Assembly: GCF_017348835.2 (NCBI RefSeq)
Contig: NZ_CP071375.1
Strand: one strand, 5' to 3'
DNA from: Escherichia coli
GTDB taxonomy: Bacteria; Pseudomonadota; Gammaproteobacteria; Enterobacterales; Enterobacteriaceae
Length of the DNA stretch: 64,000 nucleotides
Part shown: in pieces, positions 1 to 64,000 of the stretch
Layout of the letters: the number at the start of each line of letters is the position of its first letter
Position numbering within the stretch: the stretch's first letter is position 1
Notes under the pieces: model-generated
What the model saw: only the letters and a program-made list of their open reading frames with translations
Databases searched by the model: none
What the model was told of the DNA's origin: nothing
Made by a program: the position numbers and the translations under genes

Positions 1-148
1 AATTTACTTTTCTTTAACAGTTGATTCGTTAGTCGCCGATTACGACGGCATTAATGCGCAAATAAGTCGCTATACTTCGGATTTTTGCCATGCTATTTCT
101 TTACATCTCTAAAACAAAACATAACGAAACGCACTGCCGGACAGACAA

Positions 149-1336
149 ATGAACTTATCCCTACGACACTCTACCAGCGCCCTTCTTGCCTCGTCGTTGT
201 TATTAACCATCGGACGCGGCGCTACGCTGCCATTTATGACCATTTACTTGAGTCGCCAGTACAGCCTGAGTGTCGATCTAATCGGTTATGCGATGACAAT
301 TGCGCTCACTATTGGCGTCGTTTTTAGCCTTGGTTTTGGTATCCTGGCGGATAAGTTCGACAAGAAACGCTATATGTTACTGGCAATTACGGCCTTCGCC
401 AGCGGTTTTATTGCTATTCCCCTGGTGGACAGCGTCACGCTGGTGGTACTTTTTTTCGCACTCATCAACTGCGCCTATTCCGTTTTTGCCACAGTGTTGA
501 AAGCCTGGTTTGCCGACAATCTTTCATCCACCAGCAAAACGAAGATCTTCTCGATCAACTACACCATGCTCAATATTGGCTGGACCGTCGGCCCGCCACT
601 CGGCACGCTGTTGGTCATGCAGAGCATCAATCTGCCCTTTTGGCTGGCCGCTATCTGCTCTGCGTTTCCCATGTTTTTCATTCAAATTTGGGTAAAGCGC
701 AGCGAGAAAATCATCGCCACGGAAACAGGCAGTGTCTGGTCGCCGAAAGTTTTATTACAAGATAAAGCACTGTTGTGGTTTACCTGCTCTGGTTTTCTGG
801 CTTCCTTTGTTAGCGGCGCATTTGCATCATGCATTTCACAATATGTGATGGTGATTGCTGATGGGGATTTTGCCGAAAAGGTGGTCGCGGTTGTTCTTCC
901 GGTGAATGCTGCCATGGTGGTTACGTTGCAATATTCCGTGGGCCGCCGACTTAACCCGGCTAACATCCGCGCGCTGATGACAGCAGGCACCCTCTGTTTC
1001 GTCATCGGTCTGGTCGGTTTTATTTTTTCCGGCAACAGCCTGCTATTGTGGGGTATGTCAGCTGCGGTATTTACTGTCGGTGAAATCATTTATGCGCCGG
1101 GCGAGTATATGTTGATTGACCATATTGCGCCGCCAGGAATGAAAGCCAGCTATTTTTCCGCCCAGTCTTTAGGCTGGCTTGGTGCCGCGATTAACCCATT
1201 AGTGAGTGGCGTAGTGCTAACCAGCCTGCCGCCTTCCTCGCTGTTTATCATCTTAGCATTGGTGATCATTGCTGCGTGGGTGCTGATGTTAAAAGGTATT
1301 AACGCCAGACCCCAGAGGCAACCAGCACTCTGTTGA
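149..1336 (+). CDS. ydeE: MFS family transporter (12-TM-like hydrophobic profile)
   Basis: 395 aa ORF; MFS-like sequence; position upstream of mgtS/dgcZ as in K-12. Confidence 0.7.
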   Translation: MNLSLRHSTSALLASSLLLTIGRGATLPFMTIYLSRQYSLSVDLIGYAMTIALTIGVVFSLGFGILADKFDKKRYMLLAITAFASGFIAIPLVDSVTLVVLFFALINCAYSVFATVLKAWFADNLSSTSKTKIFSINYTMLNIGWTVGPPLGTLLVMQSINLPFWLAAICSAFPMFFIQIWVKRSEKIIATETGSVWSPKVLLQDKALLWFTCSGFLASFVSGAFASCISQYVMVIADGDFAEKVVAVVLPVNAAMVVTLQYSVGRRLNPANIRALMTAGTLCFVIGLVGFIFSGNSLLLWGMSAAVFTVGEIIYAPGEYMLIDHIAPPGMKASYFSAQSLGWLGAAINPLVSGVVLTSLPPSSLFIILALVIIAAWVLMLKGINARPQRQPALC

Positions 1337-1376
1337 CGTTCGTGCCGTTCCACTACTGGCACGGCTTCGCTAATCA

Positions 1377-1772
1377 TTATTCTGAGGCAAAGGCATAGCC
1401 TTCATCTTCCCAGCCGGTTATCCCGCCGAGCATGATTTTAACCGGCTTTCCGAGTCGAGCCAGTTTGAGTGCCGCACGGTCTGCACCGTTACAATGTGGC
1501 CCCGCGCAATACACCACAAATAGCGTATCGTCGGGCCATTCGGCCATTCTTTCTGCGGTCATTTGCTTATGGGGTAAATGGAGAGCGCCTGGGATATGCC
1601 GACGCGCGAAGTCCTCTTCACGTCCAACCACATGAAGTAAAACGAAATCATCGCCAATATAAGCCAGAGAGTCATGAACATCGGCGCAATCTGTTTCGAC
1701 ACTCAAGCGCGCGAGAAAATGCGCCTCAGCAACTTCTGGCTTCGCTGTGGTAAATTCAGTGACATAACGCAT
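1377..1772 (-). CDS. Rhodanese-domain sulfurtransferase-like protein
   Basis: 131 aa ORF with rhodanese-like motifs including an active-site Cys context (VVYCAGPHCNGA). Confidence 0.65.
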   Translation of the reverse strand: MRYVTEFTTAKPEVAEAHFLARLSVETDCADVHDSLAYIGDDFVLLHVVGREEDFARRHIPGALHLPHKQMTAERMAEWPDDTLFVVYCAGPHCNGADRAALKLARLGKPVKIMLGGITGWEDEGYAFASE

Positions 1773-1845
1773 ATTGCTTTGTCCTTTTGGTTTGTTGTGT
1801 TAACAATAATGTAACTAATCTACCTTTCACTGACCGCCTCTCGAT

Positions 1846-2838
1846 ATGCCAGAAATGAGCAAAATGATGACAACGTTACAACGTCCGCTGGTCATTGCAC
1901 TGGCATATGACGGGCTATGTACTTTTGAATTTGGCGTTGCCGTTGAAATATTCGGCCTGCCACGACCGGAACTGGGCGATAATTGGTATCGTTTTGCTGT
2001 TGCTGCGGTAGAACCTGGTGCGCTACAAGCCACCGGGGGGATCCACGTGGTTGCAGATGGTGGACTGGAGTTATTGCCCAACGCCGATATGATTATTATT
2101 CCTGGCTGGCGCGGAATAGATGCCAAAGTGCCGGAGATGCTATGCCAGTCATTGCGCGAGGCACACCAGCGCGGTACTCGCCTGGTATCAATATGCTCTG
2201 GCGTGTTTGTCCTTGCTGCTGCGGGCCTTCTTCATCAGCGAAAAGCAACCACCCACTGGCGCTACACTGAACAACTCCAGCACCGTTACCCTTCAATCAG
2301 CGTAAGTGACAATGTGTTATATCAGGATGAAGGACAAGTGATGACCTCCGCCGGAAGCGCCGCGGGGATCGATCTGTGTTTACATATCGTGCGCAAAGAT
2401 TTTGGTCATGAGATTGCTAATAATGTCGCCCGGCGACTGGTCATTCAGCCACATCGCCAGGGGGATCAACCACAAAATCTGACGCGCCCAATGGCCTCAC
2501 CGCGTGAAAGCCAGACGTTAGGTGCCTTATTCGACTTTTTGCAGCAGAATCTGGCACAAACACATACTGTGTCTTCCCTCGCCGAACGGGTAAATATGAG
2601 TCCGCGCACTTTTTTAAGACGTTTTGAGGCGTTAACTGGCATGACGCCCGCCCGCTGGCTGCTCAATGAGCGCTTAATACGAGTACAGGATTATCTGCAA
2701 AATTCGGTTTTTAACATCGAGAAAATTGCCGAGCTGACGGGTTTTGGCAATTCAGCGTTATTGCGTCATCACTTTCACCAACGTTTTTTATTATCTCCTT
2801 CGCAATATCGCAAAAACAGCCGTTCCCCATCACAATAA
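1846..2838 (+). CDS. GlxA-type transcriptional regulator (DJ-1/PfpI N-domain + AraC-type HTH C-domain)
   Basis: 330 aa ORF; N-terminal DJ-1/PfpI-like region (ICSGVFVLAAAGLL) and C-terminal AraC-type HTH. Confidence 0.65.
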   Translation: MPEMSKMMTTLQRPLVIALAYDGLCTFEFGVAVEIFGLPRPELGDNWYRFAVAAVEPGALQATGGIHVVADGGLELLPNADMIIIPGWRGIDAKVPEMLCQSLREAHQRGTRLVSICSGVFVLAAAGLLHQRKATTHWRYTEQLQHRYPSISVSDNVLYQDEGQVMTSAGSAAGIDLCLHIVRKDFGHEIANNVARRLVIQPHRQGDQPQNLTRPMASPRESQTLGALFDFLQQNLAQTHTVSSLAERVNMSPRTFLRRFEALTGMTPARWLLNERLIRVQDYLQNSVFNIEKIAELTGFGNSALLRHHFHQRFLLSPSQYRKNSRSPSQ

Positions 2839-2843
2839 TCGCC

Positions 2844-2879
2844 TGATTCAGCCTTTGTTTAGATAACCTCTGCTAATAT
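2844..2879 (+). promoter_or_regulatory. Candidate PhoP-box-like direct repeat (TGATTCA N4 TTGTTTA) plus -10 TAATAT upstream of mgtS
   Basis: Direct repeat 12 bp upstream of a TAATAT hexamer, about 65 bp before the mgtS ATG. Confidence 0.3.
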
Positions 2880-2945
2880 CTTTCTCATTGAGATGAAAAT
2901 TAAGGTAAGCGAGGAAACACACCACACCATAAACGGAGGCAAATA

Positions 2946-3041
2946 ATGCTGGGTAATATGAATGTTTTTATGGCCGTACTGGGAATAATTTTATTTTCTG
3001 GTTTTCTGGCCGCGTATTTCAGCCACAAATGGGATGACTAA
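2946..3041 (+). CDS. mgtS: Small membrane protein MgtS (31 aa)
   Basis: Translation MLGNMNVFMAVLGIILFSGFLAAYFSHKWDD; below the 60 aa cut-off of the ORF track. Confidence 0.85.
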   Translation: MLGNMNVFMAVLGIILFSGFLAAYFSHKWDD

Positions 3042-3068
3042 TGAACGGAGATAATCCCTCACCTAACC

Positions 3069-3108
3069 GGCCCCTTGTTACAGTTGTGTACAAGGGGCCT
3101 GATTTTTA
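3069..3108 (+). terminator. Rho-independent terminator after mgtS
   Basis: 10 bp perfect stem (ggccccttgt / acaaggggcc) followed by a T-run. Confidence 0.7.
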
Positions 3109-3116
3109 TGACGGCG

Positions 3117-3230
3117 AAAAAAAACCGCCAGTAAACCGGCGGTGAATGCTTGCATGGATAGATTTGTGTTTTGCTTTTACGCTAACAGGCATTTTCCTGC
3201 ACTGATAACGGATCGTTGACACAGTAGCAT
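3117..3230 (-). ncRNA. mgrR: Candidate MgrR-like PhoP-regulated sRNA (ends approximate)
   Basis: Minus-strand hairpin plus U7 terminator at 3117-3143 and PhoP-box-like repeat at 3250-3266; exact MgrR sequence not recalled. Confidence 0.4.
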
Positions 3231-3249
3231 CAGTTTTCTCAATGAATGT

Positions 3250-3266
3250 TAAACGGAGCTTAAACT
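3250..3266 (-). promoter_or_regulatory. PhoP-box-like direct repeat (AGTTTA N5 CGTTTA) on minus strand
   Basis: Two hexamers separated by 5 nt, overlapping the dgcZ stop codon. Confidence 0.4.
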
Positions 3267-4150
3267 CGGTTAATCACATTTTGTTCGTCAATAAACATGC
3301 AGCGATTTCTTCCGGTTTGCTTACCCTCATACATTGCCCGGTCTGCTCTTCCAATGACCACATCCAGAGGCTCTTCAGGAAATGCGCGACTCACACCTGC
3401 TGTCACGGTAATGTTGATATGCCCTTCAGAATGTGTGATGGCATGGTTATCGACTAACTGGCAAATTCTGACACCTGCACGACATGCTTCTTCATCATTA
3501 GCCGCTTTAACAATAATGATAAATTCTTCGCCCCCGTAGCGATAAACCGTTTCGTAATCACGCGTCCAACTGGCTAAGTAAGTTGCCAGGGTGCGTAATA
3601 CTACATCGCCGATTAAATGCCCGTAGGTATCATTAACCAATTTAAATCGGTCAATATCCAACAACATTAAATAAAGATTCAGAGGATCAGTGTTGCGTAA
3701 CTGATGATCAAAGGATTCATCAAGAACCCGACGCCCCGGCAATCCCGTCAAAACATCCATATTGCTACGGATCGTCAGCAAATAAATTTTGTAATCGGTT
3801 AATGCCGCAGTAAAAGAAAGCAACCCCTCCTGAAAGGAGTCGAAATGCGCGTCCTGCCAGTGATTTTCAACAATAGCCAGCATTAATTCCCGACCACAGT
3901 TATGCATATGTTGATGGGCAGAATCCATTAGCCGAACGTAAGGTAATTCATCGTTATCGAGTGGCCCCAGATGATCAATCCACCGACCAAACTGGCACAG
4001 TCCATAAGAATGGTTATCCGTTATTTCTGGCTTACTGGCATCTCTCGCGACCACGCTGTGAAACATACTCACCAGCCACTGGTAGTGGGCATCGATAGCC
4101 TTATTGAGATTTAACAAGATGGCATCAATTTCCGTTGTCTTCTTGATCAT
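3260..4150 (-). CDS. dgcZ: Diguanylate cyclase DgcZ (zinc-sensing domain + GGDEF)
   Basis: ORF with GGEEF motif; start taken at MIKKTTEID. Confidence 0.85.
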   Translation of the reverse strand: MIKKTTEIDAILLNLNKAIDAHYQWLVSMFHSVVARDASKPEITDNHSYGLCQFGRWIDHLGPLDNDELPYVRLMDSAHQHMHNCGRELMLAIVENHWQDAHFDSFQEGLLSFTAALTDYKIYLLTIRSNMDVLTGLPGRRVLDESFDHQLRNTDPLNLYLMLLDIDRFKLVNDTYGHLIGDVVLRTLATYLASWTRDYETVYRYGGEEFIIIVKAANDEEACRAGVRICQLVDNHAITHSEGHINITVTAGVSRAFPEEPLDVVIGRADRAMYEGKQTGRNRCMFIDEQNVINRV

Positions 4151-4404
4151 TGCCACTCCTTTTTCACAGTTCCTTGTGCGCGCTATTCTAACGAGAGAAA
4201 AGCAAAATTACGTCAATATTTTCATAGAAATCCGAAGTTATGAGTCATCTCTGAGATAACATTGTGATTTAAAACAAAATCAGCGGATAAAAAAGTGTTT
4301 AATTCTGTAAATTACCTCTGCATTATCGTAAATAAAAGGATGACAAATAGCATAACCCAATACCCTAATGGCCCAGTAGTTCAGGCCATCAGGCTAATTT
4401 ATTT

Positions 4405-4797
4405 TTATTTCTGCAAATGAGTGACCCGAACGACGGCCGGCGCGCTTTTCTTATCGAGACTGCCGCTAATGTTGATCATCTGGTCCGGCTGAACTTCTCG
4501 TCCATCAAAGACGGCCGCAGGAATCACGACATTAATTTCACCGCTCTTATCGCGAAAAACGTAACGGTCCTCTCCTTTGTGAGAAATCAAATTACCGCGT
4601 AGTGAAACCGAAGCGCCATCGTGCATGGTTTTTGCGAAATCAACGGTCATTTTTTTTGCATCATCGGTTCCGCGATAGCCATCTTCTATTGCATGAGGCG
4701 GCGGTGGCGCTGCATCCTGTTTTAAACCGCCCTGGTCATCTGCCAACGCATAAGGCATGACAAGAAAACTTGCTAATACAATGGCCTGAAATTTCAT
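4405..4797 (-). CDS. ydeI: Periplasmic OB-fold (YgiW/BOF family) protein
   Basis: 130 aa with signal peptide; position between dgcZ and ydeJ. Confidence 0.75.
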
Positions 4798-5072
4798 ACT
4801 GACTCCTTAATTGCGTTTGGTTTGACTTATTAAGTCTGGTTGCTATTTTTATAATTGCCAAATAAGAATACTGCCAATTGTTATAAGGCATTTAAAATCA
4901 GCCAACTAGCTGTCAAATATACAGAGAATTTAACTCACTAAAGTTAAGAAGATTGAAGAGTCTTAAACATATTTTCAGAATAATCGGATTTATAAATTTG
5001 AATATTATTATAATGGAAGAGCATACAGAAAAAGCAAATCACCTTTACATATAATAGCGTGGACAAAAAACA

Positions 5073-5591
5073 GTGAACATTAATAAAGATAAAATTGTAC
5101 AACTCGCAGATACCGACACTATTGAAAACCTGACATCCGCGTTGAGTCAAAGACTTATCGCGGATCAATTACGCTTAACTACCGCCGAATCATGCACCGG
5201 CGGTAAGTTGGCTAGCGCCCTGTGTGCAGCTGAAGATACACCCAAATTTTACGGTGCAGGCTTTGTTACTTTCACCGATCAGGCAAAGATGAAAATCCTC
5301 AGCATAAGCCAGCAATCTCTTGAACGATATTCTGCGGTGAGTGAGAAAGTGGCAGCAGAAATGGCAACCGGTGCCATAGAGCGTGCGGATGCTGATGTCA
5401 GTATTGCCATTACCGGCTACGGCGGACCGGAGGGCGGTGAAGATGGTACGCCAGCGGGCACCGTCTGGTTCGCGTGGCATATTAAAGGCCAGAACTACAC
5501 TGCGGTTATGCATTTTGCTGGCGACTGCGAAACGGTATTAGCTTTAGCGGTGAGGTTTTCCCTCGCCCAGCTGCTGCAATTACTGCTATAA
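5073..5591 (+). CDS. ydeJ: CinA C-terminal domain (PncC-like) protein
   Basis: 172 aa ORF. Confidence 0.75.
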   Translation: MNINKDKIVQLADTDTIENLTSALSQRLIADQLRLTTAESCTGGKLASALCAAEDTPKFYGAGFVTFTDQAKMKILSISQQSLERYSAVSEKVAAEMATGAIERADADVSIAITGYGGPEGGEDGTPAGTVWFAWHIKGQNYTAVMHFAGDCETVLALAVRFSLAQLLQLLL

Positions 5592-5635
5592 CCAGGCTGG
5601 CCTGGCGATATCTCCAGGACAGCCATTGGTGGTGT

Positions 5636-7681
5636 TTATACGTTCAAGCCACGATGTTGCAGCATCGGCATAATCTGAGGTGCCTTACCGCGCCATTGTC
5701 GATACAGGCGTTCCAGATCTTCGCTGTTACCTCTGGAAAGGATCGCCTCGCGAAAACGCAGCCCATTTTCACGCGTTAGTCCGCCCTGCTCAACAAACCA
5801 CTGATAACCATCATCGGCCAACATTTGCGTCCACAGATAAGCGTAATAACCTGCGGCATATCCGCCACCAAAAATATGGGCGAAATAACTGCTGCGATAG
5901 CGTGGCGGTATAGCAGGAAGATCCATATTTTCCGCCACCAGCGCCCGCAATTCGAAATCATCGACATCCTGCATTGCTTCGTTTTCTTCCAGGCAATGCC
6001 AGCGCATATCGAGAAGTGCGGCGCTAAGCAGTTCGCTCATCTCATACCCTTTGTTGAACAGGCTGGCATTACGCATTTTCTGTTGCAGTTCGTCAGGCAT
6101 TGCTGCCCCGCTCTGATAATGCCGGGCGTAGCGAGCGAATACCTGCGGATGCGTTGCCCAGTGTTCGTTGATTTGCGAAGGAAATTCGACAAAATCACGC
6201 GGCGTGTTGGTGCCGGAAAGCGTGGCATAACGCTGGCGGGCAAAAAGGCCGTGCAGCGTATGACCAAATTCATGGAATAAGGTTATGACATCATCCCAGA
6301 GTAACAACGTAGGCTCACCGGCAGCAGGTTTCTGATAATTGCAGACGTTATAAATTACCGGATGCGTTTCATTAAGCGTTGATTGCTCAACAAAATTGCC
6401 CATCCATGCACCGCCGCTTTTTGAATCACGGGCGAAGAAATCACCGTAAAATAACGCCAGCCCCACGCCATTATGATCAAAAATTTCCCACACCCGAACG
6501 TCAGGATGGTAGACAGGAATATCAAAACGTTCGACAAACTTAATACCGAAGAGCTGATTCGCGGTCCAGAATACACCTTCATTCAACACCGTGTTTAATT
6601 CAAAATATGGCTTGAGCTGCGCCTCATCAAGATCAAATTTCTCCCGCCGTACCTGTTCGGCATAAAATGCCCAGTCCCACGGCTGCGCGCTAAACCCGCC
6701 TTGCTGCTTATCGATAACCGCCTGTATGGAGGCTAATTCATCGCTCGCACGTTGACGCGCCGCTGGAACAATTTCCCGCATAAAGTTAAGTGCTGCTTCA
6801 GGTGTTTTTGCCATCTGATCGGCGATTTTCCATGCGGCATAATGAGGAAAACCAAGTAATGTCGCCTGTTGTGCACGGATCTCCACCAGACGTTGAATGA
6901 TAGCGCGGGTATCATTGGCATCATTTTTTTCCGCTCGCGTCCAGCCCGCAATAAACAGTTTTTCACGCGTCGCACGATCGCGCATTTCGGCAAGCGCCGG
7001 TTGTTGGGTGGTATTCAGCAGCGGAATCAGCCATTTGTTATCCAGACCTTTCTCGCGAGCCGCCTCTGCCGCCAGCGCAATCTCTTGCTCACTCATTCCT
7101 GCCAGCTGCGCGATATCGTTCACAACCAGACCGCCGGATTTATTTGCTGCCAGTAATCGCTGGTTAAACTGGCTGGTCAGGGTCGCAGCTTCTGTATTCA
7201 GTACTTTTAATTTTGCTTTATCAGCTTGAGCAAGTTTGGCTCCGGCAAGGACAAAACGTTGATGAATCACCTCCACCAGGCGGATGGATTCACTATCAAG
7301 CCCCAGGGATTCACGGCGCTGCCAGACAGCATCTACCCGCGCGAATAATTCACCGTTCAGATAGATATCATTAGCAAGTTCCGCCAGTTCAGCGGAAAAC
7401 TGTTCATCAAGACGCTGTAATTCATCATTGGTATGCGCCGCAGTCATCGCAAAAAAGACGCTGGTAACGCGGGTAAGTAATTCTCCGCTTTGTTCCAGTG
7501 CCAGAATAGTATTGTTGAAATCAGGCGTTTGCGGGTTAAGCGCGATGGCAGCAATTTCTGCCCGCTTTTGCTGCATTCCCTCATCGAATGCCGGGCGATA
7601 GTGATGATTGGCAATTTGATCAAAATGAGGAGCCAGATACGGCAATGTGCTTTGCACAAGGAAAGGATTCATTGTTGTCAT
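5636..7681 (-). CDS. dcp: Peptidyl-dipeptidase Dcp (M3 zinc metallopeptidase)
   Basis: HEFGH zinc motif; start taken at MTTMNPF (681 aa). Confidence 0.9.
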   Translation of the reverse strand: MTTMNPFLVQSTLPYLAPHFDQIANHHYRPAFDEGMQQKRAEIAAIALNPQTPDFNNTILALEQSGELLTRVTSVFFAMTAAHTNDELQRLDEQFSAELAELANDIYLNGELFARVDAVWQRRESLGLDSESIRLVEVIHQRFVLAGAKLAQADKAKLKVLNTEAATLTSQFNQRLLAANKSGGLVVNDIAQLAGMSEQEIALAAEAAREKGLDNKWLIPLLNTTQQPALAEMRDRATREKLFIAGWTRAEKNDANDTRAIIQRLVEIRAQQATLLGFPHYAAWKIADQMAKTPEAALNFMREIVPAARQRASDELASIQAVIDKQQGGFSAQPWDWAFYAEQVRREKFDLDEAQLKPYFELNTVLNEGVFWTANQLFGIKFVERFDIPVYHPDVRVWEIFDHNGVGLALFYGDFFARDSKSGGAWMGNFVEQSTLNETHPVIYNVCNYQKPAAGEPTLLLWDDVITLFHEFGHTLHGLFARQRYATLSGTNTPRDFVEFPSQINEHWATHPQVFARYARHYQSGAAMPDELQQKMRNASLFNKGYEMSELLSAALLDMRWHCLEENEAMQDVDDFELRALVAENMDLPAIPPRYRSSYFAHIFGGGYAAGYYAYLWTQMLADDGYQWFVEQGGLTRENGLRFREAILSRGNSEDLERLYRQWRGKAPQIMPMLQHRGLNV

Positions 7682-7817
7682 TTTCTTCTCCTGAACGCGA
7701 GGTGTTCCATAGCGTAGGCTTACTGATAACGGAGTGCAATCTTGCAAACCAGTATTACCCGCTCTTAAGCATCACGTGCTATGTTATTGACACACAAAAG
7801 CGTTGAGGAACAGTGAG

Positions 7818-8564
7818 ATGATCGTTTTAGTAACTGGAGCAACGGCAGGTTTTGGTGAATGCATTACTCGTCGTTTTATTCAACAAGGGCATAAAGTTAT
7901 CGCCACTGGCCGTCGCCAGGAACGGTTGCAGGAGTTAAAAGACGAACTGGGAGATAATCTGTATATCGCCCAACTGGACGTTCGCAACCGCGCCGCTATT
8001 GAAGAGATGCTGGCATCGCTCCCTGCCGAGTGGAGCAATATTGATATCCTGGTAAATAATGCTGGCCTGGCGTTGGGCATGGAGCCTGCGCATAAAGCCA
8101 GCGTTGAAGACTGGGAAACGATGATTGATACCAACAATAAAGGCCTGGTATATATGACGCGCGCCGTCTTACCGGGTATGGTTGAACGTAATCATGGTCA
8201 TATTATTAACATTGGCTCAACGGCAGGTAGCTGGCCGTATGCCGGTGGTAACGTTTACGGTGCGACGAAAGCGTTTGTTCGTCAGTTTAGCCTGAATCTG
8301 CGTACGGATCTGCATGGTACGGCGGTGCGCGTCACCGACATCGAACCGGGTCTGGTGGGTGGCACCGAGTTTTCCAATGTCCGCTTTAAAGGCGATGACG
8401 GTAAAGCGGAAAAAACCTATCAAAATACCGTTGCATTGACGCCGGAAGATGTCAGCGAAGCCGTCTGGTGGGTGTCAACGCTGCCTGCTCACGTCAATAT
8501 CAATACCCTGGAAATGATGCCAGTTACCCAAAGCTATGCCGGGCTGAATGTCCACCGTCAGTAA
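7818..8564 (+). CDS. ydfG: NADP-dependent 3-hydroxy acid dehydrogenase (SDR family)
   Basis: TGATAGFG Rossmann motif; 248 aa from MIVLVTG. Confidence 0.85.
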   Translation: MIVLVTGATAGFGECITRRFIQQGHKVIATGRRQERLQELKDELGDNLYIAQLDVRNRAAIEEMLASLPAEWSNIDILVNNAGLALGMEPAHKASVEDWETMIDTNNKGLVYMTRAVLPGMVERNHGHIINIGSTAGSWPYAGGNVYGATKAFVRQFSLNLRTDLHGTAVRVTDIEPGLVGGTEFSNVRFKGDDGKAEKTYQNTVALTPEDVSEAVWWVSTLPAHVNINTLEMMPVTQSYAGLNVHRQ

Positions 8565-8652
8565 TTTTTATACCCGGCGTAACTGCCGGGTTATTGCTTG
8601 TCATAAAAAAGTGGTAGACTCATGCAGTTAACTCACTCACAAGCAAGAACGA

Positions 8653-9339
8653 ATGACCGTCGAAACGCAACTTAATCCCACACAGCCTGTCAATCAGCAG
8701 ATTTATCGTATCCTTCGTCGCGACATTGTCCATTGCCTGATTGCTCCAGGCACACCGTTGTCGGAAAAAGAAGTTTCTGTTCGTTTCAATGTGTCACGCC
8801 AGCCGGTTCGTGAAGCCTTTATTAAACTGGCGGAAAATGGTCTGATTCAAATTCGTCCGCAGCGTGGCAGCTACGTCAACAAAATTTCCATGGCCCAGGT
8901 GCGCAACGGCAGTTTTATCCGTCAGGCCATTGAGTGCGCGGTGGCGCGTCGGGCGGCGAGCATGATTACCGAAAGCCAGTGCTACCAACTGGAACAAAAT
9001 CTTCACCAGCAACGCATTGCCATTGAGCGCAAGCAACTGGATGATTTTTTTGAACTTGATGACAACTTCCATCAACTCCTGACGCAGATTGCCGACTGTC
9101 AACTGGCGTGGGATACCATTGAGAACCTGAAAGCGACCGTTGATCGCGTGCGCTATATGAGTTTCGACCATGTTTCTCCACCAGAAATGCTGTTACGCCA
9201 GCATCTTGATATTTTCTCTGCCCTGCAAAAACGTGATGGCGATGCGGTAGAACGTGCAATGACGCAACATTTGCAGGAAATCAGCGAATCCGTGCGCCAG
9301 ATCCGCCAGGAAAACAGCGACTGGTTTAGCGAAGAGTAA
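8653..9339 (+). CDS. ydfH: GntR-family transcriptional regulator
   Basis: 228 aa; N-terminal wHTH and FCD-like C-domain. Confidence 0.8.
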
Positions 9340-9515
9340 TTCATTTCCTCTCATCCCATCCGGGGTGAGAGTCTTTTCCCCCACCTTATGGCTCATGCAT
9401 GCATCAAAAAAGATGTGAGCTTGATCAAAAACAAAAAATATTTCACTCGACAGGAGTATTTATATTGCGCCCGTTACGTGGGCTTCGACTGTAAATCAGA
9501 AAGGAGAAAACACCT

Positions 9516-9719
9516 ATGACGACCTACGATCGTAACCGTAACGCAATCACCACTGGCAGCCGTGTTATGGTTAGCGGCACCGGTCACACTGGCAAGATCC
9601 TGTCGATTGATACTGAAGGTCTGACCGCTGAGCAAATCCGCCGCGGAAAAACCGTAGTTGTTGAAGGTTGTGAAGAGAAACTGGCACCTCTGGACCTGAT
9701 TCGTCTCGGCATGAACTAA
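9516..9719 (+). CDS. ydfZ: Small protein YdfZ (67 aa)
   Basis: ORF with RBS, followed by a strong terminator. Confidence 0.7.
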
Positions 9720-9726
9720 GCGTGTG

Positions 9727-9757
9727 AATGCCGCCGATGGCGGCATTGCTTTTTTTA
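9727..9757 (+). terminator. Rho-independent terminator after ydfZ
   Basis: aatgccgcc gatg ggcggcatt stem followed by T7. Confidence 0.7.
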
Positions 9758-11215
9758 CTTCACGGAATATTTCGCCGCGGTCGCTTTCGCGCCATGCGCT
9801 AATAAAGACAAGTACGCTTCCGTCACTTTTGCAGTAAACAAGCTATTGTCTGGCAAATCATCACCAAAGATTGCCTTAATCGCCAGCAATGACTGGACGC
9901 GCGCTTTACCTTCGGCACTACTTTGTACAGCCTTCTGAATAACAGGTAACAGTGGGTCACTGATTTCAATCGGATTTCCCTGTTCATCAACACCACCGAC
10001 ATAACGCATCCAACCCGCGACGCCCAGCGCCAGCAGATCGAACTTGCTGTCATGCGCCAGATGCCAGCGAACAGAATCCAACATCCGCTGTGGCAATTTC
10101 TGGCTGCCATCCATCGCAATCTGCCAGGTTCGATGGCGTAACGCCGGGTTGCTATAGCGTGCAATTAATCGGTTAGCGTAATCTTGCAAATCAACGCCCT
10201 TCACTTTCAGCGTCGGCGCTTGTTCCTGCAACATCAAGCCATACGCCGCATGACGATAATGTTCATCTTCCATACAGTCATTAATGTGCTGATATCCGCT
10301 AAGATAACCCAGATACGCCAGGAATGAATGACTGCCGTTGAGCATGCGCAACTTCATCTCTTCATAAGGCAGTACATCGCTAACCAGTTCTGCTCCCGCT
10401 TTTTCCCATTCCGGACGTCCGGCAACAAAATTATCTTCTATTACCCACTGGCGGAAAGGTTCACAGGCAACGCCAGCAGGATCGCGCACACCGGTAAGTT
10501 GTTCGATTTTCGCCAGCGTATCCTCTGTCACTGCGGGCACAATACGGTCCACCATTGTTGATGGGAAAGTCACGTTATCTTCGATCCATTGTGCCAGTTT
10601 TACATCAACGGCTTGTGCGTAAGAAGTGACAACGTCACGCGCAACATGACCGTTTTCTGGCATGTTGTCACATGACATGACGGTAAATGCGGGAAGTCCT
10701 GCCGCTTTACGGCGAGCCAGCGCCTCAACAATCACCCCTGTTGCTGTTTTCGGCTGGTGGGGATTTTGCACGTCGGCAGCGACCATCGGGTGATCGAGCA
10801 TTAACTGTCCGGTCGCCGGAGAGTGGAAATACCCTTTTTCGGTGATTGTCAGAGAGACAATCGCGATTTGTGGTTCACACATCGCAGCCAACACGGTTTC
10901 TAAGCCATCTATCTGTACGTGCAAGGCTTTTTTAACGACGCCAACGACGCGAGCCGTCCACGCATCGGCCGACATTTCCGCAACGGTATAAAGATTATCT
11001 TGCTGTTGTAAATCGGCAATTTGCTGTTCGCCACCGATTATGTTGACCTCATAATATCCCCAGTCACTGAAATGTTCTGTAGCAAGAATATCGGCATACA
11101 CGCCCTGATGCGCACGGTGAAATGCACCAAAGCCTAAATGAACAATTCTTGGGGCCAGGTTATTACGATCATAAACAGGGAGCGTCGCTTTTGCTGATAA
11201 CAAATTATTTCCCAT
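9755..11215 (-). CDS. ydfI: Mannitol/mannonate-dehydrogenase-family oxidoreductase
   Basis: 486 aa; long-chain mannitol dehydrogenase-like sequence. Confidence 0.8.
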
Positions 11216-11304
11216 AACTATTCCTTAAATATAAATATGGCAAGCTACATGTTTTGTTATATGAATAAAAAATCCCCTCTCCGGTAAGAGAAGGGATTGA
11301 GGAT

Positions 11305-12588
11305 TTACAGACTTCTGGAAGGTTGCGCAGCTCTTACAACACGCGGTTGATCTTCCGCGGCGTCTTCCAGCGCACTTAAATCACGGTCTTTCACTTCTGG
11401 CATTTTCAGCGCAGAGATTAAACCAATCACTGAATATGCCATGATCATAATGGCGATCGGATACCAGGATTCCGTCATGGTGCAGAAAATACCCGCCAGG
11501 ATAGGACCAAAACCGGAAGCGATAAGACCACCAATTTCTTTAGAAATAGCCATCCGGGTAAAGCGGTTTTTACAGCCGAACATTTCTGCCATGGTAATGT
11601 TTTCCAGAGCAAATAATCCCAGCACCGCACAGTTATGAATCACAATCAGTGCAACCATAATGGTGCTCGGGGCATAGCTTTTATCTACGATGATAGAAAG
11701 CATTGGCCATGCCAGCACAATCGCAGAGGTATTCATAATAATATACGGGATCCGGCGACCAATTTTATCGGATAACCAACCAAGGAACGGAATGGTCATA
11801 AAGCCGAGAATCGAACTGATCATCAATGCATCTGTTGGAATTGCTTTGTTAAACAATAACGTCTGTACTAAATAGCCTGCAAGGAAAGTCTGAATTAAAC
11901 CGGAGTTACCCGCCTGACCAAAACGCAGCCCTGTTGCCAGCCAGAAGGATTTGCTCTGGAACATGCTACCAGCAGGTGCAGGTTTTGCTGTCGGTTGGTT
12001 GCTGTCGTTAACCTTCTCAAAGACCGGGCTTTCTTTCAGATTCATACGCAACCAGATAGCAAAGACCATCACGACAACGCTCGCCAGGAACGGTATACGC
12101 CATCCCCACGCCAGCAGTTCCTCTTTACTGAGAATGAAGAACATAAAGGCCCAGATTGCCGTTGCGCTTAAGGTTCCGCAGTTAGTTCCCATAGCCACAA
12201 ATGAGGAGATAATTCCGCGCTTACCTTTTGGCGCATATTCCGCCAGCATCGTACCGGCACCGGAAATTTCCGCACCCGCACCCAACCCCTGAATAATACG
12301 CAGCGTCACCAGCAAGATGGGGGCAAAAACACCAATCTGTGCATAGGTCGGTAACACTCCAATTAAGGTGGTACAGATCCCCATCATGGTGATGGTAATA
12401 AAGAGCACTTTTTTACGCCCTATTCTGTCGCCCATTTTGCCGAAAATAAATGCTCCGACAATACGCGCCACATAACCTGCACCGCAGGTTCCCATTGCCA
12501 AAATTAACGCCATTGCCGTTGATGATTCAGGAAAAAATATTTCATGAAACACTAACGCAGCGCCGAGCGAATATAACTGGAAATCCAT
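11305..12588 (-). pseudogene. ydfJ: MFS metabolite transporter YdfJ, 5'-truncated by prophage insertion
   Basis: 427 aa ORF starts exactly at the prophage junction; the missing N-terminal 28 codons are at 33292-33374 on the other side of the prophage. Confidence 0.75.
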
Positions 12589-12594
12589 AATTCA
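12580..12594. repeat. Prophage att core copy (gaaatccataattca)
   Basis: Near-identical to 33292-33306; lies at the ydfJ junction. Confidence 0.55.
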
Positions 12595-13374
12595 CAGGTG
12601 TTTTTTCCCATCCTGTGGTTTCCTTGGCGTTTTCTAGGTTTTTTCAGATAGTTGCATTTTTTAAAAAGCATCCTAAGTTCGATCTCAGTGTCTATCTGGG
12701 GCCTATTTCTGTCCCATATATGCCCCAAAAAAAACTCCCCAACAGATAAGTAGTTTTTTCATGGATTTATGCGTAAAATCAAGAACGGCTGGAAATCATT
12801 CAATACTCACACTATCGAAAAATTTACCAGCCAACCGCAGCACGTTCTTGCATAAGGCGTGTCTGCGGTTTTTCAACTATTCAGATACATCACTCCCATC
12901 ACATTCATTCCTCCGCATCAAAGGCATATAGGCTATATCACCTTGATATTTTTATTTTTCAGATAAAAACTGTTATCTATGTATACTTTTAAACCCAATC
13001 CGTGTAGAGTCTCTGCATAAGATAGTTTGCAGTTGCCGCTTCAGCTTGCGCCATAAATCGCCTGATTTTTGCTGCCACCTGTTAGCATTCCTGTATACCT
13101 GAAACGACAATGTTTATCTACGAACTTTAAGAACACCCAAGATAAAAATTGTCAACTATATCATATATAACACATTACTAATTCGAGGCTATATGAACAG
13201 CATACTGATAATCACATCTCTCCTTATCATATTCAGCATTTTTAGTCATGCCCTAATAAAATTAGGGATTGGCATATCCAATAACCCAGACAAAACCGAT
13301 GTATAAGTCAACATATCCTGAATCAGACATACAATATCGCAATGAAAATCAATAATATTTTAAGGAATATCTTC

Positions 13375-13608
13375 ATGAAATCAAAAGACACCCTAAAGTG
13401 GTTCCCTGCGCAGCTTCCTGAAGTAAGAATTATCCTAGGGGATGCTGTAGTGGAAGTAGCAAAACAGGGAAGACCTATCAATACCAGAACATTGCTTGAT
13501 TACATTGAAGGAAACATAAAGAAAAAATCATGGCTGGATAACAAAGAATTATTACAAACAGCGATATCAGTTCTTAAAGACAACCAAAATTTAAATGGTA
13601 AAATGTAA
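13375..13608 (+). CDS. ydfK: Small prophage protein YdfK (77 aa)
   Basis: MKSKDTLKWFPAQLPEVRIILGD...; AT-rich upstream leader. Confidence 0.7.
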   Translation: MKSKDTLKWFPAQLPEVRIILGDAVVEVAKQGRPINTRTLLDYIEGNIKKKSWLDNKELLQTAISVLKDNQNLNGKM

Positions 13609-13924
13609 TATAATAAACTTACTTTTTTATCATTTTTCCACTTTAACAACATTTTGCTCCACTTTTCCACGACCAAACAACTTGAAATCTGGTTAAAATA
13701 ACACGCAACACTATTCTTCTTCCTTGAGTCCGCCCGGAACTCGAAAAACAAACCGAGTTAAAGCCATTTTTCACAAAATCGATTTTGGGTCTCACCAAAA
13801 TTACGGGGTTGCATACGCATTCGTTTATTTTCGAACGTGTACATACAAATATGCACAAAAATAATCAAAATTATTTTCTGAGATGCATTATGATATGAAC
13901 ACCAATTTCGTATAGAGTCTCACT

Positions 13925-14515
13925 ATGTCTCGAATTTTTGCTTACTGTCGGATATCAACGCTGGATCAGACCACCGAAAATCAACGCCGGGAAATCGAAA
14001 GTGCAGGTTTTAAAATCAAACCTCAGCAAATAATCGAAGAACACATTAGCGGCTCAGCAGCAACCAGTGAGCGTCCTGGTTTTAACCGGTTGCTTGCTCG
14101 CCTGAAATGTGGTGATCAATTGATTGTGACAAAACTGGATCGCCTTGGTTGTAATGCAATGGATATCAGGAAAACAGTGGAACAACTGACCGAAACAGGT
14201 ATCAGAGTGCATTGCTTAGCATTGGGGGGCATTGACCTGACCAGTCCAACAGGAAAAATGACGATGCAAGTAATTTCAGCAGTCGCTGAATTTGAACGAG
14301 ACCTTTTACTTGAACGCACTCATTCCGGGATAGTAAGAGCCCGGGGCGCAGGGAAACGTTTTGGTCGACCACCTGTGTTAAATGAAGAACAGAAACAGGT
14401 GGTATTCGAACGAATTAAGTCAGGTGTAAGTATAAGTGCCATTGCCCGGGAATTCAAAACCTCGCGGCAAACCATTTTAAGAGCCAAAGCAAAACTTCAG
14501 ACACCTGACATATAA
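13925..14515 (+). CDS. pinQ: Serine recombinase / DNA invertase Pin
   Basis: 196 aa; resolvase catalytic N-domain and C-terminal HTH. Confidence 0.85.
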
Positions 14516-14612
14516 AAAATAATCTCGGTGTGAGATGCTTTACGTCTTCCAAGCCACCTTCCTTGCCGTAAATGGAAAGATACATCTAATTATAGAATTT
14601 ATATGTTTTACC

Positions 14613-15188
14613 CTACGGCAGTGCTGGCCATTCAATATCCTGTGCAGTTGACGTATCAACACGGTTCAGCAATACCCGATACTTTTTCCATGCTTCCAGC
14701 AACGAGATTTCTTCCTCCGTTGCAATTTCCAGATCTGCAGCATCCTGAAGCGGCGCAATATGCTCACTGGCTACCTGCATCAGGCTGTTTTTTGTTTCTT
14801 CCGCCTCCCGGATCCGGAACAGTTTTTCTGCTTCCGTATCCTTCACCCAGGCTGTGCCGTTCCACTTCTGATATTCCCCTCCCGGCGATAACCAGGTAAC
14901 ATTTTCCGGTAACGGACCGAGTTCAGAAATAAATAACGCGTCGCCGGAAGCCACGTCATAAACCGTTTTACCCCGATGATCTTCAACGAGATGCCACGAT
15001 GCCTCATCACTGTTGAAAACAGCCACGAAGCCTGCCGGAATATCTGGCGGTGCAATATCGATACTGTTTGCTGGCAGACCTGTATGAGGCGGAATATATG
15101 CGTCACCTTCACCAATAAATTCATTAGTTCCGGCCAGCAGATTATAAATTTTTATGGTCCGTGGTTGTTCACTCATTCTGAATGCCAT
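14613..15188 (-). CDS. tfaQ: Tail fibre assembly protein
   Basis: 191 aa; adjacent to tail-fibre C-terminal module. Confidence 0.75.
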
Positions 15189-16741
15189 TATGCAAGCCTC
15201 ACAATATAGTTAAATGCGATGTTTTTGACGGTGTTTTCCGCGTTACCAGCAGCGTTAACGGTGATGGTATGTCCATGTGAACCAATCGCAACGGAGTGCG
15301 TATGAGCACCAATACCGACAGTATGTGCGTGTGCACCTGCGCTTGCAGCAGTACCCGATACAGAGTGCGTATGAGCGCCTGCAGAAGAAGTGTTAACACT
15401 GTATTTAGAGTAATCAGGTGATCCACTTCCCGGAGCACCACTGGAACCACCTGAAACAAATGTCATCGAATGGGTATGTGCACCGGCTGAAGCAGCCGTA
15501 CCGCTAACACTATGGGTATGCGCACCAGTGTTATTCGTGGATTTAGTGCCGTAATCAAACGACGATGTGGTTTTCGTCCCCAAATCCGTACTGGATACGC
15601 TGGCGCTGTGGGTGTGTGATTTAATGCCGTCCTGTTCCTGAGACAATACGGCTCGATCACTGGCGGGCTTGCCCTTAATCGTCCAGCCACGCATATCCCC
15701 TTTCGTTTTCATCCAGTCTTTGACAATCTGCACCCAGGTGGTGAACGGGCTGTACGCTGTCCAGATGTGAAAGGTCACACTGTCAGGTGGCTCAATCTCT
15801 TCACCGGATGACGAAAACCAGAGAATGCCATCACGGGTCCAGATCCCGGTCTTTTCGCAGATATAACGGGCATCAGTAAAGTCCAGCTCCTGCTGGCGGA
15901 TGACGCAGGCATTATGCTCGCAGAGATAAAACACGCTGGAGGGGTCATCCGGCGTCCATTTGAGGCCAAACGGCGTCTCTTTGTCGCCAAATTTAAGATA
16001 CTGCTCCTCCCCGCAGTGCGGGCAGGCAACATGAAAACGCATAAAATGCGGGGATTCACTGGCTGCACGCTCAATCTGGCAGGTGCCTCTCACTTTGGGC
16101 GTGGAGCCACGGATGGACTTTGGCCAGACCGAGCCTTCAATACGTTTGTCGCCAAGGAACGTCGGAGAGCCTTCCTGTTCAATATCCTCATCAAAGGCAG
16201 CAAGTTCATCATAACCCGCCACATCCACCGACTTTTCACGGTAGTTTTTTGCCGCTTTACCGCCCAGGCACCAGAAGCCACGACCATTGGAAAAACGCTT
16301 CATAGTGAGCGTGTTATCCCGGTGCTTTTTGCCATACCACGGAGCCAGCGCCAGCAGCGACGGAATATCGCGGATGGTCGGCTCAACGTGGGTTTTCATA
16401 AAGTTCTCGGCATCACCATCCGTCGGCAACCAGATAAGTGTGTTGCGCTGCTTATGCTCTATAAAGTAGACATAAACACCCAGCAGCATTTTGGAATAAC
16501 CGACACGGGCAGACTTCACCACATTCACCTCACGGATGTAGTCGCTGCCCATCGCATTCATGATGGCCCGCTGAAAGGGCAGTGTTTCCCAGCGCCCTTC
16601 CTGGTATGCGGATTCTTTCGGGAGATAGTAATTAGCATCCGCCCATTCAACGGCGGTCTGTGGCTCCGGCCTGAACAGTGAGCGAAGCCCGGCGCGGACA
16701 AAATGCCGCAGCCTGTTAACCTGACTGTTCGATATATTCAC
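15188..16741 (-). pseudogene. stfQ: Chimeric ORF: lambda gpA-like large terminase N-terminal region fused in frame to side-tail-fibre C-terminus
   Basis: N-terminal ~345 aa match lambda gpA from memory; C-terminus has GAHTHS repeats typical of lambda Stf; morphogenesis genes in between are absent. Confidence 0.75.
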
Positions 16742-17261
16742 TCAGCAACCCCGGTATCAGTTCATCCAGCGCGGCTGCTTTGTTCATGGCTTTGATGATA
16801 TCCCGTTTCAGGAAATCAACATGTCGGTTTTCCAGTTCCGGAAAACGCCGCTGCACCGACAGGGGGATCCCGTCGAGAATACTGGCAATTTCACCTGCGA
16901 TCCGCGACAGCACGAAAGTACAGAATGCGGTTTCCACCACTTCAGCGGAGTCTCTGGCATTTTTCAGTTCCTGTGCGTCGGCCTGCGCACGCGTAAGTCG
17001 ATGGCGTTCGTACTCAATAGTCCCTGGCTGGAGATCTGTCTCGCTGGCCTGCCGCAGTTCTTCAACTTCCCGGCGCAGCTTTTCGTTCTCAATTTCAGCA
17101 TCCCTTTCGGCATACCATCTTATAACGGCGGCAGAGTCATAAAGCACCTCATTACCCTTGCCACCGCCTCGCAGAACGGGCATTCCCTGTTCCTGCCAGT
17201 TCTGAATGGTACGGATACTCGCACCGAAAATGTCAGCCAGCTGCTTTTTGTTGACTTCCAT
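16716..17261 (-). CDS. nohA: Small terminase subunit, Nu1 homologue
   Basis: 181 aa, [29 protein letters not shown]...; lambda-type cos immediately upstream. Confidence 0.85.
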
Positions 17262-17438
17262 TGTTCATTCCACGGACAAAAACAGAGAAAGGAAACGACA
17301 GAGGCCAAAAAGCCCGTTTTCAGCACCTGTCGTTTCCTTTCTTTTCAGAGGGTATTTTAAATAAAAACATTAAGTTATGACGAAGAAGAACGGAAACGCC
17401 TTAAACCGGAAAATTTTCATAAATAGCGAAAACCCGCG

Positions 17439-17450
17439 AGGTCGCCGCCC
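17439..17450 (-). other. Lambda-type cosN cohesive-end sequence (GGGCGGCGACCT on minus strand) with lambda right-end-like flank
   Basis: Exact 12-mer; flanks resemble lambda left and right ends as recalled. Confidence 0.75.
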
Positions 17451-17649
17451 CGTAACCTGTCGGATCACCGGAAAGGACCCGTAAAGTGATAATGATTATC
17501 ATCTACATATCACAACGTGCGTGGAGGCCATCAAACCACGTCAAATAATCAATTATGACGCAGGTATCGTATTAATTGATCTGCATCAACTTAACGTAAA
17601 AACAACTTCAGACAATACAAATCAGCGACACTGAATACAGGGCAACCTC

Positions 17650-17844
17650 ATGTCAACGAAGAACAGAACCCGCAGAACAACAACCCGCAACATCCGCTTT
17701 CCTAACCAAATGATTGAACAAATTAACATCGCTCTTGATCAAAAAGGGTCCGGGAATTTCTCAGCCTGGGTCATTGAAGCCTGCCGCCGGAGACTAACGT
17801 CAGAAAAGAGAGCATATACATCAATCCAGAGTGATGATGGATGA
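17650..17844 (+). CDS. Small prophage protein (YnfO-like position)
   Basis: 64 aa ORF; function unknown. Confidence 0.4.
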   Translation: MSTKNRTRRTTTRNIRFPNQMIEQINIALDQKGSGNFSAWVIEACRRRLTSEKRAYTSIQSDDG

Positions 17845-18094
17845 ACATCCCGGTTTCTTTACCTTCCCTCCCTCCCCGCACAGAACTGGCGAGCGTGAGG
17901 GACCAATATGTGAGCCATAAATGCCTTATCTTCAGAAATGCAGTTGGTATCCGAACAGGACGATATTGTAAATTCACCTAAATACGAGGCATTGCTGTAG
18001 TTGAATTGCAGTACTGTATTAGCCTGACAGTGACAGAATACGATATTGACTCTGTCACTTGTGAAATGGTCAGAATGGTTAGCAGTTATGGTGA

Positions 18095-18301
18095 TCAGTC
18101 AACCAACAGGGAATAATCCTTCGTATTCTTATCGTGCTTTACTAACGCGGCCTCAATTGCCCTGAATGCTTCCAGAGATACTTGATGTTCTATACATGCA
18201 ATTACAACATCCGGGTAACCCATCGAAATGGTGCTATTAAGCATAGTTTTTACACGAACCTGCTCCTGGGAGGGGGCATCAATGTATTGATCTTTATGCA
18301 T
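18095..18301 (-). CDS. Hypothetical prophage protein
   Basis: 68 aa ORF only. Confidence 0.3.
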
Positions 18302-18596
18302 TTTGTCGCTCCATTCGTTTGCTCTTCACTTGCGGCTAAAAATATAACGTCAAATCACTCAGCATGAAAGAGTGAAAGTTTCAGCGCGTTTCCCTTACAT
18401 AATCTGTCGTTTGTATTCTCTTCAGGCATACCGGAAAGACTAGGTATTGTCACACAACCAATACCATCGACAATCGAGATTTATATCTATTCGGTAATGT
18501 TTAAATATAACAAAACCCCGTAAAAACGAGGTTTATGGGTAATTTGTATTGTTGAATAGCATCTGATGAGAAATTGATGCTAATACTATAAACATG

Positions 18597-18770
18597 CTAG
18601 ATTAAATCAATCTTGATATCATAGCTTTCAAGACCAGTCATTTTTTCCCGTGCAGTAAACTGGATACTGGTAACTTCTTTCCCGGTCTTTTTCTTAAGCT
18701 CAATGATTTTTTTTGTTATATATTCAGAAATATCTGCTTCTGTTTTTGTTTTTAACTCTTCAATGTTCAT
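18597..18770 (-). CDS. gnsB: GnsA/GnsB-family small protein (57 aa)
   Basis: MNIEELKTKTEADISEYITKKIIELKKKTGKEV...; start at the internal Met of the 88 aa ORF. Confidence 0.7.
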   Translation of the reverse strand: MNIEELKTKTEADISEYITKKIIELKKKTGKEVTSIQFTAREKMTGLESYDIKIDLI

Positions 18771-18942
18771 CATTTCCTCTTTTAGTCTGTTATGACTGTC
18801 CTGGTACACAGTAGTGTCAATTATATGGAGCAAACGTATAAAAGATAAGATGAAACATCGCAATAATCAACATACGACGGTCTAAATTTCACACAAACAG
18901 ATAAAAATGATTATCATTTATTATCAATGCATTAGAATCAAA

Positions 18943-19212
18943 TCAATTCAAGAGTCTCATTGCTGCTTCCAGAATTTCTTCTGAAGTTACATGTCGATCC
19001 GCTGCTACATAAATGACTTTATGATCTCCGGTCAGAGATGGAAACCCTGCAGCCATTACAGTGAGGTGTGTTGTTTCGCCATTTGGATATTCACGCATGA
19101 TGGTGTTAACTCCGGTCATCACTGGCACTACCATTGCTGGTTCAGAGTTAAAAAAAACTATTATTTTTTTCATAATGTTACCGTAATATGTGAGTATCCA
19201 TCGACTAGACAC
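18943..19212 (-). CDS. Small prophage protein (YnfN-like position)
   Basis: ORF only; true start may be an internal Met. Confidence 0.4.
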   Translation of the reverse strand: MSSRWILTYYGNIMKKIIVFFNSEPAMVVPVMTGVNTIMREYPNGETTHLTVMAAGFPSLTGDHKVIYVAADRHVTSEEILEAAMRLLN

Positions 19213-19444
19213 TAAGCAAAAAAGCTCCCGAAGGAGCCTTCATTTTCACTTTCTTAAATCTAACGACAGATGGCTAACATTTAAGTATTGTGAAATATTA
19301 TCAAATGTAATCATCATTGATTTACAAAAGATACATTTTGCCCCGAAAGGATTTCTGTCAGAAACATCAAAAGATGATGTTCTATACTGAGAACCATGGC
19401 AACACGGGCATCTAAAGTGAATATGGTTTGTAATATTTTCTACC

Positions 19445-19657
19445 TCAAAGTGCCACTACATGAACAGCTGCAGGGCCTTTAGGTCCGTTCTCAATACCAA
19501 ATTCGACTTCCTGATTCTCAGTTAACGTTTTGAAATCGTTGCTCTGAATAGCTGAGAAATGCACAAACACATCTTTGCTACCATCTTTCGGCGTGATGAA
19601 ACCAAAACCTTTTTCAGGGTTAAACCATTTCACTAAACCAGTCATTTTGTTAGACAT
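19445..19657 (-). CDS. cspI: Cold-shock protein CspI
   Basis: 70 aa CSD protein ([21 protein letters not shown]...); long AT-rich leader. Confidence 0.85.
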
Positions 19658-20020
19658 CATTATTACCTTTTGAAGAAGTTAGCCCTTGGGCAGAATGGTC
19701 CGAAAAAAAATATCAGAGAGAAAAACCAACAAGGAAATCTCAAGAGGTACAAATAATAAAATTATAACAATGACTGCTTCAGATAATTTTGTAACAAACC
19801 AGAACACCATTAACGCATGATTAACCAACCATAGCAAGGATTACTTTTGTAAAGAAAAACACACGAATGAAACAATAGCTTTATTTATTAATAAAACGTG
19901 TCATTCTGTCTAATGACCTTTTATCTTACCCTTAAGATTTCAAGGATTTTGACTCATGGAAGAGTCCTTTTTATTTAAATTTCACATTCAGCGCTAAAAA
20001 TAATCCGATTTAATATTAAT

Positions 20021-21050
<1,030 letters not shown>

Positions 21051-21371
21051 GGATATTTATCAGGATTTATCGGCTTCAAATCCCCGGATATGTTAAATCT
21101 TACCTCACCAGTGATGGGCACTGGCGGGAGGAGGATGTCAATCTGATAAACACAGAGGTGACTATGGATTACACAAATCTACCAAAACAAACTTTTGCTG
21201 ATTTAATCGCACTCAGGCAAGCAGTCGTAGCTCTAATCAACTTGTTGCCGGAGAAGGAAAAGGAATTAGTTAAAGCGCTTCTTAACAGAACTGCCGCCGA
21301 TTTTTCATCATATCCACTGACAGATGACCTTGCGGACCTTCCTGAATTAATTGCAGCGTCCGCCATTAAGC

Positions 21372-21923
21372 TTACTGAAGAGATTTACCCTCCTCAAAAA
21401 TCTTCACAAAATTCCTGCGAGTAACTTCAATGCAATAATCGTAAAACGCCGCAAACTGCTCATCGCGGCGTTTTTTTTCATCTTCAGAAGGAATCAGCAC
21501 CGACAATTTTTTATTCAGATCAGCGACGCTGCCCTCCAGTTTTTCAATGGGCGATTCAATATCATCTTTTTCTGACCGCAATGCCGTCGGTGGCGTCTTC
21601 AGAGAACCAGTAATTCTTCCCGGTAGCTTTCCTTTGTAGGTTATCCACACATTCTGCGCCTCTAAAATTATGGGGCGCTTTTCCGGCGACTGCTCATCCC
21701 CTTCACATAACCCGGCAGCAACATCCAGGAAGACCTGTCTGATGCTCATTCTGGCTGCTGCCTCATAAAACTCCAGCGCGGCACCTTCAACACGGTCCAG
21801 CGAGATGTCCAGGTCAAAAATTTCACCGTCAAAGCGTTCTTTGTCCTGTAATGCTAAAGTTACCGTAACTTTATTCTCAAAATTGCGGATCCCTTTCACA
21901 ATCAGTTCATAGTTTTGAGTCAT
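21372..21923 (-). CDS. Prophage protein between holin and lysozyme (YdfR position; possibly DUF1327-like)
   Basis: 183 aa ORF; family assignment from memory only. Confidence 0.45.
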   Translation of the reverse strand: MTQNYELIVKGIRNFENKVTVTLALQDKERFDGEIFDLDISLDRVEGAALEFYEAAARMSIRQVFLDVAAGLCEGDEQSPEKRPIILEAQNVWITYKGKLPGRITGSLKTPPTALRSEKDDIESPIEKLEGSVADLNKKLSVLIPSEDEKKRRDEQFAAFYDYCIEVTRRNFVKIFEEGKSLQ

Positions 21924-21927
21924 TGAA

Positions 21928-22143
21928 TTACTCTCCTCTCGCAGCCTTACGCCTGTCTTCTTTAATCTTGAAATAAAGATTTGTCAGATACGTCAGCAGG
22001 CCAAAAACCAGGCTACCCAGCACACCGATTGCAGCCCACTGTGACGGAGTTACTTTATCGAGTAACTGCAATGCCCAGAAACCAGCATTACCCGCCGATG
22101 TGCCATAGGCAACACCTGTTGTTAACTTATCCATTGATTTCAT
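21928..22143 (-). CDS. essQ: Holin
   Basis: 71 aa from MKSMDKL with TM segments; upstream of the lysozyme gene. Confidence 0.7.
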
Positions 22144-22363
22144 ATCCTCACCCCGATGTACACGGATGGTGCAATATGTTTGAAAAGATCGGAGTCTACG
22201 GGGTAGTTTTGACAGCACACGTTGTTCTCAACGGCGCTAAAGAAACATACACATTAAAAATGTGAGTAATTATTTTTTAAAGAAAGTCATATATAAAATA
22301 ATAATACGAGAAATGTTTTCATATTTAGTGTACTGTATACGGCCATTTATACAGGAAAAGCCT

Positions 22364-22534
22364 ATGTCAGAACGTAAAGACTCAAAATCACGCCGTAATT
22401 ATCTCGTTAAATGTTCCTGCCCAAACTGCACCCAAGAGTCAGAACACAGTTTTTCAAGAGTACAAAAAGGTGCCCTTTTGATCTGCCCTCATTGCAACAA
22501 AGTATTCCAGACAAATCTTAAAGCTGTAGCCTGA
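22364..22534 (+). CDS. Small zinc-ribbon protein (CxxC...CxxC)
   Basis: CPNCTQ...CPHCNK motifs; start uncertain. Confidence 0.35.
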   Translation: MSERKDSKSRRNYLVKCSCPNCTQESEHSFSRVQKGALLICPHCNKVFQTNLKAVA

Positions 22535-22597
22535 TTGATTTTATTAGTAACAAGTATTTTTTATATTTTAATAATATATTTAAAGCAGATAATAAAA

Positions 22598-22615
22598 AAC
22601 CCGCCTGAGCGGGTT
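22598..22615. terminator. Bidirectional hairpin terminator (aacccgc ctga gcgggtt)
   Basis: Flanked by an A-run on plus and therefore a U-run on minus; downstream of cspB. Confidence 0.55.
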
Positions 22616-22897
22616 TGAGATTGTGGTGCTTTTTGTGGGAGTCATCCACTTACGCACTTTGTTTTGCCATGCCAGCAGTTAGCTTCTGCTGTAAAACTAT
22701 TCATGCAGCAAACCTGCACTTCACCACAATGGTTAGCATACTTTTCCTGATTAAGATTTTGCCAAATATGCTGGCCATTGTTTCATGTATTGGACCTCCT
22801 TAATTTTCATTAAAGAGATCCAATATTCACTACTCTGTCCGTATCTCTACTCAGGCATCAGCCTTCTTCGTTATCGTATACAGACGAGCGATGAATT

Positions 22898-23110
22898 TTA
22901 ATCAGTAATGATGACATTTGCTGCTGCAGGACCTTTAGCACCACTCTCTATAGAGAAGGTAACCTTTTGACCTTCAAATAAGGTTCGATAATTATCATTC
23001 TGAATCGCAGAAAAATGCACAAACACATCTTTACTACCATCAACAGGAGAAATAAAGCCGAAACCTTTATCAGCGTTAAACCATTTTACTAAACCAGTCA
23101 TTTTATTTGA
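22898..23110 (-). CDS. cspB: Cold-shock protein CspB
   Basis: [23 protein letters not shown]... CSD protein. Confidence 0.85.
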
Positions 23111-23433
23111 CATTCTACATTCCTTAACTTGAGCCTTTCGGCATAAATGGTTTGCATAACAGAAACGACTTCGTACTTAATTGGAGAGACTCAAAGAAGG
23201 AATAAGTGAATAACACCTGAAATGAGAACTGCTTTAGTAAACTACTTCGTATATCGTCTGTTCTTCAAACCGACGCAGTCATTAACTCATAGTTGAACAT
23301 ATGAAGCAATGTTTATTTTAGACATCCAGCCACCTTCAACCCTATCAAAAAAGTAGTTTTCTCCAGGAACGTGTGTATGGTGCACCAGGTTATCAGTATT
23401 AAGGAGTTTTTCTGTCCCCTAAAATGACAGGAA

Positions 23434-23650
23434 TTGTCAAAAACTTTGACTACAAAAGCAGCAAAGGTCTTATATTCCCATCCGATGGCGTATCGATGCC
23501 CAGCTTCACGTTTCAGCTCTCAATCTTCGAGATGCAGAAGAAATTACCACAGGATTACGCGTGGAATTTTGCCGGATAAATGGTTCGCGTGGACCTTCAA
23601 CTGCCAATGTTTATCCCGGGATGAGATTCAATATCTCTATTGCCCCATTT
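23434..23650 (+). pseudogene. cspF: CspF/CspH-like cold-shock gene remnant (frameshifted)
   Basis: N-terminus [22 protein letters not shown], then CSD C-terminus ([19 protein letters not shown]) in another frame. Confidence 0.6.
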
Positions 23651-23656
23651 AAAGCA

Positions 23657-23692
23657 CAAAAACCCGCTTATAAGCGGGTTTTCTACTTTTTT
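23657..23692. terminator. Bidirectional terminator (aaacccgcttataagcgggttt)
   Basis: Palindromic hairpin with T-runs on both strands, between the cspF remnant and quuQ. Confidence 0.6.
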
Positions 23693-23788
23693 CTAAACGT
23701 CGGATACACAAAGCCCATCGTTGAGAAAATCTTATCCATGTTTTTTGAAAAATGCAAACATCATGTCGCCATCTTCAGCAAAAATCAT

Positions 23789-24493
23789 TTATCTCGTCAC
23801 CTTCCTCAATTGCGCTTCCGCGTATGCTTCTTCCTGCCAGCACTTTGTTACCAGTTTACCAATGACGTCAGCATACCCCTTATACCACTGATAATCGGTC
23901 AGGTCTGGTACCAGCTTCTGGACATGACGTCGTGCCAGCGTGGTCGGTAAACGACTAAACCGGTTTCCATTACAACGCCCACAAATCTTATATACCGGTA
24001 CGCCATGAAACCGGGTTCTTTTTTCATCCAGAACAATCCCTTTACCCTTACACCCTCTGCACGCTGTGCTGACTTCGCCCTTACCATGGCAATGCTGACA
24101 TAGTTCCTTTACCCATTCTTCCTTGATTACAGATTCCCCGCGTCTGTAGTGTTTCACCACTTCGCGCAATACATTATAAAATCCCGTACCTGAACAATGC
24201 TCACAGCGAGCCTTACTTGCCGCAGACCTAGAGTAATCAGCAAAGGCAAAATTCACGAGGTAAGGAATAATCTGTAACCGGATTTCTTCACTCAATTTGT
24301 TCAATGTCGGGTTATCCAGTGCCATCGCGTAATTTAGCAGGCCTTCAATCGCAAACTGAGGGTCCTGAACACCAACTTTTGCCAGAAATAAGGCCAACCC
24401 AAGTGGTGCTTTCGACTGCACCATCCCCTGCGCTGCCATTACATCCGTAATTGTTAAACAACCGGTGCCTGTCGCTGGAGCGTCATCGCTCAA
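23789..24493 (-). CDS. quuQ: Q-like late-gene antiterminator
   Basis: 234 aa with Cys-rich zinc-finger region (CEHCSGTG...CQHCHGKG...CRGCKGKG). Confidence 0.75.
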
Positions 24494-24555
24494 TTTTGGA
24501 GATTTTGGGGAGTTGAACCGCCCCGGGTTTCCTGGAGAGTGTTTTATCTGTGAAC

Positions 24556-25443
24556 TCAGGCTGCCAGATCATTATTTCCGATGGAAGCATAATAAGCTTT
24601 TTCTGCTTCTGCCGGAGGAATATGGCCCAGCCTTTCCAGCAATCGTCGATTGTTATACCAGTCCACCCACGTTAGTGTGGCCAGTTCCACTTCTGTCCGG
24701 TTTTTCCAGCTCTTACGGTGTATTACCTCCGCTTTGTAAAGACCATTGATGCTCTCAGCCATCGCGTTGTCATACGAGTCGCCAGTACTCCCTGTTGATG
24801 CCAGTAATCCGGCTTCCTTAAGCCGCTGCGTGTAGGCCAGCGATACATACTGAGAACCTTTATCACTGTGATGGATTGTGCCGGACGGCCGACGGGCCCA
24901 CAACGCCTGCTCCAGTGCATCCAGCACGAATGTTGTTTCCATGGATGATGAGACCTGCCATCCCACGATGTATCCGGCGAACACATCAATGATGAACGCC
25001 ACATAAACGAAGCCCTGCCATGTGCTTACCCAGGTAAAATCAGCCACCCACAACTGGTCTGGACGTTCTGCCACGAACTGACGGTTTACGCGGTCGCATG
25101 CGGCAACGGCTTTCCGGCTGACGGTAGTGCGGACCTTTTTACCCCGGAGAACACCGGCAAGTCCCATAACTGCCATGAGACGTGCCACAGTGCATCTGGC
25201 CACTCTGATACCTTCCCGTAACAACTGACGCCAGACTTTACGCACACCGTATACCTGGTGATTTTCATCGTATACGCGCTGTATCTCTTTCTTCAGCCAG
25301 TCATCGTGCTGCGCACGGGCACTGCGTTTATCCGGATGATGTCGCTGTTGCTGACAATGGTAATACGTTGACGGGGCAATATGCAGTTCGCTGCATACCG
25401 GTCCGACCCCGTACTGCTCACGCAGCTTATCCAGCAGTGGCAT
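24556..25443 (-). CDS. IS3-family transposase OrfB (DDE catalytic domain)
   Basis: 295 aa integrase-core ORF. Confidence 0.85.
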   Translation of the reverse strand: MPLLDKLREQYGVGPVCSELHIAPSTYYHCQQQRHHPDKRSARAQHDDWLKKEIQRVYDENHQVYGVRKVWRQLLREGIRVARCTVARLMAVMGLAGVLRGKKVRTTVSRKAVAACDRVNRQFVAERPDQLWVADFTWVSTWQGFVYVAFIIDVFAGYIVGWQVSSSMETTFVLDALEQALWARRPSGTIHHSDKGSQYVSLAYTQRLKEAGLLASTGSTGDSYDNAMAESINGLYKAEVIHRKSWKNRTEVELATLTWVDWYNNRRLLERLGHIPPAEAEKAYYASIGNNDLAA

Positions 25444-25769
25444 TATTTTTTCCAGAGGCGGTCGAACTCCGCCTTCGCAAAATAAGCGGAAGCCTGGCGA
25501 AGGATATCGTTACTGCGGCGCAGTTCACGATTTTCACGTTCCAGCTCTTTCAGACGCTGACGTTCAGCGGTGGTGAGTCCACCATCACCACTCCCGGTAT
25601 CCCGCTCATGCTGGCGAACCCAGACACGCAGAGTCTCCGGCGTACAGCCAATCTTTGGGGCAATGGAACAAATTGCCGCCCACTGTGAGTCATATTCATC
25701 CTGACTTTCCAGAACCATACGAATCGCCCGCTGACGGACTTCGGGGGAAAAACGAGTATTTTTAGTCAT
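25443..25769 (-). CDS. IS3-family transposase OrfA (HTH + leucine zipper)
   Basis: 108 aa, [33 protein letters not shown]... Confidence 0.85.
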
Positions 25770-25874
25770 CCTGTTTACCTCTTTCTCAGGGAGTTTAGTC
25801 TCCAGGATTTCCGGGGCGGTTCATTAAAGATTTTTTTGTGCATGCCGATAGTGCTTTTTTAAAAGGAGAAATCT

Positions 25875-26207
25875 ATGTCTGTCACAATTCAGGGAAATAC
25901 CTCAACCGTTATTTCAAACAACTCCGCCCCGGAAGGAACATCAGAAATAGCCAAAATCACAAGACAAATTCAGGTGCTGACTGAAAAGCTTGGGAAAATC
26001 TCATCGGAAGAGGGGATGACGACACAGCAGAAAAAAGAAATGGCTGCATTGGTACAGAAGCAAATTGAAAGCCTCAGGGCTCAACTGGAGCAGTTGTTAA
26101 GGCAGCAGGCAGAGAAAAAGAATGAAGACGCGACAGTTCAGCCTGATAAAAAAGAAGAGAAAAAAGACGATACAAATACCGCTGGCACCATTGATATTTA
26201 CGTCTAA
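25875..26207 (+). CDS. flxA: FlxA-like protein (110 aa)
   Basis: Length and coiled-coil-like sequence; Qin context. Confidence 0.6.
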   Translation: MSVTIQGNTSTVISNNSAPEGTSEIAKITRQIQVLTEKLGKISSEEGMTTQQKKEMAALVQKQIESLRAQLEQLLRQQAEKKNEDATVQPDKKEEKKDDTNTAGTIDIYV

Positions 26208-26221
26208 GTGACAGCCGTATT

Positions 26222-26244
26222 GTGGCCCTCATCGGGCCACTTTT
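26222..26244 (+). terminator. Rho-independent terminator after flxA
   Basis: gtggccc tcatc gggccac followed by TTTT. Confidence 0.65.
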
Positions 26245-26643
26245 CGCCATCAGCCTTTTCTTTAAAGACATATTATCTTTGTATCATTTCTGATAGTTAA
26301 CATTACAAGATATAAGTAATGGACGCACTCCCAATTAGTCTATTTAAATCGCCACGAGTTTAACTGACAACCCATGATCAATTATGAATTGCAACTATTT
26401 CTGTAGTCACTTTTGTGGGGACAGTCCACAAAACTGCCAACTTCCGCTTCTTGCTCTTAGCGGACATTAGCATAGGCTATTTACCATAACGCCTCATTAC
26501 GCGCACCGCCCAGACTGACTCAGCGCGTTTCTGGCATATCCCCGGTAAAACAAGTAACAAACCACCCGAAAATGAACACCAGAAACGCGACTTAAGAATC
26601 TACCCTATGAATGGATATGCACTCAACCGAATCGATCTTGGTT

Positions 26644-27985
26644 TCAATCTTTTTTATCGGGATCAGGCTTCTTTTTAGGTAACTTCGGGGGCTTAACTTG
26701 CTGATGACTTTGCGTTCGGCGCGTAAGCCAGGGATGGTCAGCTTTAGGTTTAACATAGTATTTTGAGCGTAAATCAATACGGGCATTATCCACTCGTTCA
26801 TGGACACTCTTTTCATCATCCAGTGGTATAGGCTCCGGGCCATCAACATACTTTTCCCAGCCCAGCGCTTTCCCGTCATACAGAACGTTAATTTCACCGT
26901 CAAAGTTCTCGCATACAGTAACAACCGAATGCCTAAGTCGATATCCCCGGCCCTCACTGCGTACCTGAAACGCACTGCTTTTGTACTGGAAAGTGAGATT
27001 TTTAGACAGAACGCGCTTCGCCTGTAGGCTGAAGATATAACCCAGTTCCTCTTCAGAATGGTGCACATCAAGATGAGCATTATCAGTAGTACGAGGCGAC
27101 GTAGCGAACCGGTTGTTATAGGCTTCAATAAAGGTCGGCAACCATGCATTTGCTGTTTCAATATCACTGATATTCTGAAGCCGCATTTCTTTGACCAGCC
27201 TGTCCTGTAGTGTCTGATTGGCGCGCTCTACCCGCCCTTTTGCCTGCGGGCTGTTGGCATGGATTGGCTCGATGCCCAGTGTCTTTATCGCACGAGTGAA
27301 CTGGGTCAGCTCACCTTCCCGCTCTGGGTTATTTACCCTGAATATACTGTGTCTATCAGAGTAGAGAGCGAGCGGTACGCCATGATCATTAAGGTAACCC
27401 CGGAGGGTTTCCATGTAAGCCCGGGTTGTTTCAGCAGGCACAAAACGCAACGCCATCAACGCACTGGTGGCATCATCAATGAAAACGATCAGTGTACATC
27501 TGGGGCCTCGATTTTCAAACCAGTCATGAGGTGAGCCATCAATCTGGATCAGTTCACCGTAAGATGGTCGTCGCATGCGGCGTTGATATATACGGGCAAT
27601 TTTACGACGGCGTTCACGCCATACCCCCCTCTTCTATCATCCACTTTCTGAGAGTTTCAACGGATAAAGATAAACCGTGTATCTCGCGCAATTTTTCGCA
27701 CGCAAACGTAGGTCCAAAATCAGCGTAACGGCCTTTGAGGAGTGAAATTACTGTTGCTCTGAATTCAGTAGAAAAGGAATTATTAGGACGCTTTCCACGT
27801 CGGTGGGAAACCAGACCAGAAGGCCCTTCATTTCTATACCGTTGCACCAGACGTTTAACCTGCCGAATAGAAATGCCAATGCGTGCCGCAGCTTGTTCCT
27901 GAGTAATATGTCGATTAATTGACTCCTGAATAATCTGAAGTCGGTGGAGTTCCTTATGACTCATCGTAACAGTTTCTTTGGTCAT
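26644..27985 (-). pseudogene. DDE transposase (integrase-core; IS481/ISNCY-like) split by a frameshift
   Basis: N-terminal HTH part 27614-27985 and catalytic part 26644-27576 are in different frames; junction at a C6/G6 run around 27624-27629. Confidence 0.65.
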
Positions 27986-29651
27986 GAAAAATCCCCCAGA
28001 GAATTGTCTGGGGACATTTTAGAATGGTTCAAAGGGGACATTACAGCTTGGTGTTAACAATAGCCTGCTTCTCCTTGCCTTTCGGCACGTAAGAGGCTAA
28101 CCTACATGTGTCTGGCATGAAATTGGCCTCAGATTAATGTTAAGCGTCTTGCAGGACGCGTAATGTTAACTGGGGCTTTTCTCTACCTGCCGTTGGTGTT
28201 CGTGCCCGAGGCAGATAGCCTCAAGCACCCGCAGTCATTCTACTTAACTAAGATTTCCCCGCAAACCGTTTTTGTCCAGCACAGTAAATATCCAACTAAA
28301 CCAATGGAGTTCGCTGTATTTACCGCCAGTATTCAATGCACATGACCGCCATGAACACCCCTAAAAAAAGGGCATTTATATATCCAAATATTAATATCAA
28401 AACATCAACTTTTTCCATATACCTTGCTGTGAAGATGATGGGCATACATGATGCGAACAACCAGAACGCAACAAACAAAAACTGCAATGCGTTTTTCATT
28501 ATTCCTCCTACAATCAATGTGCAATTACATTTAAACACACCTCAATTTGGCCGGACATATAAATATCTAAACCAGAAAAAATCACTTACATAGCGTTACA
28601 AACTCTTTAGTCTAAAGGTTCATCGTAAAACATTCCCCATACTTATCAGTCCGTTCCGCGCCAGGTAGCTCATTGCCTTATCTGGCAACCTGTAATCAGG
28701 TTTCCGCTTTTTCAGTTGGCTGGTCGTTTAACCGACATAGTTAACCCATTAATCTAGTTGCCGGATGTTGGTGGATTTTCGCGTTTTAGTTGTTCATAAA
28801 AGTGCACAGCTTTAACCAATTCTTCTGATGTAACCGGGACTGGTGAGGCAGTGAATAAGGCCTGAATTTGATAGTTCGGCCTGTCGTTACAATCCTCTTT
28901 TTTCGGTACATATTTCCAGTCACCAGACCACTACTTCCCCTGAAAGTCCGTAACGCCTTTTTTCACGTAGCGATATCGCCATGTCACTGGTTTTGCTTGC
29001 CCCGCCGTTTCATGCCCTTCCTGATAATTAATCTCGCTCATTCATCGCCCCACTCATCACAATATGCTTCGACCGGAGTTTTTCCCGCTTCATAGTCATC
29101 ACGCTAGGATTCGACATCAGCAGCACTTCCACCGCGTAACTCACCATAGTCCATTAATAGTTCATCCCGCTCTTCAAAACTGATGTTATATTTAGCTGAA
29201 CAAAAATCAGCCACTTTGTTCTTCCTCATCGTCTTTTATTTCGTGGTATGAGTAATTGCAGTAGTTAAAGAAAATTTCTTATGCTCCGTCATGAATTTCA
29301 TCAGGTGTTGCGTCATCGTCCACTTCGAATACATCCTCAAAATCTCCACCAGCTATTCCCGTTTCAATAATAATTTTGAACTTTCGCATTTCACTACCGC
29401 CCTTTCGGGCGGCCTCCTGATGTTCTGAGGGTGCAGAAATCCATCCGGTTAAGGATTAAGTTTTATTTACAGAACTGAATTTAATTATTCAGATATACGT
29501 ATCTGTAACCTTACGAATCTACTCACTGGATGCCTCTTTCATAAAAATAATCCAGTGGGTTTTATCGTTTTTTCCCTGTTCGTTGACAGATAACAGGCTT
29601 TCTATCTGTCAGTGCCAGAATCTGGCTTACCGGTATTTGCGTTTCATTCCA

Positions 29652-30008
29652 TTAAAAAATCAGAACGCCGTGCGGCCTCAACACCCGAAAAGCTTCTTTA
29701 AATCTCTGTCGCAAATCATCACGCCAGGCATCTTTATTCAGCCGTCCATATTTCTTTCCCATCCAGGCGTTATCACCAACACGCTCAAGATGCGGAGGGT
29801 CTAATACAACCATCGAAAAAGATGCGTCTGCAAATGATAATGCACGAAAATCTGCGATAATGTCAGGGCTGATAATCAAGCGTCTCCCATTGCGTAATGT
29901 GTATCCTTCTTTTCTGATATCGCTAAATATCGCCCGTTCGTCAGACTTATCGAACCAGAACATGCGGCTGCCACAGCACATATCAAGAATGGTTGCCGGT
30001 GCACTCAC
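29652..30008 (-). CDS. DNA methyltransferase fragment (DPPH-type motif)
   Basis: 118 aa with VVLDPPHL motif; short for a complete MTase. Confidence 0.45.
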   Translation of the reverse strand: MSAPATILDMCCGSRMFWFDKSDERAIFSDIRKEGYTLRNGRRLIISPDIIADFRALSFADASFSMVVLDPPHLERVGDNAWMGKKYGRLNKDAWRDDLRQRFKEAFRVLRPHGVLIF

Positions 30009-30535
30009 TGCGCCACGTCCTGAAAATTACCCTGATAGAAAGCCAGTATGCGCTGCATAACTTCGCTCTTCCGGCACTCGCGACAGATTATGTTTAGGCG
30101 ACTGTCGTAGCGACGTATTTCTCCGTCAGGTGATGACCAGATAAGGTCCGGATCAACCACAGCAGGTTTCTTCACCTTTGCCCTCGAGAGTTTTTTGCGG
30201 GCGTTTTGCCAGTCCTTACGCGCCTGTTCAGAGGGGAATAACCCGTATCTGATATCCCAAAAAATGAAACCGCACCGGAAGCTGAACCATCTGTAGAGCG
30301 TGAGGGGCCGTTCTATTTCCTCTTCGCAGATAAGGACGGAGAAAAATACGGTCGCGCAAACAAACTTTCTGGTCTGGATAAGGCACTGGCTGCTGGCGCC
30401 ACTGAAATCACAAAAGAAGAATATTTTGCCCGAAAAAATGGCACATACACGGGCTTACCGCAAAATGTAGATACCGCTGAAGATTCAGAACAACCAGAGC
30501 CGATAAAAGTTACCGCTGACGAAGTAAACAAAATT

Positions 30536-31615
30536 ATGCAGGCAGCCAATATCAGCCAGCCTGACGCCGATAAGTTGCTTGCTGCATCACGTGGTGAATT
30601 TGTTGAAGGGATTAGTGACCCGAATGATCCGAAATGGGTTAAGGGGATCCAGACCCGCGATTCTGTGAACCAGAACCAGCATGAATCGGAACGGAACTAC
30701 CAAAAAGCGGAACAAAACAGCCCAAATGCGTTACAAAACGAGCCAGAAACGAAACAGCCTGAATCAGTGGCGCAACAGGAAGTGGAAAAAGTCTGCACCG
30801 CCTGCGGTCAGACCGGCGGCGGCAACTGCCCTGATTGTGGCGCGGTGATGGGCGACGCAACATACCAAGAAACATTCGATGAAGAGTATCAGGTTGAAGT
30901 TCAGGAAGATGATCCGGAGGAAATGGAAGGCGCTGAACATCCACACAAGGAGAACGCTGGCGGCAATCAGCATCACGATAGCGATAATGAAACTGGCGAG
31001 ACGGCAGATCACTCAATTAAGGTGAACGGTCATCACGAAATCACATCCACCAGCAGGACGTGTGACCATCTAATGATCGACCTTGAAACCATGGGAAAAA
31101 ATCCTGATGCCCCGATCATCTCAATAGGTGCAATATTTTTCGATCCGCAAACCGGAGATATGGGACCGGAATTTAGTAAGACTATCGATCTGGAAACTGC
31201 TGGCGGAGTCATTGATCGGGACACCATTAAATGGTGGCTTAAGCAATCACGCGAAGCGCAATCGGCCATTATGACCGATGAAATCCCGTTAGATGATGCA
31301 CTGTTACAATTGCGGGAATTTATCGACGAAAACTCCGGTGAATTTTTTGTTCAGGTTTGGGGAAATGGAGCCAACTTCGACAACACGATTTTGCGCCGTT
31401 CATACGAACGGCAGGGGATCCCCTGCCCGTGGCGTTACTACAACGATCGCGATGTACGCACAATCGTTGAGCTGGGGAAAGCCATAGACTTCGATGCCAG
31501 AACGGCTATTCCATTCGAAGGTGAGCGCCATAATGCACTTGATGACGCCCGTTACCAGGCAAAATACGTTTCAGTTATCTGGCAAAAACTGATCCCGAGT
31601 CAGGCTGATTCTTAA
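30536..31615 (+). CDS. Prophage protein with C-terminal DEDDh-type 3'-5' exonuclease domain
   Basis: MIDLETMG... and HNALDDARY motifs; acidic low-complexity N-region; the frame is open upstream without an ATG. Confidence 0.6.
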
Positions 31616-31687
31616 TGTTCAACTGTCGCCGGTTGTGACTGGTATTCTGCAACCGGCGCTCGTCTGATGTAAGAGATAAAGAAATCG

Positions 31688-31939
31688 ATGAGCGAAGTAA
31701 TCATGATTGTCTCTCCCGGCAAATGGGTATCCGAAGAGCAGTTAATTGCGCTGAAAGGAATAAAAAAAGGTACGTTAAAAAAGGCCCGGGAAAAATCGTT
31801 TATGGAAGGAAGGGAATATAAGCATGTCGCTCATGACGGTATGCCATGGGATAACAGTCCATGCTTTTACAACCTGGAAGAAATTGATCGCTGGATTGAG
31901 CGCCAGGCATCAGCAAGACCAAGACGTCATCTTACTTGA
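31688..31939 (+). CDS. Excisionase-like protein
   Basis: 83 aa basic ORF immediately upstream of the integrase. Confidence 0.55.
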   Translation: MSEVIMIVSPGKWVSEEQLIALKGIKKGTLKKAREKSFMEGREYKHVAHDGMPWDNSPCFYNLEEIDRWIERQASARPRRHLT

Positions 31940-31958
31940 CTAAAAGCCACACTAACTA

Positions 31959-33254
31959 ATGAGAGAAGTTGAAATGAAATATCCGACAGGCGTGGAAAAC
32001 CATGGAGGGAAATTACGTATCTGGTTTGTTTATAAAGGCGTAAGAGTCAGGGAAAACCTGGGGGTTCCTGACACAGCAAAAAACAGGCGCGTTGCAGGTG
32101 AGCTACGCGCCTCTGTTTGTTACGCAATAAAAACTGGTGTTTTCGACTATGCAAAACAGTTTCCCTCCTCACGCAATCTGGAAAAATTTGGTGAGACTCG
32201 ACAAGATTTAACCATAAAAGAACTGGCTGAAAAATTTCTGGCACTGAAAGAAACTGAAGTCGCAAAAACATCACTCAACACATACCGTGCCGTCATCAAA
32301 AATATCCTGAGCATAATCGGTGAAAAAAATCTTGCCTCATCGATTAATAAAGAAAAATTACTGGAGGTTCGTAAAGAGCTACTGACTGGATACCAGATCC
32401 CCAAAAGTAACTATATTGTTACACAACCAGGGAGATCGGCTGTAACTGTAAATAATTACATGACAAATCTTAACGCCGTGTTCCAGTTTGGTGTTGATAA
32501 CGGTTACCTGGCAGATAACCCGTTTAAGGGGATCTCGCCATTAAAGGAATCAAGAACCATTCCGGATCCTCTTTCGCGGGAGGAATTCATCCGTCTTATC
32601 GATGCGTGCAGAAATCAGCAAGCCAAAAATTTATGGTGTGTTTCTGTTTATACTGGCGTTCGCCCTGGTGAGCTGTGTGCACTTGGATGGGAGGACATAG
32701 ATCTGAAAAATGGAACAATGATGATCAGGAGAAATTTAGCAAAAGACCGTTTCACGGTACCAAAAACACAGGCGGGAACCAATCGGGTCATTCATCTTAT
32801 TAAGCCAGCAATCGACGCTCTCCGGAGTCAGATGACATTAACGAGACTGAGCAAAGAGCATATCATTGATGTTCACCTCAGAGAGTATGGCAGAACAGAA
32901 AAACATAAATGCACCTTTGTTTTTCAACCTGAAGTGTCAGCGAGAGTAAAAAATTATGGTGACCATTTTACCGTTGACTCAATAAGGCAGATGTGGGACG
33001 CAGCGATAAAACGTGCCGGACTCCGCCATCGAAAATCATATCAGTCGAGACATACTTATGCCTGCTGGTCGCTGACAGCTGGTGCTAATCCGGCATTTAT
33101 AGCAAACCAGATGGGCCATGCAGATGCGCAAATGGTATTTCAGGTATACGGAAAATGGATGTCTGAAAACAATAATGCACAGGTAGCTTTGTTAAATACA
33201 CAGTTAAGCGAGTTTGCCCCAACCATGCCCCATAACGAAGCAATGAAAAATTAA
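31959..33254 (+). CDS. Tyrosine-type site-specific integrase (apparently intact)
   Basis: 431 aa; C-terminal catalytic region with R...HxxR...Y context; ~40 bp from the att repeat. Confidence 0.85.
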   Translation: MREVEMKYPTGVENHGGKLRIWFVYKGVRVRENLGVPDTAKNRRVAGELRASVCYAIKTGVFDYAKQFPSSRNLEKFGETRQDLTIKELAEKFLALKETEVAKTSLNTYRAVIKNILSIIGEKNLASSINKEKLLEVRKELLTGYQIPKSNYIVTQPGRSAVTVNNYMTNLNAVFQFGVDNGYLADNPFKGISPLKESRTIPDPLSREEFIRLIDACRNQQAKNLWCVSVYTGVRPGELCALGWEDIDLKNGTMMIRRNLAKDRFTVPKTQAGTNRVIHLIKPAIDALRSQMTLTRLSKEHIIDVHLREYGRTEKHKCTFVFQPEVSARVKNYGDHFTVDSIRQMWDAAIKRAGLRHRKSYQSRHTYACWSLTAGANPAFIANQMGHADAQMVFQVYGKWMSENNNAQVALLNTQLSEFAPTMPHNEAMKN

Positions 33255-33291
33255 TTTAATATTTATCAAATAGTTGACACGTATGACTCTT

Positions 33292-33306
33292 GAAATCCAT
33301 AAATTC
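33292..33306. repeat. Prophage att core copy (gaaatccataaattc)
   Basis: Direct repeat of 12580-12594. Confidence 0.55.
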
Positions 33307-33374
33307 AAGCGCAGTGCCCAGCCATCCCGATACTGCTGCTTTCACCAAATCCTTAGTGCTTCTTTCGTGTTTTT
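33292..33374 (-). pseudogene. 5' fragment of ydfJ (N-terminal 28 codons) separated from the gene body by the prophage
   Basis: Minus-strand MTIEKHERSTKDLVKAAVSGWLGTALEFMDF runs into the att repeat; continues logically into MDFQLYSLG at 12588. Confidence 0.55.
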
Positions 33375-33441
33375 CTATTGTCATAATGGTTATCTCTAAA
33401 AAAGAGGTAAGATGCGTACTACTTACTCGCAGTTATTGGTA

Positions 33442-34461
33442 TTATTCAGAAAAAGTGAGTAAGACTTTGCAGCAATGTTTTTGATCCTGTTCAAATAAAC
33501 TAATGGCATCAGCAACATGCTGGAAATCAAACGTATGGGTAATTAATTTTTCTGGTTTAATTAACCCTTTACTTAACCAGTCGATAACGACCGGAAATTT
33601 ATTTGCATTTAAGCGTGAAGAGAAAATAGAGAGTTCTTTTCCGGTAATTCCTTGCTGAATCACTTCAGACGGTTCACTGGAGAACCCCATCAATACAATA
33701 CGTGCCGCTGGAGAAGCCAGCGTTACGGCCTCTTTCAGGATAGAAGGATGACAAGCCGCATCGATAATTAATGTCGGCTTGATGCCTTTTTCAGTGAAAA
33801 TCTCGCCAAGCGGTGTCTGGCTGTTATTAATCGCCCAGTCAGCCCCGCTCTCTTTCGCTTTTTCCAGTCGTTCATCAATGCGATCGGCAACAATCACATT
33901 TTTAACGTTATAGACGCCTTTTAATACCTGAACGATCGTCAGGCCGATTGGACCGGCACCGTAAACCAGAACGGTATCATTTTCAGTCGGTTGACCATGA
34001 CCGGTTACGTTAGCCGCAATGGTAAAAGGTTCGATCATCACCGCATATTGATCGGCCACTGCTTCAGGAATTTTCCACGCATTTTTTGCCGGAACCACAG
34101 CATATTCACTGAAACCACCGTCAACGTGCACACCTAATACAGCGAGTGTCGTACAAACGTTCGGCTTACCTATAGAGCACGGATAGCAATGACCACAGCT
34201 GACCACCGGATCGACAGCAACACGTTCACCGACTCTGGTGCTTTCCACACCTTCACCCACCGCATCAATGACGCCAAAGAATTCATGTCCAATGACGCGC
34301 GGATATTTCGCAAAAGGATTATGCCCACGATAAATATGGCTATCTGAACCACAAATTCCGGCAAGTTTTACTTTTACTCGTACTTCACCCGCTGACGGGG
34401 TGGGTATTTCACGTTCGACAATCGCCAGTTGATTCGGTTTTTCAATTAATATGCTTTTCAT
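33442..34461 (-). CDS. rspB: Zn-dependent alcohol-dehydrogenase-like starvation-sensing protein RspB
   Basis: GHE...C zinc-ADH signature; 339 aa from MKSIL. Confidence 0.85.
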   Translation of the reverse strand: MKSILIEKPNQLAIVEREIPTPSAGEVRVKVKLAGICGSDSHIYRGHNPFAKYPRVIGHEFFGVIDAVGEGVESTRVGERVAVDPVVSCGHCYPCSIGKPNVCTTLAVLGVHVDGGFSEYAVVPAKNAWKIPEAVADQYAVMIEPFTIAANVTGHGQPTENDTVLVYGAGPIGLTIVQVLKGVYNVKNVIVADRIDERLEKAKESGADWAINNSQTPLGEIFTEKGIKPTLIIDAACHPSILKEAVTLASPAARIVLMGFSSEPSEVIQQGITGKELSIFSSRLNANKFPVVIDWLSKGLIKPEKLITHTFDFQHVADAISLFEQDQKHCCKVLLTFSE

Positions 34462-34472
34462 TATCTTACTCC

Positions 34473-35687
34473 TTACCAGTTCCACAGCGTGCCATCTTCC
34501 AGACGTGCGACTGGCAGATAAGCAGGTTCATAGGGATATTTCGCCGCCAGCTTTTCATCGAATTCGATGCCAAGACCCGGTTTGTCTCCCGGATGCATAT
34601 AGCCGTTATCGAAAGTCCAGTTGTGCGGGAAGACTTCGAGCATTTGTTCGGAATAACCCATGTATTCCTGGACACCGAAATTGGGGACCCACAGATCAAA
34701 GTGCAGCGCCGCAGCCATGCAGACTGGTGACAAATCGGAAGGACCGTGTGAGCCAGTACGTACCTGATACAGCGAAGCAAAATCGGCAATCCGGCGCATA
34801 CCGGTAATTCCGCCTGCATGGGTCAGCGTGGTGCGGATATAATCGATAAGTTGCTCTTCAATCAGTTGCTTGCAGTCCCAGATGCTGTTGAAGACTTCAC
34901 CCACTGCGATGGGTGTGACGGTATGTTGGCGAATGAGACGGAAGCATTCCTGGTTTTCCGCAGGCGTCGGGTCTTCCATCCAGAACATGCGATAATCTTC
35001 AATGCTTTTACCAAAGCGCGCCGCTTCAATAGGCGTTAAGCGATGGTGCATGTCATGCAGCAAATGTTCATTAAAACCAAACTTGTTACGTACCGCGTCA
35101 AACAATTTCGGCATGAAATCGAGGTATTTCTCCGTCGACCACAGCTGCTCTTCCGGCCACTGTCCTTTGGTTGCGGGTTCATAAGCCAGACCTTTACCTT
35201 TCGACATGCCGTAGGTGGTTTTCATACCAGGGATTCCGCACTGCACGCGGATGGCTTTGAATCCAAGCTCCTGATGACGGGCATAATCATCCAGAGCTTC
35301 ATCAATACTGTGACCGGTGGTATGGCAATAAACCATCCCCCCTTCACGAGACGCGCCGCCGAGTAACTGGTAAAGCGGCATGTTGGCAGCTTTGGCTTTA
35401 ATATCCCACAGCGCCATATCAACCGCTGAAATGGCCGACATCGTAACCGGACCGCGACGCCAGTAAGCACCTTTATAGAAAAACTGCCAGATATCTTCGA
35501 TACGGTGCGCATCGCGACCAATAAGCTGCGGACAAAGGTGATCCTGCAAATAAGAGGCCACGGAAAGCTCACGTCCATTGAGGGTGGCATCCCCAAGGCC
35601 CGTAATACCGTCCTCAGTGGTGATTTTTAATGTGACGAAATTACGTCCCGGACAGGTAACAAAAACTTCAGCCTTTACGATCTTCAT
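34473..35687 (-). CDS. rspA: Enolase-superfamily mannonate dehydratase RspA
   Basis: 404 aa from [10 protein letters not shown]. Confidence 0.85.
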
Positions 35688-35892
35688 GTTCGATTCCTTG
35701 CATCGCTTGTCGTGATGCATGAAATCTACGCAACTGAGCTACTACCATACAAGTATGAAGATCGAAAAAAGCCGGAGTGATCGCAAAAAAAGGCGTATAT
35801 TTGCGCTGTGAATGGTTGACAAAAGATGAAATAGAATACCTTTTGTCAGCTGACACTTCCTCGTATCTTATTGATAAAATGGATTTATGTTC

Positions 35893-36219
35893 CTACGTGC
35901 GCCCCCAGCCCGCAACAATGATCAACATGCCGCAAAGCGCAATCAACGCCCCCGTCCAGTCATAAAGAGTCAGTTTCACGCCATCCACAACGCGCAGCCA
36001 AATCAACGCAGTGCAGACATAAACGCCACCATAAGCCGCGTAAACACGCCCACTCGCCGCAGGATGCAACGTTAACAACCAGACAAACAGCGCCAGTGAA
36101 ATTCCCGCCGGAAGCAACAGCCAGATACTGGCGTTTCGTTTTAACCACAACCAGGGCAGAAAGCATCCAATAATTTCACACAGCGCAGTAGCAAAAAATA
36201 GTAACGTTGTTTTAATCAT
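35893..36219 (-). CDS. ynfA: UPF0060 small membrane protein
   Basis: 108 aa, 4-TM-like profile. Confidence 0.8.
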
Positions 36220-36353
36220 CTTTGTCTCTTATTGACATCATGTATAGTTATAGGGCGACATAATATCATCAATATAAACACCCTCCTGGTACGTTTTGCG
36301 TTCGCAGTGGATGGTGTAGAATCACCTTTAATCATTCATACAGGGAATGAATT

Positions 36354-36695
36354 ATGAAAATCACTCTCAGCAAACGAATCGGCCTGCTCGCTTTTCTGCT
36401 GCCTTGCGCACTGGCATTGAGCACAACTGTTCATGCCGAAACTAACAAACTGGTGATTGAGTCTGGCGACAGTGCACAAAGCCGCCAGCACGCCGCTATG
36501 GAAAAAGAGCAATGGAATGACACGCGCAATCTGCGCCAGAAAGTGAATAAACGCACTGAAAAAGAGTGGGATAAAGCCGACGCCGCTTTTGATAACCGCG
36601 ATAAATGTGAGCAAAGCGCCAACATCAATGCCTACTGGGAGCCCAATACTTTGCGCTGCCTGGACCGTCGAACTGGCCGCGTTATTACCCCCTAA
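36354..36695 (+). CDS. ynfB: Secreted protein YnfB
   Basis: 113 aa with signal peptide. Confidence 0.75.
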
Positions 36696-36729
36696 CCTGT
36701 TATTGATTTAAGGAATGTAAGGACACGTT

Positions 36730-37290
36730 ATGCCAAGCGCCCACAGTGTTAAGCTACGCCCGCTGGAGCGTGAAGATTTACGCTATGTACATCAACTCGA
36801 CAATAACGCCAGTGTGATGCGTTACTGGTTTGAGGAACCCTACGAAGCCTTTGTTGAACTCTCTGATCTGTATGATAAGCATATTCACGATCAGAGCGAA
36901 CGGCGCTTTGTGGTGGAATGTGACGGCGAAAAAGCCGGTCTGGTGGAGCTGGTGGAAATTAACCATGTTCATCGCCGCGCAGAATTTCAGATAATTATCT
37001 CCCCGGAGTATCAGGGGAAAGGTCTGGCAACCCGTGCCGCCAAATTAGCAATGGACTATGGCTTCACCGTTCTCAATCTCTATAAGCTGTATCTGATCGT
37101 TGATAAAGAGAATGAAAAAGCGATTCACATTTACCGCAAGCTTGGCTTTTCGGTTGAAGGTGAATTGATGCACGAGTTCTTTATTAATGGTCAATATCGT
37201 AATGCCATTCGCATGTGTATATTCCAGCATCAGTATCTGGCAGAGCACAAAACACCGGGTCAGACTCTCCTGAAGCCGACCGCACAATAG
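36730..37290 (+). CDS. speG: Spermidine N1-acetyltransferase
   Basis: 186 aa GNAT-family sequence. Confidence 0.9.
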
Positions 37291-37292
37291 CA

Positions 37293-38039
37293 TTAATAAT
37301 AATCGATTGTATTTTTGATGGTGTAAACCCGTTCAACGGCGGGTTTTACTCCTTCATCAACAATGATCAGCTGACAGTCCACCGGATTGGCGTGACTGTC
37401 ATATTCACAGCTCTGTTTTACATTACCAACTCGTTGATTATTCAGTAAAGTAACCGCTGTGTAATCTAATTTTTTGATCGGGTCCGTTGATGGCGTGGCG
37501 CTGACAGATAATGTTTTGTCGTTACTTTTCGTGGTTTTACCCAGTGGATAACCCTGATCATCATAGCGATATTCCATCTGCATTTGTTTGCTGCTGGCTT
37601 TAATCACGAAGCCATTATCATCGGTTTCCCAACTCACCCCGGCAGAAGGTAATTCTGCTAGCTGGCATTTTCCCTGTAAACGTACTCTCTTCTCCAGCGT
37701 CTCGGCATCACGGTAATAATTGGCGTCCAGTACCAGAGCGACCACGGTATTATTTTCCAGATCCAGTAATTCGAGTGAATCAAAACAGCCTTCTTCCGAC
37801 AAAGTCCCCGAAACACGTTTCGTCACTTCACCTTGCTCATCCATTAATGTCTGAGTGAAATCTTTTACCGGACCACGCAGCGGATCAAAATCGAATTCAT
37901 TAGAGAAACTGGCCATCTCAGGAGTAAATGAAAGTGTTACCTCTGTGCGGTCACATCCTGTGAGGAATATCGCGAGTAAGCATGGTAGTAATTTGTATTT
38001 CACAACAGTCACCAGAGAGTAGAGATGATTCTCAATCAT
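37293..38039 (-). CDS. ynfC: Lipoprotein YnfC
   Basis: Lipobox LTGC; the true start may be a GTG downstream of the ORF-track Met. Confidence 0.7.
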   Translation of the reverse strand: MIENHLYSLVTVVKYKLLPCLLAIFLTGCDRTEVTLSFTPEMASFSNEFDFDPLRGPVKDFTQTLMDEQGEVTKRVSGTLSEEGCFDSLELLDLENNTVVALVLDANYYRDAETLEKRVRLQGKCQLAELPSAGVSWETDDNGFVIKASSKQMQMEYRYDDQGYPLGKTTKSNDKTLSVSATPSTDPIKKLDYTAVTLLNNQRVGNVKQSCEYDSHANPVDCQLIIVDEGVKPAVERVYTIKNTIDYY

Positions 38040-38107
38040 AGTAGCAAATACAGTACTTTACACGTTAAATGCTATGCTTAAAGAAGTTATCTTCGCGTAA
38101 GGAGCTT

Positions 38108-38416
38108 ATGATGAAACTCTCAACCTGCTGTGCCGCGCTTCTGCTCGCCCTCGCCTCACCCGCGGTACTTGCCGCGCCGGGATCCTGTGAGCGCATACAG
38201 AGCGATATATCACAGCGCATTATCAATAATGGCGTACCCGAAAGCAGCTTCACGTTAAGTATTGTACCCAATGACCAGGTTGATCAGCCTGATTCCCAGG
38301 TCGTCGGGCATTGTGCTAATGATACGCATAAAATTCTCTACACCCGCACCACCAGCGGTAACGTCTCTGCTCCCGCGCAGTCTACCCAGGATGGCGCGCC
38401 TGCCGAACCGCAGTAA
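38108..38416 (+). CDS. ynfD: Secreted small protein YnfD
   Basis: Signal peptide; start at MMKLST. Confidence 0.7.
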   Translation: MMKLSTCCAALLLALASPAVLAAPGSCERIQSDISQRIINNGVPESSFTLSIVPNDQVDQPDSQVVGHCANDTHKILYTRTTSGNVSAPAQSTQDGAPAEPQ

Positions 38417-38614
38417 CACATTATCGACTGAACGCCGGATATGACACATCCGGCGATTTGAACATACAACATAATCCCACCATATTACTCATACCCTTCT
38501 ATTGATGTGGATTAATAATTCTTAACCCAAAATGGGTAGACTCCCTCTATTGTTAGCGCGCTAAATATTCAATATATAAACATTTATATAACGATAAAGA
38601 ACAGGGAGTGAGTT

Positions 38615-41041
38615 ATGTCCAAAAATGAACGAATGGTGGGCATCAGCCGCAGAACACTCGTTAAATCTACCGCGATAGGTTCTCTGGCGCTGGCTGCAGG
38701 CGGTTTTTCTTTGCCGTTTACCCTGCGCAGTGCAGCAGCAGCGGTACAACAGGCCCGCGAAAAAGTGGTCTGGGGTGCCTGTTCCGTCAACTGTGGTAGC
38801 CGCTGTGCACTTCGTCTACATGTTAAAGATAATGAAGTGACCTGGGTGGAAACTGACAATACCGGCAGCGATGAGTACGGCAACCATCAGGTACGCGCCT
38901 GTTTGCGCGGTCGCTCCATCCGCCGGCGTATTAATCATCCCGATCGCTTGAATTACCCAATGAAACGCGTGGGTAAACGCGGTGAAGGCAAATTCGAACG
39001 GATTAGCTGGGATGAAGCCCTGGATACTATCGCCAGTAGCCTGAAGAAAACCGTCGAACAATATGGCAATGAGGCTGTATATATTCAGTACTCTTCGGGG
39101 ATCGTTGGCGGCAATATGACCCGCTCTTCGCCATCAGCCTCGGCGGTCAAACGCCTGATGAACTGCTACGGCGGTTCACTCAATCAGTATGGTTCCTACA
39201 GCACCGCACAAATTTCCTGTGCCATGCCCTACACCTACGGCAGTAATGATGGCAACAGCACCACGGATATTGAAAACAGCAAGCTGGTCGTGATGTTTGG
39301 TAACAACCCGGCAGAAACCCGCATGAGCGGCGGTGGCATCACTTATCTTCTTGAAAAAGCGCGCGAGAAATCGAACGCCAAAATGATTGTTATCGATCCG
39401 CGATATACCGATACGGCTGCTGGTCGTGAAGATGAATGGCTTCCTATTCGCCCGGGCACCGATGCCGCGCTGGTTGCGGGGATTGCCTGGGTATTGATTA
39501 ACGAAAATCTCGTTGATCAACCTTTTCTCGATAAATACTGCGTCGGCTATGACGAAAAAACCTTACCCGCAGATGCACCCAAAAATGGTCACTATAAAGC
39601 CTATATTCTTGGTGAAGGTGACGATAAAACAGCGAAAACGCCGCAGTGGGCTTCGCAAATTACCGGTATCCCGGTGGACCGTATCATCAAACTGGCGCGT
39701 GAAATTGGCACAGCAAAACCCGCTTATATCTGCCAGGGCTGGGGGCCGCAACGCCAGGCAAACGGCGAGCTGACTGCACGCGCTATTGCTATGTTGCCTA
39801 TTTTGACGGGCAATGTCGGCATCAGCGGCGGAAATAGTGGCGCGCGTGAGTCGACCTATACCATTACCATAGAGCGACTGCCGGTGCTGGATAATCCGGT
39901 CAAAACGTCAATTTCCTGCTTCAGCTGGACAGATGCTATCGATCATGGTCCGCAAATGACGGCAATCCGCGACGGCGTCCGCGGCAAAGATAAACTGGAT
40001 GTACCCATTAAGTTCATCTGGAACTACGCGGGAAATACCCTGGTTAATCAGCATTCTGACATCAACAAAACGCATGAAATTCTGCAAGACGAATCGAAAT
40101 GCGAAATGATTGTGGTCATCGAAAACTTTATGACCTCATCGGCAAAATATGCCGACATTCTGCTGCCAGACCTGATGACCGTTGAGCAGGAAGATATTAT
40201 TCCTAACGACTACGCCGGTAACATGGGATATCTCATTTTCCTCCAGCCAGTCACCAGCGAAAAATTCGAACGTAAACCGATTTACTGGATCCTGAGTGAA
40301 GTCGCGAAACGTCTTGGACCTGACGTCTATCAAAAGTTCACTGAAGGTCGCACGCAGGAACAATGGTTACAACATCTGTACGCCAAAATGCTTGCCAAAG
40401 ATCCGGCGTTACCATCTTACGACGAACTGAAAAAAATGGGTATCTATAAGCGTAAAGATCCCAATGGTCATTTTGTCGCCTACAAAGCATTTCGTGACGA
40501 CCCCGAGGCAAATCCACTTAAAACACCTTCCGGTAAGATTGAAATTTATTCCAGCAGGCTGGCGGAAATTGCCCGTACCTGGGAACTGGAAAAAGATGAA
40601 GTGATAAGCCCACTGCCAGTTTATGCCTCTACCTTTGAAGGCTGGGACTCACCTGAACGTAGAACCTTCCCACTGCAACTGTTTGGTTTCCATTACAAAT
40701 CCCGTACTCACTCGACCTACGGCAACATTGATGTCCTGAAAGCAGCCTGCCGTCAGGAGGTGTGGATCAACCCTATAGATGCACAGAAACGTGGGATTGC
40801 CAACGGCGATATGGTGCGGGTGTTTAACCATCGTGGCGAAGTTCGGCTACCAGCCAAAGTGACACCACGTATTCTCCCTGGAGTTAGCGCTATGGGCCAG
40901 GGAGCCTGGCACGAGGCCAATATGTCTGGCGATAAAATCGACCATGGAGGCTGTGTGAATACGCTAACCACTCTGCGCCCTTCACCACTGGCGAAGGGAA
41001 ACCCGCAGCACACGAATCTGGTCGAGATCGAAAAAATATAA
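38615..41041 (+). CDS. ynfE: Molybdopterin oxidoreductase catalytic subunit (DMSO/selenate-reductase paralogue)
   Basis: 808 aa; twin-arginine signal (SRRTLVKS); N-terminal Cys cluster. Confidence 0.85.
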   Translation: MSKNERMVGISRRTLVKSTAIGSLALAAGGFSLPFTLRSAAAAVQQAREKVVWGACSVNCGSRCALRLHVKDNEVTWVETDNTGSDEYGNHQVRACLRGRSIRRRINHPDRLNYPMKRVGKRGEGKFERISWDEALDTIASSLKKTVEQYGNEAVYIQYSSGIVGGNMTRSSPSASAVKRLMNCYGGSLNQYGSYSTAQISCAMPYTYGSNDGNSTTDIENSKLVVMFGNNPAETRMSGGGITYLLEKAREKSNAKMIVIDPRYTDTAAGREDEWLPIRPGTDAALVAGIAWVLINENLVDQPFLDKYCVGYDEKTLPADAPKNGHYKAYILGEGDDKTAKTPQWASQITGIPVDRIIKLAREIGTAKPAYICQGWGPQRQANGELTARAIAMLPILTGNVGISGGNSGARESTYTITIERLPVLDNPVKTSISCFSWTDAIDHGPQMTAIRDGVRGKDKLDVPIKFIWNYAGNTLVNQHSDINKTHEILQDESKCEMIVVIENFMTSSAKYADILLPDLMTVEQEDIIPNDYAGNMGYLIFLQPVTSEKFERKPIYWILSEVAKRLGPDVYQKFTEGRTQEQWLQHLYAKMLAKDPALPSYDELKKMGIYKRKDPNGHFVAYKAFRDDPEANPLKTPSGKIEIYSSRLAEIARTWELEKDEVISPLPVYASTFEGWDSPERRTFPLQLFGFHYKSRTHSTYGNIDVLKAACRQEVWINPIDAQKRGIANGDMVRVFNHRGEVRLPAKVTPRILPGVSAMGQGAWHEANMSGDKIDHGGCVNTLTTLRPSPLAKGNPQHTNLVEIEKI

Positions 41042-41098
41042 CCCACGACAACCATAAATTCTGGCATGACATTTTGTTTGAAAAGCAATAAGTGAGTA

Positions 41099-43524
41099 AT
41101 GATGAAAATCCATACCACAGAGGCGCTCATGAAGGCTGAAATCAGCCGTAGAAGTCTGATGAAAACCTCCGCACTTGGCAGTCTTGCGCTGGCAAGCAGT
41201 GCTTTCACTCTGCCATTTTCCCAAATGGTCCGGGCGGCAGAGGCTCCGGTAGAAGAGAAAGCGGTCTGGAGTTCCTGCACCGTTAACTGCGGGAGCCGCT
41301 GTCTGTTACGTTTGCATGTGAAAGATGACACCGTGTACTGGGTGGAGTCTGATACGACAGGTGACGACGTCTACGGTAATCATCAGGTTCGAGCGTGTTT
41401 ACGCGGTCGCTCTATCCGCCGACGGATGAATCATCCTGATAGGTTGAAATATCCCATGAAGCGCGTCGGCAAGCGCGGTGAAGGTAAATTTGAACGGATA
41501 AGTTGGAACGAAGCCCTGGATACCATCAGTGATAATCTTCGGCGGATCCTAAAAGATTACGGCAATGAGGCTGTACATGTCCTGTACGGAACAGGTGTAG
41601 ATGGCGGAAACATCACCAACTCAAACGTCCCGTACCGTCTGATGAACTCTTGCGGTGGTTTTCTCAGTCGCTATGGCAGCTACAGTACCGCACAGATCAG
41701 TGCCGCATGAGTTATATGTTCGGTGCCAATGATGGCAACAGCCCGGATGATATCGCCAATACGAAACTGGTCGTTATGTTCGGAAATAACCCGGCAGAAA
41801 CACGGATGAGCGGCGGTGGTGTCACTTACTACGTCGAGCAAGCCCGCGAACGTTCAAACGCACGCATGATCGTCATCGATCCACGTTATAACGACACAGC
41901 TGCCGGGCGTGAAGATGAATGGCTGCCCATTCGCCCTGGCACCGATGGCGCACTGGCCTGTGCGATTGCCTGGGTACTGATTACTGAAAACATGGTCGAA
42001 CAGCCATTTCTCGACAAATATTGTGTTGGTTATGATGAAAAAACGCTGCCCGCCAACGCACCACGTAACGCGCATTATAAAGCCTATATTCTGGGCGAAG
42101 GGCCTGACGGCATAGCTAAAACGCCGGAATGGGCAGCAAAAATCACCAGCATCCCGGCAGAAAAAATTATCCAGTTGGCGCGAGAGATCGGTTCAGCAAA
42201 ACCTGCTTATATTTGTCAGGGTTGGGGGCCACAACGACACTCCAACGGCGAACAAACATCCCGCGCTATTGCCATGCTTTCCGTTCTCACCGGTAACGTC
42301 GGCATAAACGGCGGCAACTCAGGCGTACGCGAAGGTAGCTGGGATCTGGGGGTAGAATGGTTTCCGATGCTCGAGAATCCTGTTAAAACGCAGATTTCCG
42401 TCTTTACATGGACAGATGCCATCGACCATGGTAAGGAAATGACCGCGACCCGTGATGGTGTTCGTGGAAAAGAAAAACTGGATGTCCCCATCAAGTTTTT
42501 ATGGTGCTACGCCAGTAACACATTGATCAATCAACATGGTGACATCAATCACACCCATGAGGTGCTTCAGGATGACAGCAAGTGCGAGATGATTGTTGGC
42601 ATTGACCACTTCATGACTGCCTCGGCTAAGTATTGCGATATCCTGTTGCCCGACCTGATGCCAACAGAGCAAGAAGACCTTATCTCTCATGAATCTGCCG
42701 GGAATATGGGCTATGTGATCCTCGCCCAACCCGCAACCTCAGCAAAATTTGAACGCAAACCCATCTACTGGATGCTGAGTGAAGTCGCCAAACGCTTAGG
42801 ACCGGACGTTTATCAAACCTTTACTGAAGGTCGCAGTCAGCATGAATGGATCAAATATCTCCATGCGAAAACGAAGGAACGTAACCCTGAGATGCCCGAC
42901 TACGAGGAGATGAAAACAACCGGGATCTTTAAGAAAAAATGCCCGGAAGAACACTACGTCGCTTTCCGCGCATTCCGTGAAGATCCACAGGCAAACCCGT
43001 TGAAAACACCTTCGGGGAAAATCGAAATTTATTCTGAACGACTGGCGAAGATTGCAGATACCTGGGAATTGAACAAAGATGAAATTATTCATCCCCTTCC
43101 TGCGTATACCCCAGGTTTTGATGGCTGGGACGATCCCCTGCGGAAAACCTATCCACTGCAGTTAACGGGCTTCCACTACAAAGCGCGTACCCACTCCAGC
43201 TACGGCAATATTGATGTGTTACAGCAGGCCTGCCCACAAGAGGTGTGGATCAACCCCATTGATGCTCAGGCTCGCGGTATCCGTCATGGCGATACCGTAC
43301 GGGTATTTAACAATAATGGAGAAATGCTGATTGCCGCAAAAGTGACTCCGCGTATTCTGCCTGGCGTTACCGCCATCGGGCAAGGTGCGTGGCTTAAAGC
43401 AGATATGTTTGGTGACCGGGTCGATCACGGCGGCAGTATCAATATTCTGACCTCTCACCGCCCTTCACCGCTGGCAAAGGGAAACCCGTCGCACAGCAAT
43501 CTTGTCCAGATCGAAAAGGTTTAA
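41099..43524 (+). pseudogene. ynfF: Second DMSO-reductase-family catalytic subunit, split by a frameshift near 41706
   Basis: ORFs 41099-41710 and 41650-43524 are N- and C-parts of one ynfE paralogue; stop TGA at 41708-41710. Confidence 0.75.
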
Positions 43525-43534
43525 GGAGTAGCCC

Positions 43535-44152
43535 ATGACCACACAATATGGATTTTTTATCGATTCCAGCCGCTGTACTGGCTGTAAAACCTGCGAACTG
43601 GCGTGCAAAGATTTTAAAGATCTTGGCCCGGAAGTCAGTTTCCGCCGTATTTATGAATATGCTGGCGGCGACTGGCAGGAAGATAATGGCGTCTGGCACC
43701 AGAACGTGTTCGCTTATTATCTCTCCATCTCCTGTAACCATTGCGATGACCCCGCATGTACAAAAGTCTGCCCCAGCGGCGCAATGCATAAGCGTGAAGA
43801 TGGCTTTGTGGTGGTTGATGAAGATGTTTGTATCGGCTGCCGCTACTGCCACATGGCTTGTCCGTACGGCGCACCACAGTACAATGCTGAAAAAGGGCAC
43901 ATGACGAAGTGCGATGGTTGTTATTCGCGCGTCGCCGAGGGGAAACAACCCATATGTGTCGAATCCTGCCCGCTGCGTGCACTTGAGTTCGGTCCAATTG
44001 AAGAGCTGCGCCAGAAGCACGGCACTCTTGCTGCCGTCGCGCCACTGCCGCGCGCGCATTTCACAAAACCCAATATCGTTATCAAACCTAACGCCAACAG
44101 CCGCCCGACCGGCGATACCACTGGTTATCTGGCTAATCCGGAGGAAGTGTAA
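43535..44152 (+). CDS. ynfG: Fe-S subunit (4x[4Fe-4S] ferredoxin-like)
   Basis: 205 aa with four Cys clusters. Confidence 0.85.
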   Translation: MTTQYGFFIDSSRCTGCKTCELACKDFKDLGPEVSFRRIYEYAGGDWQEDNGVWHQNVFAYYLSISCNHCDDPACTKVCPSGAMHKREDGFVVVDEDVCIGCRYCHMACPYGAPQYNAEKGHMTKCDGCYSRVAEGKQPICVESCPLRALEFGPIEELRQKHGTLAAVAPLPRAHFTKPNIVIKPNANSRPTGDTTGYLANPEEV

Positions 44153-44153
44153 A

Positions 44154-45008
44154 ATGGGAAATGGATGGCATGAATGGCCACTGGTTATCTTTACCGTATT
44201 GGGTCAATGCGTAGTAGGCGCGCTGATTGTTAGCGGAATTGGCTGGTTCGCCGCCAAAAATGACGCAGACCGTCAGCACATTGTTCGTGGCATGTTTTTC
44301 CTCTGGCTGTTGATGGGCATCGGGTTTATTGCCTCTGTCATGCACCTGGGATCGCCACTGCGGGCGTTTAACTCGCTGAATCGAATCGGAGCTTCTGGTC
44401 TGAGTAACGAGATTGCTGCCGGTTCCATATTTTTTGCCGTTGGCGGACTATGGTGGCTGGTGGCGGTCATCGGTAAAATGCCGCAAGCGTTGGGGAAACT
44501 CTGGTTACTTGTCAGCATGGCGCTCGGCGTCATTTTCGTCTGGATGATGACCTGCGTTTATCAAATCGACACTGTGCCAACCTGGCATAACGGTTACACT
44601 ACGCTGGCTTTCTTCCTGACGGTATTGTTGAGTGGTCCAATACTTGCTGCCGCAATTCTGCGGGCAGCCCGCGTTACATTTAATACCACACCATTTGCCA
44701 TCATTAGCGTTCTGGCGCTGATCGCTTGTGCCGGGGTGATTGTGCTGCAAGGTTTGTCTCTGTCGTCTATTCACTCATCCGTGCAACAAGCCAGCGCACT
44801 GGTACCAGATTACGCCTCCTTACAGGTCTGGCGTGTGGTATTGTTATGCGCAGGTCTAGGATGCTGGCTTTGTCCGCTCATACGTCGCCGTGAACCTCAC
44901 GTTGCCGGACTTATTCTGGGGTTAATCCTCATTCTTGGCGGTGAGATGATCGGGCGTGTGCTCTTTTATGGCCTGCACATGACGGTAGGAATGGCTATTG
45001 CAGGTTAA
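44154..45008 (+). CDS. ynfH: DmsC-like membrane anchor subunit
   Basis: 284 aa from MGNGWHEW; the ORF-track entry is over-extended upstream. Confidence 0.8.
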   Translation: MGNGWHEWPLVIFTVLGQCVVGALIVSGIGWFAAKNDADRQHIVRGMFFLWLLMGIGFIASVMHLGSPLRAFNSLNRIGASGLSNEIAAGSIFFAVGGLWWLVAVIGKMPQALGKLWLLVSMALGVIFVWMMTCVYQIDTVPTWHNGYTTLAFFLTVLLSGPILAAAILRAARVTFNTTPFAIISVLALIACAGVIVLQGLSLSSIHSSVQQASALVPDYASLQVWRVVLLCAGLGCWLCPLIRRREPHVAGLILGLILILGGEMIGRVLFYGLHMTVGMAIAG

Positions 45009-45050
45009 CAAATTGGTGCGGGGCAACCCGCACATTTCAGGATGTTAGGA

Positions 45051-45665
45051 ATGACCCATTTTTCACAGCAAGATAATTTTTCTGTCGCGGCGCGCGTGTT
45101 GGGCGCGCTGTTTTATTACGCTCCAGAGAGTGCTGAAGCCGCACCTCTGGTTGCGGTACTCACCAGTGACGGCTGGGAAACTCAGTGGCCTCTACCAGAA
45201 GCGTCATTAGCGCCGCTGGTGACGGCTTTTCAGACACAGTGTGAAGAGACTCACGCCCAGGCCTGGCAGCGTTTGTTTGTCGGCCCGTGGGCACTGCCGT
45301 CTCCGCCGTGGGGGTCGGTCTGGCTGGATCGCGAATCTGTGCTGTTTGGCGATTCAACATTGGCACTTCGTCAGTGGATGCGCGAGAAAGGCATTCAGTT
45401 TGAAATGAAGCAAAACGAACCGGAAGATCATTTTGGTTCACTGCTGTTGATGGCTGCGTGGTTGGCGGAGAATGGTCGCCAGACAGAATGCGAAGAATTG
45501 CTGGCATGGCACCTTTTTCCGTGGTCAACACGTTTTCTTGATGTTTTTATCGAAAAAGCAGAACACCCTTTCTACCGTGCACTGGGTGAACTGGCTCGCT
45601 TAACGCTGGCGCAATGGCAATCACAACTGTTAATTCCTGTCGCGGTTAAACCGCTGTTTCGATAG
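45051..45665 (+). CDS. dmsD: Tat proofreading chaperone DmsD
   Basis: 204 aa from MTHFSQQDNF. Confidence 0.85.
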   Translation: MTHFSQQDNFSVAARVLGALFYYAPESAEAAPLVAVLTSDGWETQWPLPEASLAPLVTAFQTQCEETHAQAWQRLFVGPWALPSPPWGSVWLDRESVLFGDSTLALRQWMREKGIQFEMKQNEPEDHFGSLLLMAAWLAENGRQTECEELLAWHLFPWSTRFLDVFIEKAEHPFYRALGELARLTLAQWQSQLLIPVAVKPLFR

Positions 45666-45859
45666 GATCACCGTAATATTGCCGGATGGTGACGATTACG
45701 CGCAATCCGGCAATAATAGGTTACAGTGTCACGTTTTTTTATCTCTTAAAGCACGCACTGCTTTTGCGGCTGGCCTCTTTTGCCGCAAAATAGTCGCCCG
45801 TGTTTCATTGCCCATTTCTGCTCATGCATCATCTACACATCTATCCGGATCTGCGCACT

Positions 45860-47116
45860 ATGTTCCGCCGTCTGCTTATCGCAACAGTCGTCGGTATTCT
45901 CGCGGCCTTTGCCGTTGCCGGGTTTCGTCATGCGATGCTGCTACTGGAGTGGTTATTCCTCAATAATGACTCCGGCAGTCTGGTCAATGCAGCGACAAAC
46001 CTTTCCCCCTGGCGACGGCTGCTAACTCCGGCGCTCGGCGGACTGGCGGCGGGTTTGTTGCTGATGGGCTGGCAGAAATTTACCCAGCAACGCCCTCATG
46101 CGCCGACCGATTATATGGAAGCGTTGCAAACCGAGGGTCAGTTTGATTACGCAGCAAGCCTGGTTAAATCGCTTGCCTCTCTGCTGGTAGTAACCAGCGG
46201 CAGTGCAATTGGTCGCGAAGGTGCGATGATTCTTTTAGCTGCCCTTGCCGCCTCCTGTTTTGCCCAACGTTTTACGCCACGCCAGGAGTGGAAATTATGG
46301 ATCGCCTGTGGGGCCGCGGCGGGAATGGCTGCGGCCTATCGTGCCCCGCTTGCTGGCAGTTTATTTATAGCCGAAGTGCTGTTTGGCACTATGATGTTGG
46401 CCTCTCTCGGCCCGGTGATTATTTCCGCCGTCGTGGCATTGCTGGTTAGCAATCTGATTAATCATAGCGACGCGTTACTCTACAGCGTACAACTCTCAGT
46501 GACGGTTCAGGCTCGTGACTATGCGCTGATTATCAGTACAGGTGTGCTGGCAGGTCTGTGCGGACCACTGTTGTTAACGTTAATGAACGCCTGTCATCGT
46601 GGATTTGTGAGTCTCAAACTTGCGCCGCCCTGGCAACTGGCACTAGGCGGGTTGATCGTGGGTCTGCTTTCCCTGTTCACACCTGCAGTGTGGGGCAACG
46701 GCTATAGCACCGTACAATCCTTTTTAACCGCCCCGCCACTGTTAATGATCATTGCCGGGATCTTCCTTTGTAAACTGTGTGCCGTGCTGGCGAGTAGCGG
46801 TTCCGGCGCACCCGGTGGTGTCTTTACACCGACGCTATTTATCGGTCTTGCCATTGGCATGTTGTATGGTCGTAGCCTGGGATTATGGTTCCCTGATGGC
46901 GAAGAAATTACGCTTTTACTCGGATTGACCGGGATGGCGACACTGTTGGCGGCAACCACGCACGCGCCGATTATGTCGACGTTGATGATATGTGAAATGA
47001 CCGGGGAGTATCAGCTACTCCCCGGTTTATTGATTGCCTGCGTAATTGCGTCGGTAATCTCGCGGACGTTACACCGTGACTCTATCTACCGCCAGCACAC
47101 TGCGCAGCATAGCTAA
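45860..47116 (+). CDS. clcB: ClC-family voltage-gated chloride channel
   Basis: GREG-type selectivity motif ([11 protein letters not shown]); start taken at MFRRLL. Confidence 0.8.
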
Positions 47117-47764
47117 GCGGATGTATTGCCCCAGTTCACGCTGTTCGGCGCGCGGCAGATAAGGCAGTTCACCAATGAGCGGTGCCGGAAGTTTTTTACC
47201 GAGCACATCAATGATTTCCGCATAATGCGCAAGTCCTGGGTTGATTCGGTTAGCCACCCAGCCAATGAGCGGCAGCCCGTCGTTGGCGATCGCCTGAGCT
47301 GTTAGCAGTGCATGGTTAATGCAACCTTCCTGAATACCGACAACCATCAACACCGGCAGTTGTTCCTGCACCACCCATTCAGAGAGTGGACGCAAATCAT
47401 TCATCAGACTGCGCCAGCCGCCAGTCCCTTCTACCACGACATGATCGACTTTTTCGGTCAGGTTTGCCAGGCCGTTTGAAATGAGGGTGTAATTGATTGG
47501 GCAACTGTGCGCCACGCTACTTTCTTCTTCGCTTAACGCGATAGGATTAACTGCTTCATAAGGCAGTTCGATGGTTGAAACACTCTGCAACACCAGGGCA
47601 TCTTTATTACGCAGCCCTTCGGGTGTCTCTTTGCTCCCCTTCGCTACGGGTTTATATCCCGCAACCGTTTTTCCCTGGGAGGCTAACGCTTGTAGCAATG
47701 CGCGGGAAACCACCGTTTTCCCTACAGAAGTGTCTGTACCGGTAATAAAGAAACGCTTCAGCAT
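47069..47764 (-). CDS. bioD2: Dethiobiotin-synthetase paralogue
   Basis: P-loop GTDTSVGKT; 231 aa from MLKRFF. Confidence 0.8.
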
Positions 47765-47888
47765 CACTAACTCCACCGTTATGCTTCACAAATATAAACC
47801 AGGAAAATAATTAACCTTGAAAGTCTAAGTTATGCTTTCCTGGCCCAAATTGAGATAGCGCAAATTTTGGTAGAACAGTTAAAAAATG

Positions 47889-49109
47889 TTAACCCTGCAA
47901 CAGACGAATCAACAAAGAACCGTTATACATCGCGTCTTTTACCAGCGCAGCCCCTGCCATCGTGCCCTGGTTAGAAAACTGAGTACTCTCAACGCTAATG
48001 TGCTGACTATACGCAGGAAGGGCCTGCTGACGGATGCTGTCCGAGATGACCGGGAAGAGGATATCTGCCGCTTTACTTAACGGTGAGCCAATCAGTATTT
48101 TTTGTGGGTTAAATAAATTCACCATGATGGCAAGAATGCGCCCTACATGCGCGCCCACCCCGGTAATGATGTCTTTTGCCAGCAGATCGCCGCGCAATGC
48201 CGCCTGACACAATGAGTCCACGGTTAACGGTTGCCCATGTAACATTGAGCTCATGGATTGATTAAGACGCAGCTGTGCCAGCTCAAGAATACTGTCCACA
48301 CTGGCGATGGTTTCGAGGCAGCCGTGGTTCCCGCAATAACAGCGTTTACCATATGGGTCTACCTGTGTGTGACCTATTTCCACGAGGCTACTGCTGCCTG
48401 CGTGTAGCAGATGACCATCGGTAATGACGCCCGCCCCCACGTTGTGATCGATAACCACCTGAATCACATCGCGCGCCCCGCGTGAGGCACCAAACAAGGC
48501 CTCTGCCATCGTCCATGCGCTGATATCATGCTGAATATAAACCGGAACGCCGGTATGCTGCTCCAGAGCCTCGCCGAGCGGCATCTCTTTTACATCCTCG
48601 TAGAACGGCATGCGATGTACAATGCCATTTTCCGTATCAATAATTCCCGGCAGGGTTATGGCAATCGAAGTTAGACGCTCAAGTTTTTTCTGGTGGCGGA
48701 TAAAAAACTGATCGATATGGGAAATGATACGATCCAGCAATGGCGAGTCATCTTTTAACGCCAGTTCCTGCGACTCTTCCACCACCAGTTTGCTGCTCAG
48801 ATCGCGCAGAGCAAGGAAAATCTCCCCGCGACTAATGCGCAGAGAAAGATAGTGCCAGGCTTCAGTTTCAACCACCAGCCCCACCGCCGGACGGCCACGG
48901 TTCCCCGCTTCTTTGATTTCCAGCTCTTGCACCAGGTGTGCTTCGAGCATCTCACGGACAATTTTAGTGATACTGGCAGGAGCCAGCTGCGCCAGACGGG
49001 AAAGATCGATACGCGAGACTGGACCAAGCTGATCAATCAGGCGATAAACCGCGCCCGCGTTGGTCTGCTTTATTTGATCAATGTGCCCAGGCTGGTTTTC
49101 AGCAACCAC
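47889..49109 (-). CDS. mlc: ROK-family repressor Mlc (DgsA)
   Basis: 406 aa; N-terminal HTH and ROK motifs. Confidence 0.9.
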   Translation of the reverse strand: MVAENQPGHIDQIKQTNAGAVYRLIDQLGPVSRIDLSRLAQLAPASITKIVREMLEAHLVQELEIKEAGNRGRPAVGLVVETEAWHYLSLRISRGEIFLALRDLSSKLVVEESQELALKDDSPLLDRIISHIDQFFIRHQKKLERLTSIAITLPGIIDTENGIVHRMPFYEDVKEMPLGEALEQHTGVPVYIQHDISAWTMAEALFGASRGARDVIQVVIDHNVGAGVITDGHLLHAGSSSLVEIGHTQVDPYGKRCYCGNHGCLETIASVDSILELAQLRLNQSMSSMLHGQPLTVDSLCQAALRGDLLAKDIITGVGAHVGRILAIMVNLFNPQKILIGSPLSKAADILFPVISDSIRQQALPAYSQHISVESTQFSNQGTMAGAALVKDAMYNGSLLIRLLQG

Positions 49110-49243
49110 CGCATACTCCCTATATTTTCGCGCTCCGAAATAATCTGTAGGCTATGGTGAAGCACTTCAATACGTGTCGTCAAATTTTTACTTAGGCATG
49201 TGATTAACAGCACATTTTTCGGGCTTTTTCGCTGAAATTTCCC

Positions 49244-50137
49244 TCACCTGAGAGCATTCAGCAGATGAATACGAAAGTTACGCGCAGCTGGACTTTGTTC
49301 ATGATGTTTCGGCCAGACCAACCACATTTCAGAAACCGCATCCTCTTCAGCAATCGGCACCCAGCGCATTTCGTTGAGCTGAACACGTTTAAATGACGCA
49401 GGCAAAATTGAAACACCCAGACCGGCGGAAACCAGACCGATGATGGTCATTGCCTCGCCCACCTCCTGAGTGATGACGGGCGTCAAATGGTAACGTCGCA
49501 TCAGCCCGAGAATATCGTCATACAGCCCTGTCCCGACGTGCGGATCAAAAAAGACAAAGGGTTCTTTCGCCAGTTCAGCCAGCGTTACATTCGGGTTATT
49601 TGCCAGGGGATGATCGTGCGGGATCATCGCCATAAGCGGTTCATGGACGATGACTGCGTGTTCAAGCGTCTCCGGTAACGCTGTGTTACGCAGCAATCCC
49701 ATATCCAGCGTTCCTTCAATGAGCGGAACGATTTGCTCGCGAGTGTTCATTTCGCGGGTTTGTAAATGGACATCAGGATAATCACGGCGAAACAGCGATA
49801 ACGTATCGGACACCGCCCGAATAAAAGGAGCCGACGAAGTAAAACCAATGCGCAACTCCCCCGCTTCACCCTGATGCAGTCTTTCAGCGCGAGCGGCAGC
49901 GTCATCCACCATAGACAGGATTTGCCGACTATCTGCAAGAAACTGTTTTCCTGCTGCCGTCAGCAATACACTGCGATTGGTTCGTGCCAGCAGTCGGGCA
50001 CCAATTTGTTGCTCCAGCGCCTGAATCTGCTGACTTAGCGGCGGTTGCGAAATATTCAGGCGGGCAGCGGCGCGCCCGAAATGCAGCTCTTCCGCAACAG
50101 CAACAAAGTAACGCAGATGACGAAGTTCAATATTCAT
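49244..50137 (-). CDS. ynfL: LysR-family transcriptional regulator
   Basis: 297 aa; N-terminal LysR HTH. Confidence 0.8.
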   Translation of the reverse strand: MNIELRHLRYFVAVAEELHFGRAAARLNISQPPLSQQIQALEQQIGARLLARTNRSVLLTAAGKQFLADSRQILSMVDDAAARAERLHQGEAGELRIGFTSSAPFIRAVSDTLSLFRRDYPDVHLQTREMNTREQIVPLIEGTLDMGLLRNTALPETLEHAVIVHEPLMAMIPHDHPLANNPNVTLAELAKEPFVFFDPHVGTGLYDDILGLMRRYHLTPVITQEVGEAMTIIGLVSAGLGVSILPASFKRVQLNEMRWVPIAEEDAVSEMWLVWPKHHEQSPAARNFRIHLLNALR

Positions 50138-50243
50138 ATTTAAAACATCTTATTTGAGATTATTAATATATTAGACAGAACAATTCGATTTTCCTAACCT
50201 ATGTATAAGCCTGATCCACAGGCATATTTAGCAAGGATTTCAA

Positions 50244-51496
50244 GTGAGCCGTACTACAACTGTTGATGGCGCTCCGGCAAGCGACACTGACAAGCAAAGC
50301 ATTTCTCAGCCAAATCAATTTATTAAACGCGGTACGCCGCAATTTATGCGCGTTACCCTGGCGCTGTTCTCTGCCGGACTGGCAACATTTGCACTTCTCT
50401 ATTGTGTACAGCCTATCCTTCCGGTGCTTTCGCAGGAGTTTGGCTTAACGCCCGCGAACAGTAGTATTTCACTGTCCATTTCCACGGCGATGTTGGCTAT
50501 TGGTTTGCTGTTTACTGGCCCCCTATCCGATGCCATTGGTCGCAAACCAGTGATGGTCACGGCGCTACTGTTGGCCTCCATTTGTACGTTACTTTCGACA
50601 ATGATGACCAGCTGGCACGGCATTTTGATTATGCGCGCCTTGATTGGGCTTTCGTTAAGTGGCGTGGCAGCTGTTGGCATGACTTATCTTAGCGAGGAAA
50701 TCCACCCCAGTTTCGTGGCCTTTTCGATGGGGTTGTATATCAGCGGCAACTCAATTGGCGGCATGAGCGGACGCTTAATTAGCGGTGTCTTCACGGACTT
50801 TTTCAACTGGCGAATTGCTCTGGCGGCAATCGGTTGTTTCGCGCTGGCCTCGGCGTTGATGTTCTGGAAAATCCTCCCGGAATCACGCCATTTTCGCCCG
50901 ACTTCGCTGCGCCCTAAGACGTTATTTATCAACTTTCGTCTGCACTGGCGTGACCGGGGATTACCGTTATTGTTCGCAGAAGGCTTTTTGCTGATGGGGT
51001 CGTTCGTCACGCTGTTTAATTACATCGGCTATCGGTTGATGCTCTCCCCCTGGCATGTCAGTCAGGCCGTGGTTGGCTTATTATCGCTGGCTTATTTGAC
51101 CGGTACATGGAGCTCACCCAAAGCCGGAACCATGACCACCCGCTATGGGCGTGGTCCAGTGATGTTGTTTTCGACGGGGTTATGCTGTTTGGTTTACTGA
51201 TGACCTTATTCAGCTCGCTGTGGCTGATCTTTGCCGGAATGTTACTCTTCTCAGCAGGATTCTTCGCAGCCCACTCAGTTGCCAGCAGCTGGATCGGCCC
51301 CCGCGCAAAACGCGCTAAAGGCCAGGCCTCCTCGCTGTATCTGTTCAGTTACTATCTGGGGTCGAGTATTGCCGGGACGCTGGGTGGTGTTTTCTGGCAT
51401 AACTATGGCTGGAACGGCGTCGGCGCATTTATTGCTCTGATGCTGGTCATTGCTCTGCTGGTCGGGACGCGTTTGCATCGTCGTCTGCACGCCTGA
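50244..51496 (+). pseudogene. ynfM: MFS transporter YnfM split by a frameshift near 51176-51179
   Basis: ORFs 50244-51200 and 51107-51496 are contiguous parts of one MFS protein in different frames; junction at a G4 run. Confidence 0.7.
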
Positions 51497-51919
51497 AAAA
51501 TAAGTCCGGACTGCGGTAAATACCCGTCCGGACTTATTGCCTACTCAAACCAACGTTAATAGCCATCCTAAAATAGACGAAGCGCCAGCCAATTCCCGCA
51601 GCGCGTCTAGCGTCATCAGGATTATAAGTACCCAAATAAACGGATTCATTTTGCTGTGTGTCATTTATTACTGATGCGCAGTTATTCTACCGCTTTGTAA
51701 GTAGTAAAATAGTTAACCCGATCAAGACTACTATTATTGGTAGCTAAATTTCCCTTAAGTCACAATACGTTATTATCAACGCTGTAATTTATTCAGCGTT
51801 TGTACATATCGTTACACGCTGAAACCAACCACTCACGGAAGTCTGCCATTCCCAGGGATATAGTTATTTCAACGGCCCCGCAGTGGGGTTAAATGAAAAA
51901 ACAAATTGAGGGTATGACA

Positions 51920-52228
51920 ATGAAAAAAGTATTAGCTCTGGTTGTTGCCTCTGCTATGGGTCTGTCTTCTGCCGCCTTTGCTGCAGAGACTGCGACCACA
52001 CCTGCTCCGACTGCGACGACCACCAAAGCAGCGCCGGCGAAAACTACACATCATAAAAAACAGCATAAAGCAGCACCTGCCCAGAAAGCGCAGGCGGCTA
52101 AAAAGCATCATAAAAAAACGAAAGCTGAACAGAAAGCCCCTGAACAAAAAGCGCAGGCAGCGAAGAAACACGCCAAGAAACACAGCCATCAGCAACCGGC
52201 AAAACCTGCTGCACAACCCGCAGCGTAA
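51920..52228 (+). CDS. asr: Acid shock protein Asr (low-complexity K/H/A-rich)
   Basis: Signal peptide plus repetitive KKHHKK / [10 protein letters not shown] units. Confidence 0.85.
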
Positions 52229-52320
52229 GTTTTCAACAGTAATGCTGGCGCGCCCCCTCGCGCCTGAAAATTACGGTGCTAAGCGGGTAACGTTTAGCAC
52301 CGCCTTTAGCGGAGGGTAGT

Positions 52321-52404
52321 ATGGTGGGCCGTTATCGCTTTGAGTTCATTCTTATCATTCTTATTTTATGCGCACTGATTGCCGCCCGTTTTTATCTTTC
52401 CTGA
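52321..52404 (+). CDS. ydgU: Small membrane protein YdgU (27 aa)
   Basis: MVGRYRFEFILIILILCALIAARFYLS; below the ORF-track cut-off. Confidence 0.7.
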   Translation: MVGRYRFEFILIILILCALIAARFYLS

Positions 52405-52503
52405 CTGTAGTTATCTGATTTTACTCCCACTTTCATCCCGTCCCGTCTATAGTATTTATGAGGGTTTGCTTTTAATAATCATAATTACCCACCAGAGTGT
52501 GAT

Positions 52504-53325
52504 ATGCGTACAACCATTGCTGTAGTGTTGGGTGCAATTAGTTTGACGTCTGCTTTTGTGTTTGCAGATAAACCAGACGTTGCCAAATCGGCAAACGATG
52601 AGGTCAGCCCCCTGTTTTTTGGTCATGATGATCGTGTGCCAGTGAATGACACGACCCAATCACCGTGGGATGCGGTTGGGCAACTGGAAACGGCCAGCGG
52701 CAATTTATGTACGGCGACGCTGATTGCACCCAATCTGGCATTAACGGCAGGACACTGTTTATTGACGCCGCCTAAGGGTAAAGCGGATAAGGCGGTAGCA
52801 CTGCGTTTTGTGTCAAATAAAGGTCTTTGGCGCTATGAGATCCACGACATAGAAGGCCGCGTTGATCCGACACTGGGAAAGCGGTTAAAAGCAGATGGGG
52901 ATGGTTGGATTGTTCCTCCCGCAGCTGCACCGTGGGACTTCGGATTGATTGTGCTACGTAATCCCCCTTCTGGCATTACACCGTTGCCGTTATTTGAGGG
53001 AGATAAAGCCGCGCTTACTGCCGCATTAAAATCGGCTGGTCGTAAAGTGACTCAGGCGGGATACCCTGAAGATCATCTCGATACGTTATACAGTCATCAA
53101 AACTGTGAAGTGACTGGCTGGGCGCAAACGTCGGTGATGTCACATCAGTGCGATACCTTGCCGGGTGACAGCGGTTCGCCTCTGATGTTGCATACCAATG
53201 ACGGCTGGCAATTAATTGGGGTGCAAAGTTCGGCTCCTGCCGCGAAAGATCGCTGGCGCGCCGATAACCGGGCCATTTCTGTTACCGGTTTTCGCGACAA
53301 GTTGGATCAACTGTCGCAAAAATAA
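52504..53325 (+). CDS. ydgD: Secreted trypsin-like serine protease family protein
   Basis: 273 aa; signal peptide; TAGHC and GDSGSP motifs. Confidence 0.8.
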
Positions 53326-53363
53326 TGTTCAAACGCTGCCCGACAGCGCGGGCAGCGTCTTCA

Positions 53364-53693
53364 TCAGGCAAGTTTCACCATGATCATTCCAGCCAACAGC
53401 AAGACCAGGCCAATCCAGCCTTTACGATTTAACCGTTGACCAAACAAGATCCAACCTGCGGCTAACGTGGCGGCAATACCAAACCCGCCCCACAATGCAT
53501 AAGCGACAGACAAGTCGATCCCTTTAACGGCCTGAGAAAGCGCACTAAAGGCAGCCAGCACCGCCGCCAGGGAGAGCAAGCCAAATATTTTGCGACGAAA
53601 GCCGTCAGAAAATTTCAAAAAGACGTTAGCAACGATTTCCAGCACGATTGCCAATGCCAGCCAGGCGGCGTGAACCCATTCAAACTGCGCCAT
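53364..53693 (-). CDS. mdtI: SMR-family spermidine exporter subunit MdtI
   Basis: 109 aa, 4-TM. Confidence 0.85.
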
Positions 53694-54045
53694 GGTTCAC
53701 CTCCAGTTCAGGTTTACGCGCTTTACGGGTACCTGATTTTATCAACACAATCCCGGCGACCAGGGTGGTTAACCCGGCAATTTTCATCAGCGATAAACTT
53801 TCGTCGAATAACAAAACGCTAAACAAGGTAATAAATAAAATACCGATACCTTCCCACAGCGCATAAGCCACACCTAAGGCTATTTTTTTAACAGCGAAAG
53901 AGAGAAATATATACGACAGAGAAATCATCACCAGCATTAAAATAAAGCCGCCATTTCCCTCACTGACGCTCGCCCATTTCATAGACAGCGTACCGGTAAT
54001 TTCTGTAGCAATAGCCAGACCTAATAAAATCCAATAAATATACAT
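53680..54045 (-). CDS. mdtJ: SMR-family spermidine exporter subunit MdtJ
   Basis: 121 aa, 4-TM; overlaps the mdtI start. Confidence 0.85.
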
Positions 54046-54456
54046 TGTCCTTCTCCTGCAAGAGAATTATTTTAATTTTCGCTTAATTCAGCGAAACCAA
54101 AGTAAAGTGGTCAAGCCCCGCGCTTAGCGCAAGCTTTGGCAGAAGAAAGGACTAAAGCGCGTTGCGCCAGTGCTGCTCACCTACGAGCAAGATAGTGGAT
54201 GAGGTACGAAGATGGGTAAATGTAGAAAATAACGTCCTGAACAAATTGTCCATAATATTACAATTATCCGCAGTGTTGCTTCTCGTCATCGCGGATGATA
54301 ATTGTCCTCGGTAGTTGAACACGCCTGATTTGTATCATAGCTTAAGAATTAACTCAAAATATTTTCACTTCTTTACCTGAGCGGTTTGATTTTCGTTATG
54401 ATGACGGAGCGAAAAAGACATTATTATTAGCAAAGGAAGAAAAAACGGGGACAAGC

Positions 54457-54621
54457 ATGGCAAAGCCGATCATCACGCTCAATGGCCTAAAAATCGTCAT
54501 TATGTTGGGAATGCTGGTCATTATTCTCTGCGGTATCCGTTTTGCCGCCGAGATCATCGTGCCGTTTATTCTCGCATTATTTATTGCTGTTATATATAAC
54601 TTATTTCACTTAACGCATTGA
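54457..54621 (+). pseudogene. tqsA: tqsA (AI-2 exporter) 5' fragment, truncated after codon 46 by an inserted element
   Basis: [46 protein letters not shown], then 8 unrelated codons and a stop; phage-like DNA follows. Confidence 0.8.
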
Positions 54622-55045
54622 TTTAATTAAATAATTTGCACCACAAAAAGTGCCAAAAATCGCAAAATGACTACACCAGTGACTACACCGTTCGGTGCAC
54701 CGTATGAAACAACGTGGAACAAATAGACACAAGAAATATACAGGCGGATCATCTTTCCAGGGGGAAGCGCACCAATTCATGAGGGGCGTTAATGTCGATA
54801 TGGGGATCCCCACCTACCGGAATTTTTTTCCGGTTAAACGTTAATCAGGCTGGTGGGCTTTACCTGTTCGGTAGGTGTTATGATTATCGTAATACCTTTC
54901 CCCCAATGGGGTAAAAGCATCAACCGTAACGAAAGTCGTTATGGTTGCCACCGATACCCCAAATTTGGGTATCACGAGTAAGCCCCAAAATCTGGGTGTT
55001 ACTCTTACTACCCAAACTACGGGTAGTTTCCGTAGTTTCATGGTC

Positions 55046-55065
55046 GAGTTGCAGATCTGCAACTC
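55046..55065. repeat. 20 bp perfect palindrome (gagttgcagatctgcaactc) within a repeat-rich stretch
   Basis: Read directly; neighbouring CCCAAA(N)GGGT-type repeats at 54957-55030. Confidence 0.6.
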
Positions 55066-55319
55066 CCCCATTAACCACAGGCGAATTTCCGCCTTCGGTC
55101 ATTCCTTAATCATCTGCGTAATCATAATGATTATTCAGCAAGCGCAATTTTGCGCTTTGCTTAAAGTTCAGCGAGTTACCGCGCCGACTTCCTCAAATTG
55201 AGGTTTCCGAAAATATCAGCGGGTTAGCGATTAAGCTGACCATTAATTAAACTGCGAAAATGTCGTAGTTGTGAGGGGTGTAGCCAACCCATTTTTGGGC
55301 CGTCGGGAATATCAACCAG

Positions 55320-55601
55320 TTACCGCCGCAACCGCTCCGGCTTCTTCCAGTGGTACGTTATTTTCTCCTTCTCCCGATACATCTCCACGCGGCGACGGTA
55401 GGCCAGCAACTCAAGAACTCTGGTTCGTATGTTGCGCATATCCACGGCATTAAGTTCTATACCATCACGGCGCATCACCTCCGCAACAACACGCGCATAA
55501 TTTTCAGCGGTCACGCTGTCCGGCTGCATGGCCTGTTCGTCAACCTGCTGGCTGATTCCGGCAACGCGGCGGATTAATCCCAGTATTTCGGCTTCTATCA
55601 T
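55320..55601 (-). CDS. Hypothetical protein (93 aa)
   Basis: ORF only. Confidence 0.3.
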   Translation of the reverse strand: MIEAEILGLIRRVAGISQQVDEQAMQPDSVTAENYARVVAEVMRRDGIELNAVDMRNIRTRVLELLAYRRRVEMYREKEKITYHWKKPERLRR

Positions 55602-55665
55602 TGTGCCCCCATCGTTCTGAAAGTCTGGTGTCGTCGGGTCCTTCCTGGAATTATGGCCCGTTACG

Positions 55666-55677
55666 GGGCGGCGACCT
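55666..55677 (+). other. Lambda-type cosN sequence GGGCGGCGACCT (plus orientation) with lambda-like cosB-type flank
   Basis: Exact 12-mer; downstream flank resembles the lambda left end as recalled (TTTATGAAAATTTT..., AAAAGAAACGACA). Confidence 0.7.
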
Positions 55678-55856
55678 CGCGGTTTTTATCTGTTTATGAA
55701 AATTTTTCTGGAAAAAGCATGTCGGTACTTCTCGAACATAACTATTTGTTTTTAAATAGATACACAATAAAAAGAAACGACACGGTAATCATCTAAAATG
55801 GCGATTTATGACGCTTTCATGTCGTTTCTCAGTTTTGTTCAATAATTGCGCGTCTG

Positions 55857-56369
55857 TTACTCGCCTTTCTTCTGTAGCAACTTTTCCGGTACGTTTCCGG
55901 TTGTTTCTTTCAAGTAATCAGCCAGTATCTGTGGGAGGTTGTCGGCAACTCTGGCACTGGCATTACAGGCTTTAACCACTTCCCTTTTAAGCCTATCCAG
56001 CATGGCGTGGGTAATCTGTGGGAAGCTCCTTTGCATAGTAAGCGGGAGGCTGTCCATGATTGATGAAATCTGACTCGCCAGCTTTGAAAGCGCGTACAGG
56101 CAAAACTCAGTATCAATCACGTCACCGCGATCGCGCTCGTTTTTAAGTTCCTGCGCCTCCGCCTGTGCTGTCAGTAATCTGATCCTGACTCGTAAGAGTT
56201 CATCATCATCAATATCGCCTTTGTCGTTTGTAAGCTGGCTAATTGCATTGTTAACCCTATTGTCTATCACGCTGGCAACATCGTAAAACGCCTCACGGCC
56301 TTTACGTTCAACGGGAGTCACTCCCCACTTGTCGAACGCTGTCGCACTTACACGGCAGCTTTTCGCCAT
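55857..56369 (-). CDS. Small-terminase (Nu1)-like protein with diverged N-terminal DNA-recognition region
   Basis: 170 aa; central/C-terminal region closely resembles NohA at 16716-17261 (LTAQAEAQELKNERD...); N-terminal ~45 aa diverged and shortened. Confidence 0.7.
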   Translation of the reverse strand: MAKSCRVSATAFDKWGVTPVERKGREAFYDVASVIDNRVNNAISQLTNDKGDIDDDELLRVRIRLLTAQAEAQELKNERDRGDVIDTEFCLYALSKLASQISSIMDSLPLTMQRSFPQITHAMLDRLKREVVKACNASARVADNLPQILADYLKETTGNVPEKLLQKKGE

Positions 56370-56399
56370 GTTTTTTTGTTCATCAGGTGCGATTTCATT

Positions 56400-56437
56400 A
56401 ATACACCAACTTAATTACTGCTTCAGGTTGGTGTATT
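56400..56437. repeat. 11 bp inverted repeat (AATACACCAAC N16 GTTGGTGTATT) between cos and the terS-like start
   Basis: Read directly; lies in the terS-like leader. Confidence 0.55.
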
Positions 56438-56531
56438 GTTTGCATCTTTCCCTTTTCATTCATAAAGATAGAGCAAACAACAAAACCACCACCACCCCCC
56501 TGAAAAGGCTCATAAATAGCGAAAAACCGCG

Positions 56532-56543
56532 AGGTCGCCGCCC
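56532..56543 (-). other. Second lambda-type cosN sequence (minus orientation), about 165 bp upstream of the terS-like gene
   Basis: Exact 12-mer AGGTCGCCGCCC on the plus strand; inverted relative to 55666-55677. Confidence 0.7.
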
Positions 56544-56604
56544 CGTAACGGGTCCATATGCCGGAAAGGTCCCGTAAAAAAAGCCGGATTTCTCCGGCCT
56601 TGTC

Positions 56605-57018
56605 TCAGATGGTTTTCAGTATGCGATCGATGTCGCCGTCATCGCCCTGGTTTCTGCCATCGTATGCCATGCCAGCTGATACGGCTTGCGGGCTGTGCAT
56701 GTCCATAAAGTTTTCAAAGGCTGCGGTAAGCTCTGGTGCAACCTTTGGGCGCTCCTGCTCTATGGTCATGTTCAGGATTTCACGAGCATTATCGACGCTA
56801 ATACATGGCACGTTTGCCATTGCACGTAACAGCGGCTGATAGTCTTTATGCTCATGAAGCGCCATAATCGCATCAGCGCGCGGCTTGTCCTGCTCTTCCA
56901 GTTTGTTTAGTTGATATACGGCCTCATAGGTTGATAAACCTCTGTCAGCCATTGCCCGCGCTTCGGCTTTAAATTTACTCGCCAGCGGTAGCGTCATGAT
57001 GCTTTCATTCGTTGCCAT
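56605..57018 (-). CDS. Hypothetical head-module protein (137 aa)
   Basis: ORF between the gpD-like and terS-like genes; no recognisable motif. Confidence 0.3.
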   Translation of the reverse strand: MATNESIMTLPLASKFKAEARAMADRGLSTYEAVYQLNKLEEQDKPRADAIMALHEHKDYQPLLRAMANVPCISVDNAREILNMTIEQERPKVAPELTAAFENFMDMHSPQAVSAGMAYDGRNQGDDGDIDRILKTI

Positions 57019-57030
57019 CGTTCCCCCTGC

Positions 57031-57430
57031 TTATCGGGCCAGCGGCTGAACGGATACGCCGGAACCCGCAAAGGCGGCGCATTTTTTCGCATCGGTGTCG
57101 ACGCTCTCAGGCCAGTTAACGGCGGCAATATTGAATATCCCCGTCTTGTAACACTGTGCTGATTTCTGCTTTGACGTGTCCACAGGATACGAAGTCAGAT
57201 AAACAGCCTTGCCAGATTCCTGACCATCCCACGGCTTAAACTCGCCATTGTCCGCCAGCATCAGCGGGGTAAATTCCTGAATAACGCCAGCATCAGCGGG
57301 GTAAATTCCTGAATAACGCCAGCATCAGCGGGGTAAATTCCTGAATAACGCCAGCATCAGCGGCAAAATGTACCAGCGTCGTGGCGACCTGCTGACTGCC
57401 TGCAAATAACTCAATGTATGGAGTGTCCAT
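57031..57430 (-). pseudogene. Lambda gpD-like head decoration gene disrupted by a 64 bp tandem duplication
   Basis: 5' part (MDTPYIELFAG...TPLML) and 3' part (ADNGEFKPWDG...YKTGIF...AFAG) resemble lambda gpD; frame is restored by removing two 32 bp repeat copies. Confidence 0.65.
57254..57363. repeat. Tandem repeat: 32 bp unit (gccagcatcagcggggtaaattcctgaataac) x3 plus a 14 bp partial copy
   Basis: Perfect copies at 57254-57285, 57286-57317, 57318-57349; partial at 57350-57363. Confidence 0.9.
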
Positions 57431-57441
57431 AGAATCCCCCG

Positions 57442-58497
57442 TTAAGCAATTTTGACAGTAACAAATTTGCGAATATCTGCCGGAACCGGCTGCGGTGCGC
57501 TGTGCGTCTGCACGTACTCAATCGCCGGATCTCCGTCCTCAATCCAGTTTTTCGGGTAGTACATGTTTTGCGTTGCCCCCGTTCTTACTGCGTCCTGATC
57601 CATAATCGCACCATAGGCCACCAGCCCTTTATTGTTGGTGTTGCCCAGGACAAGCAAATCAGGCTCAAGGAAATATTTTTCTGTGCCGTCGCTGTCAGTG
57701 TATTTGCCGGAATAGACGATAAGGGCCAGATCACCAAGATAGCCTTTAAAGCTCACCACTTCGCCCAGGTTTTTACATGCCAGCTCTGCGGCGGATTCTG
57801 AACCACGGGAGAGATCGTACAGTTCACGGAATTTTTTAAAGCTGCGTAACATGCGCCATACATCAACGCCCATAATCATGACGTTGGCGGGGCAACCTGC
57901 CTGATCTGCGTATAGTTCAATGTCATATATTGGGTCGTGTATGTCTTTATCCTGCTCAGACCATTTTTTACCGTCGGCCTGCTCTATGATGTTTTTTTCC
58001 GGTATCTTCCAGTCGATTTCATAGCGTTCTATGCCTTCGCCCTCAATGATGTTTTTTCCGGTCGTTACCGCATTCACCGCCAGCCATTCAACGTGTGCCT
58101 TAATGGCGTTTATCTGGCGGCGCATGTTGCCAGTAATCAGGCGCATACGGCGGTAGGTAGGATCGTTAAGCTGTGCCGGATCTTCTCCAGCCATGCGCAT
58201 TATTGTTTTTAATGGATCGATTTCGTGTTTTGGCTTCATGTAGCCAGGGCGGATAATGCTGGTTTCGTACCCTTTATCGCGCTGAACCTGGCTGCCAACC
58301 ATAGGCGAACAAAACGCCGACATAGTGACTTCTTCAATATCCAGGTTATCTAACATGATGTCCTGCGTGTTGAATGTCGCCACGTTCGGGAAAAACAGCG
58401 CGGTAAACAGCGGACTAAATTTAAATTCCGCAATATCCTCGCGATTCAGGTACGCGAAAAGCTGGTGTGTGTTAAGTGCTATTGCTTTGACTGCCAT
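57442..58497 (-). CDS. Major capsid protein, lambda gpE homologue
   Basis: 351 aa; shared blocks KFxPLF..LFF, PGYxKPKHE, DPxYRR, SxKGxxGDxAIVVYSG, YPKNW..GDPA, SAP with lambda gpE as recalled. Confidence 0.8.
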   Translation of the reverse strand: MAVKAIALNTHQLFAYLNREDIAEFKFSPLFTALFFPNVATFNTQDIMLDNLDIEEVTMSAFCSPMVGSQVQRDKGYETSIIRPGYMKPKHEIDPLKTIMRMAGEDPAQLNDPTYRRMRLITGNMRRQINAIKAHVEWLAVNAVTTGKNIIEGEGIERYEIDWKIPEKNIIEQADGKKWSEQDKDIHDPIYDIELYADQAGCPANVMIMGVDVWRMLRSFKKFRELYDLSRGSESAAELACKNLGEVVSFKGYLGDLALIVYSGKYTDSDGTEKYFLEPDLLVLGNTNNKGLVAYGAIMDQDAVRTGATQNMYYPKNWIEDGDPAIEYVQTHSAPQPVPADIRKFVTVKIA

Positions 58498-58736
58498 TAT
58501 TCGCCCCCATAATTTTTGTGCATCCCAAGCGCCGCAAGTAAATAAGATCGCACAAGTGAACCTATCGACGGCTCCGGCGTCATCAGCGGATCCAGTCCAG
58601 CCGCAACGCCAGCTTCATAGTTTTTTTTGTGGCGCTGCTTGAGCACCTCCACGATTTCGGGGCTTATGTACACCGAAACACCGCCTTTTTTCTCTTCAGC
58701 CATAGTAAGAAATTCCTCTTCGACTAAAAAAATCAT
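58497..58736 (-). CDS. Hypothetical protein
   Basis: ORF only; start may be an internal Met (MAEEKK). Confidence 0.3.
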   Translation of the reverse strand: MIFLVEEEFLTMAEEKKGGVSVYISPEIVEVLKQRHKKNYEAGVAAGLDPLMTPEPSIGSLVRSYLLAALGMHKNYGGE

Positions 58737-58954
58737 AACTGGATGTTTATCCAGTCCTGATTATAATCAGAATTGCATTTTATGCAATGATATTGAGTTA
58801 TGTTGCAAATTATGAAATGATTATCCCGATCACGAACGCCAGTGCATCCAAAAACCTCATATGCAAAAGCCCGATAAGAACCCTCTGACCTTATCGGGCT
58901 TTTTTTGGGCGCAAAAAAGCCGGATTGCTCCGGCTATGTGTGCTGTGTGCTGGC

Positions 58955-59179
58955 TCAGTCTCTGATCTCTTTCAGAAATTCTATCAATGCATCTATCTGT
59001 TCAGGATTTACCGCCAGCATTTCACCGGATAGAGCACATCTCACAAAACCATGCTGATCCTTTTCAATCAGTGCGCCCGTCTCCAGGAATGCGCGGTAAT
59101 CATTGATGCTCATCGTCTCCATGTTGTCAGCATGGTATTTATCACGCTGTTTTAATATCTCATCAAATTTCATCGGCAT
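58955..59179 (-). CDS. Hypothetical protein (74 aa)
   Basis: ORF only. Confidence 0.3.
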   Translation of the reverse strand: MPMKFDEILKQRDKYHADNMETMSINDYRAFLETGALIEKDQHGFVRCALSGEMLAVNPEQIDALIEFLKEIRD

Positions 59180-59305
59180 TGTTTTTTTCCTCTGTTGTGT
59201 CTGTTTGTTTCAGATAGTAACTATGCCTGACCGTGACGAAAACCCGGTAATGCGCCATACCGTTTCAACTGGTGCAAAAAAAGCCGTATTTCTCCGGCTG
59301 TTTGA

Positions 59306-59578
59306 TTAGCTGTCCTGGTAATTGCGCCATATTTCATCACCAGCACCATCTATACCCATTTCGGCATAAGTGCGATCGACTGCCTTTTTCAGGTCTCCGA
59401 AATTATCCGGCGGCTCCGGTGCCCTCTGTGCCTTCCTTGAACATTCCAGCCGTCGCATCGTGATGTGATGCCGTTCCTTGTCTGTCTCCACCAGCTGCAT
59501 GACTTCACCCCATCGCGCCGCCGCCCTCCGGTAAAAGCCTTTCGCCTCCAGTTCCTCCGCTATGCGGTCATGTACCAT
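59306..59578 (-). CDS. PerC-family transcriptional activator-like protein (Pch-like)
   Basis: MVHDRIAEELEAKGFYRRAAARWGEVM... resembles the PerC/Pch N-terminal signature from memory; start at the internal Met of the ORF. Confidence 0.6.
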   Translation of the reverse strand: MVHDRIAEELEAKGFYRRAAARWGEVMQLVETDKERHHITMRRLECSRKAQRAPEPPDNFGDLKKAVDRTYAEMGIDGAGDEIWRNYQDS

Positions 59579-59588
59579 CGTCACCCCC

Positions 59589-59999
59589 TCAGAACGAAAT
59601 ATCATCACCGTAAGGGTCATCGCCTCCCGCTGGTGGCTGATTACCCTGTGTGCCTGTGGTTTTGCGTCTGTTCCCGCCAGGAAGTGCCGCACGGGCACTG
59701 ATTACGCTGTCTGCAATAACCTGATAACCCTGCCGCGTTTCCCCATTCTGTCCGGTCCACTGGCTGACCTGCATCGTGCCGGATACGCTGGCAACGTCGC
59801 CTTTTTGATGTTTAGCCAGGAAGTCGGCCTGCTTACCAAATGCGATGACCGATAGCCATAACGTCGCCTGCCCATCCTGCGCCTGACTACATGGCAGCGA
59901 TACCGCCATACGCGCCAGCGTCATCGGTGTACCCTTGCTGGTCTGTTTTACCTGCTGGTCGTCCACCAGCCGCCCGTAAGCCGCTATCTGTGCTGTCAT
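59589..59999 (-). CDS. SSB-like single-stranded DNA-binding protein
   Basis: 136 aa with Gly/Pro-rich tail ending in the acidic DDISF (compare SSB DDIPF). Confidence 0.55.
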   Translation of the reverse strand: MTAQIAAYGRLVDDQQVKQTSKGTPMTLARMAVSLPCSQAQDGQATLWLSVIAFGKQADFLAKHQKGDVASVSGTMQVSQWTGQNGETRQGYQVIADSVISARAALPGGNRRKTTGTQGNQPPAGGDDPYGDDISF

Positions 60000-60304
60000 G
60001 CCGTCTGCTCTCCGGTTTTAACGTTGATGGTTGTTACCTGTTCCGCTTCGGCAATCTCCCGTTCTGTCAACGTGGCAAAGTTTGCCGCTGCTGTGGTCAT
60101 GAATGCGCTTATCAGTTCGGGATGCTCCTTCGCGTATCCTTCCCCCGCGTGGCGGTCTATCGTTCTGATTGCCACCTTTAAAGCCAGTTCAGCCATATCT
60201 AACGCCTTATATTTCGGCTCTGTTCTGTCTCTGCGTTTTTGGGTCATTTCTCGCAACCTCTCACTTTTTCGCCTCACTTTTTCAAGCGTCTCACTTCGTC
60301 GCAA
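59996..60304 (-). CDS. Hypothetical protein
   Basis: ORF overlaps the SSB-like start by 4 bp. Confidence 0.3.
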   Translation of the reverse strand: MRRSETLEKVRRKSERLREMTQKRRDRTEPKYKALDMAELALKVAIRTIDRHAGEGYAKEHPELISAFMTTAAANFATLTEREIAEAEQVTTINVKTGEQTA

Positions 60305-60447
60305 TTGGGATTTTTGGTTTTTCTATGTGTGTGTTTCATAAGTATTTTTTTACCCCTCACTTTTGAGGATGTATACAGGTAAAAAAGTGAGGGAGAGCAG
60401 GCTAATTTTGGCCCTCTTTCTATCCACCTCGCTTTTGCTCCTCACTT

Positions 60448-61854
60448 TTATAGCGGCGCTACATCATCCCCATCGATACGAATAACCCCATCTTTTTCCA
60501 GCTTGTACAGCCAGCGCCGGAAGTTTTTCATTTCATACCCCAGTTTTTTCATGTCATCACGTAACAGCGGGATCGTGCACTTGTCGCCGTTCTGTGTGCG
60601 TGAACGGATGCACCCCCATAGCGCGGTATGGTTTTCCGTCTTGTTCCCTGCCTCCTCGATGCGCTCCAGTTCTGCCGGTTCGCGTGGGATGTCAATCACC
60701 ACCATGGACACGATTTCTTCACCCTCAGGATCCGTAAATACCTCCACGCTCTTAAGGTCGTAGGCACTTTCTTTTGGCTCCTCCGCGTCCTTCATCTTCG
60801 TACATGCTGCAACCAGCGCCGTAGCCTCTGAATGTTCCCGACTGATTCGGAACTCAGCATCAAGCGCCGCACGGAATGCACTGGAACCCCGCGCCCCTTT
60901 CGTCTCATCCTTGCCGGAATGATGCACAACCAGAACCGTGGCCCCCGTGGCCTGCTTTATCGCGTCACACCCCTGGATAAACGCCCCCATGTCGCGGGAG
61001 TCATTTTCATCATGACCACCAAAGCAACGGGCCAGCGTGTCAATGACAATCATCCGCACCCTTTCGCCCGTTCTGTCCTGCACTAATCCGGCGGTCCTGA
61101 TAACCTGTTCCACATAGTCCGGCGATGCGGGGAATACTGGCGAATTGACGATACACAAATCAGTAACCGCCTTACCGTGGGTTATTTCCCATGCCTTAAC
61201 GCGGCGCTTTACGCCCATACTTCCTTCACCAGCAACATAGATAACCGCGCCTTTACACACCCTGCGGCCTCCCCATTTCATTCCAGTGGCAACATGACAC
61301 GCCCACGAAATGGCAAGGAACGACTTATAGGAACCGCTCGCCCCGTAGGTGCTGCATAATGCTTCCGCCGGAATAAGCCCCTTAATCACGTAGCTTTGCT
61401 GCGCGTCGAACCCTTCCGATCCCCATGAAATCGGTAGCGTGATTTTTTGTTTTCCTCCGTTCATGATCAGGCTTTCCCCTCTCTCCCATGTCTCCCGTAG
61501 CCGTGGAAGCTGGTCGGTCCATTTCTCCAGTAATTCGAAGTTTTCAGAAAGCAGCCGCGCTTCATGGACTCCGGCGATCGCCAGTTTTGTCGCTATGGTT
61601 AACAGCTGCGCTTCGTCAATATTTCCGGCGCGTATCACCGTTACCCTGTATCGCCCCTCATCAACAATCTGCAGGTTGTCCAGTTCGCTTAACTGATAAC
61701 GCCCCAGGTAAACGGGAGGCGTGGAGTCTCCCGCCTTTTTGGCCTGTGCAATGATGTAGTGCTCTGCAAATGAGTGCGCATCATTCCCCGCGAAAATAAT
61801 TGCTTCGGTGTGTTTGTCTTTCGGTAATAGTTTTACGTTCGGTGCCAGTTTCAT
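60448..61854 (-). CDS. RecA-fold AAA ATPase (RepA/DnaB-like replication protein)
   Basis: 468 aa; Walker A GASGSYKS; Walker-B-like MIVIDTL; C-terminal wHTH-like region. Confidence 0.7.
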   Translation of the reverse strand: MKLAPNVKLLPKDKHTEAIIFAGNDAHSFAEHYIIAQAKKAGDSTPPVYLGRYQLSELDNLQIVDEGRYRVTVIRAGNIDEAQLLTIATKLAIAGVHEARLLSENFELLEKWTDQLPRLRETWERGESLIMNGGKQKITLPISWGSEGFDAQQSYVIKGLIPAEALCSTYGASGSYKSFLAISWACHVATGMKWGGRRVCKGAVIYVAGEGSMGVKRRVKAWEITHGKAVTDLCIVNSPVFPASPDYVEQVIRTAGLVQDRTGERVRMIVIDTLARCFGGHDENDSRDMGAFIQGCDAIKQATGATVLVVHHSGKDETKGARGSSAFRAALDAEFRISREHSEATALVAACTKMKDAEEPKESAYDLKSVEVFTDPEGEEIVSMVVIDIPREPAELERIEEAGNKTENHTALWGCIRSRTQNGDKCTIPLLRDDMKKLGYEMKNFRRWLYKLEKDGVIRIDGDDVAPL

Positions 61855-62150
61855 TTTTTACCCCTGAATACGTTAAGCATCTTTTTTATTTCCTGAATAT
61901 TGGCGCGTGCTTTCTCCCTGCTGGTTGGAACGTTACGCGGTACAGCCTGCACCAGAGAAAAATCACGGTCGAACTGATAAACAGGCATCACGCAATCATA
62001 TTCGTAGCCTTCACGACGGTAGGTTACGCGCCGTTCCTCCACGCCCTTAATCATTACCGTGCCGCCGTACTGGTCGCGGTAAATATCACCGCGCATGAAT
62101 TTAGTGCGAGTTTTGCCACTGGCAGTTAAGCCAGAATATTTAAGTTTCAT
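61851..62150 (-). CDS. Hypothetical protein (99 aa), translationally coupled to the ATPase gene
   Basis: Stop overlaps the ATPase start (ATGA). Confidence 0.3.
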   Translation of the reverse strand: MKLKYSGLTASGKTRTKFMRGDIYRDQYGGTVMIKGVEERRVTYRREGYEYDCVMPVYQFDRDFSLVQAVPRNVPTSREKARANIQEIKKMLNVFRGKK

Positions 62151-62155
62151 TATTT

Positions 62156-62389
62156 TTATTCTCCGGTGTGCTGTTCTTTATATCTGTCGTGCAATAGATC
62201 TATTTCTTGCAGTTCCATTATTACATGCTCAAGAATCGTTATTAATGCCGTGGCAATTCTTGATTTTTGTTTGTCGCGTTCATTGTCGCCAAGTGTTTCA
62301 AGCCATATGCGCAATATTTCCAGCATGTTTTCACTGTGAGAAAGTGCAAGAAATGCGCGGTCTATTGTTTCGAGGTAAATATCACGCAT
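62156..62389 (-). CDS. Hypothetical small helical protein (77 aa)
   Basis: ORF; starts MRDI. Confidence 0.3.
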   Translation of the reverse strand: MRDIYLETIDRAFLALSHSENMLEILRIWLETLGDNERDKQKSRIATALITILEHVIMELQEIDLLHDRYKEQHTGE

Positions 62390-62390
62390 A

Positions 62391-62612
62391 TTAATCCCCG
62401 TCCGTTGTTTTTCTTAAAATAACTTCTGTCACGAAATCAGCATAGTTAGCGGCAATATCAAGAATATTTAGCCCTGTATCTCTGTGCTCATCAGTGCAAA
62501 GAAAGAAAAAAGCCACCCGCATAATTTCAGATATTGACGAAAGCGCATCAGCCGCATCATCAGGAACGCCGGAAAATTCTTGTTTCAGGGAATTAAAACG
62601 ATCATCACGCAT
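62391..62612 (-). CDS. Hypothetical small protein (73 aa from MRDD)
   Basis: ORF; possible paralogue of neighbours. Confidence 0.3.
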   Translation of the reverse strand: MRDDRFNSLKQEFSGVPDDAADALSSISEIMRVAFFFLCTDEHRDTGLNILDIAANYADFVTEVILRKTTDGD

Positions 62613-62877
62613 AACCCCCCCCATTTTCATAATCTGCAACAAGAATATTTTTAGCGTCATTCAGCGACCGCGTGGCGGTGTATCGGATACATTCCAGGGC
62701 GAACAATGTGTATTCCTCCCGTTCTTCCTTTTGTGCAAGCTCTGCCGTGCATTCAATATCAATAAGCGCGTGCATCAGCGTAGTGAGTGCGGCTGCGTCC
62801 GGACGGATGTTATTGCACATGGTGTACCCCTCCGCATTTTTTTTCGTTAGAAATAAGCGTTCTTCTTTCCTGTTCAT
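62605..62877 (-). CDS. Hypothetical small protein
   Basis: ORF; start uncertain. Confidence 0.25.
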   Translation of the reverse strand: MNRKEERLFLTKKNAEGYTMCNNIRPDAAALTTLMHALIDIECTAELAQKEEREEYTLFALECIRYTATRSLNDAKNILVADYENGGGYA

Positions 62878-63043
62878 CGCTCAGGAATACGCAGACCTCA
62901 CCGCTAAGGCGTTTAAGTAAGCCGATGATTGCCCCTGATTCGCTGTCGGTCATCATGCCAGGGTAATCCTCTGCCAGTGCGCAAATAACTTCGATTTGGT
63001 GGGCGCGTTCTGCTGCCTGTTGTAGTGTGATTTCCTGGCTCAT
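62810..63043 (-). CDS. Hypothetical small protein (77 aa from MSQEIT), first gene of the leftward operon
   Basis: ORF. Confidence 0.3.
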   Translation of the reverse strand: MSQEITLQQAAERAHQIEVICALAEDYPGMMTDSESGAIIGLLKRLSGEVCVFLSDEQERRTLISNEKKCGGVHHVQ

Positions 63044-63327
63044 AAGCCTACCCCCTGGCGAATACGGGCGGCGAATACAGCAACACAACCTGACGGGCAA
63101 CGGTTACGCGCTTCGCGTTCCGTCCAGGCGGTTACGTGGATTATTTGAGATTCTCCGGCACTCAGTGCCAGAAAACGCCACACAAAGGCCGTTTGTGTGT
63201 GTACAAGGTGTGGTATATGATTTACAGCAACCATAACGGCTCCTAGTTTACGTTGTTGGTTAGAAGCCCTGCGAGTGGTAACGACACTTGCGGGGCTTTG
63301 TCTTTTCATCGATTACCTTGATAAAGG

Positions 63328-63407
63328 TGTCAGCCACTATATTAGTAACGGGTGTCAGCCACGTCAATAGTGTTTTTCCGTTTTCTTGTGTGTATACTGT
63401 CAGCCAC
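63328..63407 (+). promoter_or_regulatory. Three direct repeats of TGTCAGCCAC with a TATACT -10-like hexamer: candidate operator/promoter
   Basis: Repeats at 63328-63337, 63353-63362 and 63398-63407; TATACT at 63392-63397. Confidence 0.55.
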
Positions 63408-63428
63408 CTAATAACGAGGAAATCAGAT

Positions 63429-63608
63429 ATGGCAACAAAAGCAGTTAATGCAAAATCCAAAAAGCTTGAGGCTCGAGTACCACACGCAATAGCTGATGCT
63501 GTAGAAAATTTAAAGGAAGATGGCGAAAGTACAGGGCAATTTATCGTTTCGGCACTTGAAGGCGAGATCAAACGCCGCCAGCGCCGCAAGGCCAAAGAAT
63601 CAGAATAA
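63429..63608 (+). CDS. Small basic DNA-binding-like protein (possible ribbon-helix-helix regulator)
   Basis: 59 aa from MATKAVNAKSKKLEARVPHAIADAVENLKEDGE... Confidence 0.45.
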   Translation: MATKAVNAKSKKLEARVPHAIADAVENLKEDGESTGQFIVSALEGEIKRRQRRKAKESE

Positions 63609-63650
63609 TCACTATCAGCGCCGTGGTGTGAGGTATTACGGCGCATTGCT

Positions 63651-63839
63651 ATGCAGGACAACACAATGACCGATAAAGAATTGACCAAAACATTATCACC
63701 GGCACGGAAAAGACGGCGCAGAAAGATAGAACATGAATCAGAAAGATTCGCGCCATGTGCTTTTGCCCTTGAGCAATTCCTTAAAGAGTACAGGGAAAAG
63801 CGCTCATTGCAGGTATGGCAACGAACTGAACCAGACTGA
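63651..63839 (+). CDS. Hypothetical small basic protein
   Basis: ORF with RRRRK stretch. Confidence 0.3.
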   Translation: MQDNTMTDKELTKTLSPARKRRRRKIEHESERFAPCAFALEQFLKEYREKRSLQVWQRTEPD

Positions 63840-63935
63840 TTGCATTGCCCACCAGCCTGATAGCGGCTATCATCCCCGTGCTTATGTTTGGGATCACACA
63901 CACAAACGGCGCAGCGGGTTATCTGTTCAGAAAGG

Positions 63936-63962
63936 CGGCTCCATTTCGGGGCCGCTTTTTTT
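63936..63962 (+). terminator. Rho-independent terminator
   Basis: cggctcc atttc ggggccg stem followed by T7. Confidence 0.55.
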
Positions 63963-64000
63963 ATGCCTGAAAAACCCCAATTTTGTGGTTTTCCAGTCTC

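What the first reader, a model, noticed from the sequence alone, without database searches (positions are those of the whole stretch)
1377..2838. Rhodanese-like gene plus GlxA-type regulator between ydeE and mgtS, not expected from the K-12 map
From memory, ydeE and dgcZ are neighbours in K-12 with only mgtS/mgrR between them. Here a convergent pair (rhodanese-domain protein, DJ-1/PfpI-AraC regulator) lies between ydeE and mgtS, suggesting a strain-variable islet.
Basis: partly seen in the sequence, partly recalled or inferred. Interest (0 to 1): 0.35.

Follow-up and report, generated by a model that had tools for sequence, protein, structure and literature searches.

The report
Known O157 islet: rhodanese plus FtrA
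The two extra genes between ydeE and mgtS are real and missing from K-12, but they are the long-catalogued "O-island 59" of E. coli O157:H7, and they look like an old enterobacterial regulator-plus-sulfurtransferase pair that most E. coli lost by one small deletion rather than a newly inserted island.

Summary
Observation confirmed with one correction. Window 1377-1772 (minus strand) encodes a 131-aa single-domain rhodanese. Window 1846-2838 (plus strand) encodes a DJ-1/PfpI + AraC regulator that passes NCBI's FtrA model.

K-12 MG1655 has only 126 bp between ydeE and mgtS. Of 5,426 complete E. coli genomes, 381 (7%) carry the pair and 5,016 carry the K-12 junction.

The segment is already known. 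ftrA is Z2164, listed in O-island 59 of EDL933 and reported as RpoS-dependent.

It is not an inserted island:
- The order rhodanese<->ftrA->mgtS recurs in E. whittamii, Escherichia sp. E1V33, Enterobacter, Kosakonia, Phytobacter and Cedecea.
- There are no mobility genes, flanking repeats or GC anomaly.
- K-12 keeps an 8-nt relic of the ftrA stop region.

E. coli carriers fall into two haplotypes about 84% identical. The window/O157 type is 94-98% identical to cryptic-clade Escherichia, which suggests import by recombination.

Both genes are under purifying selection. The pair stays adjacent in alphaproteobacteria, so FtrA probably controls the rhodanese gene. The signal and substrate are unknown. 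Interest is low.

The parts
149..1336 (+). ydeE (MFS dipeptide exporter), the left flank. Its last ~40 nt (1297-1336) belong to the islet haplotype, not the K-12 haplotype.
   Evidence: NCBIfam YdeE scores 791 bits. There are 13 mismatches to K-12 clustered at 1297-1330, against 3 between 1137 and 1258. The last 60 nt are 78% identical to K-12 but 98% to O157 and 95% to E. whittamii.
1341..1363 (.). Short inverted repeat in the 40-bp spacer between the convergent ydeE and rhodanese genes. It may be a bidirectional terminator, but it has no T-run.
   Evidence: Folding gives -12.6 and -14.4 kcal/mol on the two strands, z about -2. The terminator scan did not call it.
1377..1772 (-). Single-domain rhodanese-like protein, 131 aa. 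It has the invariant active-site loop YCAGPHCNGAD (Cys89, Cys94) and a third conserved Cys in ETDCADV.
   Evidence: Pfam PF00581 scores 44.2 bits. The closest solved structure is BH2092, 3o3w/3nhv, E=1e-17, with the same YCxGPxCNGA loop. The motif is invariant from E. coli to Ensifer. dN/dS is 0.05-0.12.
1773..1845 (.). Shared divergent control region. It contains a conserved box TTGTGTTAACAATAATGTAAC (1795-1815) about 20-40 nt upstream of the rhodanese ATG, and a conserved TATGCCAGAAA at the ftrA start (1845-1855).
   Evidence: Alignment of 14 enterobacterial intergenic regions (A1). No sigma-70 consensus promoter was found, which fits activator-dependent promoters. GC is 37%.
1846..2838 (+). 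ftrA (Z2164 in EDL933): an AraC-family regulator with an N-terminal DJ-1/PfpI (GATase-1-like) domain. The start codon is ambiguous (1846, 1855 or 1867).
   Evidence: NCBIfam FtrA equivalog scores 557 bits against a cut-off of 425, with ORF residues 6-327 aligned to profile positions 3-324 of 327. The N-domain is closest to isocyanide hydratase 3non, E about 1e-17, with the nucleophile-elbow Cys retained in SICSG. An in-frame ATG 21 nt upstream of the PGAP start is conserved in the enterobacterial orthologues aligned. Public annotations give 323, 327 and 330 aa.
2846..2945 (+). mgtS upstream region retained in all E. coli, and the right edge of the indel. There is no terminator between ftrA and mgtS.
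   Evidence: 5,416 of 5,426 genomes match this stretch. Those lacking the pair start matching exactly at window 2846. No terminator-like site was found at 2838-2945.
2946..3041 (+). mgtS (small membrane protein), the right flank.
   Evidence: NCBIfam small_MgtS scores 80.6 bits. The protein is identical to K-12 MgtS.
3035..3248 (-). MgrR sRNA region (Rfam STnc560).
   Evidence: Rfam RF01407 scores 281.9 bits. K-12 annotates mgrR at the equivalent position. A strong terminator lies at 3143-3124 on the minus strand.

Best explanation
The interval is the two-gene segment catalogued as O-island 59 of E. coli O157:H7. It consists of a divergently transcribed pair: ftrA and a single-domain rhodanese.

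Evolution:
- The pair is an old resident of this chromosomal position in Enterobacteriaceae, immediately upstream of mgtS and near ydeE.
- Most E. coli, including K-12, lack it because of one ~1.48-kb deletion whose junction is now found in about 92% of complete genomes.
- The minority that carry it fall into two deeply diverged haplotypes.
- One haplotype (IAI39-like strains) has flanking SNPs that match the deletion haplotype.
- The other (O157:H7, O55:H7, the window strain) is nearly identical to the allele of cryptic-clade Escherichia. It was most likely moved by homologous recombination through the conserved flanks.

Function (inferred, not shown):
- FtrA binds the 73-94 bp shared intergenic region, where a candidate operator TTGTGTTAACAnTAATnTAAC lies.
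- In response to a small molecule or thiol-reactive signal sensed by its DJ-1/PfpI domain (invariant Cys), it activates the rhodanese gene and probably itself.
- The rhodanese uses Cys89, with nearby Cys94, to carry a persulfide and transfer sulfane sulfur to a thiophilic acceptor.
- In O157:H7, ftrA expression depends on RpoS in stationary phase.
For: Shown:
- Both genes are intact and the K-12 interval is 126 bp.
- 381 of 5,426 genomes carry the pair, and 5,016 of 5,426 share the K-12 junction, including EcN and B-strain derivatives.
- Z2164 (AAG56228.1) sits in the same 90% cluster as the window FtrA. It is listed as 'O-Island 59, putative regulator' with a WT/rpoS ratio of 6 (PMC2907692).
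- The order rhodanese(-)/ftrA(+)/mgtS(+) is found in E. whittamii, Kosakonia (3 loci), Phytobacter, Cedecea, Enterobacter sp. Bisph1 and locus L007. The pair itself is also found in Escherichia sp. E1V33 (where the contig ends inside ftrA) and three further Enterobacter loci. ydeE is adjacent or within about 3 kb in most.
- The rhodanese protein is also named in E. ruysiae and Escherichia sp. E4385.
- There are no transposase or integrase genes, no flanking repeats, and GC is 50-52%, like the flanks.
- K-12's 26-nt filler keeps CACAATAA, the last ftrA codons plus stop, at the same 7-nt offset from ATTCAGCC.
- The window's rhodanese and ftrA are 94-98% identical at the nucleotide level to E. 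whittamii and E1V33, but 83-85% identical to the IAI39-type allele. Flanking dgcZ is 85% identical to E. whittamii and 98-99% to other E. coli.
- dS is 0.66-0.87 between the two E. coli alleles, against 0.059 for dgcZ in the same genome pair. dN/dS is 0.05-0.12.
- The left breakpoint of the tract differs between the window (~1297) and O157 (~1168).

Support for the functional link:
- A DJ-1_PfpI/AraC gene is adjacent to every rhodanese orthologue of at least 54% identity whose context could be read. These are Ensifer, Radicibacter, and three metagenomic lineages (66%, 56%, 54% identity). Four are divergent with 67-88 bp spacers and one is co-directional.
- The association is absent in four homologues of 53% identity or less; a fifth gave no usable context.
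- FtrA is 59% and the rhodanese 73% identical between E. coli and Ensifer, and both cysteine motifs are invariant.
- A conserved intergenic box is present.
Against: - No experiment links FtrA to the rhodanese promoter, and no ligand is known.
- Literature searches found no functional study of FtrA or of this rhodanese subfamily.
- The rhodanese gene (the EDL933 neighbour of Z2164) is not in the RpoS-dependent O-island table in which Z2164 appears. Co-regulation is therefore not evident under that one condition.
- The conserved enterobacterial box is not recognisable in the alphaproteobacterial intergenic regions.
- The direction of transfer between E. coli and the cryptic clades is not resolved.
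- Which allele is 'native' rests on a few diagnostic SNP patches. The right flank of K-12 matches the IAI39-type 45/45 and the window type 42/45. The ydeE end is ambiguous at 31/42 against 29/42.
- E. albertii, E. fergusonii, Salmonella and Citrobacter koseri were not examined at the DNA level.
Confidence: 0.7

Rival explanations
1. Classical island view: the pair was horizontally inserted into the O157:H7 lineage at an originally empty ydeE-mgtS site. On this view the K-12 arrangement is ancestral for E. coli.
For: - The pair is absent from 92% of E. coli.
- It has been catalogued as an O-island.
- The O157/window allele is closer to cryptic-clade Escherichia (94-98%) than its flanks are (85-91%). 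For this lineage the DNA probably did arrive from outside.
Against: - The same genes sit at the same place and in the same orientation in other Escherichia species and four other genera.
- A second, 84%-identical allele occupies the same site in IAI39-like E. coli.
- There are no mobility genes, no target-site repeats and no GC deviation.
- K-12 retains an ftrA stop-region relic.
- Any import was therefore allelic replacement or re-filling by homologous recombination, not insertion of a foreign element.
Confidence: 0.12
2. The rhodanese is not only a target but also the signalling partner of FtrA. It would load or remove a persulfide on the invariant DJ-1-type cysteine of FtrA. The pair would then form a sulfane-sulfur (or cyanide/isonitrile-type electrophile) sensing circuit rather than a simple regulator-enzyme pair.
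For: - Adjacency is strict across alpha- and gammaproteobacteria and both proteins are unusually conserved (73% and 59% identity between E. coli and Ensifer).
- Cysteines are invariant in both proteins.
- The FtrA N-domain is closest to a cysteine-dependent isocyanide hydratase.
- One homologous locus has a CN_hydrolase gene directly downstream.
Against: - The idea rests purely on inference. There are no interaction or modification data.
- Many GATR-type regulators keep the cysteine yet sense amine compounds non-covalently (family knowledge; abstract of 10.1101/2021.11.02.466972).
- The CN_hydrolase neighbour was seen only once.
Confidence: 0.12
3. FtrA's main targets lie elsewhere, for example read-through or modulation of the PhoP-dependent mgtS promoter immediately downstream, or a distant regulon. 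On this view the rhodanese is an unrelated neighbour.
For: - ftrA and mgtS are co-oriented, 107 bp apart, with no predicted terminator between them.
- ftrA-mgtS adjacency is conserved in Enterobacteriaceae.
- Z2164, but not its neighbour, appears in the RpoS table.
Against: - Outside Enterobacteriaceae mgtS is absent, yet the regulator-rhodanese adjacency persists in different contexts. The rhodanese is therefore the conserved partner.
- The divergent layout with a short shared region is the typical regulator-target arrangement.
Confidence: 0.1
4. The pair is a decaying, functionless remnant in E. coli on its way to loss.
For: - Most E. coli have lost it.
- An O157:H7 strain, ATCC 43889, has an independent larger deletion that removes ydeE, the rhodanese gene and two-thirds of ftrA.
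- No sigma-70 consensus promoter is present.
Against: - Both ORFs are intact and full length in the window and in both haplotypes.
- dN/dS is 0.05-0.12.
- Catalytic and DNA-binding motifs are invariant.
- 320 of 381 carriers are at least 99% identical.
- Z2164 transcript is detected and regulated.
Confidence: 0.05

Closest known systems
O-island 59 of E. coli O157:H7 EDL933 (Perna et al. 2001 numbering; gene Z2164)
   Same: It is the same DNA. O157:H7 genomes are 99.8% identical over 1377-2838. Z2164 (AAG56228.1) is in the same protein cluster as the window FtrA and is listed as O-Island 59 and absent from K-12.
   Different: - The window strain is not O157:H7. The best match is PapRG-06-5 at 100%.
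- Its imported tract is shorter on the ydeE side.
- The 'island' label implies gain, whereas the data here indicate ancestral presence and loss.
GATR regulators (GATase-1/DJ-1-PfpI domain AraC-family regulators: GbdR, CdhR, SouR, CahR of Pseudomonas) and AdpA of Streptomyces
   Same: The two-domain architecture is the same. The GbdR model is the second-best NCBIfam hit. The AdpA DNA-binding domain is a PDB hit at E=1e-16. Characterised GATRs are ligand-responsive activators of nearby catabolic genes (abstract of 10.1101/2021.11.02.466972).
   Different: - The GbdR score is far below its cut-off (130 against 480).
- The conserved neighbour here is a rhodanese, not an amine-catabolism operon.
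- No ligand is known.
BH2092 of Bacillus halodurans (PDB 3o3w, 3nhv), a structural-genomics single-domain rhodanese
   Same: It is 34% identical over 116 residues and shares the YCxGPxCNGA two-cysteine active-site loop.
   Different: - BH2092 lacks the conserved ETDCADV cysteine.
- It has no assigned function, so it does not inform on substrate.
GlpE and PspE, the characterised single-domain thiosulfate sulfurtransferases of E. coli K-12
   Same: Both are single rhodanese domains of about 100-130 aa with a catalytic cysteine (Pfam PF00581; PMC2593051 abstract).
   Different: - Neither appears among the sequence matches.
- From memory, the GlpE and PspE loops have a single Cys, whereas the loop here is CAGPHC with a second Cys.
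- The regulation and genomic context differ.
Isocyanide hydratase InhA/ICH (PDB 3non and others)
   Same: It is the best solved-structure match to the FtrA N-domain (E about 1e-17). The nucleophile-elbow Cys aligns, with SICSG against SVCTG/SVCSG.
   Different: ICH is a stand-alone enzyme. FtrA fuses the fold to an AraC DNA-binding domain and most likely uses it for sensing or dimerisation.

Membership tests
NCBIfam NF006902 transcriptional regulator FtrA (equivalog) | Whole-protein score at or above the curated cut-off (425 bits), with a full-length match | tested here: met
   The score is 557.3 bits. ORF residues 6-327 align to profile positions 3-324 of 327.
GATR / GlxA-type AraC regulators | N-terminal DJ-1/PfpI (class I glutamine-amidotransferase-like) domain | tested here: met
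   PF01965 scores 66.5 bits against a cut-off of 26.6, over residues 46-183.
GATR / GlxA-type AraC regulators | C-terminal AraC-type double helix-turn-helix | tested here: met
   PF12833 scores 69.9 bits and PF00165 scores 47.4 bits, over residues 232-323.
GATR / GlxA-type AraC regulators | Ligand-dependent activation of an adjacent target gene | not testable with these tools
   The only support is conserved adjacency and the divergent layout.
GbdR (NF052371 equivalog) | Score at or above 480 bits | tested here: not met
   The score is 129.9 bits.
Rhodanese homology domain (PF00581) | Score above the Pfam gathering threshold | tested here: met
   The score is 44.2 bits against a cut-off of 22.2.
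Catalytically active rhodanese (sulfurtransferase) | Cysteine at the active-site loop position | tested here: met
   Cys89 in VVYCAGPHCNGA aligns with the loop Cys of BH2092 and is invariant in 7 orthologues.
Catalytically active rhodanese (sulfurtransferase) | Thiosulfate:cyanide (or persulfide) sulfur-transfer activity | not testable with these tools
   This needs an enzyme assay.
Cdc25/Acr2-type rhodanese-fold phosphatase or arsenate reductase | CX5R active-site loop | tested here: not met
   The loop reads C-A-G-P-H-C-N-G, with no Arg at +6 (sequence).
NF041203 rhodanese_LYCAU (seleno)protein | Score at or above 115 bits | tested here: not met
   The score is 26 bits.
O-island (EDL933 segment absent from K-12 MG1655) | Present in O157:H7, absent at the homologous K-12 site | tested here: met
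   The literature assignment of Z2164 to O-island 59 is.
Mobile genomic island / insertion element | Integrase, transposase or other mobility gene | tested here: not met
   Only the two genes lie in the interval, and neither is a mobility gene.
Mobile genomic island / insertion element | Flanking direct repeats or terminal inverted repeats at the boundaries | tested here: not met
   No repeat pair brackets positions 1337 and 2845.
Mobile genomic island / insertion element | Atypical base composition | tested here: not met
   The rhodanese gene is 51.8% GC, ftrA is 50.5% and ydeE is 50.0%.
Mobile genomic island / insertion element | Empty site in related species | tested here: not met
   The site is occupied in E. 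whittamii, E1V33, Enterobacter, Kosakonia, Phytobacter and Cedecea. E. albertii, E. fergusonii and Salmonella were not examined.

The most novel reading that the evidence does not exclude
The FtrA-rhodanese pair may be an uncharacterised, widely conserved proteobacterial sensing and detoxification module for a thiol-reactive species such as sulfane sulfur, cyanide or an isonitrile-like electrophile. The rhodanese and the DJ-1-type cysteine of the regulator would communicate directly. Loss of the pair in about 92% of E. coli would then remove that response. It would also change what lies just upstream of the PhoP-controlled mgtS promoter, from a read-through-capable ftrA to the end of ydeE.
Probability: 0.15. 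Interest if true: 0.45.

Novelty: already known. Interest (0 to 1): 0.18.

Why it matters
The practical importance is small. The segment has been listed as an O157:H7-specific island since the EDL933 genome, and both genes carry standard RefSeq names.

What this analysis adds:
- The 'island' is really a deletion polymorphism of an ancestral enterobacterial module.
- E. coli carriers hold two deeply diverged haplotypes, one shared with cryptic-clade Escherichia.
- The regulator-rhodanese pairing is conserved far beyond the enterics.

The last point makes FtrA-rhodanese a reasonable, cheap target for a first functional study of an otherwise uncharacterised GATR regulator. It is also a caution against reading K-12-absent segments as acquisitions.

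Tried and rejected
- Literature searches for FtrA, GlxA+rhodanese and guessed locus tags (ECs2140-2142, Z2174-2176) found no functional study. ECs2142 appears only as a microarray negative-control spot and may not be this gene. The correct tag, Z2164, came from the protein-cluster look-up.
- Papers that mention 'transcriptional regulator FtrA' in Rhizobium tropici and Pseudomonas syringae give no mechanism.
- The sigma-70 promoter scan found nothing in 1300-3300.
- The repeat search found only chance-level short repeats and none at the boundaries.
- I looked for a shared operator between enterobacterial and alphaproteobacterial intergenic regions. None was recognisable by eye.
- I tried to decide which E. 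coli allele the deletion arose on from the ydeE 3' end. The result is ambiguous, at 31/42 against 29/42.
- The genome-contig scan depends on exact peptide patterns. The absence of E. albertii, E. fergusonii and Salmonella from its 14 loci is therefore not proof that they lack the pair.
- Five distant rhodanese homologues (41-53% identity) were checked for an adjacent regulator. Four had none and one context was too short to read, so the association is limited to the orthologous group.
- I did not run structure prediction. It would not identify the ligand or substrate.
Full report
**1. What is in the sequence**

The ORF list and reading of window 1-6000 give the following features:
- ydeE, 149-1336, plus strand.
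- A 131-aa ORF, 1377-1772, minus strand.
- A 330-aa ORF, 1846-2838, plus strand.
- mgtS, 2946-3041, plus strand.
- mgtT, 3041-3145.
- dgcZ, 3260-4156, minus strand.
- ydeI, ydeJ and dcp follow.

Profile searches confirm the identities:

| Gene | Model | Score (bits) | Cut-off (bits) |
|---|---|---|---|
| ydeE | NCBIfam YdeE | 791 | 582 |
| mgtS | NCBIfam MgtS | 80.6 | 35 |
| dgcZ | NCBIfam PRK09894 diguanylate cyclase | 520 | 256 |
| 131-aa ORF | Pfam Rhodanese | 44.2 | 22.2 |
| 330-aa ORF | Pfam DJ-1_PfpI | 66.5 | 26.6 |
| 330-aa ORF | Pfam HTH_18 | 69.9 | 33.6 |
| 330-aa ORF | NCBIfam FtrA equivalog | 557 | 425 |

Rfam places the MgrR/STnc560 sRNA at 3035-3248 on the minus strand.

The orientation is wrong. 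The rhodanese gene starts at 1772 and runs leftward, and ftrA starts at 1846 and runs rightward. The pair is divergent and shares a 73-94 bp control region. The rhodanese gene is convergent with ydeE.

**2. Comparison with K-12 and other E. coli**

In MG1655 the ydeE stop and the mgtS start are 126 bp apart with nothing annotated between them. The window has 1,609 bp there, so K-12 is net about 1,483 bp shorter.

Against 5,426 complete E. coli genomes:
- The islet-only query (1377-2838) matches 381 genomes. Of these, 320 are at least 99% identical, 3 are 95-99% and 58 are about 84%.
- A 322-nt query spanning the K-12 junction is covered contiguously in 5,016 genomes at 97.5-100% identity. These include EcN and B-strain derivatives.
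- Genomes without the pair begin to match the window at exactly the same base, 2846. This fits a single deletion allele.
- High-identity carriers are mostly O157:H7 and O55:H7, plus O169:H41 F6326-C1 and the baboon isolate PapRG-06-5, which is 100% identical to the window.
- The 84% class includes IAI39.

**3. It is already catalogued**

The exact FtrA protein sits in a 90% cluster that contains AAG56228.1, 'hypothetical protein Z2164 [EDL933]'. Dong and Schellhorn (PMC2907692, Table 4) list Z2164 as 'O-Island 59, putative regulator' and not present in K-12. Its stationary-phase expression is 6-fold higher in wild type than in an rpoS mutant. RefSeq annotates the pair as 'transcriptional regulator FtrA' and 'rhodanese-like domain-containing protein'. 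I found no functional study of either protein.

**4. Gain or loss?**

A scan of one genome per bacterial species with FtrA peptide patterns returned 14 loci. tblastn of the window's proteins against them gave the following:
- E. whittamii has ydeE, rhodanese(-), ftrA(+), mgtS, dgcZ in exactly the window's arrangement. Escherichia sp. E1V33 has the same ydeE, rhodanese(-), ftrA(+) order, but its contig ends inside ftrA.
- The rhodanese(-)/ftrA(+) pair is present in Kosakonia (3 loci), Phytobacter, Cedecea neteri, Enterobacter (4 loci) and locus L007. mgtS follows ftrA in eight of these ten loci; three Enterobacter loci showed no mgtS hit. ydeE lies within about 3 kb in six of the ten.
- Cluster members also name E. 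ruysiae and Escherichia sp. E4385.
- Named rhodanese homologues include Lelliottia, Citrobacter amalonaticus and farmeri, Yokenella, Buttiauxella and Franconibacter.

Other evidence against insertion:
- The interval has no mobility gene.
- No repeats bracket it.
- Its GC content is 50-52%, like ydeE at 50%.
- K-12's 26-nt filler between ydeE and the shared ATTCAGCC contains CACAATAA. These are the last two ftrA codons plus the stop, at the same 7-nt offset as in the window. An exact 8-mer at a fixed offset is expected by chance about once in 65,000.

Together these results indicate an ancestral module and a deletion in the lineage leading to most E. coli.

The locus is also prone to further change:
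- O157:H7 strain ATCC 43889 has an independent larger deletion from eamA into ftrA.
- Strain CFS3292 has an IS5-family insertion in the K-12-type spacer.

**5. Two haplotypes and a recombination footprint**

Nucleotide identity of window segments to other genomes:

| Window segment | E. whittamii | E1V33 | IAI39-type (L003) | K-12 |
|---|---|---|---|---|
| rhodanese / ftrA | 94-96% | 98% | 83-85% | absent |
| ydeE, first 850 nt | 91% | 91% | 95% | 95% |
| dgcZ | 85% | not held | 98% | 99% |

Synonymous divergence (dS) tells the same story:

| Gene | Window vs IAI39-type | Window vs E. whittamii |
|---|---|---|
| rhodanese | 0.66 | 0.26 |
| ftrA | 0.87 | 0.13 |
| dgcZ | 0.059 | 0.80 |
| ydeE | 0.28 | 0.42 |

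The O157/window allele is therefore shared with cryptic-clade Escherichia far more closely than its surroundings are. That implies transfer by homologous recombination, though the direction is not resolved.

The tract edges can be seen directly:
- In the window, mismatches to K-12 cluster at 1297-1330.
- In O157 the cryptic-clade-like sequence extends left to about 1168.
- On the right, three SNPs in TTTGTTTAGATAACC against TTCGTTTAGGTTACC mark the end, near 2871.
- In that right patch K-12 is identical to the IAI39-type flank (45/45) and differs from the window (42/45). This suggests the deletion arose on an IAI39-type background. The ydeE end is ambiguous on this point (31/42 against 29/42).

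**6. Are the genes functional?**

- Both ORFs are intact in all haplotypes, and dN/dS is 0.05-0.12.
- The rhodanese family is large, with 6,789 hits at E<=1e-5, and strongly conserved. Identity is 73% between E. coli and Ensifer adhaerens.
- The loop YCAGPHCNGAD (Cys89, Cys94) and the ETDCADV cysteine are invariant in the proteobacterial orthologues.
- The closest solved structure is the uncharacterised BH2092, E=1e-17, with the same two-cysteine loop.
- The loop lacks the Arg of CX5R phosphatase or arsenate-reductase types.
- FtrA is 59% identical to the Ensifer regulator, with invariant SICSGVFVLAAAGLL, ATTHWRY and TFEFG.
- The FtrA N-domain's best PDB match is isocyanide hydratase, and the nucleophile-elbow Cys aligns.

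**7. Is the regulator linked to the rhodanese gene?**

Contexts of rhodanese homologues were read in public assemblies:

| Homologue | Identity to window rhodanese | Adjacent DJ-1_PfpI/AraC gene |
|---|---|---|
| Ensifer | 73% | yes, divergent, 77-bp spacer |
| Radicibacter | 72% | yes, divergent, 72-bp spacer |
| Metagenomic P0153 | 66% | yes, divergent DJ-1_PfpI N-terminus at the contig edge |
| Metagenomic P0160 | 56% | yes, directly upstream and co-directional; a CN_hydrolase gene lies downstream |
| Metagenomic P0163 | 54% | yes, divergent, 67-bp spacer |
| P0172 | 53% | no |
| P0193 | 49% | context too short to tell |
| P0208 | 45% | no |
| P0197 | 44% | no |
| P0274 | 41% | no |

Together with the 13 enterobacterial loci, every readable orthologue context has the regulator next door, in otherwise unrelated neighbourhoods. 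That is good comparative evidence for a functional unit.

Within Enterobacteriaceae the intergenic region holds two conserved elements:
- A box TTGTGTTAACA(A/C)TAAT(G/C)TAAC, at window 1795-1815.
- A conserved TATGCCAGAAA at the ftrA start.

No sigma-70 consensus promoter is present, as expected for activator-dependent promoters.

The in-frame ATG at 1846 is conserved 21 nt upstream of the PGAP start (1867) in the enterobacterial orthologues aligned, and the NCBIfam profile aligns from residue 6 of the long form. Public annotations use 323, 327 or 330 aa. The start codon is unresolved.

**8. Mechanism, with status of each step**

- Shown: the domain architecture, conserved cysteines, divergent layout, conserved adjacency, purifying selection, and RpoS-dependent Z2164 expression in EDL933.
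- Inferred: FtrA binds the shared region and activates the rhodanese gene, and probably itself, in response to a ligand or thiol-reactive signal sensed by the DJ-1/PfpI domain. The rhodanese forms a Cys89 persulfide and passes sulfane sulfur to an acceptor.
- Unknown: the signal, the substrate, and any effect on mgtS. ftrA lies 107 bp upstream of mgtS, is co-oriented with it, and has no predicted terminator after it.

My confidence is about 0.9 in the evolutionary account and about 0.5 in the regulatory and enzymatic account.

**9. Verdict**

The feature is real and correctly located. It is variable among strains but already known as O-island 59, with routine annotation. Interest is low. The only open biology is the function of the conserved FtrA-rhodanese pair.

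Noticed in passing
window 415-674: ydeE is unusually diverse for an E. coli core gene. It is 95.4% identical between the window and K-12, with about 31 of the 55 mismatches packed into 415-674. This suggests a second, separate recombination patch inside ydeE.
   Followed up: partly
L021 (E. coli O157:H7 ATCC 43889, NZ_CP015853.1) 3431-3964: An independent larger deletion is present. eamA is followed directly by the 3' third of ftrA, annotated as a partial pseudogene. ydeE, the rhodanese gene and the ftrA 5' end are gone.
   Followed up: partly
L022 (E. coli CFS3292, NZ_CP026935.2) 1776-2932: An IS5-like ISKpn26 element is inserted in the K-12-type ydeE-mgtS spacer, just upstream of the mgtS promoter region.
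   Followed up: no
window 2853-2871: The presumptive PhoP half-site region upstream of mgtS differs by haplotype. It reads TGTTTAGATAACC in the window and O157, and CGTTTAGGTTACC in K-12 and the IAI39-type. Calling this a PhoP box is from memory and was not tested, and any effect on mgtS induction is unknown.
   Followed up: no
L007 (CACSKA010000003.1, labelled Chryseobacterium sp. 18061): This contig carries the enterobacterial rhodanese-ftrA-mgtS arrangement, with 67-87% protein identity to the window. It is probably a mislabelled or contaminated assembly.
   Followed up: no
L018 4613-5194; L025 2923-3411; L031 3303-3779; L024 3101-3796: Outside the enterics a GNAT acetyltransferase gene recurs just downstream of the rhodanese homologue, in three lineages. 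One locus instead has a CN_hydrolase (nitrilase-superfamily) gene there. These are possible hints to the pathway.
   Followed up: no
window 1846-1867: The ftrA start codon is annotated three ways in public records, giving 323, 327 and 330 aa. The longest form has an ATG conserved in frame across genera, but no clear Shine-Dalgarno sequence is visible.
   Followed up: partly
L003 (E. coli MMC-J-0091, NZ_CM128544.1) 1-1662 and 7681-7761: In this IAI39-type carrier the genes upstream of eamA are a GntR regulator and PTS components, rather than marRAB as in K-12 and O157. ydeJ is reduced to an 81-nt pseudogene fragment.
   Followed up: no
window 3260-4156: The mechanical ORF for dgcZ starts at a GTG two codons upstream of the K-12 annotated start, giving 298 aa against 296. 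This is trivial.
   Followed up: no

What the first reader, a model, noticed from the sequence alone, without database searches (positions are those of the whole stretch)
2844..3266. mgtS with a convergent candidate MgrR-like sRNA, both behind PhoP-box-like repeats
The 31 aa MgtS ORF is preceded by a PhoP-box-like direct repeat and followed by a strong terminator. On the opposite strand a second PhoP-box-like repeat (3250-3266) overlaps the dgcZ stop and lies ~110 nt upstream of a minus-strand hairpin plus U7 terminator (3117-3143), the right size for MgrR. The sRNA call is by position and signals only.
Basis: partly seen in the sequence, partly recalled or inferred. Interest (0 to 1): 0.35.

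Follow-up and report, generated by a model that had tools for sequence, protein, structure and literature searches.

The report
Known mgtS–MgrR low-magnesium gene pair

Summary
The window is E. coli, 100% identical to strain PE164.

- **mgtS:** 2946..3041(+) encodes the published 31-aa MgtS.
- **MgrR:** the minus-strand candidate is MgrR at 3117..3214(-), 98 nt. It differs from K-12 gene b4698 by one base (window 3211). It matches Rfam RF01407 (STnc560) at 282 bits.
- **Published landmarks:** G41, the U55–A68 seed and the 3' U8 tail all fall in register. The seed pairs across the eptB start codon.

1. The 5' end is 3214, not about 3230.
2. The tail is U8, not U7.
3. In 102 Enterobacteriaceae species, the conserved mgrR PhoP box is CGTTTA-N5-CATTGA at 3255..3239 (-41..-25). 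It lies 12 bp upstream of an extended -10 element. Its distal half lies in the last dgcZ codons and is not conserved.
4. A third known gene, mgtT (3041..3145), was missed. It runs through the mgtS terminator and overlaps the MgrR 3' end by 29 nt.

The mgtS PhoP box at 2845–2861 is conserved and canonically placed. PhoP-like motifs as such are no more frequent in the window than chance predicts.

The parts
2845..2861 (+). PhoP box of the mgtS promoter (GATTCA-N5-TGTTTA)
   Evidence: Pattern match with 2 mismatches. TTCA at 2847-2850 and TTTGTTTA at 2854-2861 are 74-100% conserved in 39 distinct promoter sequences. It lies 12 bp upstream of the -10 element. PhoP dependence is published.
2874..2879 (+). 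mgtS -10 hexamer TAATAT; the likely transcription start is A2887
   Evidence: T2874 is 94%, A2875 100% and T2879 100% conserved; A2887 is 94% conserved. The start site is inferred, not mapped here.
2946..3041 (+). mgtS (yneM) CDS, a 31-aa inner-membrane small protein
   Evidence: ORF and translation. Annotated as mgtS in PE164 and K-12. The sequence is identical to K-12.
3041..3145 (+). mgtT CDS (34 aa). Its start overlaps the mgtS stop (TAATG), and it runs through the mgtS terminator into the MgrR terminator
   Evidence: Annotated as b4775. Found by ribosome profiling and confirmed by epitope tagging. Described as an mgtS-mgtT operon that depends on PhoQP. ORF length is not conserved outside Escherichia.
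3069..3109 (+). Intrinsic terminator of mgtS: 13-bp stem at 3069-3099, then UGAUUUUUAU
   Evidence: Fold gives dG -22.6 kcal/mol, z -4.8, and 0 of 200 shuffles fold as well. The simple terminator scan missed it because of a bulge and the loop limit. The ~190-nt yneM transcript in Salmonella is consistent with termination here.
3117..3214 (-). MgrR sRNA, 98 nt
   Evidence: Mapped from K-12 b4698. Rfam RF01407 scores 282 bits. The length, G41, U55-A68 and U8 all match PMC6239178. Present in 5,414 of 5,426 complete E. coli genomes.
3180..3210 (-). MgrR 5' stem-loop (nt 5-35)
   Evidence: MFE fold. A hairpin is kept in 93 species despite sequence turnover, with median dG -11.1 and median z -2.2. 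RNase probing is published.
3162..3178 (-). A-rich (ARN)n Hfq distal-face site (nt 37-53, AAAAGCAAAACACAAAU)
   Evidence: Sequence. Described as an (ARN)5-like motif in a single-stranded region.
3147..3160 (-). MgrR seed, nt 55-68 (UAUCCAUGCAAGCA)
   Evidence: Unconstrained duplex search pairs nt 54-69 with eptB -7..+10 at -17.6 kcal/mol. The published seed is U55-A68. An 18-mer containing the seed is identical in about 106 Enterobacteriaceae species.
3117..3143 (-). MgrR Rho-independent terminator: stem 3143..3124 and U8 at 3124..3117
   Evidence: Terminator scan. Fold gives -13.7 kcal/mol. The stem covaries, with C-G to U-A and A-U to G-C exchanges.
3221..3229 (-). mgrR extended -10 element (TGcTACTGT)
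   Evidence: TG at -15/-14 is 96-100% conserved, TA at -12/-11 is 97-100%, and T at -7 is 100%, in 102 species.
3239..3255 (-). Conserved PhoP box of mgrR (CGTTTA-ACATT-CATTGA), at -41..-25
   Evidence: GTTTA at 3254..3250 is 97-100% conserved. TT at 3242..3241 is 100%, G3240 is 78% and A3239 is 88%, in 102 species. The box lies exactly 12 bp upstream of the -10 hexamer.
3261..3266 (-).
   Evidence: Only 18-40% conserved across species. It lies within dgcZ codons ...CGA GTT TAA. It is present in E. coli and E. whittamii.

Best explanation
This is the known PhoQ/PhoP-controlled convergent gene pair mgtS(-mgtT) and mgrR of E. coli.

Activation. At low Mg2+, phosphorylated PhoP binds a direct-repeat PhoP box that takes the place of the -35 element at each promoter. 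Each box lies 12 bp upstream of its -10 element: 2845-2861 for mgtS and 3255..3239 for mgrR. PhoP binding there activates transcription.

Plus strand. The mRNA encodes the 31-aa membrane protein MgtS. MgtS raises intracellular Mg2+ by increasing MgtA levels and by acting on PitA. The same mRNA, when it reads through its own terminator, also encodes the 34-aa MgtT.

Minus strand. The transcript is the 98-nt Hfq-dependent (class II) sRNA MgrR. It has a 5' hairpin, an A-rich ARN site, a single-stranded seed (nt 55-68) and a terminator hairpin with a U8 tail. The seed pairs across the start codon of eptB, and also with ygdQ and other mRNAs, and represses them. This changes LPS phosphoethanolamine modification.

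Basis of each step:
- Shown here: identity, coordinates, structure, seed complementarity, and conservation of the promoter elements.
- Taken from the literature: PhoP dependence, Hfq dependence, the targets and the physiology.
For: - Identity: the window is 100% identical to E. coli PE164 over 2700-3400. It is identical to K-12 from about 2865 to 3300 except at 3211.
- Annotation: K-12 carries mgtS b4599, mgtT b4775 and ncRNA mgrR b4698 in this order and orientation.
- RNA family: Rfam RF01407 STnc560 scores 281.9 bits, E 2e-65, over the full model. STnc560 is a ~90-nt RNA enriched 29-fold with Hfq, next to the yneM ORF in Salmonella.
- Register: the 98-nt sequence has G41, U55-A68 and a U8 tail as published.
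- Fold: a 5' hairpin, an open centre and a terminator, z -2.9.
- Target pairing: the seed pairs with eptB -7..+10 at -17.6 kcal/mol. For nt 36-70, 56 of 2000 shuffles do as well.
- Promoter footprints: 102 species for mgrR and 39 distinct sequences for mgtS.
- Structure conservation: the terminator covaries, and the 5' hairpin is retained in 93 species.
- Literature: the genes are convergent and PhoPQ-dependent, PhoP directly activates both promoters, mgtS-mgtT is an operon, and eptB and ygdQ are targets.
Against: Nothing contradicts the identification. Caveats:
- No expression data exist for this strain.
- Moon & Gottesman 2009, which defined the mgrR start site and PhoP box, could not be read here. 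The 5' end therefore rests on the K-12 annotation and on the numbering used in PMC6239178.
- The generic sigma-70 scan finds no promoter in 2700-3400. That is expected for activator-dependent promoters that lack a -35 element.
- The PhoP motif count in the window is not above chance.
- The eptB pairing statistic is only moderately strong (p about 0.03).
Confidence: 0.97

Rival explanations
1. The functional PhoP site of mgrR is the box the first reader marked (AGTTTA-AGCTC-CGTTTA, 3266..3250, at -52..-36), not the conserved box at 3255..3239. Alternatively, in Escherichia all three tandem half-sites are used.
For: CGTTTAACATTCATTGA has about 4 mismatches by the same count (the score for this same sequence in L047 and L060). 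The three hexamers repeat with an exact 11-bp period. PhoP boxes one helical turn further upstream are known from Salmonella promoter surveys (my own knowledge, not checked here).
Against: The distal half-site is only 18-40% conserved in 102 species. YGTTTA-N5-YRTTGA at -41..-25 is nearly invariant and lies at the canonical 12 bp from the -10 element. The distal hexamer lies in the last dgcZ codons (CGA GTT TAA), which could explain its sequence without any role for PhoP. dgcZ is the upstream neighbour only in Escherichia and Citrobacter.
Confidence: 0.2
2. The minus-strand element is only the 3' UTR and terminator of dgcZ, not an independently transcribed sRNA.
For: dgcZ runs in the same direction and ends at 3260, only 46 nt before the MgrR 5' end. 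No terminator lies between them. dgcZ transcripts therefore probably do end at the MgrR terminator.
Against: A complete promoter (PhoP box plus extended -10) is conserved in 102 species, and in most of them no GGDEF-domain gene was detected upstream. Promoter-only mgrR-lacZ fusions respond to PhoP, and MgrR is seen as a discrete band on Northern blots. Salmonella has a ~90-nt Hfq-bound RNA at this locus.
Confidence: 0.02
3. The real transcript is the 214-nt RNA delimited by the Rfam model (3248..3035, minus strand). It would read through the U8 terminator and the second hairpin into the end of mgtS.
For: The Rfam STnc560 model spans 214 nt, and the window matches it end to end.
Against: The model's 5' end (3248) lies inside the conserved PhoP box, upstream of the -10 element. 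An 8-bp GC-rich stem with a U8 tail ends the RNA at 3117. On the minus strand, hairpin 3099..3069 is followed by GGUUAGGUG with no U tract. Measured sizes are ~90 nt in Salmonella and 98 nt in E. coli. The Rfam boundaries appear to reflect the conserved intergenic block rather than mapped ends.
Confidence: 0.03

Closest known systems
MgrR sRNA of E. coli K-12 (b4698; Moon & Gottesman 2009)
   Same: Same position (between mgtT/mgtS and dgcZ), same strand and same 98-nt length. 97 of 98 nt are identical. The seed, ARN site, terminator and promoter are the same.
   Different: There is one substitution at MgrR nt 4 (C here, U in K-12; window 3211). It changes a predicted G-U pair at the base of the 5' hairpin to G-C. 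C is the commoner state across species (57 of 102) and is the Rfam consensus.
STnc560 (Rfam RF01407), the Salmonella Hfq-bound sRNA
   Same: Full-length match at 282 bits. The genomic context is the same (ydeI/ydeE region, next to the yneM ORF). The RNA is ~90 nt and strongly enriched with Hfq.
   Different: The Rfam model (214 nt) is much longer than the RNA. It includes promoter sequence and the mgtS terminator. No paper read here states that STnc560 and MgrR are the same RNA. The equivalence is inferred from position, size and sequence.
MgtS (YneM) and MgtT small proteins
   Same: mgtS and mgtT are identical to K-12 in sequence and in their TAATG overlap.
   Different: In this strain an ftrA-rhodanese block lies directly upstream of the mgtS promoter. 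In K-12 the upstream gene is ydeE. The mgtS PhoP box is TGTTTA here and CGTTTA in K-12.
Other PhoP-activated regulatory RNAs (for example PinT and AmgR of Salmonella; from my own knowledge, not tested here)
   Same: Their transcription depends on PhoP binding at a PhoP box, and they act after transcription within the low-Mg2+ or virulence regulon.
   Different: They are unrelated in sequence and have different targets. AmgR is a cis-antisense RNA, whereas MgrR acts in trans through Hfq.

Membership tests
MgrR / STnc560 (RF01407) | Sequence and secondary-structure match to the family covariance model above its gathering score | tested here: met
   281.9 bits against a gathering score of 55, over model positions 1-214 of 214.
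MgrR / STnc560 (RF01407) | Orthologous position and near-identity to the experimentally defined E. coli K-12 mgrR gene | tested here: met
   K-12 1622817..1622914 aligns without gaps to window 3117..3214(-), with 97 of 98 nt identical. The flanking genes are mgtT/mgtS and dgcZ.
MgrR / STnc560 (RF01407) | Hfq class II sRNA architecture: an internal single-stranded ARN motif plus a Rho-independent terminator with a long U tail | tested here: met
   AAAAGCAAAACACAAAU at nt 37-53 is unpaired in the MFE fold. The terminator is an 8-bp stem with a U8 tail. This matches the published description. Hfq binding itself was not tested here.
MgrR / STnc560 (RF01407) | Seed (nt 55-68) complementary to the eptB translation initiation region | tested here: met
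   An unconstrained duplex search places MgrR nt 54-69 on eptB -7..+10 at -17.6 kcal/mol. For the nt 36-70 duplex (-20.5 kcal/mol), 56 of 2000 shuffles do as well. The eptB sequence came from K-12, not from this strain.
MgrR / STnc560 (RF01407) | PhoP-box promoter | tested here: met
   YGTTTA-N5-YRTTGA at -41..-25 and an extended -10 element are nearly invariant in 102 species.
MgrR / STnc560 (RF01407) | PhoQ/PhoP- and low-Mg2+-dependent accumulation; Hfq-dependent stability; repression of eptB and ygdQ in vivo | not testable with these tools
   Known only from the literature for K-12.
MgtS (YneM) small protein | A 31-aa hydrophobic ORF with the conserved core GxILFSGFLAAYFSHKWDD, behind a PhoP-box promoter | tested here: met
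   The translation is identical to K-12 MgtS. Orthologues were found in about 45 species loci.
MgtT small protein | A 34-aa ORF starting at the TAATG overlap with the mgtS stop | tested here: met
   3041..3145 is identical to K-12 b4775. However, the ORF is 7-83 codons long in other genera, so it is a conserved protein only within Escherichia.
Canonical PhoP-activated promoter (PhoP box in place of the -35 element) | A direct repeat (T/G)GTTTA-N5-(T/G)GTTTA whose proximal end lies about 12 bp upstream of the -10 hexamer | tested here: met
For mgtS, the box ends at 2861 and the -10 element starts at 2874, a 12-bp gap. For mgrR, the box ends at 3239 and the -10 element starts at 3226, also a 12-bp gap.

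The most novel reading that the evidence does not exclude
In Escherichia the two PhoP-induced transcripts may regulate each other through their 3' ends. To complete mgtT, the mgtS-mgtT message must read through its own strong intrinsic terminator (3069-3109). It then ends inside the MgrR terminator, which makes it antisense to at least 29 nt of MgrR (3117-3145). The mgtT reading frame is not conserved as a protein outside Escherichia. So the act of translating it, by ribosomes that melt the terminator hairpin, could matter more than its product. Such translation could set how much convergent transcription or antisense RNA reaches mgrR. A related unexcluded idea is that dgcZ transcripts, which have no terminator of their own before 3214, carry MgrR as their 3' end.
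Probability: 0.1. Interest if true: 0.35.

Novelty: already known. Interest (0 to 1): 0.08.

Why it matters
As a discovery it matters little. MgrR, MgtS and MgtT are all published, and MgrR and MgtS are functionally characterised parts of the E. coli PhoQ/PhoP low-magnesium response.

The check still gives three practical results:
1. The sRNA can be placed exactly in a strain whose RefSeq-type annotation omits it. PGAP annotates mgtS, mgtT and dgcZ here but not mgrR, although the gene is present at >=99% identity in 5,408 of 5,426 complete E. coli genomes.
2. A footprint across 102 species shows which PhoP-box register is conserved. It also shows that a consensus match alone is unreliable, because the motif occurs at chance frequency in the window.
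3. The comparison documents that mgtT is a lineage-restricted ORF laid over two terminators.

Tried and rejected
- **Primary paper unavailable.** Moon & Gottesman 2009 (PMC2841474) and Moon et al. 2013 (PMC3765083) are not held. The published start site and PhoP box could not be read directly. I relied on the K-12 annotation and on the numbering in PMC6239178.
- **Full-length duplex search.** RNAduplex of whole MgrR against 210 nt of eptB gave a long, meaningless interaction no better than shuffles (107 of 500 as good). Restricting the search to the unstructured centre recovered the published seed.
- **Alignment-based fold.** One alignment of 29 diverse MgrR sequences recovered only the terminator, because the 5' hairpin varies in length. 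Folding each sequence on its own showed that the hairpin is retained.
- **Sigma-70 scan.** It found no promoter in 2700-3400. This is uninformative for activator-dependent promoters.
- **Terminator scan.** It missed the mgtS terminator because the stem has a bulge.
- **Leader mini-ORF.** A 17-codon ORF in the mgtS leader (2893-2946) also ends in TAATG. It has an in-frame ATG only in E. coli-type sequences and was dropped as chance.
- **The 214-nt Rfam span.** I considered that it might be the real RNA and rejected this on the terminator, the -10 position and the published sizes.
- **Explicit equivalence.** I looked for a paper stating that STnc560 is MgrR. The four papers that mention STnc560 do not use the name MgrR.

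Full report
**What is in the sequence**

The stretch 2844-3266 and its surroundings contain the following features.
- The 3' end of a 330-aa GlxA/AraC-type regulator gene lies at 1846..2838(+).
- A 31-codon ORF at 2946..3041(+) encodes MLGNMNVFMAVLGIILFSGFLAAYFSHKWDD.
- A 34-codon ORF lies at 3041..3145(+). Its ATG overlaps the stop of the previous ORF (TAATG).
- A GGDEF-protein gene on the minus strand ends at 3260.
- Two hairpins lie between the convergent genes.
  - Hairpin A (3069-3099) is a 13-bp stem with dG -22.6 kcal/mol and z -4.8. On the plus strand it is followed by UGAUUUUUAU, which makes it a plus-strand intrinsic terminator. On the minus strand it has no U tract.
  - Hairpin B (3143..3124 on the minus strand) is followed by eight U (3124..3117), which makes it a minus-strand terminator.
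The second overlaps the dgcZ stop codon at 3262..3260.

The only slip is that the tail is U8, not U7.

**Is it more than chance?**

The PhoP consensus is weak evidence by itself. With up to two mismatches it hits 26 times in the 64-kb window, against 19.2 +/- 4.6 in shuffles. One of the best hits, with a single mismatch, is simply the MgrR terminator at 3121-3137. The case rests on identity, position and conservation, described below.

**Identity**

- The region is 100% identical to E. coli strain PE164. RefSeq annotates ftrA, mgtS, mgtT and dgcZ there.
- K-12 MG1655 annotates mgtS (b4599), mgtT (b4775), the ncRNA mgrR (b4698, 1622817..1622914, minus strand) and dgcZ, in the same order.
- A gap-free alignment maps mgrR onto window 3117..3214(-). 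The only difference between about 2865 and 3300 is at 3211, which is MgrR nt 4 (C here, U in K-12).
- Rfam gives one hit in the region: RF01407 STnc560, 281.9 bits (gathering score 55), full length, minus strand.
- STnc560 was defined in Salmonella as a ~90-nt RNA enriched 29-fold in Hfq co-immunoprecipitation. It lies in the ydeI/ydeE intergenic region, next to the yneM ORF transcript (~190 nt).
- The 98-nt window sequence matches the published MgrR numbering: 98 nt long, G41, pairing region U55-A68 (UAUCCAUGCAAGCA), and a 3' U8 tail.
- The fold shows a 5' hairpin (nt 5-35), an open A-rich centre and the terminator (dG -25.9, z -2.9). This agrees with the published RNase probing.

**Function, as far as sequence can test it**

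An unconstrained duplex search between the unstructured centre of MgrR and the K-12 eptB 5' region places MgrR nt 54-69 on eptB -7..+10, across the start codon, at -17.6 kcal/mol. For nt 36-70, 56 of 2000 shuffles do as well. This reproduces the published seed.

The literature read here supplies the rest:
- mgtS and mgrR are transcribed convergently and depend on PhoPQ at low Mg2+.
- PhoP directly activates both promoters, shown with promoter-lacZ fusions and Northern blots.
- MgrR is an Hfq-dependent class II sRNA that represses eptB and ygdQ.
- MgtS raises MgtA levels, and both MgtS and MgrR act on PitA.
- mgtT is translated, forms an operon with mgtS, is PhoQP-dependent, and has no known phenotype.

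**Comparative evidence and a correction to the PhoP box**

One plain-DNA scan of species-representative genomes with the seed 18-mer returned 115 loci. About 106 are Enterobacteriaceae MgrR loci and the rest are chance hits.

For mgrR, the promoter alignment of 102 species shows a sharp footprint:
- YGTTTA at window 3255..3250 (-41..-36), with GTTTA 97-100% conserved.
- YRTTGA at 3244..3239 (-30..-25), with TT 100% conserved.
- TG at -15/-14 (96-100%), TA at -12/-11 (97-100%) and T at -7 (100%).

The conserved PhoP box is therefore CGTTTA-ACATT-CATTGA at 3255..3239. It lies exactly 12 bp upstream of an extended -10 element (TGcTACTGT, 3229..3221), which is the canonical architecture.

Its distal hexamer AGTTTA (3266..3261) is 18-40% conserved and consists of the last dgcZ codons (CGA GTT TAA). 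dgcZ is the upstream neighbour only in Escherichia and Citrobacter. E. coli therefore has three tandem hexamers with an 11-bp period, of which the two proximal ones are the conserved box. Whether the third contributes in Escherichia remains open.

For mgtS, 39 distinct promoter sequences were aligned. It lies 12 bp from a conserved TAnTAT (2874-2879). A 94%-conserved A at 2887 is the likely start site (inferred).

The MgrR terminator stem covaries. A 5' hairpin is retained in 93 species despite sequence turnover (median dG -11.1, median z -2.2). mgtS lies convergent to mgrR in about 45 of the 106 species loci, so the pairing is common but not universal.

mgtT (3041..3145) runs straight through the mgtS terminator hairpin and ends inside the MgrR terminator. 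It overlaps MgrR by 29 nt (3117-3145). Outside Escherichia the frame is open for anything from 7 to 83 codons. Its apparently conserved residues (RPL...KGP) are the translation of the two arms of the terminator stem (GGCCCC / GGGGCC). mgtT therefore looks like a lineage-restricted ORF superimposed on RNA signals. This is the basis of the low-probability novel reading that translation-dependent read-through couples the two transcripts.

**Rivals**

- The Rfam span of 214 nt (3248..3035) is not the RNA. Its 5' end lies inside the PhoP box, the U8 terminator ends the RNA at 3117, and the measured sizes are ~90-98 nt.
- The element is not merely the dgcZ 3' UTR. It has its own conserved promoter in genera where no GGDEF-domain gene was detected upstream. 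dgcZ transcripts probably do terminate at the MgrR terminator, because no other terminator intervenes.

**Population view**

- The MgrR gene plus promoter (3117-3266) is present in 5,414 of 5,426 complete E. coli genomes, at >=99% identity in 5,408. The features listed under the match are only mgtT and dgcZ, so PGAP does not annotate the sRNA. This explains why it looked like an unannotated candidate.
- The ftrA-rhodanese block directly upstream of the mgtS promoter is present in only 381 genomes and is absent from K-12.

**Verdict**

The corrections are:
- MgrR is 3117..3214(-).
- The tail is U8.
- The conserved PhoP box is 3255..3239.
- mgtT is a third gene at the locus.

Interest is low (0.08).

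Noticed in passing
window 3041-3145 (+): The annotated small-protein gene mgtT spans the mgtS intrinsic terminator (3069-3109) and ends inside the MgrR terminator, with a 29-nt antisense overlap at 3117-3145. Outside Escherichia the frame is open for only 7-83 codons. Its 'conserved' residues RPL...KGP are the two arms of the terminator stem.
   Followed up: partly
window 1377-2838: A rhodanese-like gene (1377..1772, minus strand) and ftrA (1846..2838, plus strand) lie between ydeE and mgtS. This block is in only 381 of 5,426 complete E. coli genomes and is absent from K-12. Similarity to K-12 resumes only about 7-14 bp upstream of the mgtS PhoP box.
   Followed up: partly
window 2902-2914 (+): The mgtS 5' leader contains a conserved block AAGGTAAGCGAGG. 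GAGG is 100% conserved and the rest 82-95% (except C2910, 33%) in 39 distinct sequences. The block lies about 30 nt upstream of the real Shine-Dalgarno sequence, with no start codon after it. Its role is unexplained; a protein or sRNA site, or a ribosome standby site, are possibilities.
   Followed up: no
window 3214-3262 (-): No terminator lies between the dgcZ stop (3260) and the MgrR +1 position (3214). dgcZ transcripts therefore probably run into mgrR and end at its terminator. dgcZ is the upstream neighbour of mgrR only in Escherichia and Citrobacter (14 loci).
   Followed up: partly
window 3121-3137 (-): The best PhoP-consensus match in the neighbourhood, GGTTTACTGGCGGTTTT with 1 mismatch, is just the MgrR terminator stem and U tail. 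It shows how unspecific the motif is.
   Followed up: yes
window 3117-3266; 5,414 RefSeq E. coli genomes: mgrR is present at >=99% identity in nearly every complete E. coli genome. The PGAP feature lists under the match show only mgtT and dgcZ. Only the curated K-12 record carries the ncRNA feature.
   Followed up: yes
L019:1436-1453 and 3030-3047 (Enterobacteriaceae bacterium RIT691): There are two MgrR copies 1.6 kb apart, with identical seed and terminator. One has the conserved PhoP-box promoter. The other has an unrelated upstream sequence and is the copy adjacent to mgtS.
   Followed up: partly
L009 (MAG labelled Caldithrix sp.), L117 (labelled Chryseobacterium sp. 18061), L015 (MAG 'Proteobacteria bacterium'): These contigs carry enterobacterial mgrR. 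L009 and L117 also carry mgtS, and in L009 mgtS and mgtT are identical to E. coli. The cause is probably contamination or mislabelled bins in the public assemblies.
   Followed up: no
window 14647-14845, 19399-19815, 22882-23274, 25372-25488, 28059-28230 (all minus strand): Other Rfam matches above the gathering score elsewhere in the window: IS009 (221 bits), two cspA-type 5' UTR thermoregulators (110 and 159 bits), an ALIL frameshift pseudoknot of an IS3-family element (120 bits), and a sok antitoxin RNA of a hok/sok locus (100 bits).
   Followed up: no

Follow-up and report, generated by a model that had tools for sequence, protein, structure and literature searches.

A probable Qin-type cryptic prophage within ydfJ of Escherichia coli

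What separates the two parts of ydfJ in this genome, and where does the separating element begin and end? In the window (the whole stretch analysed, 64,000 nucleotides), the larger part of ydfJ and its missing start lie on opposite sides of phage-like DNA (Table 1). To judge from the sequence comparisons, this is almost certainly a Qin-type cryptic prophage of 20.7 kb at its usual attachment site in ydfJ. The initial annotation had proposed a Qin-like prophage integrated within ydfJ. Indeed, the junctions are those of K-12 MG1655 Qin (RefSeq feature 'cryptic prophage Qin', 1632277..1652745), and ~11.7 of the 20.7 kb (~57%) are collinear with it at 91-99.9%. By 'Qin' we mean the same site, integrase lineage and backbone; the gene set differs. 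The arrangement is already known, being annotated in K-12 and published. Integration of Qin at the 5' end of ydfJ, with promoter loss and a 28-codon truncation of YdfJ, was described in 2019 (PMC6379469), and ydfJ is the Qin insertion site in strains W, K-12, B and Crooks (PMC3032704).

Table 1. Features of the prophage and of its host flanks, with window coordinates
Feature	Position	Strand	Description
ydfJ'	11305..12588	-	3' 427 codons of an MHS-family MFS transporter, from Met29 of the intact protein
attL core	12580-12594		GAAATCCATAATTCA; 15 nt, phage-type; attB sequence leftward, attP of mEp460_ev081/HannyBb rightward
Left arm	12595..15187		98.8% identical to mEp460_ev081 downstream of attP; 98.4% to K-12 Qin
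ynfT	13193-13306	+	name from PGAP / K-12 annotation
ydfK	13375-13608	+	name from PGAP / K-12 annotation
pinQ	13925-14515	+	serine invertase; matches PHROG DNA invertase family
tfaQ	14613-15188	-	tail-fibre assembly gene; name from PGAP / K-12 annotation
Fusion ORF	15188..16741	-	terminase large subunit::tail-fibre; phrog_15 aa 1-349, phrog_295 aa 349-517
nohA, gnsB, ynfN, cspI, Rz, lysozyme, holin, cspB, cspF', ydfT	16716..24513	-	PGAP and PHROG matches
IS3-family element, IS629/IS1203 type	24514..25823	-	1310 bp; orfA 108 aa, orfB 295 aa
flxA, ydfW, split ISNCY (ISEsa1-like) transposase, decayed hok/sok locus, methyltransferase and DUF977 pseudogenes	25824..30274		
RecE-type exonuclease gene	30275..31615	+	5'-truncated; last ~1340 of 2472 nt
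Excisionase gene (xis)	31688..31939	+	83 aa, intact; 83/83 residues as in mEp460_ev081 Xis
Tyrosine integrase gene (int)	31974..33254	+	426 aa, intact; 424/426 residues as in mEp460_ev081 Int
Displaced ydfJ 5' end	33256..33384	-	native start and 28 codons, reading through past the core into the prophage; 42-codon ORF
attR core	33292-33307		GAAATCCATAAATTCA; 16 nt, bacterial-type
rspB and rspA	33442..35687	-	in prophage-free genomes these host genes immediately precede ydfJ in the same orientation

Attachment cores and junctions

A direct repeat at 12580-12594 and 33292-33306 had been read as both att cores. Both copies are present, the right one ending one base further than given, and the longest exact stretch common to them is 11 nt. 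As a sequence match alone the repeat is not beyond chance. Exact direct 11-mer pairs numbered 157 in the 23-kb region versus ~76 in shuffles, and with 2 mismatches allowed, 18 of 100 shuffles contained one or more matches to the repeat pattern. The significance of the repeat comes from its position, which is established by the comparative data (empty site, phage attP and homology breaks). The abundance of 11-mer pairs would suit a fortuitous match, with the true prophage ends elsewhere. However, homology ends exactly at the repeat in every comparison made, on both sides, whether with the empty-site genomes, with K-12 or with the attP regions of four phages. A chance match was rejected on account of these breaks, and its likelihood is negligible.

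Joining the two outer flanks gave a 455-codon ydfJ. Of 5426 complete E. coli genomes, 2006 carry this sequence uninterrupted (97-99% identity), confirming that intact ydfJ and attB can be reconstructed from prophage-free strains. At this empty site PGAP places a 1368-nt ydfJ (455 aa) directly downstream of rspB; its product starts with MTIEK and not at the MDF codon. The inner flanks, when joined, formed a 597-nt attP that occurs unbroken in four phage records: mEp460_ev081 (99.8% identity), PhiR42_1 (99.3%), Tritos (98.7%) and HannyBb (98.5%). There it lies just past int and ahead of the ydfK/pin/tfa genes, which is the permuted order expected of a prophage. Among these four, no record of the same integrase type had a differing int-proximal junction sequence.

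The attP core is cttGAAATCCATAATTCAcagg and the attB core ctgGAAATCCATAAATTCAagcg; the latter spans ydfJ codons 26-31 (L-E-F-M-D-F), within the first transmembrane helix. The core is 15 nt long in phage attP but 16 nt at the empty site, and the two prophage junctions, attL and attR, are hybrids of these sites in reciprocal arrangement. In all four phages the attP core matches, without a difference, the halves of attL and attR that stem from the phage. Since the one-base difference between the repeat copies is the native attP/attB difference, strand exchange is placed inside the shared GAAATCCATAA; such an exchange would leave the phage form at the left junction and the host form at the right. 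In K-12 Qin the attL and attR cores are base-for-base identical to these, and their 30-nt flanks differ at 1-3 positions.

The right repeat copy lies 37 bp past the integrase stop codon. The encoded protein contains Pfam domains Arm-DNA-bind_2 (aa 4-67, E 1e-23) and Phage_integrase (aa 201-392, E 8e-18). An arm-binding and a catalytic domain, encoded beside the att site, together with attL and attR are consistent with lambda-type site-specific integration. In all likelihood, an mEp460-type lambdoid temperate phage integrated in ydfJ by Int-mediated site-specific recombination. Nothing was found against integration in the comparisons made.

The divided ydfJ gene

The ATG of the 427-codon ORF (12586-12588) is located inside the left repeat copy, as the proposal of a split ydfJ had it. 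The 28 displaced codons (MTIEKHERSTKDLVKAAVSGWLGTALEF) occupy 33384 to 33301 of the minus strand and end within the right repeat copy. They were found beside the integrase with the ribosome-binding region, where the missing N-terminal codons and upstream signals had been placed; the K-12 counterpart of this 5' end is annotated ynfP. At the empty site rspA, rspB, ydfJ and ydfI stand head to tail, with a 57-bp gap between rspB and ydfJ. In the window, ydfI-ydfJ' flank the prophage on one side and rspB-rspA on the other. Insertion at the 5' end of ydfJ would have stranded the native start, rspB/rspA and the promoter region at the right end, leaving at the left end a remainder that begins at an internal ATG directly preceded by a phage-borne TGA. 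That ydfJ is cut from its native promoter agrees with the published promoter loss (PMC6379469).

Other E. coli prophages use coding genes in a similar manner. For e14 in icd and Rac in ttcA, a tyrosine integrase is aimed at a short core inside the gene; e14 supplies icd with a replacement 3' end, and in Rac carriers the N-terminus of TtcA is altered (PMC6379469). In contrast, the phage in the window brings a stop codon and no replacement N-terminus, so ydfJ is truly truncated. With 1284 nt, as in K-12 b1543, ydfJ' is not full-length, lacking residues 1-28 of the 455-aa protein. Its equivalents in related strains are PGAP pseudogenes with a missing N-terminus.

Could ydfJ' still be expressed as a working transporter from the internal ATG, so that the insertion altered regulation and did not destroy the gene? 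The remaining ORF does match positions 7-400 of the 400-position metabolite/H+ symporter profile TIGR00883 (450 bits), and the RefSeq K-12 CDS is called 'putative transporter YdfJ'. In a preprint, ydfJ is among the genes whose expression changes on DicC induction, which means that K-12 makes some transcript of it. The frame is intact in 8 of 10 sampled occupied genomes (the window, K-12 and six more); however, the other two alleles carry a frameshift or premature stop, versus none of six empty-site alleles. The low pN/pS of 0.02 is not attributable to selection after insertion because ydfJ alleles predate or move independently of occupancy. The Pfam MFS_1 match begins at residue 21 of the reconstructed YdfJ, and its first 8 residues are cut off, and with them the first half of transmembrane helix 1. 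The phage TGA stands directly before the ATG, and no Shine-Dalgarno-like purine run was seen there. Likewise, a scan of the ydfJ' strand over 12300-13300 (within 700 bp), weak evidence either way, gave no sigma-70-like site. A functional ydfJ' is unlikely in our view, and YdfJ function would have been lost with the insertion.

Gene content and decay of the element

The prophage arms are 96-99% identical to the exo-xis-int-attP-ydfK-pin-tfa-stf block of mEp460_ev081, Tritos, HannyBb and PhiR42_1. The genomes of these phages are complete (45-49 kb): besides the genes for morphogenesis they have an exonuclease gene of the full 2472 nt and a tail-fibre gene of 3072 nt, all lost from the element in the window. 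With K-12 Qin it shares, in collinear order, ynfT, ydfK, pinQ, tfaQ, nohA, gnsB, csp genes, lysis genes and ydfT. At the place of K-12 stfQ it has the terminase::tail-fibre fusion, which marks the loss of all head and tail genes. No capsid, portal, tail or replication genes were found in the element, and none between the parts of the fusion ORF. The adjoining 16716..24513 segment is collinear with strain F2_81 (99.8% identity), and most of it also with K-12 Qin (91-99%). In it, nohA represents the terminase small subunit, the lysozyme gene is frameshifted, and ydfT, a Q-type antiterminator gene, misses its first ~9 codons; two cspA thermoregulator matches were also detected there.

An intact integrase/xis/exonuclease arm had been noted at the right end. 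This is correct for int and xis, which are full-length, whereas K-12 intQ is cut by IS2 and keeps only the part from window position 32095 onward. Over that part identity is 98.7%, pointing to a common integrase lineage. The exonuclease gene is not intact. Homology to the phage gene begins only at ~nt 1134, the first ~1133 nt are missing, and the 359-aa ORF corresponds to positions 465-822 of an 823-position exonuclease profile. The same stretch in F2_81 is a PGAP pseudogene without its N-terminus.

A very close relative, the ydfJ prophage of the pig isolate F2_81 (NZ_CP043542.1), is 99.8-100% identical throughout except for one indel event, with the same junctions, fusion ORF, right arm and pseudogenes. 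It retains 3139 bp (ydfT 5' end, ydfU, a small ORF, rem, hokD, relE, relB and ydfV) and has no IS there. In the window an IS replaces this segment, and the ydfU-rem-hokD-relBE-ydfV genes of K-12 Qin are missing with it. The IS has terminal inverted repeats beginning TGAACCGCCCCGG; both orfA and orfB match NCBIfam transpos_IS3, and an ALIL frameshift pseudoknot scored 120 bits. Its ends and size suggest a putative IS629, a member of the IS51 group within the IS3 family whose orfA/orfB pair uses a programmed -1 frameshift; PGAP labels identical copies only 'IS3 family transposase', whereas copies with ~96% identity are labelled 'IS3-like element IS1203 family'. IS629 leaves a 3-4 bp target-site duplication after simple insertion. 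Here the flanks are AGT and TTA, without a duplication. An IS that deleted neighbouring DNA, or recombination between two IS copies, would leave such ends, in keeping with the 3139-bp loss. The IS junction of the window occurred in none of 5426 complete genomes.

The initial annotation had IS629 in place of hokD-relBE-dicB. This was borne out for hokD-relBE; dicB is missing for another reason. The dicC-dicA-dicF-dicB block is lacking because 26829-32094 is a different, non-homologous segment, and F2_81 has the same segment without any IS629 inside. In K-12 the block reads dicC-dicA-ydfABC-dicF-dicB-ydfD-ydfE; in its place stand 5.3 kb with ISNCY remnants, hok/sok, pseudogenes and the truncated exonuclease gene, and the dic immunity region is gone. 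Altogether the dic region, hokD-relBE and 26829-32094 do not align between the two prophages, with 43% of the element unmatched overall.

The fusion ORF, the truncated exonuclease, the frameshifted lysozyme and the PGAP pseudogenes of the F2_81 copy show the element to be defective. After integration, the phage would have decayed to a 20.7-kb cryptic remnant of Qin type. One deletion took away every gene for morphogenesis and left the large-subunit terminase gene joined to that for the tail fibre. Replacement or rearrangement affected the replication and immunity region, and the exonuclease gene lost its 5' half. In the lineage of this strain, the IS629-type element probably took out 3.1 kb with hokD and relBE.

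Occupied and empty sites

Identical ydfJ alleles were found in occupied and empty genomes, namely in K-12 and strain 605 and in S1-ESP-03-A and PRO_A. This leaves one ancient, vertically inherited insertion unproven; to account for these alleles, further integrations, precise loss or recombination must have taken place as well.

Such alleles would fit repeated gain or loss if the element still excised precisely; excision would reunite ydfJ-ydfI with the 28 codons and with rspAB, making the element a reversible switch on this operon. Intragenic insertion by a tyrosine integrase is known from 'active lysogeny' elements, e.g. the Listeria comK prophage. For Qin, regulated excision is not known. 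The near-complete match of Int and Xis to the phage record (Table 1), a reconstructed attP ~1 position off mEp460_ev081 with conserved arm regions, and the perfect ORF restored by joining the flanks all speak for a switch. However, the lambdoid early-left promoter and the immunity region that would drive xis/int are missing, and minus-strand pseudogenes lie upstream of the truncated exonuclease gene. The interleaving of alleles could arise just as well from new integrations of live phage or from homologous recombination across the flanks. Qin of K-12 fails to excise (PMC3105296), although its integrase is broken. We consider a switch quite improbable and favour a decayed remnant. There is nothing uncommon about an arm with intact int and xis: 2348 of 5426 genomes contain 80% or more of the xis-int stretch.

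Attachment sites and identity of the prophage

The 20.7-kb prophage is bounded by two copies of a direct repeat, GAAATCCATAATTCA on the left and GAAATCCATAAATTCA on the right, as the initial annotation had proposed from the window sequence. In the 23-kb stretch 157 exact direct 11-mer pairs were counted, compared to ~76 in shuffled sequences. The repeat alone is not statistically special, and its position must supply the evidence. A chance repeat was rejected as an explanation.

The joined outer flanks (attB, 390 nt) were contiguous in 2006 of 5426 complete E. coli genomes. In the other genomes matching this query the alignment split at the repeat (query positions 176-191), with the left half running to position 190 and the right half starting at 172-175. 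The left junction of the window was found in 3161 genomes. The joined inner flanks (597 nt, int-proximal and ynfT-proximal ends) were contiguous in four phage records, namely mEp460_ev081 (99.8% identity), PhiR42_1 (99.3%), Tritos (98.7%) and HannyBb (98.5%). According to the annotations of mEp460_ev081, Tritos and HannyBb, the gene order around attP is exonuclease (2472 nt), xis, int, attP, a ydfK-like gene and a serine invertase; in mEp460_ev081, which offers the widest flank of the three, tail-fibre assembly and tail-fibre genes come next. By these maps, the phage gene order is the circular permutation of that of the window prophage.

The attP sequence is cttGAAATCCATAATTCAcagg (mEp460_ev081, HannyBb) and the attB sequence is ctgGAAATCCATAAATTCAagcg. 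In attL the 15-nt form stands between host DNA on the left and phage DNA on the right; in attR the 16-nt form has phage DNA on its left and host DNA on its right. Since attL and attR are reciprocal attP/attB hybrids, the two repeats differ by one base through the native attP/attB heterology and not through decay. Strand exchange probably takes place within the shared GAAATCCATAA, as tyrosine recombinases exchange strands inside an identical overlap. The direct backing of the att sites by four phage records and the origin of the single-base difference are additions to the initial annotation.

The main reading of that annotation, a Qin-like prophage within ydfJ with visible att cores, was right: attB, attP and the K-12 junctions agree. 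RefSeq MG1655 lists a 'cryptic prophage Qin' (1632277..1652745) and a 1284-nt ydfJ (b1543); the displaced 5' end is covered there by a small gene named ynfP. Both junctions have the same sequence in K-12 as in the window, down to the indel, and ~11.7 kb of the element can be aligned collinearly to K-12 Qin (91-99.9%). What the window holds is a variant of an element that is known, annotated and published, at the site known for it. Neither the site nor the 28-codon truncation is new; both are contained in the K-12 annotation and have been described (PMC6379469). In that study 48% of 638 strains carried Qin, whose size ranged from 11 to 97 kb in 189 strains. A table in PMC3032704 gives ydfJ as the insertion site of Qin in the W, K-12, B and Crooks strains. 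In the O55:H7/O157:H7 lineage (O55:H7 CB9615 and O157:H7 matches) the same attL junction is followed ~135 bp on by a different phage arm with a DinI-like gene, and the integrase DNA match ends at query position 952. The different arm and the interrupted match indicate that another lambdoid prophage with the same attP occupies the site there.

Features of the prophage and its surroundings (window coordinates)
Feature	Position	Strand	Remark
STnc560 Hfq-binding sRNA	3035-3248	-	Rfam, above gathering score; outside prophage
ydfJ remainder	11305-12588	-	427-codon ORF
Left repeat copy (attL core)	12580-12594		GAAATCCATAATTCA
IS009 RNA	14647-14845	-	Rfam, above gathering score; inside tfaQ
Terminase large subunit::tail-fibre C-terminus	15188-16741	-	single 517-aa ORF; terminase aa 1-349, tail fibre aa 349-517 (~170 aa)
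cspA-type thermoregulator leader	19399-19815	-	Rfam, above gathering score; upstream of cspI
cspA-type thermoregulator leader	22882-23274	-	Rfam, above gathering score; upstream of cspB
IS3-family element	24514-25823		1310 bp
Split ISNCY-family (ISEsa1-like) transposase	26644-27985	-	123-aa N-terminal ORF and 310-aa ORF
Segment lacking K-12 Qin homology	26829-32094		same segment in F2_81
sok antitoxin RNA	28059-28230	-	Rfam, 99.8 bits (gathering score 59)
Displaced ydfJ 5' end	33256-33384	-	reads via att core into prophage DNA; 42-codon ORF
Right repeat copy (attR core)	33292-33307		GAAATCCATAAATTCA

The split ydfJ gene

The 427-codon remainder of ydfJ starts with an ATG inside the left repeat copy. 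On the minus strand to the right of the right copy, MTIEKHERSTKDLVKAAVSGWLGTALEF supplies 28 codons, with the native upstream region ahead of them. When the outer flanks were joined, one uninterrupted ORF of 455 codons resulted, which bears out the suggested split of the gene. Genomes with an empty site agree: in addition to the contiguous attB, strain 05-3629 carries a 1368-nt ydfJ, with rspA, rspB, ydfJ and ydfI arranged head to tail on a single strand (PGAP). In the strain of the window ydfJ is to be annotated as a split gene, and the ORF at the right junction as its orphaned 5' end and no independent gene. The insertion severed ydfJ and ydfI from rspA-rspB.

The attB core, read in the direction of ydfJ, extends from the last base of codon 26 to codon 31 (L-E-F-M-D-F). 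At attL the phage supplies TGA ATT directly ahead of the Met29 ATG, and the remainder is thus left without a replacement N-terminus. The Pfam MFS_1 match on the reconstructed YdfJ begins at residue 21, and the match of the 427-aa remainder to TIGR00883 sets in at profile position 7. What is lost through the cut is thus the cytoplasmic N-terminus together with the initial portion of helix 1. Such a truncation would be expected to abolish or strongly impair YdfJ function. No phage-borne promoter toward the remainder was detected on that strand in a promoter/terminator scan of 12300-13300, a scan too crude to establish absence.

The displaced 5' ORF lies 57 bp downstream of rspB with its native upstream region retained, so that transcription and translation into a short hydrophobic peptide may occur. 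Its K-12 counterpart, annotated as ynfP, stops at 36 codons owing to a point difference. In prophage-free strains the rspA-rspB-ydfJ-ydfI cluster reportedly serves L-gulonate catabolism. If this role holds, Qin-bearing strains may differ in L-gulonate catabolism. A search of a paper library on rspAB-ydfJI function (gulonate) returned nothing relevant.

Deletions and decay within the prophage

The complete genome closest to the element is that of the pig isolate F2_81 (NZ_CP043542.1), with 99.8-100% identity. Where F2_81 has 3139 bp, the window has the 1310-bp IS3-family element (IS629/IS1203 type). The loss extends over ydfU, a small ORF, rem, hokD, relE, relB and ydfV, and takes ~9 codons from the start of ydfT, a Q-type antiterminator gene. 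The IS begins with TGAACCGCCCCGGGTTTCC, ends with GGAAATCCGGGGCGGTTCA, and encodes orfA (108 aa), orfB (295 aa) and an ALIL frameshift pseudoknot. With AGT on one side and TTA on the other, it shows no target-site duplication, which is consistent with an IS-mediated adjacent deletion. The exact ydfT'/IS junction was absent from all 5426 complete genomes searched, and no second IS629 copy for IS-IS recombination was found within the window. A private, IS-associated loss of hokD-relBE in this strain is thereby added to the initial annotation, which had the IS replacing hokD-relBE-dicB. Relative to F2_81, hokD-relBE and its neighbours are indeed replaced, whereas dicB is absent for a separate reason.

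With hokD and relBE, two toxin-antitoxin loci lie in the missing 3139 bp. Copies of the IS with 100% identity were found on E. coli plasmids, including NZ_CP043544.1 (pig rectal-swab isolate), whose accession is adjacent to that of the F2_81 chromosome. Plasmids and genomes annotate the IS only as 'IS3 family' or 'IS1203 family', and a literature search on its terminal sequence gave only IS6110 papers.

The segment lacking K-12 Qin homology is also present in F2_81, and the absence of dicC-dicA-dicF-dicB has a cause separate from the IS deletion. The segment holds the split ISNCY transposase, the sok match and the exonuclease gene and, according to the PGAP annotation of F2_81, several pseudogenes. 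The ISNCY transposase, the rest of whose match lies in the first ~240 aa of the 310-aa ORF, belongs to a decayed IS inside the prophage that is common to F2_81 and PE164. No intact Hok frame was found beside the sok match; the Hok-like frame is broken by stops, and the region resembles a decayed second hok/sok locus. F2_81 has no PGAP annotation at this position. The terminase::tail-fibre ORF is the scar left where all head and tail (virion) genes were deleted; at this position the deletion in K-12 is another, larger one, with nohA next to stfQ. The exonuclease gene, taken to be intact in the initial annotation, is not: its homology to the phage gene (2472 nt) begins only at ~nt 1134.

Integrase, excision and ydfJ alleles

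The integrase and xis genes proved intact, as had been claimed. Compared to mEp460_ev081, Xis is identical in 83/83 and Int in 424/426 residues, and both Int domains (Arm-DNA-bind_2 and Phage_integrase, Pfam) are present. The xis-int stretch was present to at least 80% in 2348 of 5426 complete E. coli genomes (~43%), a count of DNA presence only. The IS2-truncated intQ of K-12 is thus the less common state, and the analysis adds that the intact one is the common one. K-12 Qin does not excise, which was attributed to the inactive intQ (PMC3105296).

As Int, Xis, attL and attR are all phage-identical, excision is mechanistically possible. The remnant might then excise precisely, rarely or on a signal, and act as a reversible switch on the rspA-rspB-ydfJ-ydfI operon of sugar-acid uptake and catabolism. 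The kit is complete and a sequenced phage has it in identical form, which speaks for such a switch, but the early-left promoter and the immunity region, which normally drive xis and int, are missing, and we consider the idea improbable. If it were true, excision would restore the intact rspA-rspB-ydfJ-ydfI string, the remnant would not be a dead insertion, and ydfJ alleles common to occupied and empty genomes would partly reflect ongoing excision.

Alleles of ydfJ were sampled from 10 occupied and 6 empty sites (16 in total). The pN/pS ratio was 0.022 among the occupied and 0.027 among the empty-site alleles. Further disruption was seen in 2/10 occupied (a 10-bp deletion; Q422*) versus 0/6 empty alleles, numbers too small to weigh. 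Over 1284 nt, ydfJ of K-12 (occupied) is identical to that of strain 605 (empty), and S1-ESP-03-A (occupied) equals PRO_A (empty) apart from a 10-bp deletion. Because identical alleles occur in occupied and empty genomes, the polymorphism did not arise after the insertion and the pN/pS test is uninformative; it was rejected as evidence for selection on the ydfJ remainder. The alleles are not sorted by occupancy, which shows repeated gain, loss or recombinational transfer of occupancy at the att site.

Follow-up and report, generated by a model that had tools for sequence, protein, structure and literature searches.

In the Qin cryptic prophage of Escherichia coli K-12, the gene order pinQ, tfaQ, fusion ORF, nohA, cos includes an in-frame gpA'-'stf fusion, StfQ (b1547), next to NohA (b1548). 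Other terminase-A remnants of K-12 are YmfN (oweE'-aaaE') of prophage e14, annotated as "chimeric replication protein/phage terminase", and the pseudogenes aaaD and aaaE, all of which were made chimeric or truncated by deletions in cryptic lambdoid prophages. A further kind of fusion is represented by StfE2 and StfP2, the chimeric tail-fibre ORFs that arise in e14 from PinQ inversion (PMC12529663). Here we describe a chimeric ORF of 517 aa (15188..16741, minus strand, GTG start) in a 64,000-nt stretch of E. coli DNA, hereafter the window. The chimera occupies the same locus as StfQ, in the same gene order, and both end at the same stf stop. However, StfQ keeps gpA codons 1-3 only (VNI/TALTDN..., slashes marking joins) followed by a Stf piece of 317 aa, whereas the chimera combines gpA residues 1-349 with 168 aa of Stf. 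In addition, the NohA of K-12 has 189 aa with an altered C-terminus, compared to the intact NohA of 181 aa in the window. The fusion partners and breakpoints of YmfN and aaaD/aaaE are unlike those of the chimera. Similar to StfE2 and StfP2, the chimera is a tail-fibre fusion in a cryptic prophage, with the same strain background and the same recombinase family; nevertheless, the former are products of a reversible site-specific inversion at pix sites, whereas the junction of the chimera has no pix site and marks a deletion, which cannot be reversed, at 4 bp of microhomology.

The window shares 99.97% identity with E. coli PE164 (NZ_CP114128), the annotation of which provided the coordinates of the prophage. 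Qin, inserted in ydfJ, spans 12580..33400, with approximate boundaries at the truncated ydfJ on the left and at the integrase/excisionase genes adjoining rspB on the right. The ydfJ insertion and the gene order ynfT-ydfK-pinQ-tfaQ-(stf)-nohA-...-gnsB-cspI-rzpQ agree with the annotations of PE164 and K-12, the latter giving "cryptic prophage Qin" at the same position. The neighbours of the chimera are pinQ, tfaQ, nohA, a ynfO-like gene, gnsB and cspI. Among them, pinQ (13925..14515, plus strand), also annotated in PE164, encodes an intact serine DNA invertase of 196 aa (phrog_125, E 5.3e-68), and tfaQ (14613..15188, minus strand) encodes a tail fibre assembly chaperone of 191 aa (phrog_105, E 4.2e-98), with 94% DNA identity to the lambda tfa region in blastn. 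On the opposite side, nohA (16716..17261, minus strand) encodes a full-length Nu1 homologue, the terminase small subunit, of 181 aa (phrog_57, E 5.5e-77), the C-terminus of which (...SEYIEQSG) resembles that of lambda, in contrast to the altered end of K-12 NohA. Upstream of nohA, a lambda-type cos (17262..17480, minus strand) was located by reading the sequence and comparing it with lambda. Its cosN, GGGCGGCGACCT at 17450-17439, is identical to that of lambda and is followed, on the way to nohA, by the cosB stretch. Together, cosN and cosB differ from lambda nt 1-190 by one mismatch and one gap (98.9% identity), and a cosQ-like GGGTCCT is present at 17480-17474. As judged from the sequence, the elements of the lambda cos packaging site (cosN, cosB with R sites and I1, and cosQ) appear to be present.

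The 5' part of the chimera (residues 1-349; 15694..16741, minus strand) was assigned to gpA by PHROGs, Pfam and blastn against lambda. The terminase large subunit profile phrog_15 covers residues 1-349 (E 3.6e-195), which are colinear with lambda gpA at ~99% protein and ~98% DNA identity (98.4% to lambda 711-1758 in blastn), and this identity ends at residue 349 of 641. Like lambda gpA (PF05876 and PF20454), the chimera has a GTG start overlapping nu1, a Walker A motif (KSARVGYS, residue 76) and an ATPase domain (GpA_ATPase, residues 47-285, E 2.3e-50 in Pfam), with YDELAAF at residue 177; the Nu1-binding N-terminus and the ATPase domain both lie within its 5' part. In contrast, only ~28 residues are left of the GpA_nuclease domain (PF20454), namely residues 322-349, matching model positions 2-33 of 294 (E 0.005). 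The C-terminal endonuclease domain and the portal-binding end of gpA are absent, according to both Pfam and the lambda alignment.

The 3' part (residues 350-517 to the stop; 15188..15697, minus strand) was assigned to Stf by phrog_295, phrog_2097 and phrog_8239 and by blastn against lambda. Residues 349-517 match the C-terminus of the tail fibre profile phrog_295 (E 1.6e-89), and Pfam gave weak Phage_fiber repeat matches 3' of the nuclease remnant. The tip contains five G-A-H-x-H repeats, namely GAHTHS at residues 406, 420, 455 and 478 and GAHAHT at residue 469, plus a sixth variant, GSHGHT, at residue 487. Compared with lambda Stf (orf-401/orf-314) and Tfa, the chimera shares the histidine-rich C-terminal receptor-binding tip with its G-x-H-x-H repeats, followed by the tfa chaperone gene, the start of which overlaps the stop of the chimera. 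However, it lacks ~600 residues at the N-terminus, through which the fibre is anchored on the virion: the attachment and shaft region is missing, and the Stf part begins only at lambda nt 21368, codon 114 of orf-314.

In three-way alignments with both parents, gpA and stf, taken from lambda, strain K_EC180 or L003, the deletion junction of the window falls at 15694..15697 (minus strand), where four base pairs, GATA on the coding strand, are common to gpA (GGGGATACGG) and stf (CCTGATATGCG). Both flanks are colinear with their parents up to GATA, with no filler DNA. The join leads in frame from gpA codon 349 to codon 114 of orf-314 and cuts Stf in the Collar-domain region, at PD/MRGW. In blastn, window 17450-15694 corresponds to lambda 1-1758 (98.4%), window 15697-15542 to lambda 21368-21523 (88%) and window 15337-14623 to lambda 21824-22538 (94%); the last two blocks, separated by an unaligned stretch, make the middle of the Stf tip a mosaic that differs from lambda. 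In lambda coordinates, 19,613 bp are absent, from W through lom and including the 5' two thirds of stf. An assembly artefact was ruled out because the junction is found in two independent complete genomes, and also because any assembly k-mer would be far longer than the overlaps.

These results bear out every testable element of what a first-pass annotation had claimed from the DNA alone, namely the extent of the 517-aa ORF, its gpA and Stf parentage with GAHTHS repeats, the retention of a Nu1 homologue and a lambda-type cos upstream, the in-frame join and the loss of about 20 kb of head and tail genes. It had put the gpA part at ~345 aa, which is corrected here to 349 aa. The alignment to lambda gpA and Stf that it had named beforehand as the check places the breakpoint at gpA codon 349, with a gpA-like N-terminal and a Stf-like C-terminal part.

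We propose that the ORF is, very probably, a fossil deletion junction in the Qin cryptic prophage, made by illegitimate recombination at a microhomology, either in a single step or in more than one. Codon 349 of a lambda-type gene A would have been joined, via the 4-bp GATA, to stf at a point 168 codons ahead of its stop. The DNA lost between the endpoints would have comprised the gpA nuclease domain, W, the portal, protease/scaffold, D, E, FI and FII genes, all tail genes, lom and the 5' part of stf. The reading frame would have been kept at the join by chance, and therefore a 517-aa ORF would have resulted that runs from the gene A start to the native stf stop, the latter overlapping the start of tfaQ. 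Since gpA has lost its nuclease and portal-binding parts, and Stf the N-terminal part by which it attaches, the product is expected to have no selected function, and the established functions of the gpA domains indicate that it should be able neither to cut cos nor to dock on the prohead. One random deletion in three falls in frame, so a join in frame is no sign of function. We regard the chimera as a rare allele of a known type of prophage decay, probably non-functional.

Deletion scars of this kind are ordinary, and the two breakpoints of the chimera recur in many other E. coli strains. The exact junction of the window is present in two of 5,426 complete E. coli genomes, and the K-12-type junction in at most 375. 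In other strains, deletion alleles with different breakpoints, and with microhomologies of 0-8 bp, are numerous in the nohA-tfa interval (K-12, L003-L005, L007-L011), and dozens more fusions of the gpA N-terminus, to Stf, Tfa, J, H, E, portal, K and C, exist among public proteins. A DLP12 allele with a codon-350 end was found in 11 genomes only; aaaD in DLP12 of K-12 is a 309-nt pseudogene and therefore ends far short of codon 349. Scans for the exact pattern of the gpA breakpoint found three and one IMG/VR contigs, and no JGI metagenome contig. Literature searches on stfQ/nohA and on microhomology in defective prophages brought up no account of the breakpoints of the chimera.

Among the 120 best matches listed from public E. 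coli proteins, gpA D349/T350 is joined to ~25-30 distinct partners, and further gpA junctions cluster at 389, 489-496 and 519. On the other side, public E. coli proteins show Stf /MRGW behind at least five different upstream partners, including left ends at gpA 449, 489, 504 and 519. The hot spot in gene A, GGGGATACGG, corresponds to codons 349-350, and its junctions span nt 1755-1760; that in stf is GA/TATGCGTGG (/MRGW), at the site GATATGCG. Most hot-spot junctions have the palindromic dinucleotide TA in common. Both endpoints are thus non-random, which counts against a junction made by chance microhomology alone; a further factor, mutational or selective, would be at work.

The re-use of endpoints also bears on the number of steps. 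A single deletion, as suggested in the first-pass annotation, fits the clean junction; against it, the endpoints occur in other alleles and the flank haplotypes have different nearest relatives, the left flank being closest to the L007 allele lineage (99.4%) and the right flank to L003/L019/L011 (99.8-99.9%). An origin in several steps, in which a second, small in-frame deletion arose from an older fusion already holding one endpoint, instead of one 19.6-kb event, has in our estimate a nearly even chance. Candidate parents are gpA(1-519)/MRGW, of 687 aa, via a 510-bp deletion between GGATA repeats, and gpA(1-350)/TTDANW..., of 601 aa. The first is consistent with the known alleles that combine the right end of the window with the other left ends given above, one of which (P0003/L023, gpA(1-519)/MRGW) carries the same 168-aa "ASDRAV" tail type, and P0332 shows that a 510-bp deletion from gpA 349 to 520 between GGATAC repeats does occur. 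The second is in line with the existence of alleles that have the left end of the window, the 601-aa L007 among them with the closest left flank. Multi-junction alleles are known at the Qin locus as well (L005, and the P0107 allele in L019). However, the L023 haplotype differs from the window (97.9% left, 99.0% right), no allele identical to the window in both flanks was found, and the junction itself bears no trace of an earlier event. Direct descent from the P0003 allele is unsupported, the haplotypes being different.

Whether reached in one step or several, the fossil junction has endpoints that may be hot spots of prophage decay, used repeatedly and with nucleotide precision, which we consider possible but doubtful. 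A possible cause of such hot spots is the action of terminase, or of some other nuclease, on cos-like TACGG(G) sequences. In the corresponding explanation, which seems to us unlikely, deletions begin where lambda-type gene A, at ...GGGGATACG^GG, and a small number of further sites are nicked or broken sequence-specifically, so that an enzyme and not chance sets the endpoint; one speculative candidate for the enzyme is terminase, acting on sequences that resemble the cosN/cosQ half-site TTACGGG. Consistent with this, gpA 349-351 has its many partners beside the clusters at 389, 489-496 and 519 among the matches listed, and hot-spot junctions show 0-5 bp of microhomology compared to 6-7 bp in several one-off junctions. 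Moreover, a gpA lineage of 66% identity has no hot spot at the corresponding residue, where its DNA differs (0 of ~10 junctions). In lambda 1755-2636, TACGG is present at three places, all of them beside a junction cluster (P = 0.003 weighted by events and 0.07 for unique endpoints, for a motif chosen post hoc). However, the motif was picked after the data had been seen, the right-hand hot spots /MRGW, /TALTDN and /IAPPD do not have it, and the 389 cluster is also found in the divergent gpA lineage although the DNA differs there. The junctions, in addition, were sampled from the 120 best protein matches, which are not a census. A hairpin or cruciform at the hot spots found no support, with DNA folding z-scores of -1.7 to +0.9. 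The idea that the hot spots are homology edges between paralogous copies was likewise unsupported; /MRGW lies inside blocks that align with stf of lambda and K_EC180 and shows no e14 homology, the DLP12 allele with the codon-350 end is confined to 11 genomes, and aaaD of K-12 does not reach codon 349.

The sequence of the gene A hot spot is GGGGATACGGG, and its counterpart in phage PhiR12_1 is of the AAAGATCCCAAC type.

It is highly improbable that the fusion has been domesticated, with selection keeping either the in-frame protein or a cos-nohA-gpA' module, as a decoy that poisons the terminase of incoming lambda-like phages or as a receptor-blocking fibre fragment. In-frame alleles are frequent, making up six of the ten DNA-level alleles examined at Qin/DLP12, but this excess over the expected one third is not significant (binomial p about 0.08) in a sample that is weak and not unbiased, and out-of-frame alleles are found at the same breakpoint. 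The StfE2 fragment from a cryptic prophage, made chimeric by PinQ inversion, reportedly blocks T2 adsorption (PMC12529663), yet the fibre tip of the chimera has no signal peptide or export route. Although nohA, cos, tfaQ and pinQ are all intact, K-12 and many other strains keep only three gpA codons, and an allele present in two of 5,426 genomes is rare.

The idea that PinQ made the deletion, by recombining a crossover site of stf with a quasi-site of gene A, has next to no chance of being correct. PinQ is active in K-12 (PMC12529663), its gene is intact and adjoins the chimera, and most hot-spot junctions share TA; nevertheless, the Pin crossover site, defined from the e14 pix sites with the same repeats as quoted in PMC12529663, is AAACC-TT-GGTTTGGGAGAAGG with a central TT/AA, which neither breakpoint resembles. 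A search for the 26-bp site (AAACC-NN-GGTTT core) gave no match in the window at up to three mismatches, and the loose core AAACCNNGGTTT occurs there only at chance level. With no pix site in the window and unrelated junction sequences, Pin-mediated deletion was ruled out.

Taken alone, the chimera is of little weight, being a rare allele of the well-known decay of Qin; in annotation, it should be labelled a fusion remnant instead of a "terminase large subunit family protein". In Qin/DLP12-type prophages, the nohA-tfa interval, in turn, has naturally accumulated dozens of independent deletion junctions that re-use endpoints, a data set that could serve to study site choice in illegitimate recombination and whether prophage domestication favours in-frame remnants. 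If the re-use reflects sequence-specific breakage or recombination, instead of shared ancestry, sequential nibbling or selection, the loss of the morphogenetic region from lambdoid prophages would be partly directed, by a mechanism that could be tested.

A minus-strand ORF with a GTG start, 15188..16741, encodes 517 aa (ORF listing). PHROGs assigned residues 1-349 to the terminase large subunit (phrog_15, E 3.6e-195) and residues 349-517 to a tail fibre protein (phrog_295, E 1.6e-89), in agreement with the first-pass annotation of a 517-aa product that begins like lambda gpA and ends like the side-tail-fibre protein Stf with GAHTHS repeats; its gpA part, put there at ~345 aa, measures 349 by both PHROGs and blastn. 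The gpA ATPase domain occupies residues 47-285 (Pfam, E 2.3e-50) with the Walker A motif KSARVGYS at residue 76, and the nuclease domain is reduced to its first ~28 residues, followed by weak Phage_fiber repeats (Pfam). The fibre part carries four GAHTHS motifs, at residues 406, 420, 455 and 478, in addition to the variant repeats GAHAHT at 469 and GSHGHT at 487.

Using blastn, window 17450-15694 was aligned to lambda 1-1758 (98.4%), 15697-15542 to lambda 21368-21523 (88%) and 15337-14623 to lambda 21824-22538 (94%). Four bases (15694-15697) are common to the two alignments that meet at the junction; three-way alignments with gpA and stf of lambda, K_EC180 and LZYWN_4 read them as GATA, present in both parents (gpA AAAGGGGATACGGG, stf CCCTGATATGCGTGG). 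As had been proposed, the join is in frame, leading from gpA codon 349 (GAT, Asp) to codon 114 of lambda orf-314 (ATG CGT GGC TGG, MRGW). The proposed loss of about 20 kb of head and tail genes amounts to 19,613 bp in lambda coordinates, covering the rest of A, W, B, C/Nu3, D, E, FI, FII, Z, U, V, G, T, H, M, L, K, I, J, lom and the 5' part of stf. Neither filler DNA nor an IS element was found at the join. By its sequence, the junction is evidently a microhomology-mediated illegitimate deletion.

The Nu1 homologue and lambda-type cos expected upstream are indeed there: full-length nohA (16716-17261, phrog_57) and cosN GGGCGGCGACCT (17450-17439), the cosN-cosB stretch being 98.9% identical to lambda nt 1-190. 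On the downstream side come tfaQ (14613-15188) and pinQ (13925-14515), which encodes an invertase. The chromosome of the pig E. coli PE164 shares 99.97% identity with the window, and its counterpart region is the Qin cryptic prophage, located in ydfJ, with the gene order ynfT, ydfK, pinQ, tfaQ, chimera, nohA, a YlcI/YnfO-family gene, gnsB, ynfN, cspI and rzpQ. There the chimera is annotated as “phage terminase large subunit family protein”. The sole stretch differing from PE164 is 24513-27107, in which a 1.3-kb segment (24513-25823) adjoining IS3-family and ISEsa1 elements, near a Q-like antiterminator gene, is inverted; this suggests a local, IS-associated rearrangement that separates two very close strains.

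The Qin prophage of K-12 has the same arrangement as PE164, but with stfQ in place of the chimera. In K-12, stfQ (locus L002, 4886-5848; in frame) consists of the gene A start and first three codons (VNI) followed by Stf from TALTDN, and StfQ is thus also an in-frame gpA'-'stf deletion fusion; the deletion that made it altered the C-terminus of NohA (L002, 5799-6368), which has 189 aa compared to 181 aa in the window. In-frame alleles were also found in LZYWN_4 (L003; gpA and W, then a portal'-'stf fusion), CREC-532 (L007; gpA 350 joined to stf, 601 aa, 8-bp microhomology GGGATACG), TOK-001 (L010; gpA 519 joined to MRGW, 703 aa) and Isolate 12 (L011; a 1030-aa fusion). Out of frame are those of K_EC180 (L004; gpA up to lambda nt 2197 plus 1.8 kb of stf), EC26 (L005; gpA 1944, E 6683-7316, then stf, with two junctions), DLI.5a (L008; gpA up to lambda nt 1894, then stf) and FORC_081 (L009; DLP12 locus, gpA 350 joined to stf). 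Altogether, at least 10 different deletion alleles were read at the DNA level in the nohA-tfa interval of Qin/DLP12 (L002-L011, L015-L020 and L023), where two-junction alleles such as gpA-E'...FI-stf occur.

As a single piece, a 300-bp query spanning the junction finds only two matches among 5,426 complete genomes, the pig isolates PE164 and F2_81, and the protein cluster of the chimera has 10 members. At most 375 genomes carry the K-12-type junction, at most 60 the 601-aa type, and 11 the FORC_081 type. From the allele series and these counts, the Qin interval is therefore hypervariable through deletions, with the window allele as one rare member. The left flank of the window is closest to CREC-532 (99.4%), and the right flank to L003, L019 and L011 (99.8-99.9%); the L023 allele, which joins gpA(1-519) to MRGW, shares 97.9% on the left and 99.0% on the right. 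The flanks have been shuffled by recombination, which is compatible with both a one-step and a multi-step origin.

Both endpoints of the chimera recur. Its stf endpoint is common to TOK-001 and its gpA endpoint lies within 2 nt of those of CREC-532 and FORC_081, while K-12 and LZYWN_4 share another stf endpoint. We searched the chimera against 5.8 billion proteins and examined the best 120 matches, locating the departure from lambda gpA in each and opening two 90% clusters. The 120 matches comprise dozens of distinct fusions of the gpA N-terminus with Stf, Tfa, J, H, E, portal, K or C. Among the matches and cluster members listed, gpA D349/T350 (lambda nt 1755-1760) has roughly 25-30 distinct continuations, including the out-of-frame DTFCP*, DKHGAV..*, DICSV..*, DIWIF..* and DIFSP..*, and lesser clusters sit at residues 389 (7 partners), 489-496 (7) and 519 (5); matches whose gpA part reaches residue 349 or beyond score equally on gpA, so that the ranking gives 349 no advantage over later sites, though it may favour the chimera's own gpA lineage. 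One further D349/T350 partner came from an IMG/VR contig and three from a later search. On the right side, again among the matches listed, MRGWTIKG follows gpA 349, 449, 489, 504 and 519, TALTDNTQ follows gpA 3, 411 and 486 as well as portal, and IAPPD of Tfa follows gpA 349 and 547. With lambda as proxy parent, hot-spot junctions have 0-5 bp of microhomology, mostly with TA or GATA, and several one-off junctions have 6-7 bp. These alleles are not confined to a single prophage: P0065 and P0107 lie at Qin, P0082 in another lambdoid prophage. The 471-aa protein P0332 carries an in-frame internal gene A deletion from residue 349 to 520 (KGD, then TAKEQIYNRF), and lambda has GGATAC at both of these hot spots (nt 1754 and 2264).

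Several explanations of this re-use were tested. In the PhiR12_1 gpA lineage, 66% identical to lambda, the DNA at the residue equivalent to 349 is AAAGATCCCAAC, and none of ~10 junctions lies at 349-350, where lambda-lineage matches of the same search fell again; in this small sample, the pattern points to a DNA-sequence cause of the 349 hot spot. Residue 389 has two partners in the PhiR12_1-type lineage as well, which misfits a purely DNA-level cause. The 389 junctions follow ...APV or ...AAV in the two lineages (L006 nt ~1877; L024), whose DNA differs there, in contrast to the 349 hot spot, found in the lambda type only. Lambda 1755-2636 contains three copies of TACGG, a motif chosen post hoc, at the clusters of residues 349, 489-496 and 519 (event-weighted P = 0.003, unique-endpoint P = 0.07). 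The motif resembles the TTACGGG common to cosN and cosQ in the window; it is missing at the right-hand hot spots and is a lead only. Homology edges with paralogous copies are unsupported for MRGW, no significant DNA folding was seen at any hot spot, and no near-universal resident allele ending at codon 349 was found. A deletion made by PinQ was rejected: the Pin crossover site AAACC-TT-GGTTTGGGAGAAGG, recovered from e14, agrees with the reported PinQ site (PMC12529663), and nothing similar lies at the breakpoints, nor does the 64-kb window contain a Pin crossover site (AAACCNNGGTTTGGGAGAAGG) elsewhere. The invertase of the intact pinQ lacks a local substrate here; PinQ is reported to act on the P segment of e14 in trans (PMC12529663, 2025). 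Pin sites, DNA folding and homology edges do not account for the nucleotide-precise re-use of the chimera's two breakpoints.

The sequence-level analyses gave no functional signs for the chimera. It is devoid of the nuclease and portal-binding parts of gpA and of the attachment part of Stf; these defining domains were looked for and are absent, placing it outside the functional gpA and Stf families. K-12 manages without the gpA portion, the same breakpoint is also used by out-of-frame alleles, and the window allele is rare. Six of the 10 alleles read at DNA level keep the frame as far as the stf stop, an excess that is suggestive and not significant (binomial p about 0.08, from a sample that is not unbiased). 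A functional role keeps a small probability, given that StfE2, a chimeric fibre fragment of a cryptic prophage, is reported to have anti-phage activity (PMC12529663) and that infecting lambda is known to recombine with Qin and DLP12 (PMC3945230).

The chimera belongs to the deletion remnants of lambdoid cryptic prophages. Its closest known counterparts are K-12 StfQ/NohA, of the same locus and fusion kind but with different breakpoints, and e14 YmfN of K-12 (L021, 1171-2538; oweE'-aaaE'), named “chimeric replication protein/phage terminase” in RefSeq. YmfN provides an earlier example of a chimeric terminase ORF made by deletion in a cryptic prophage.
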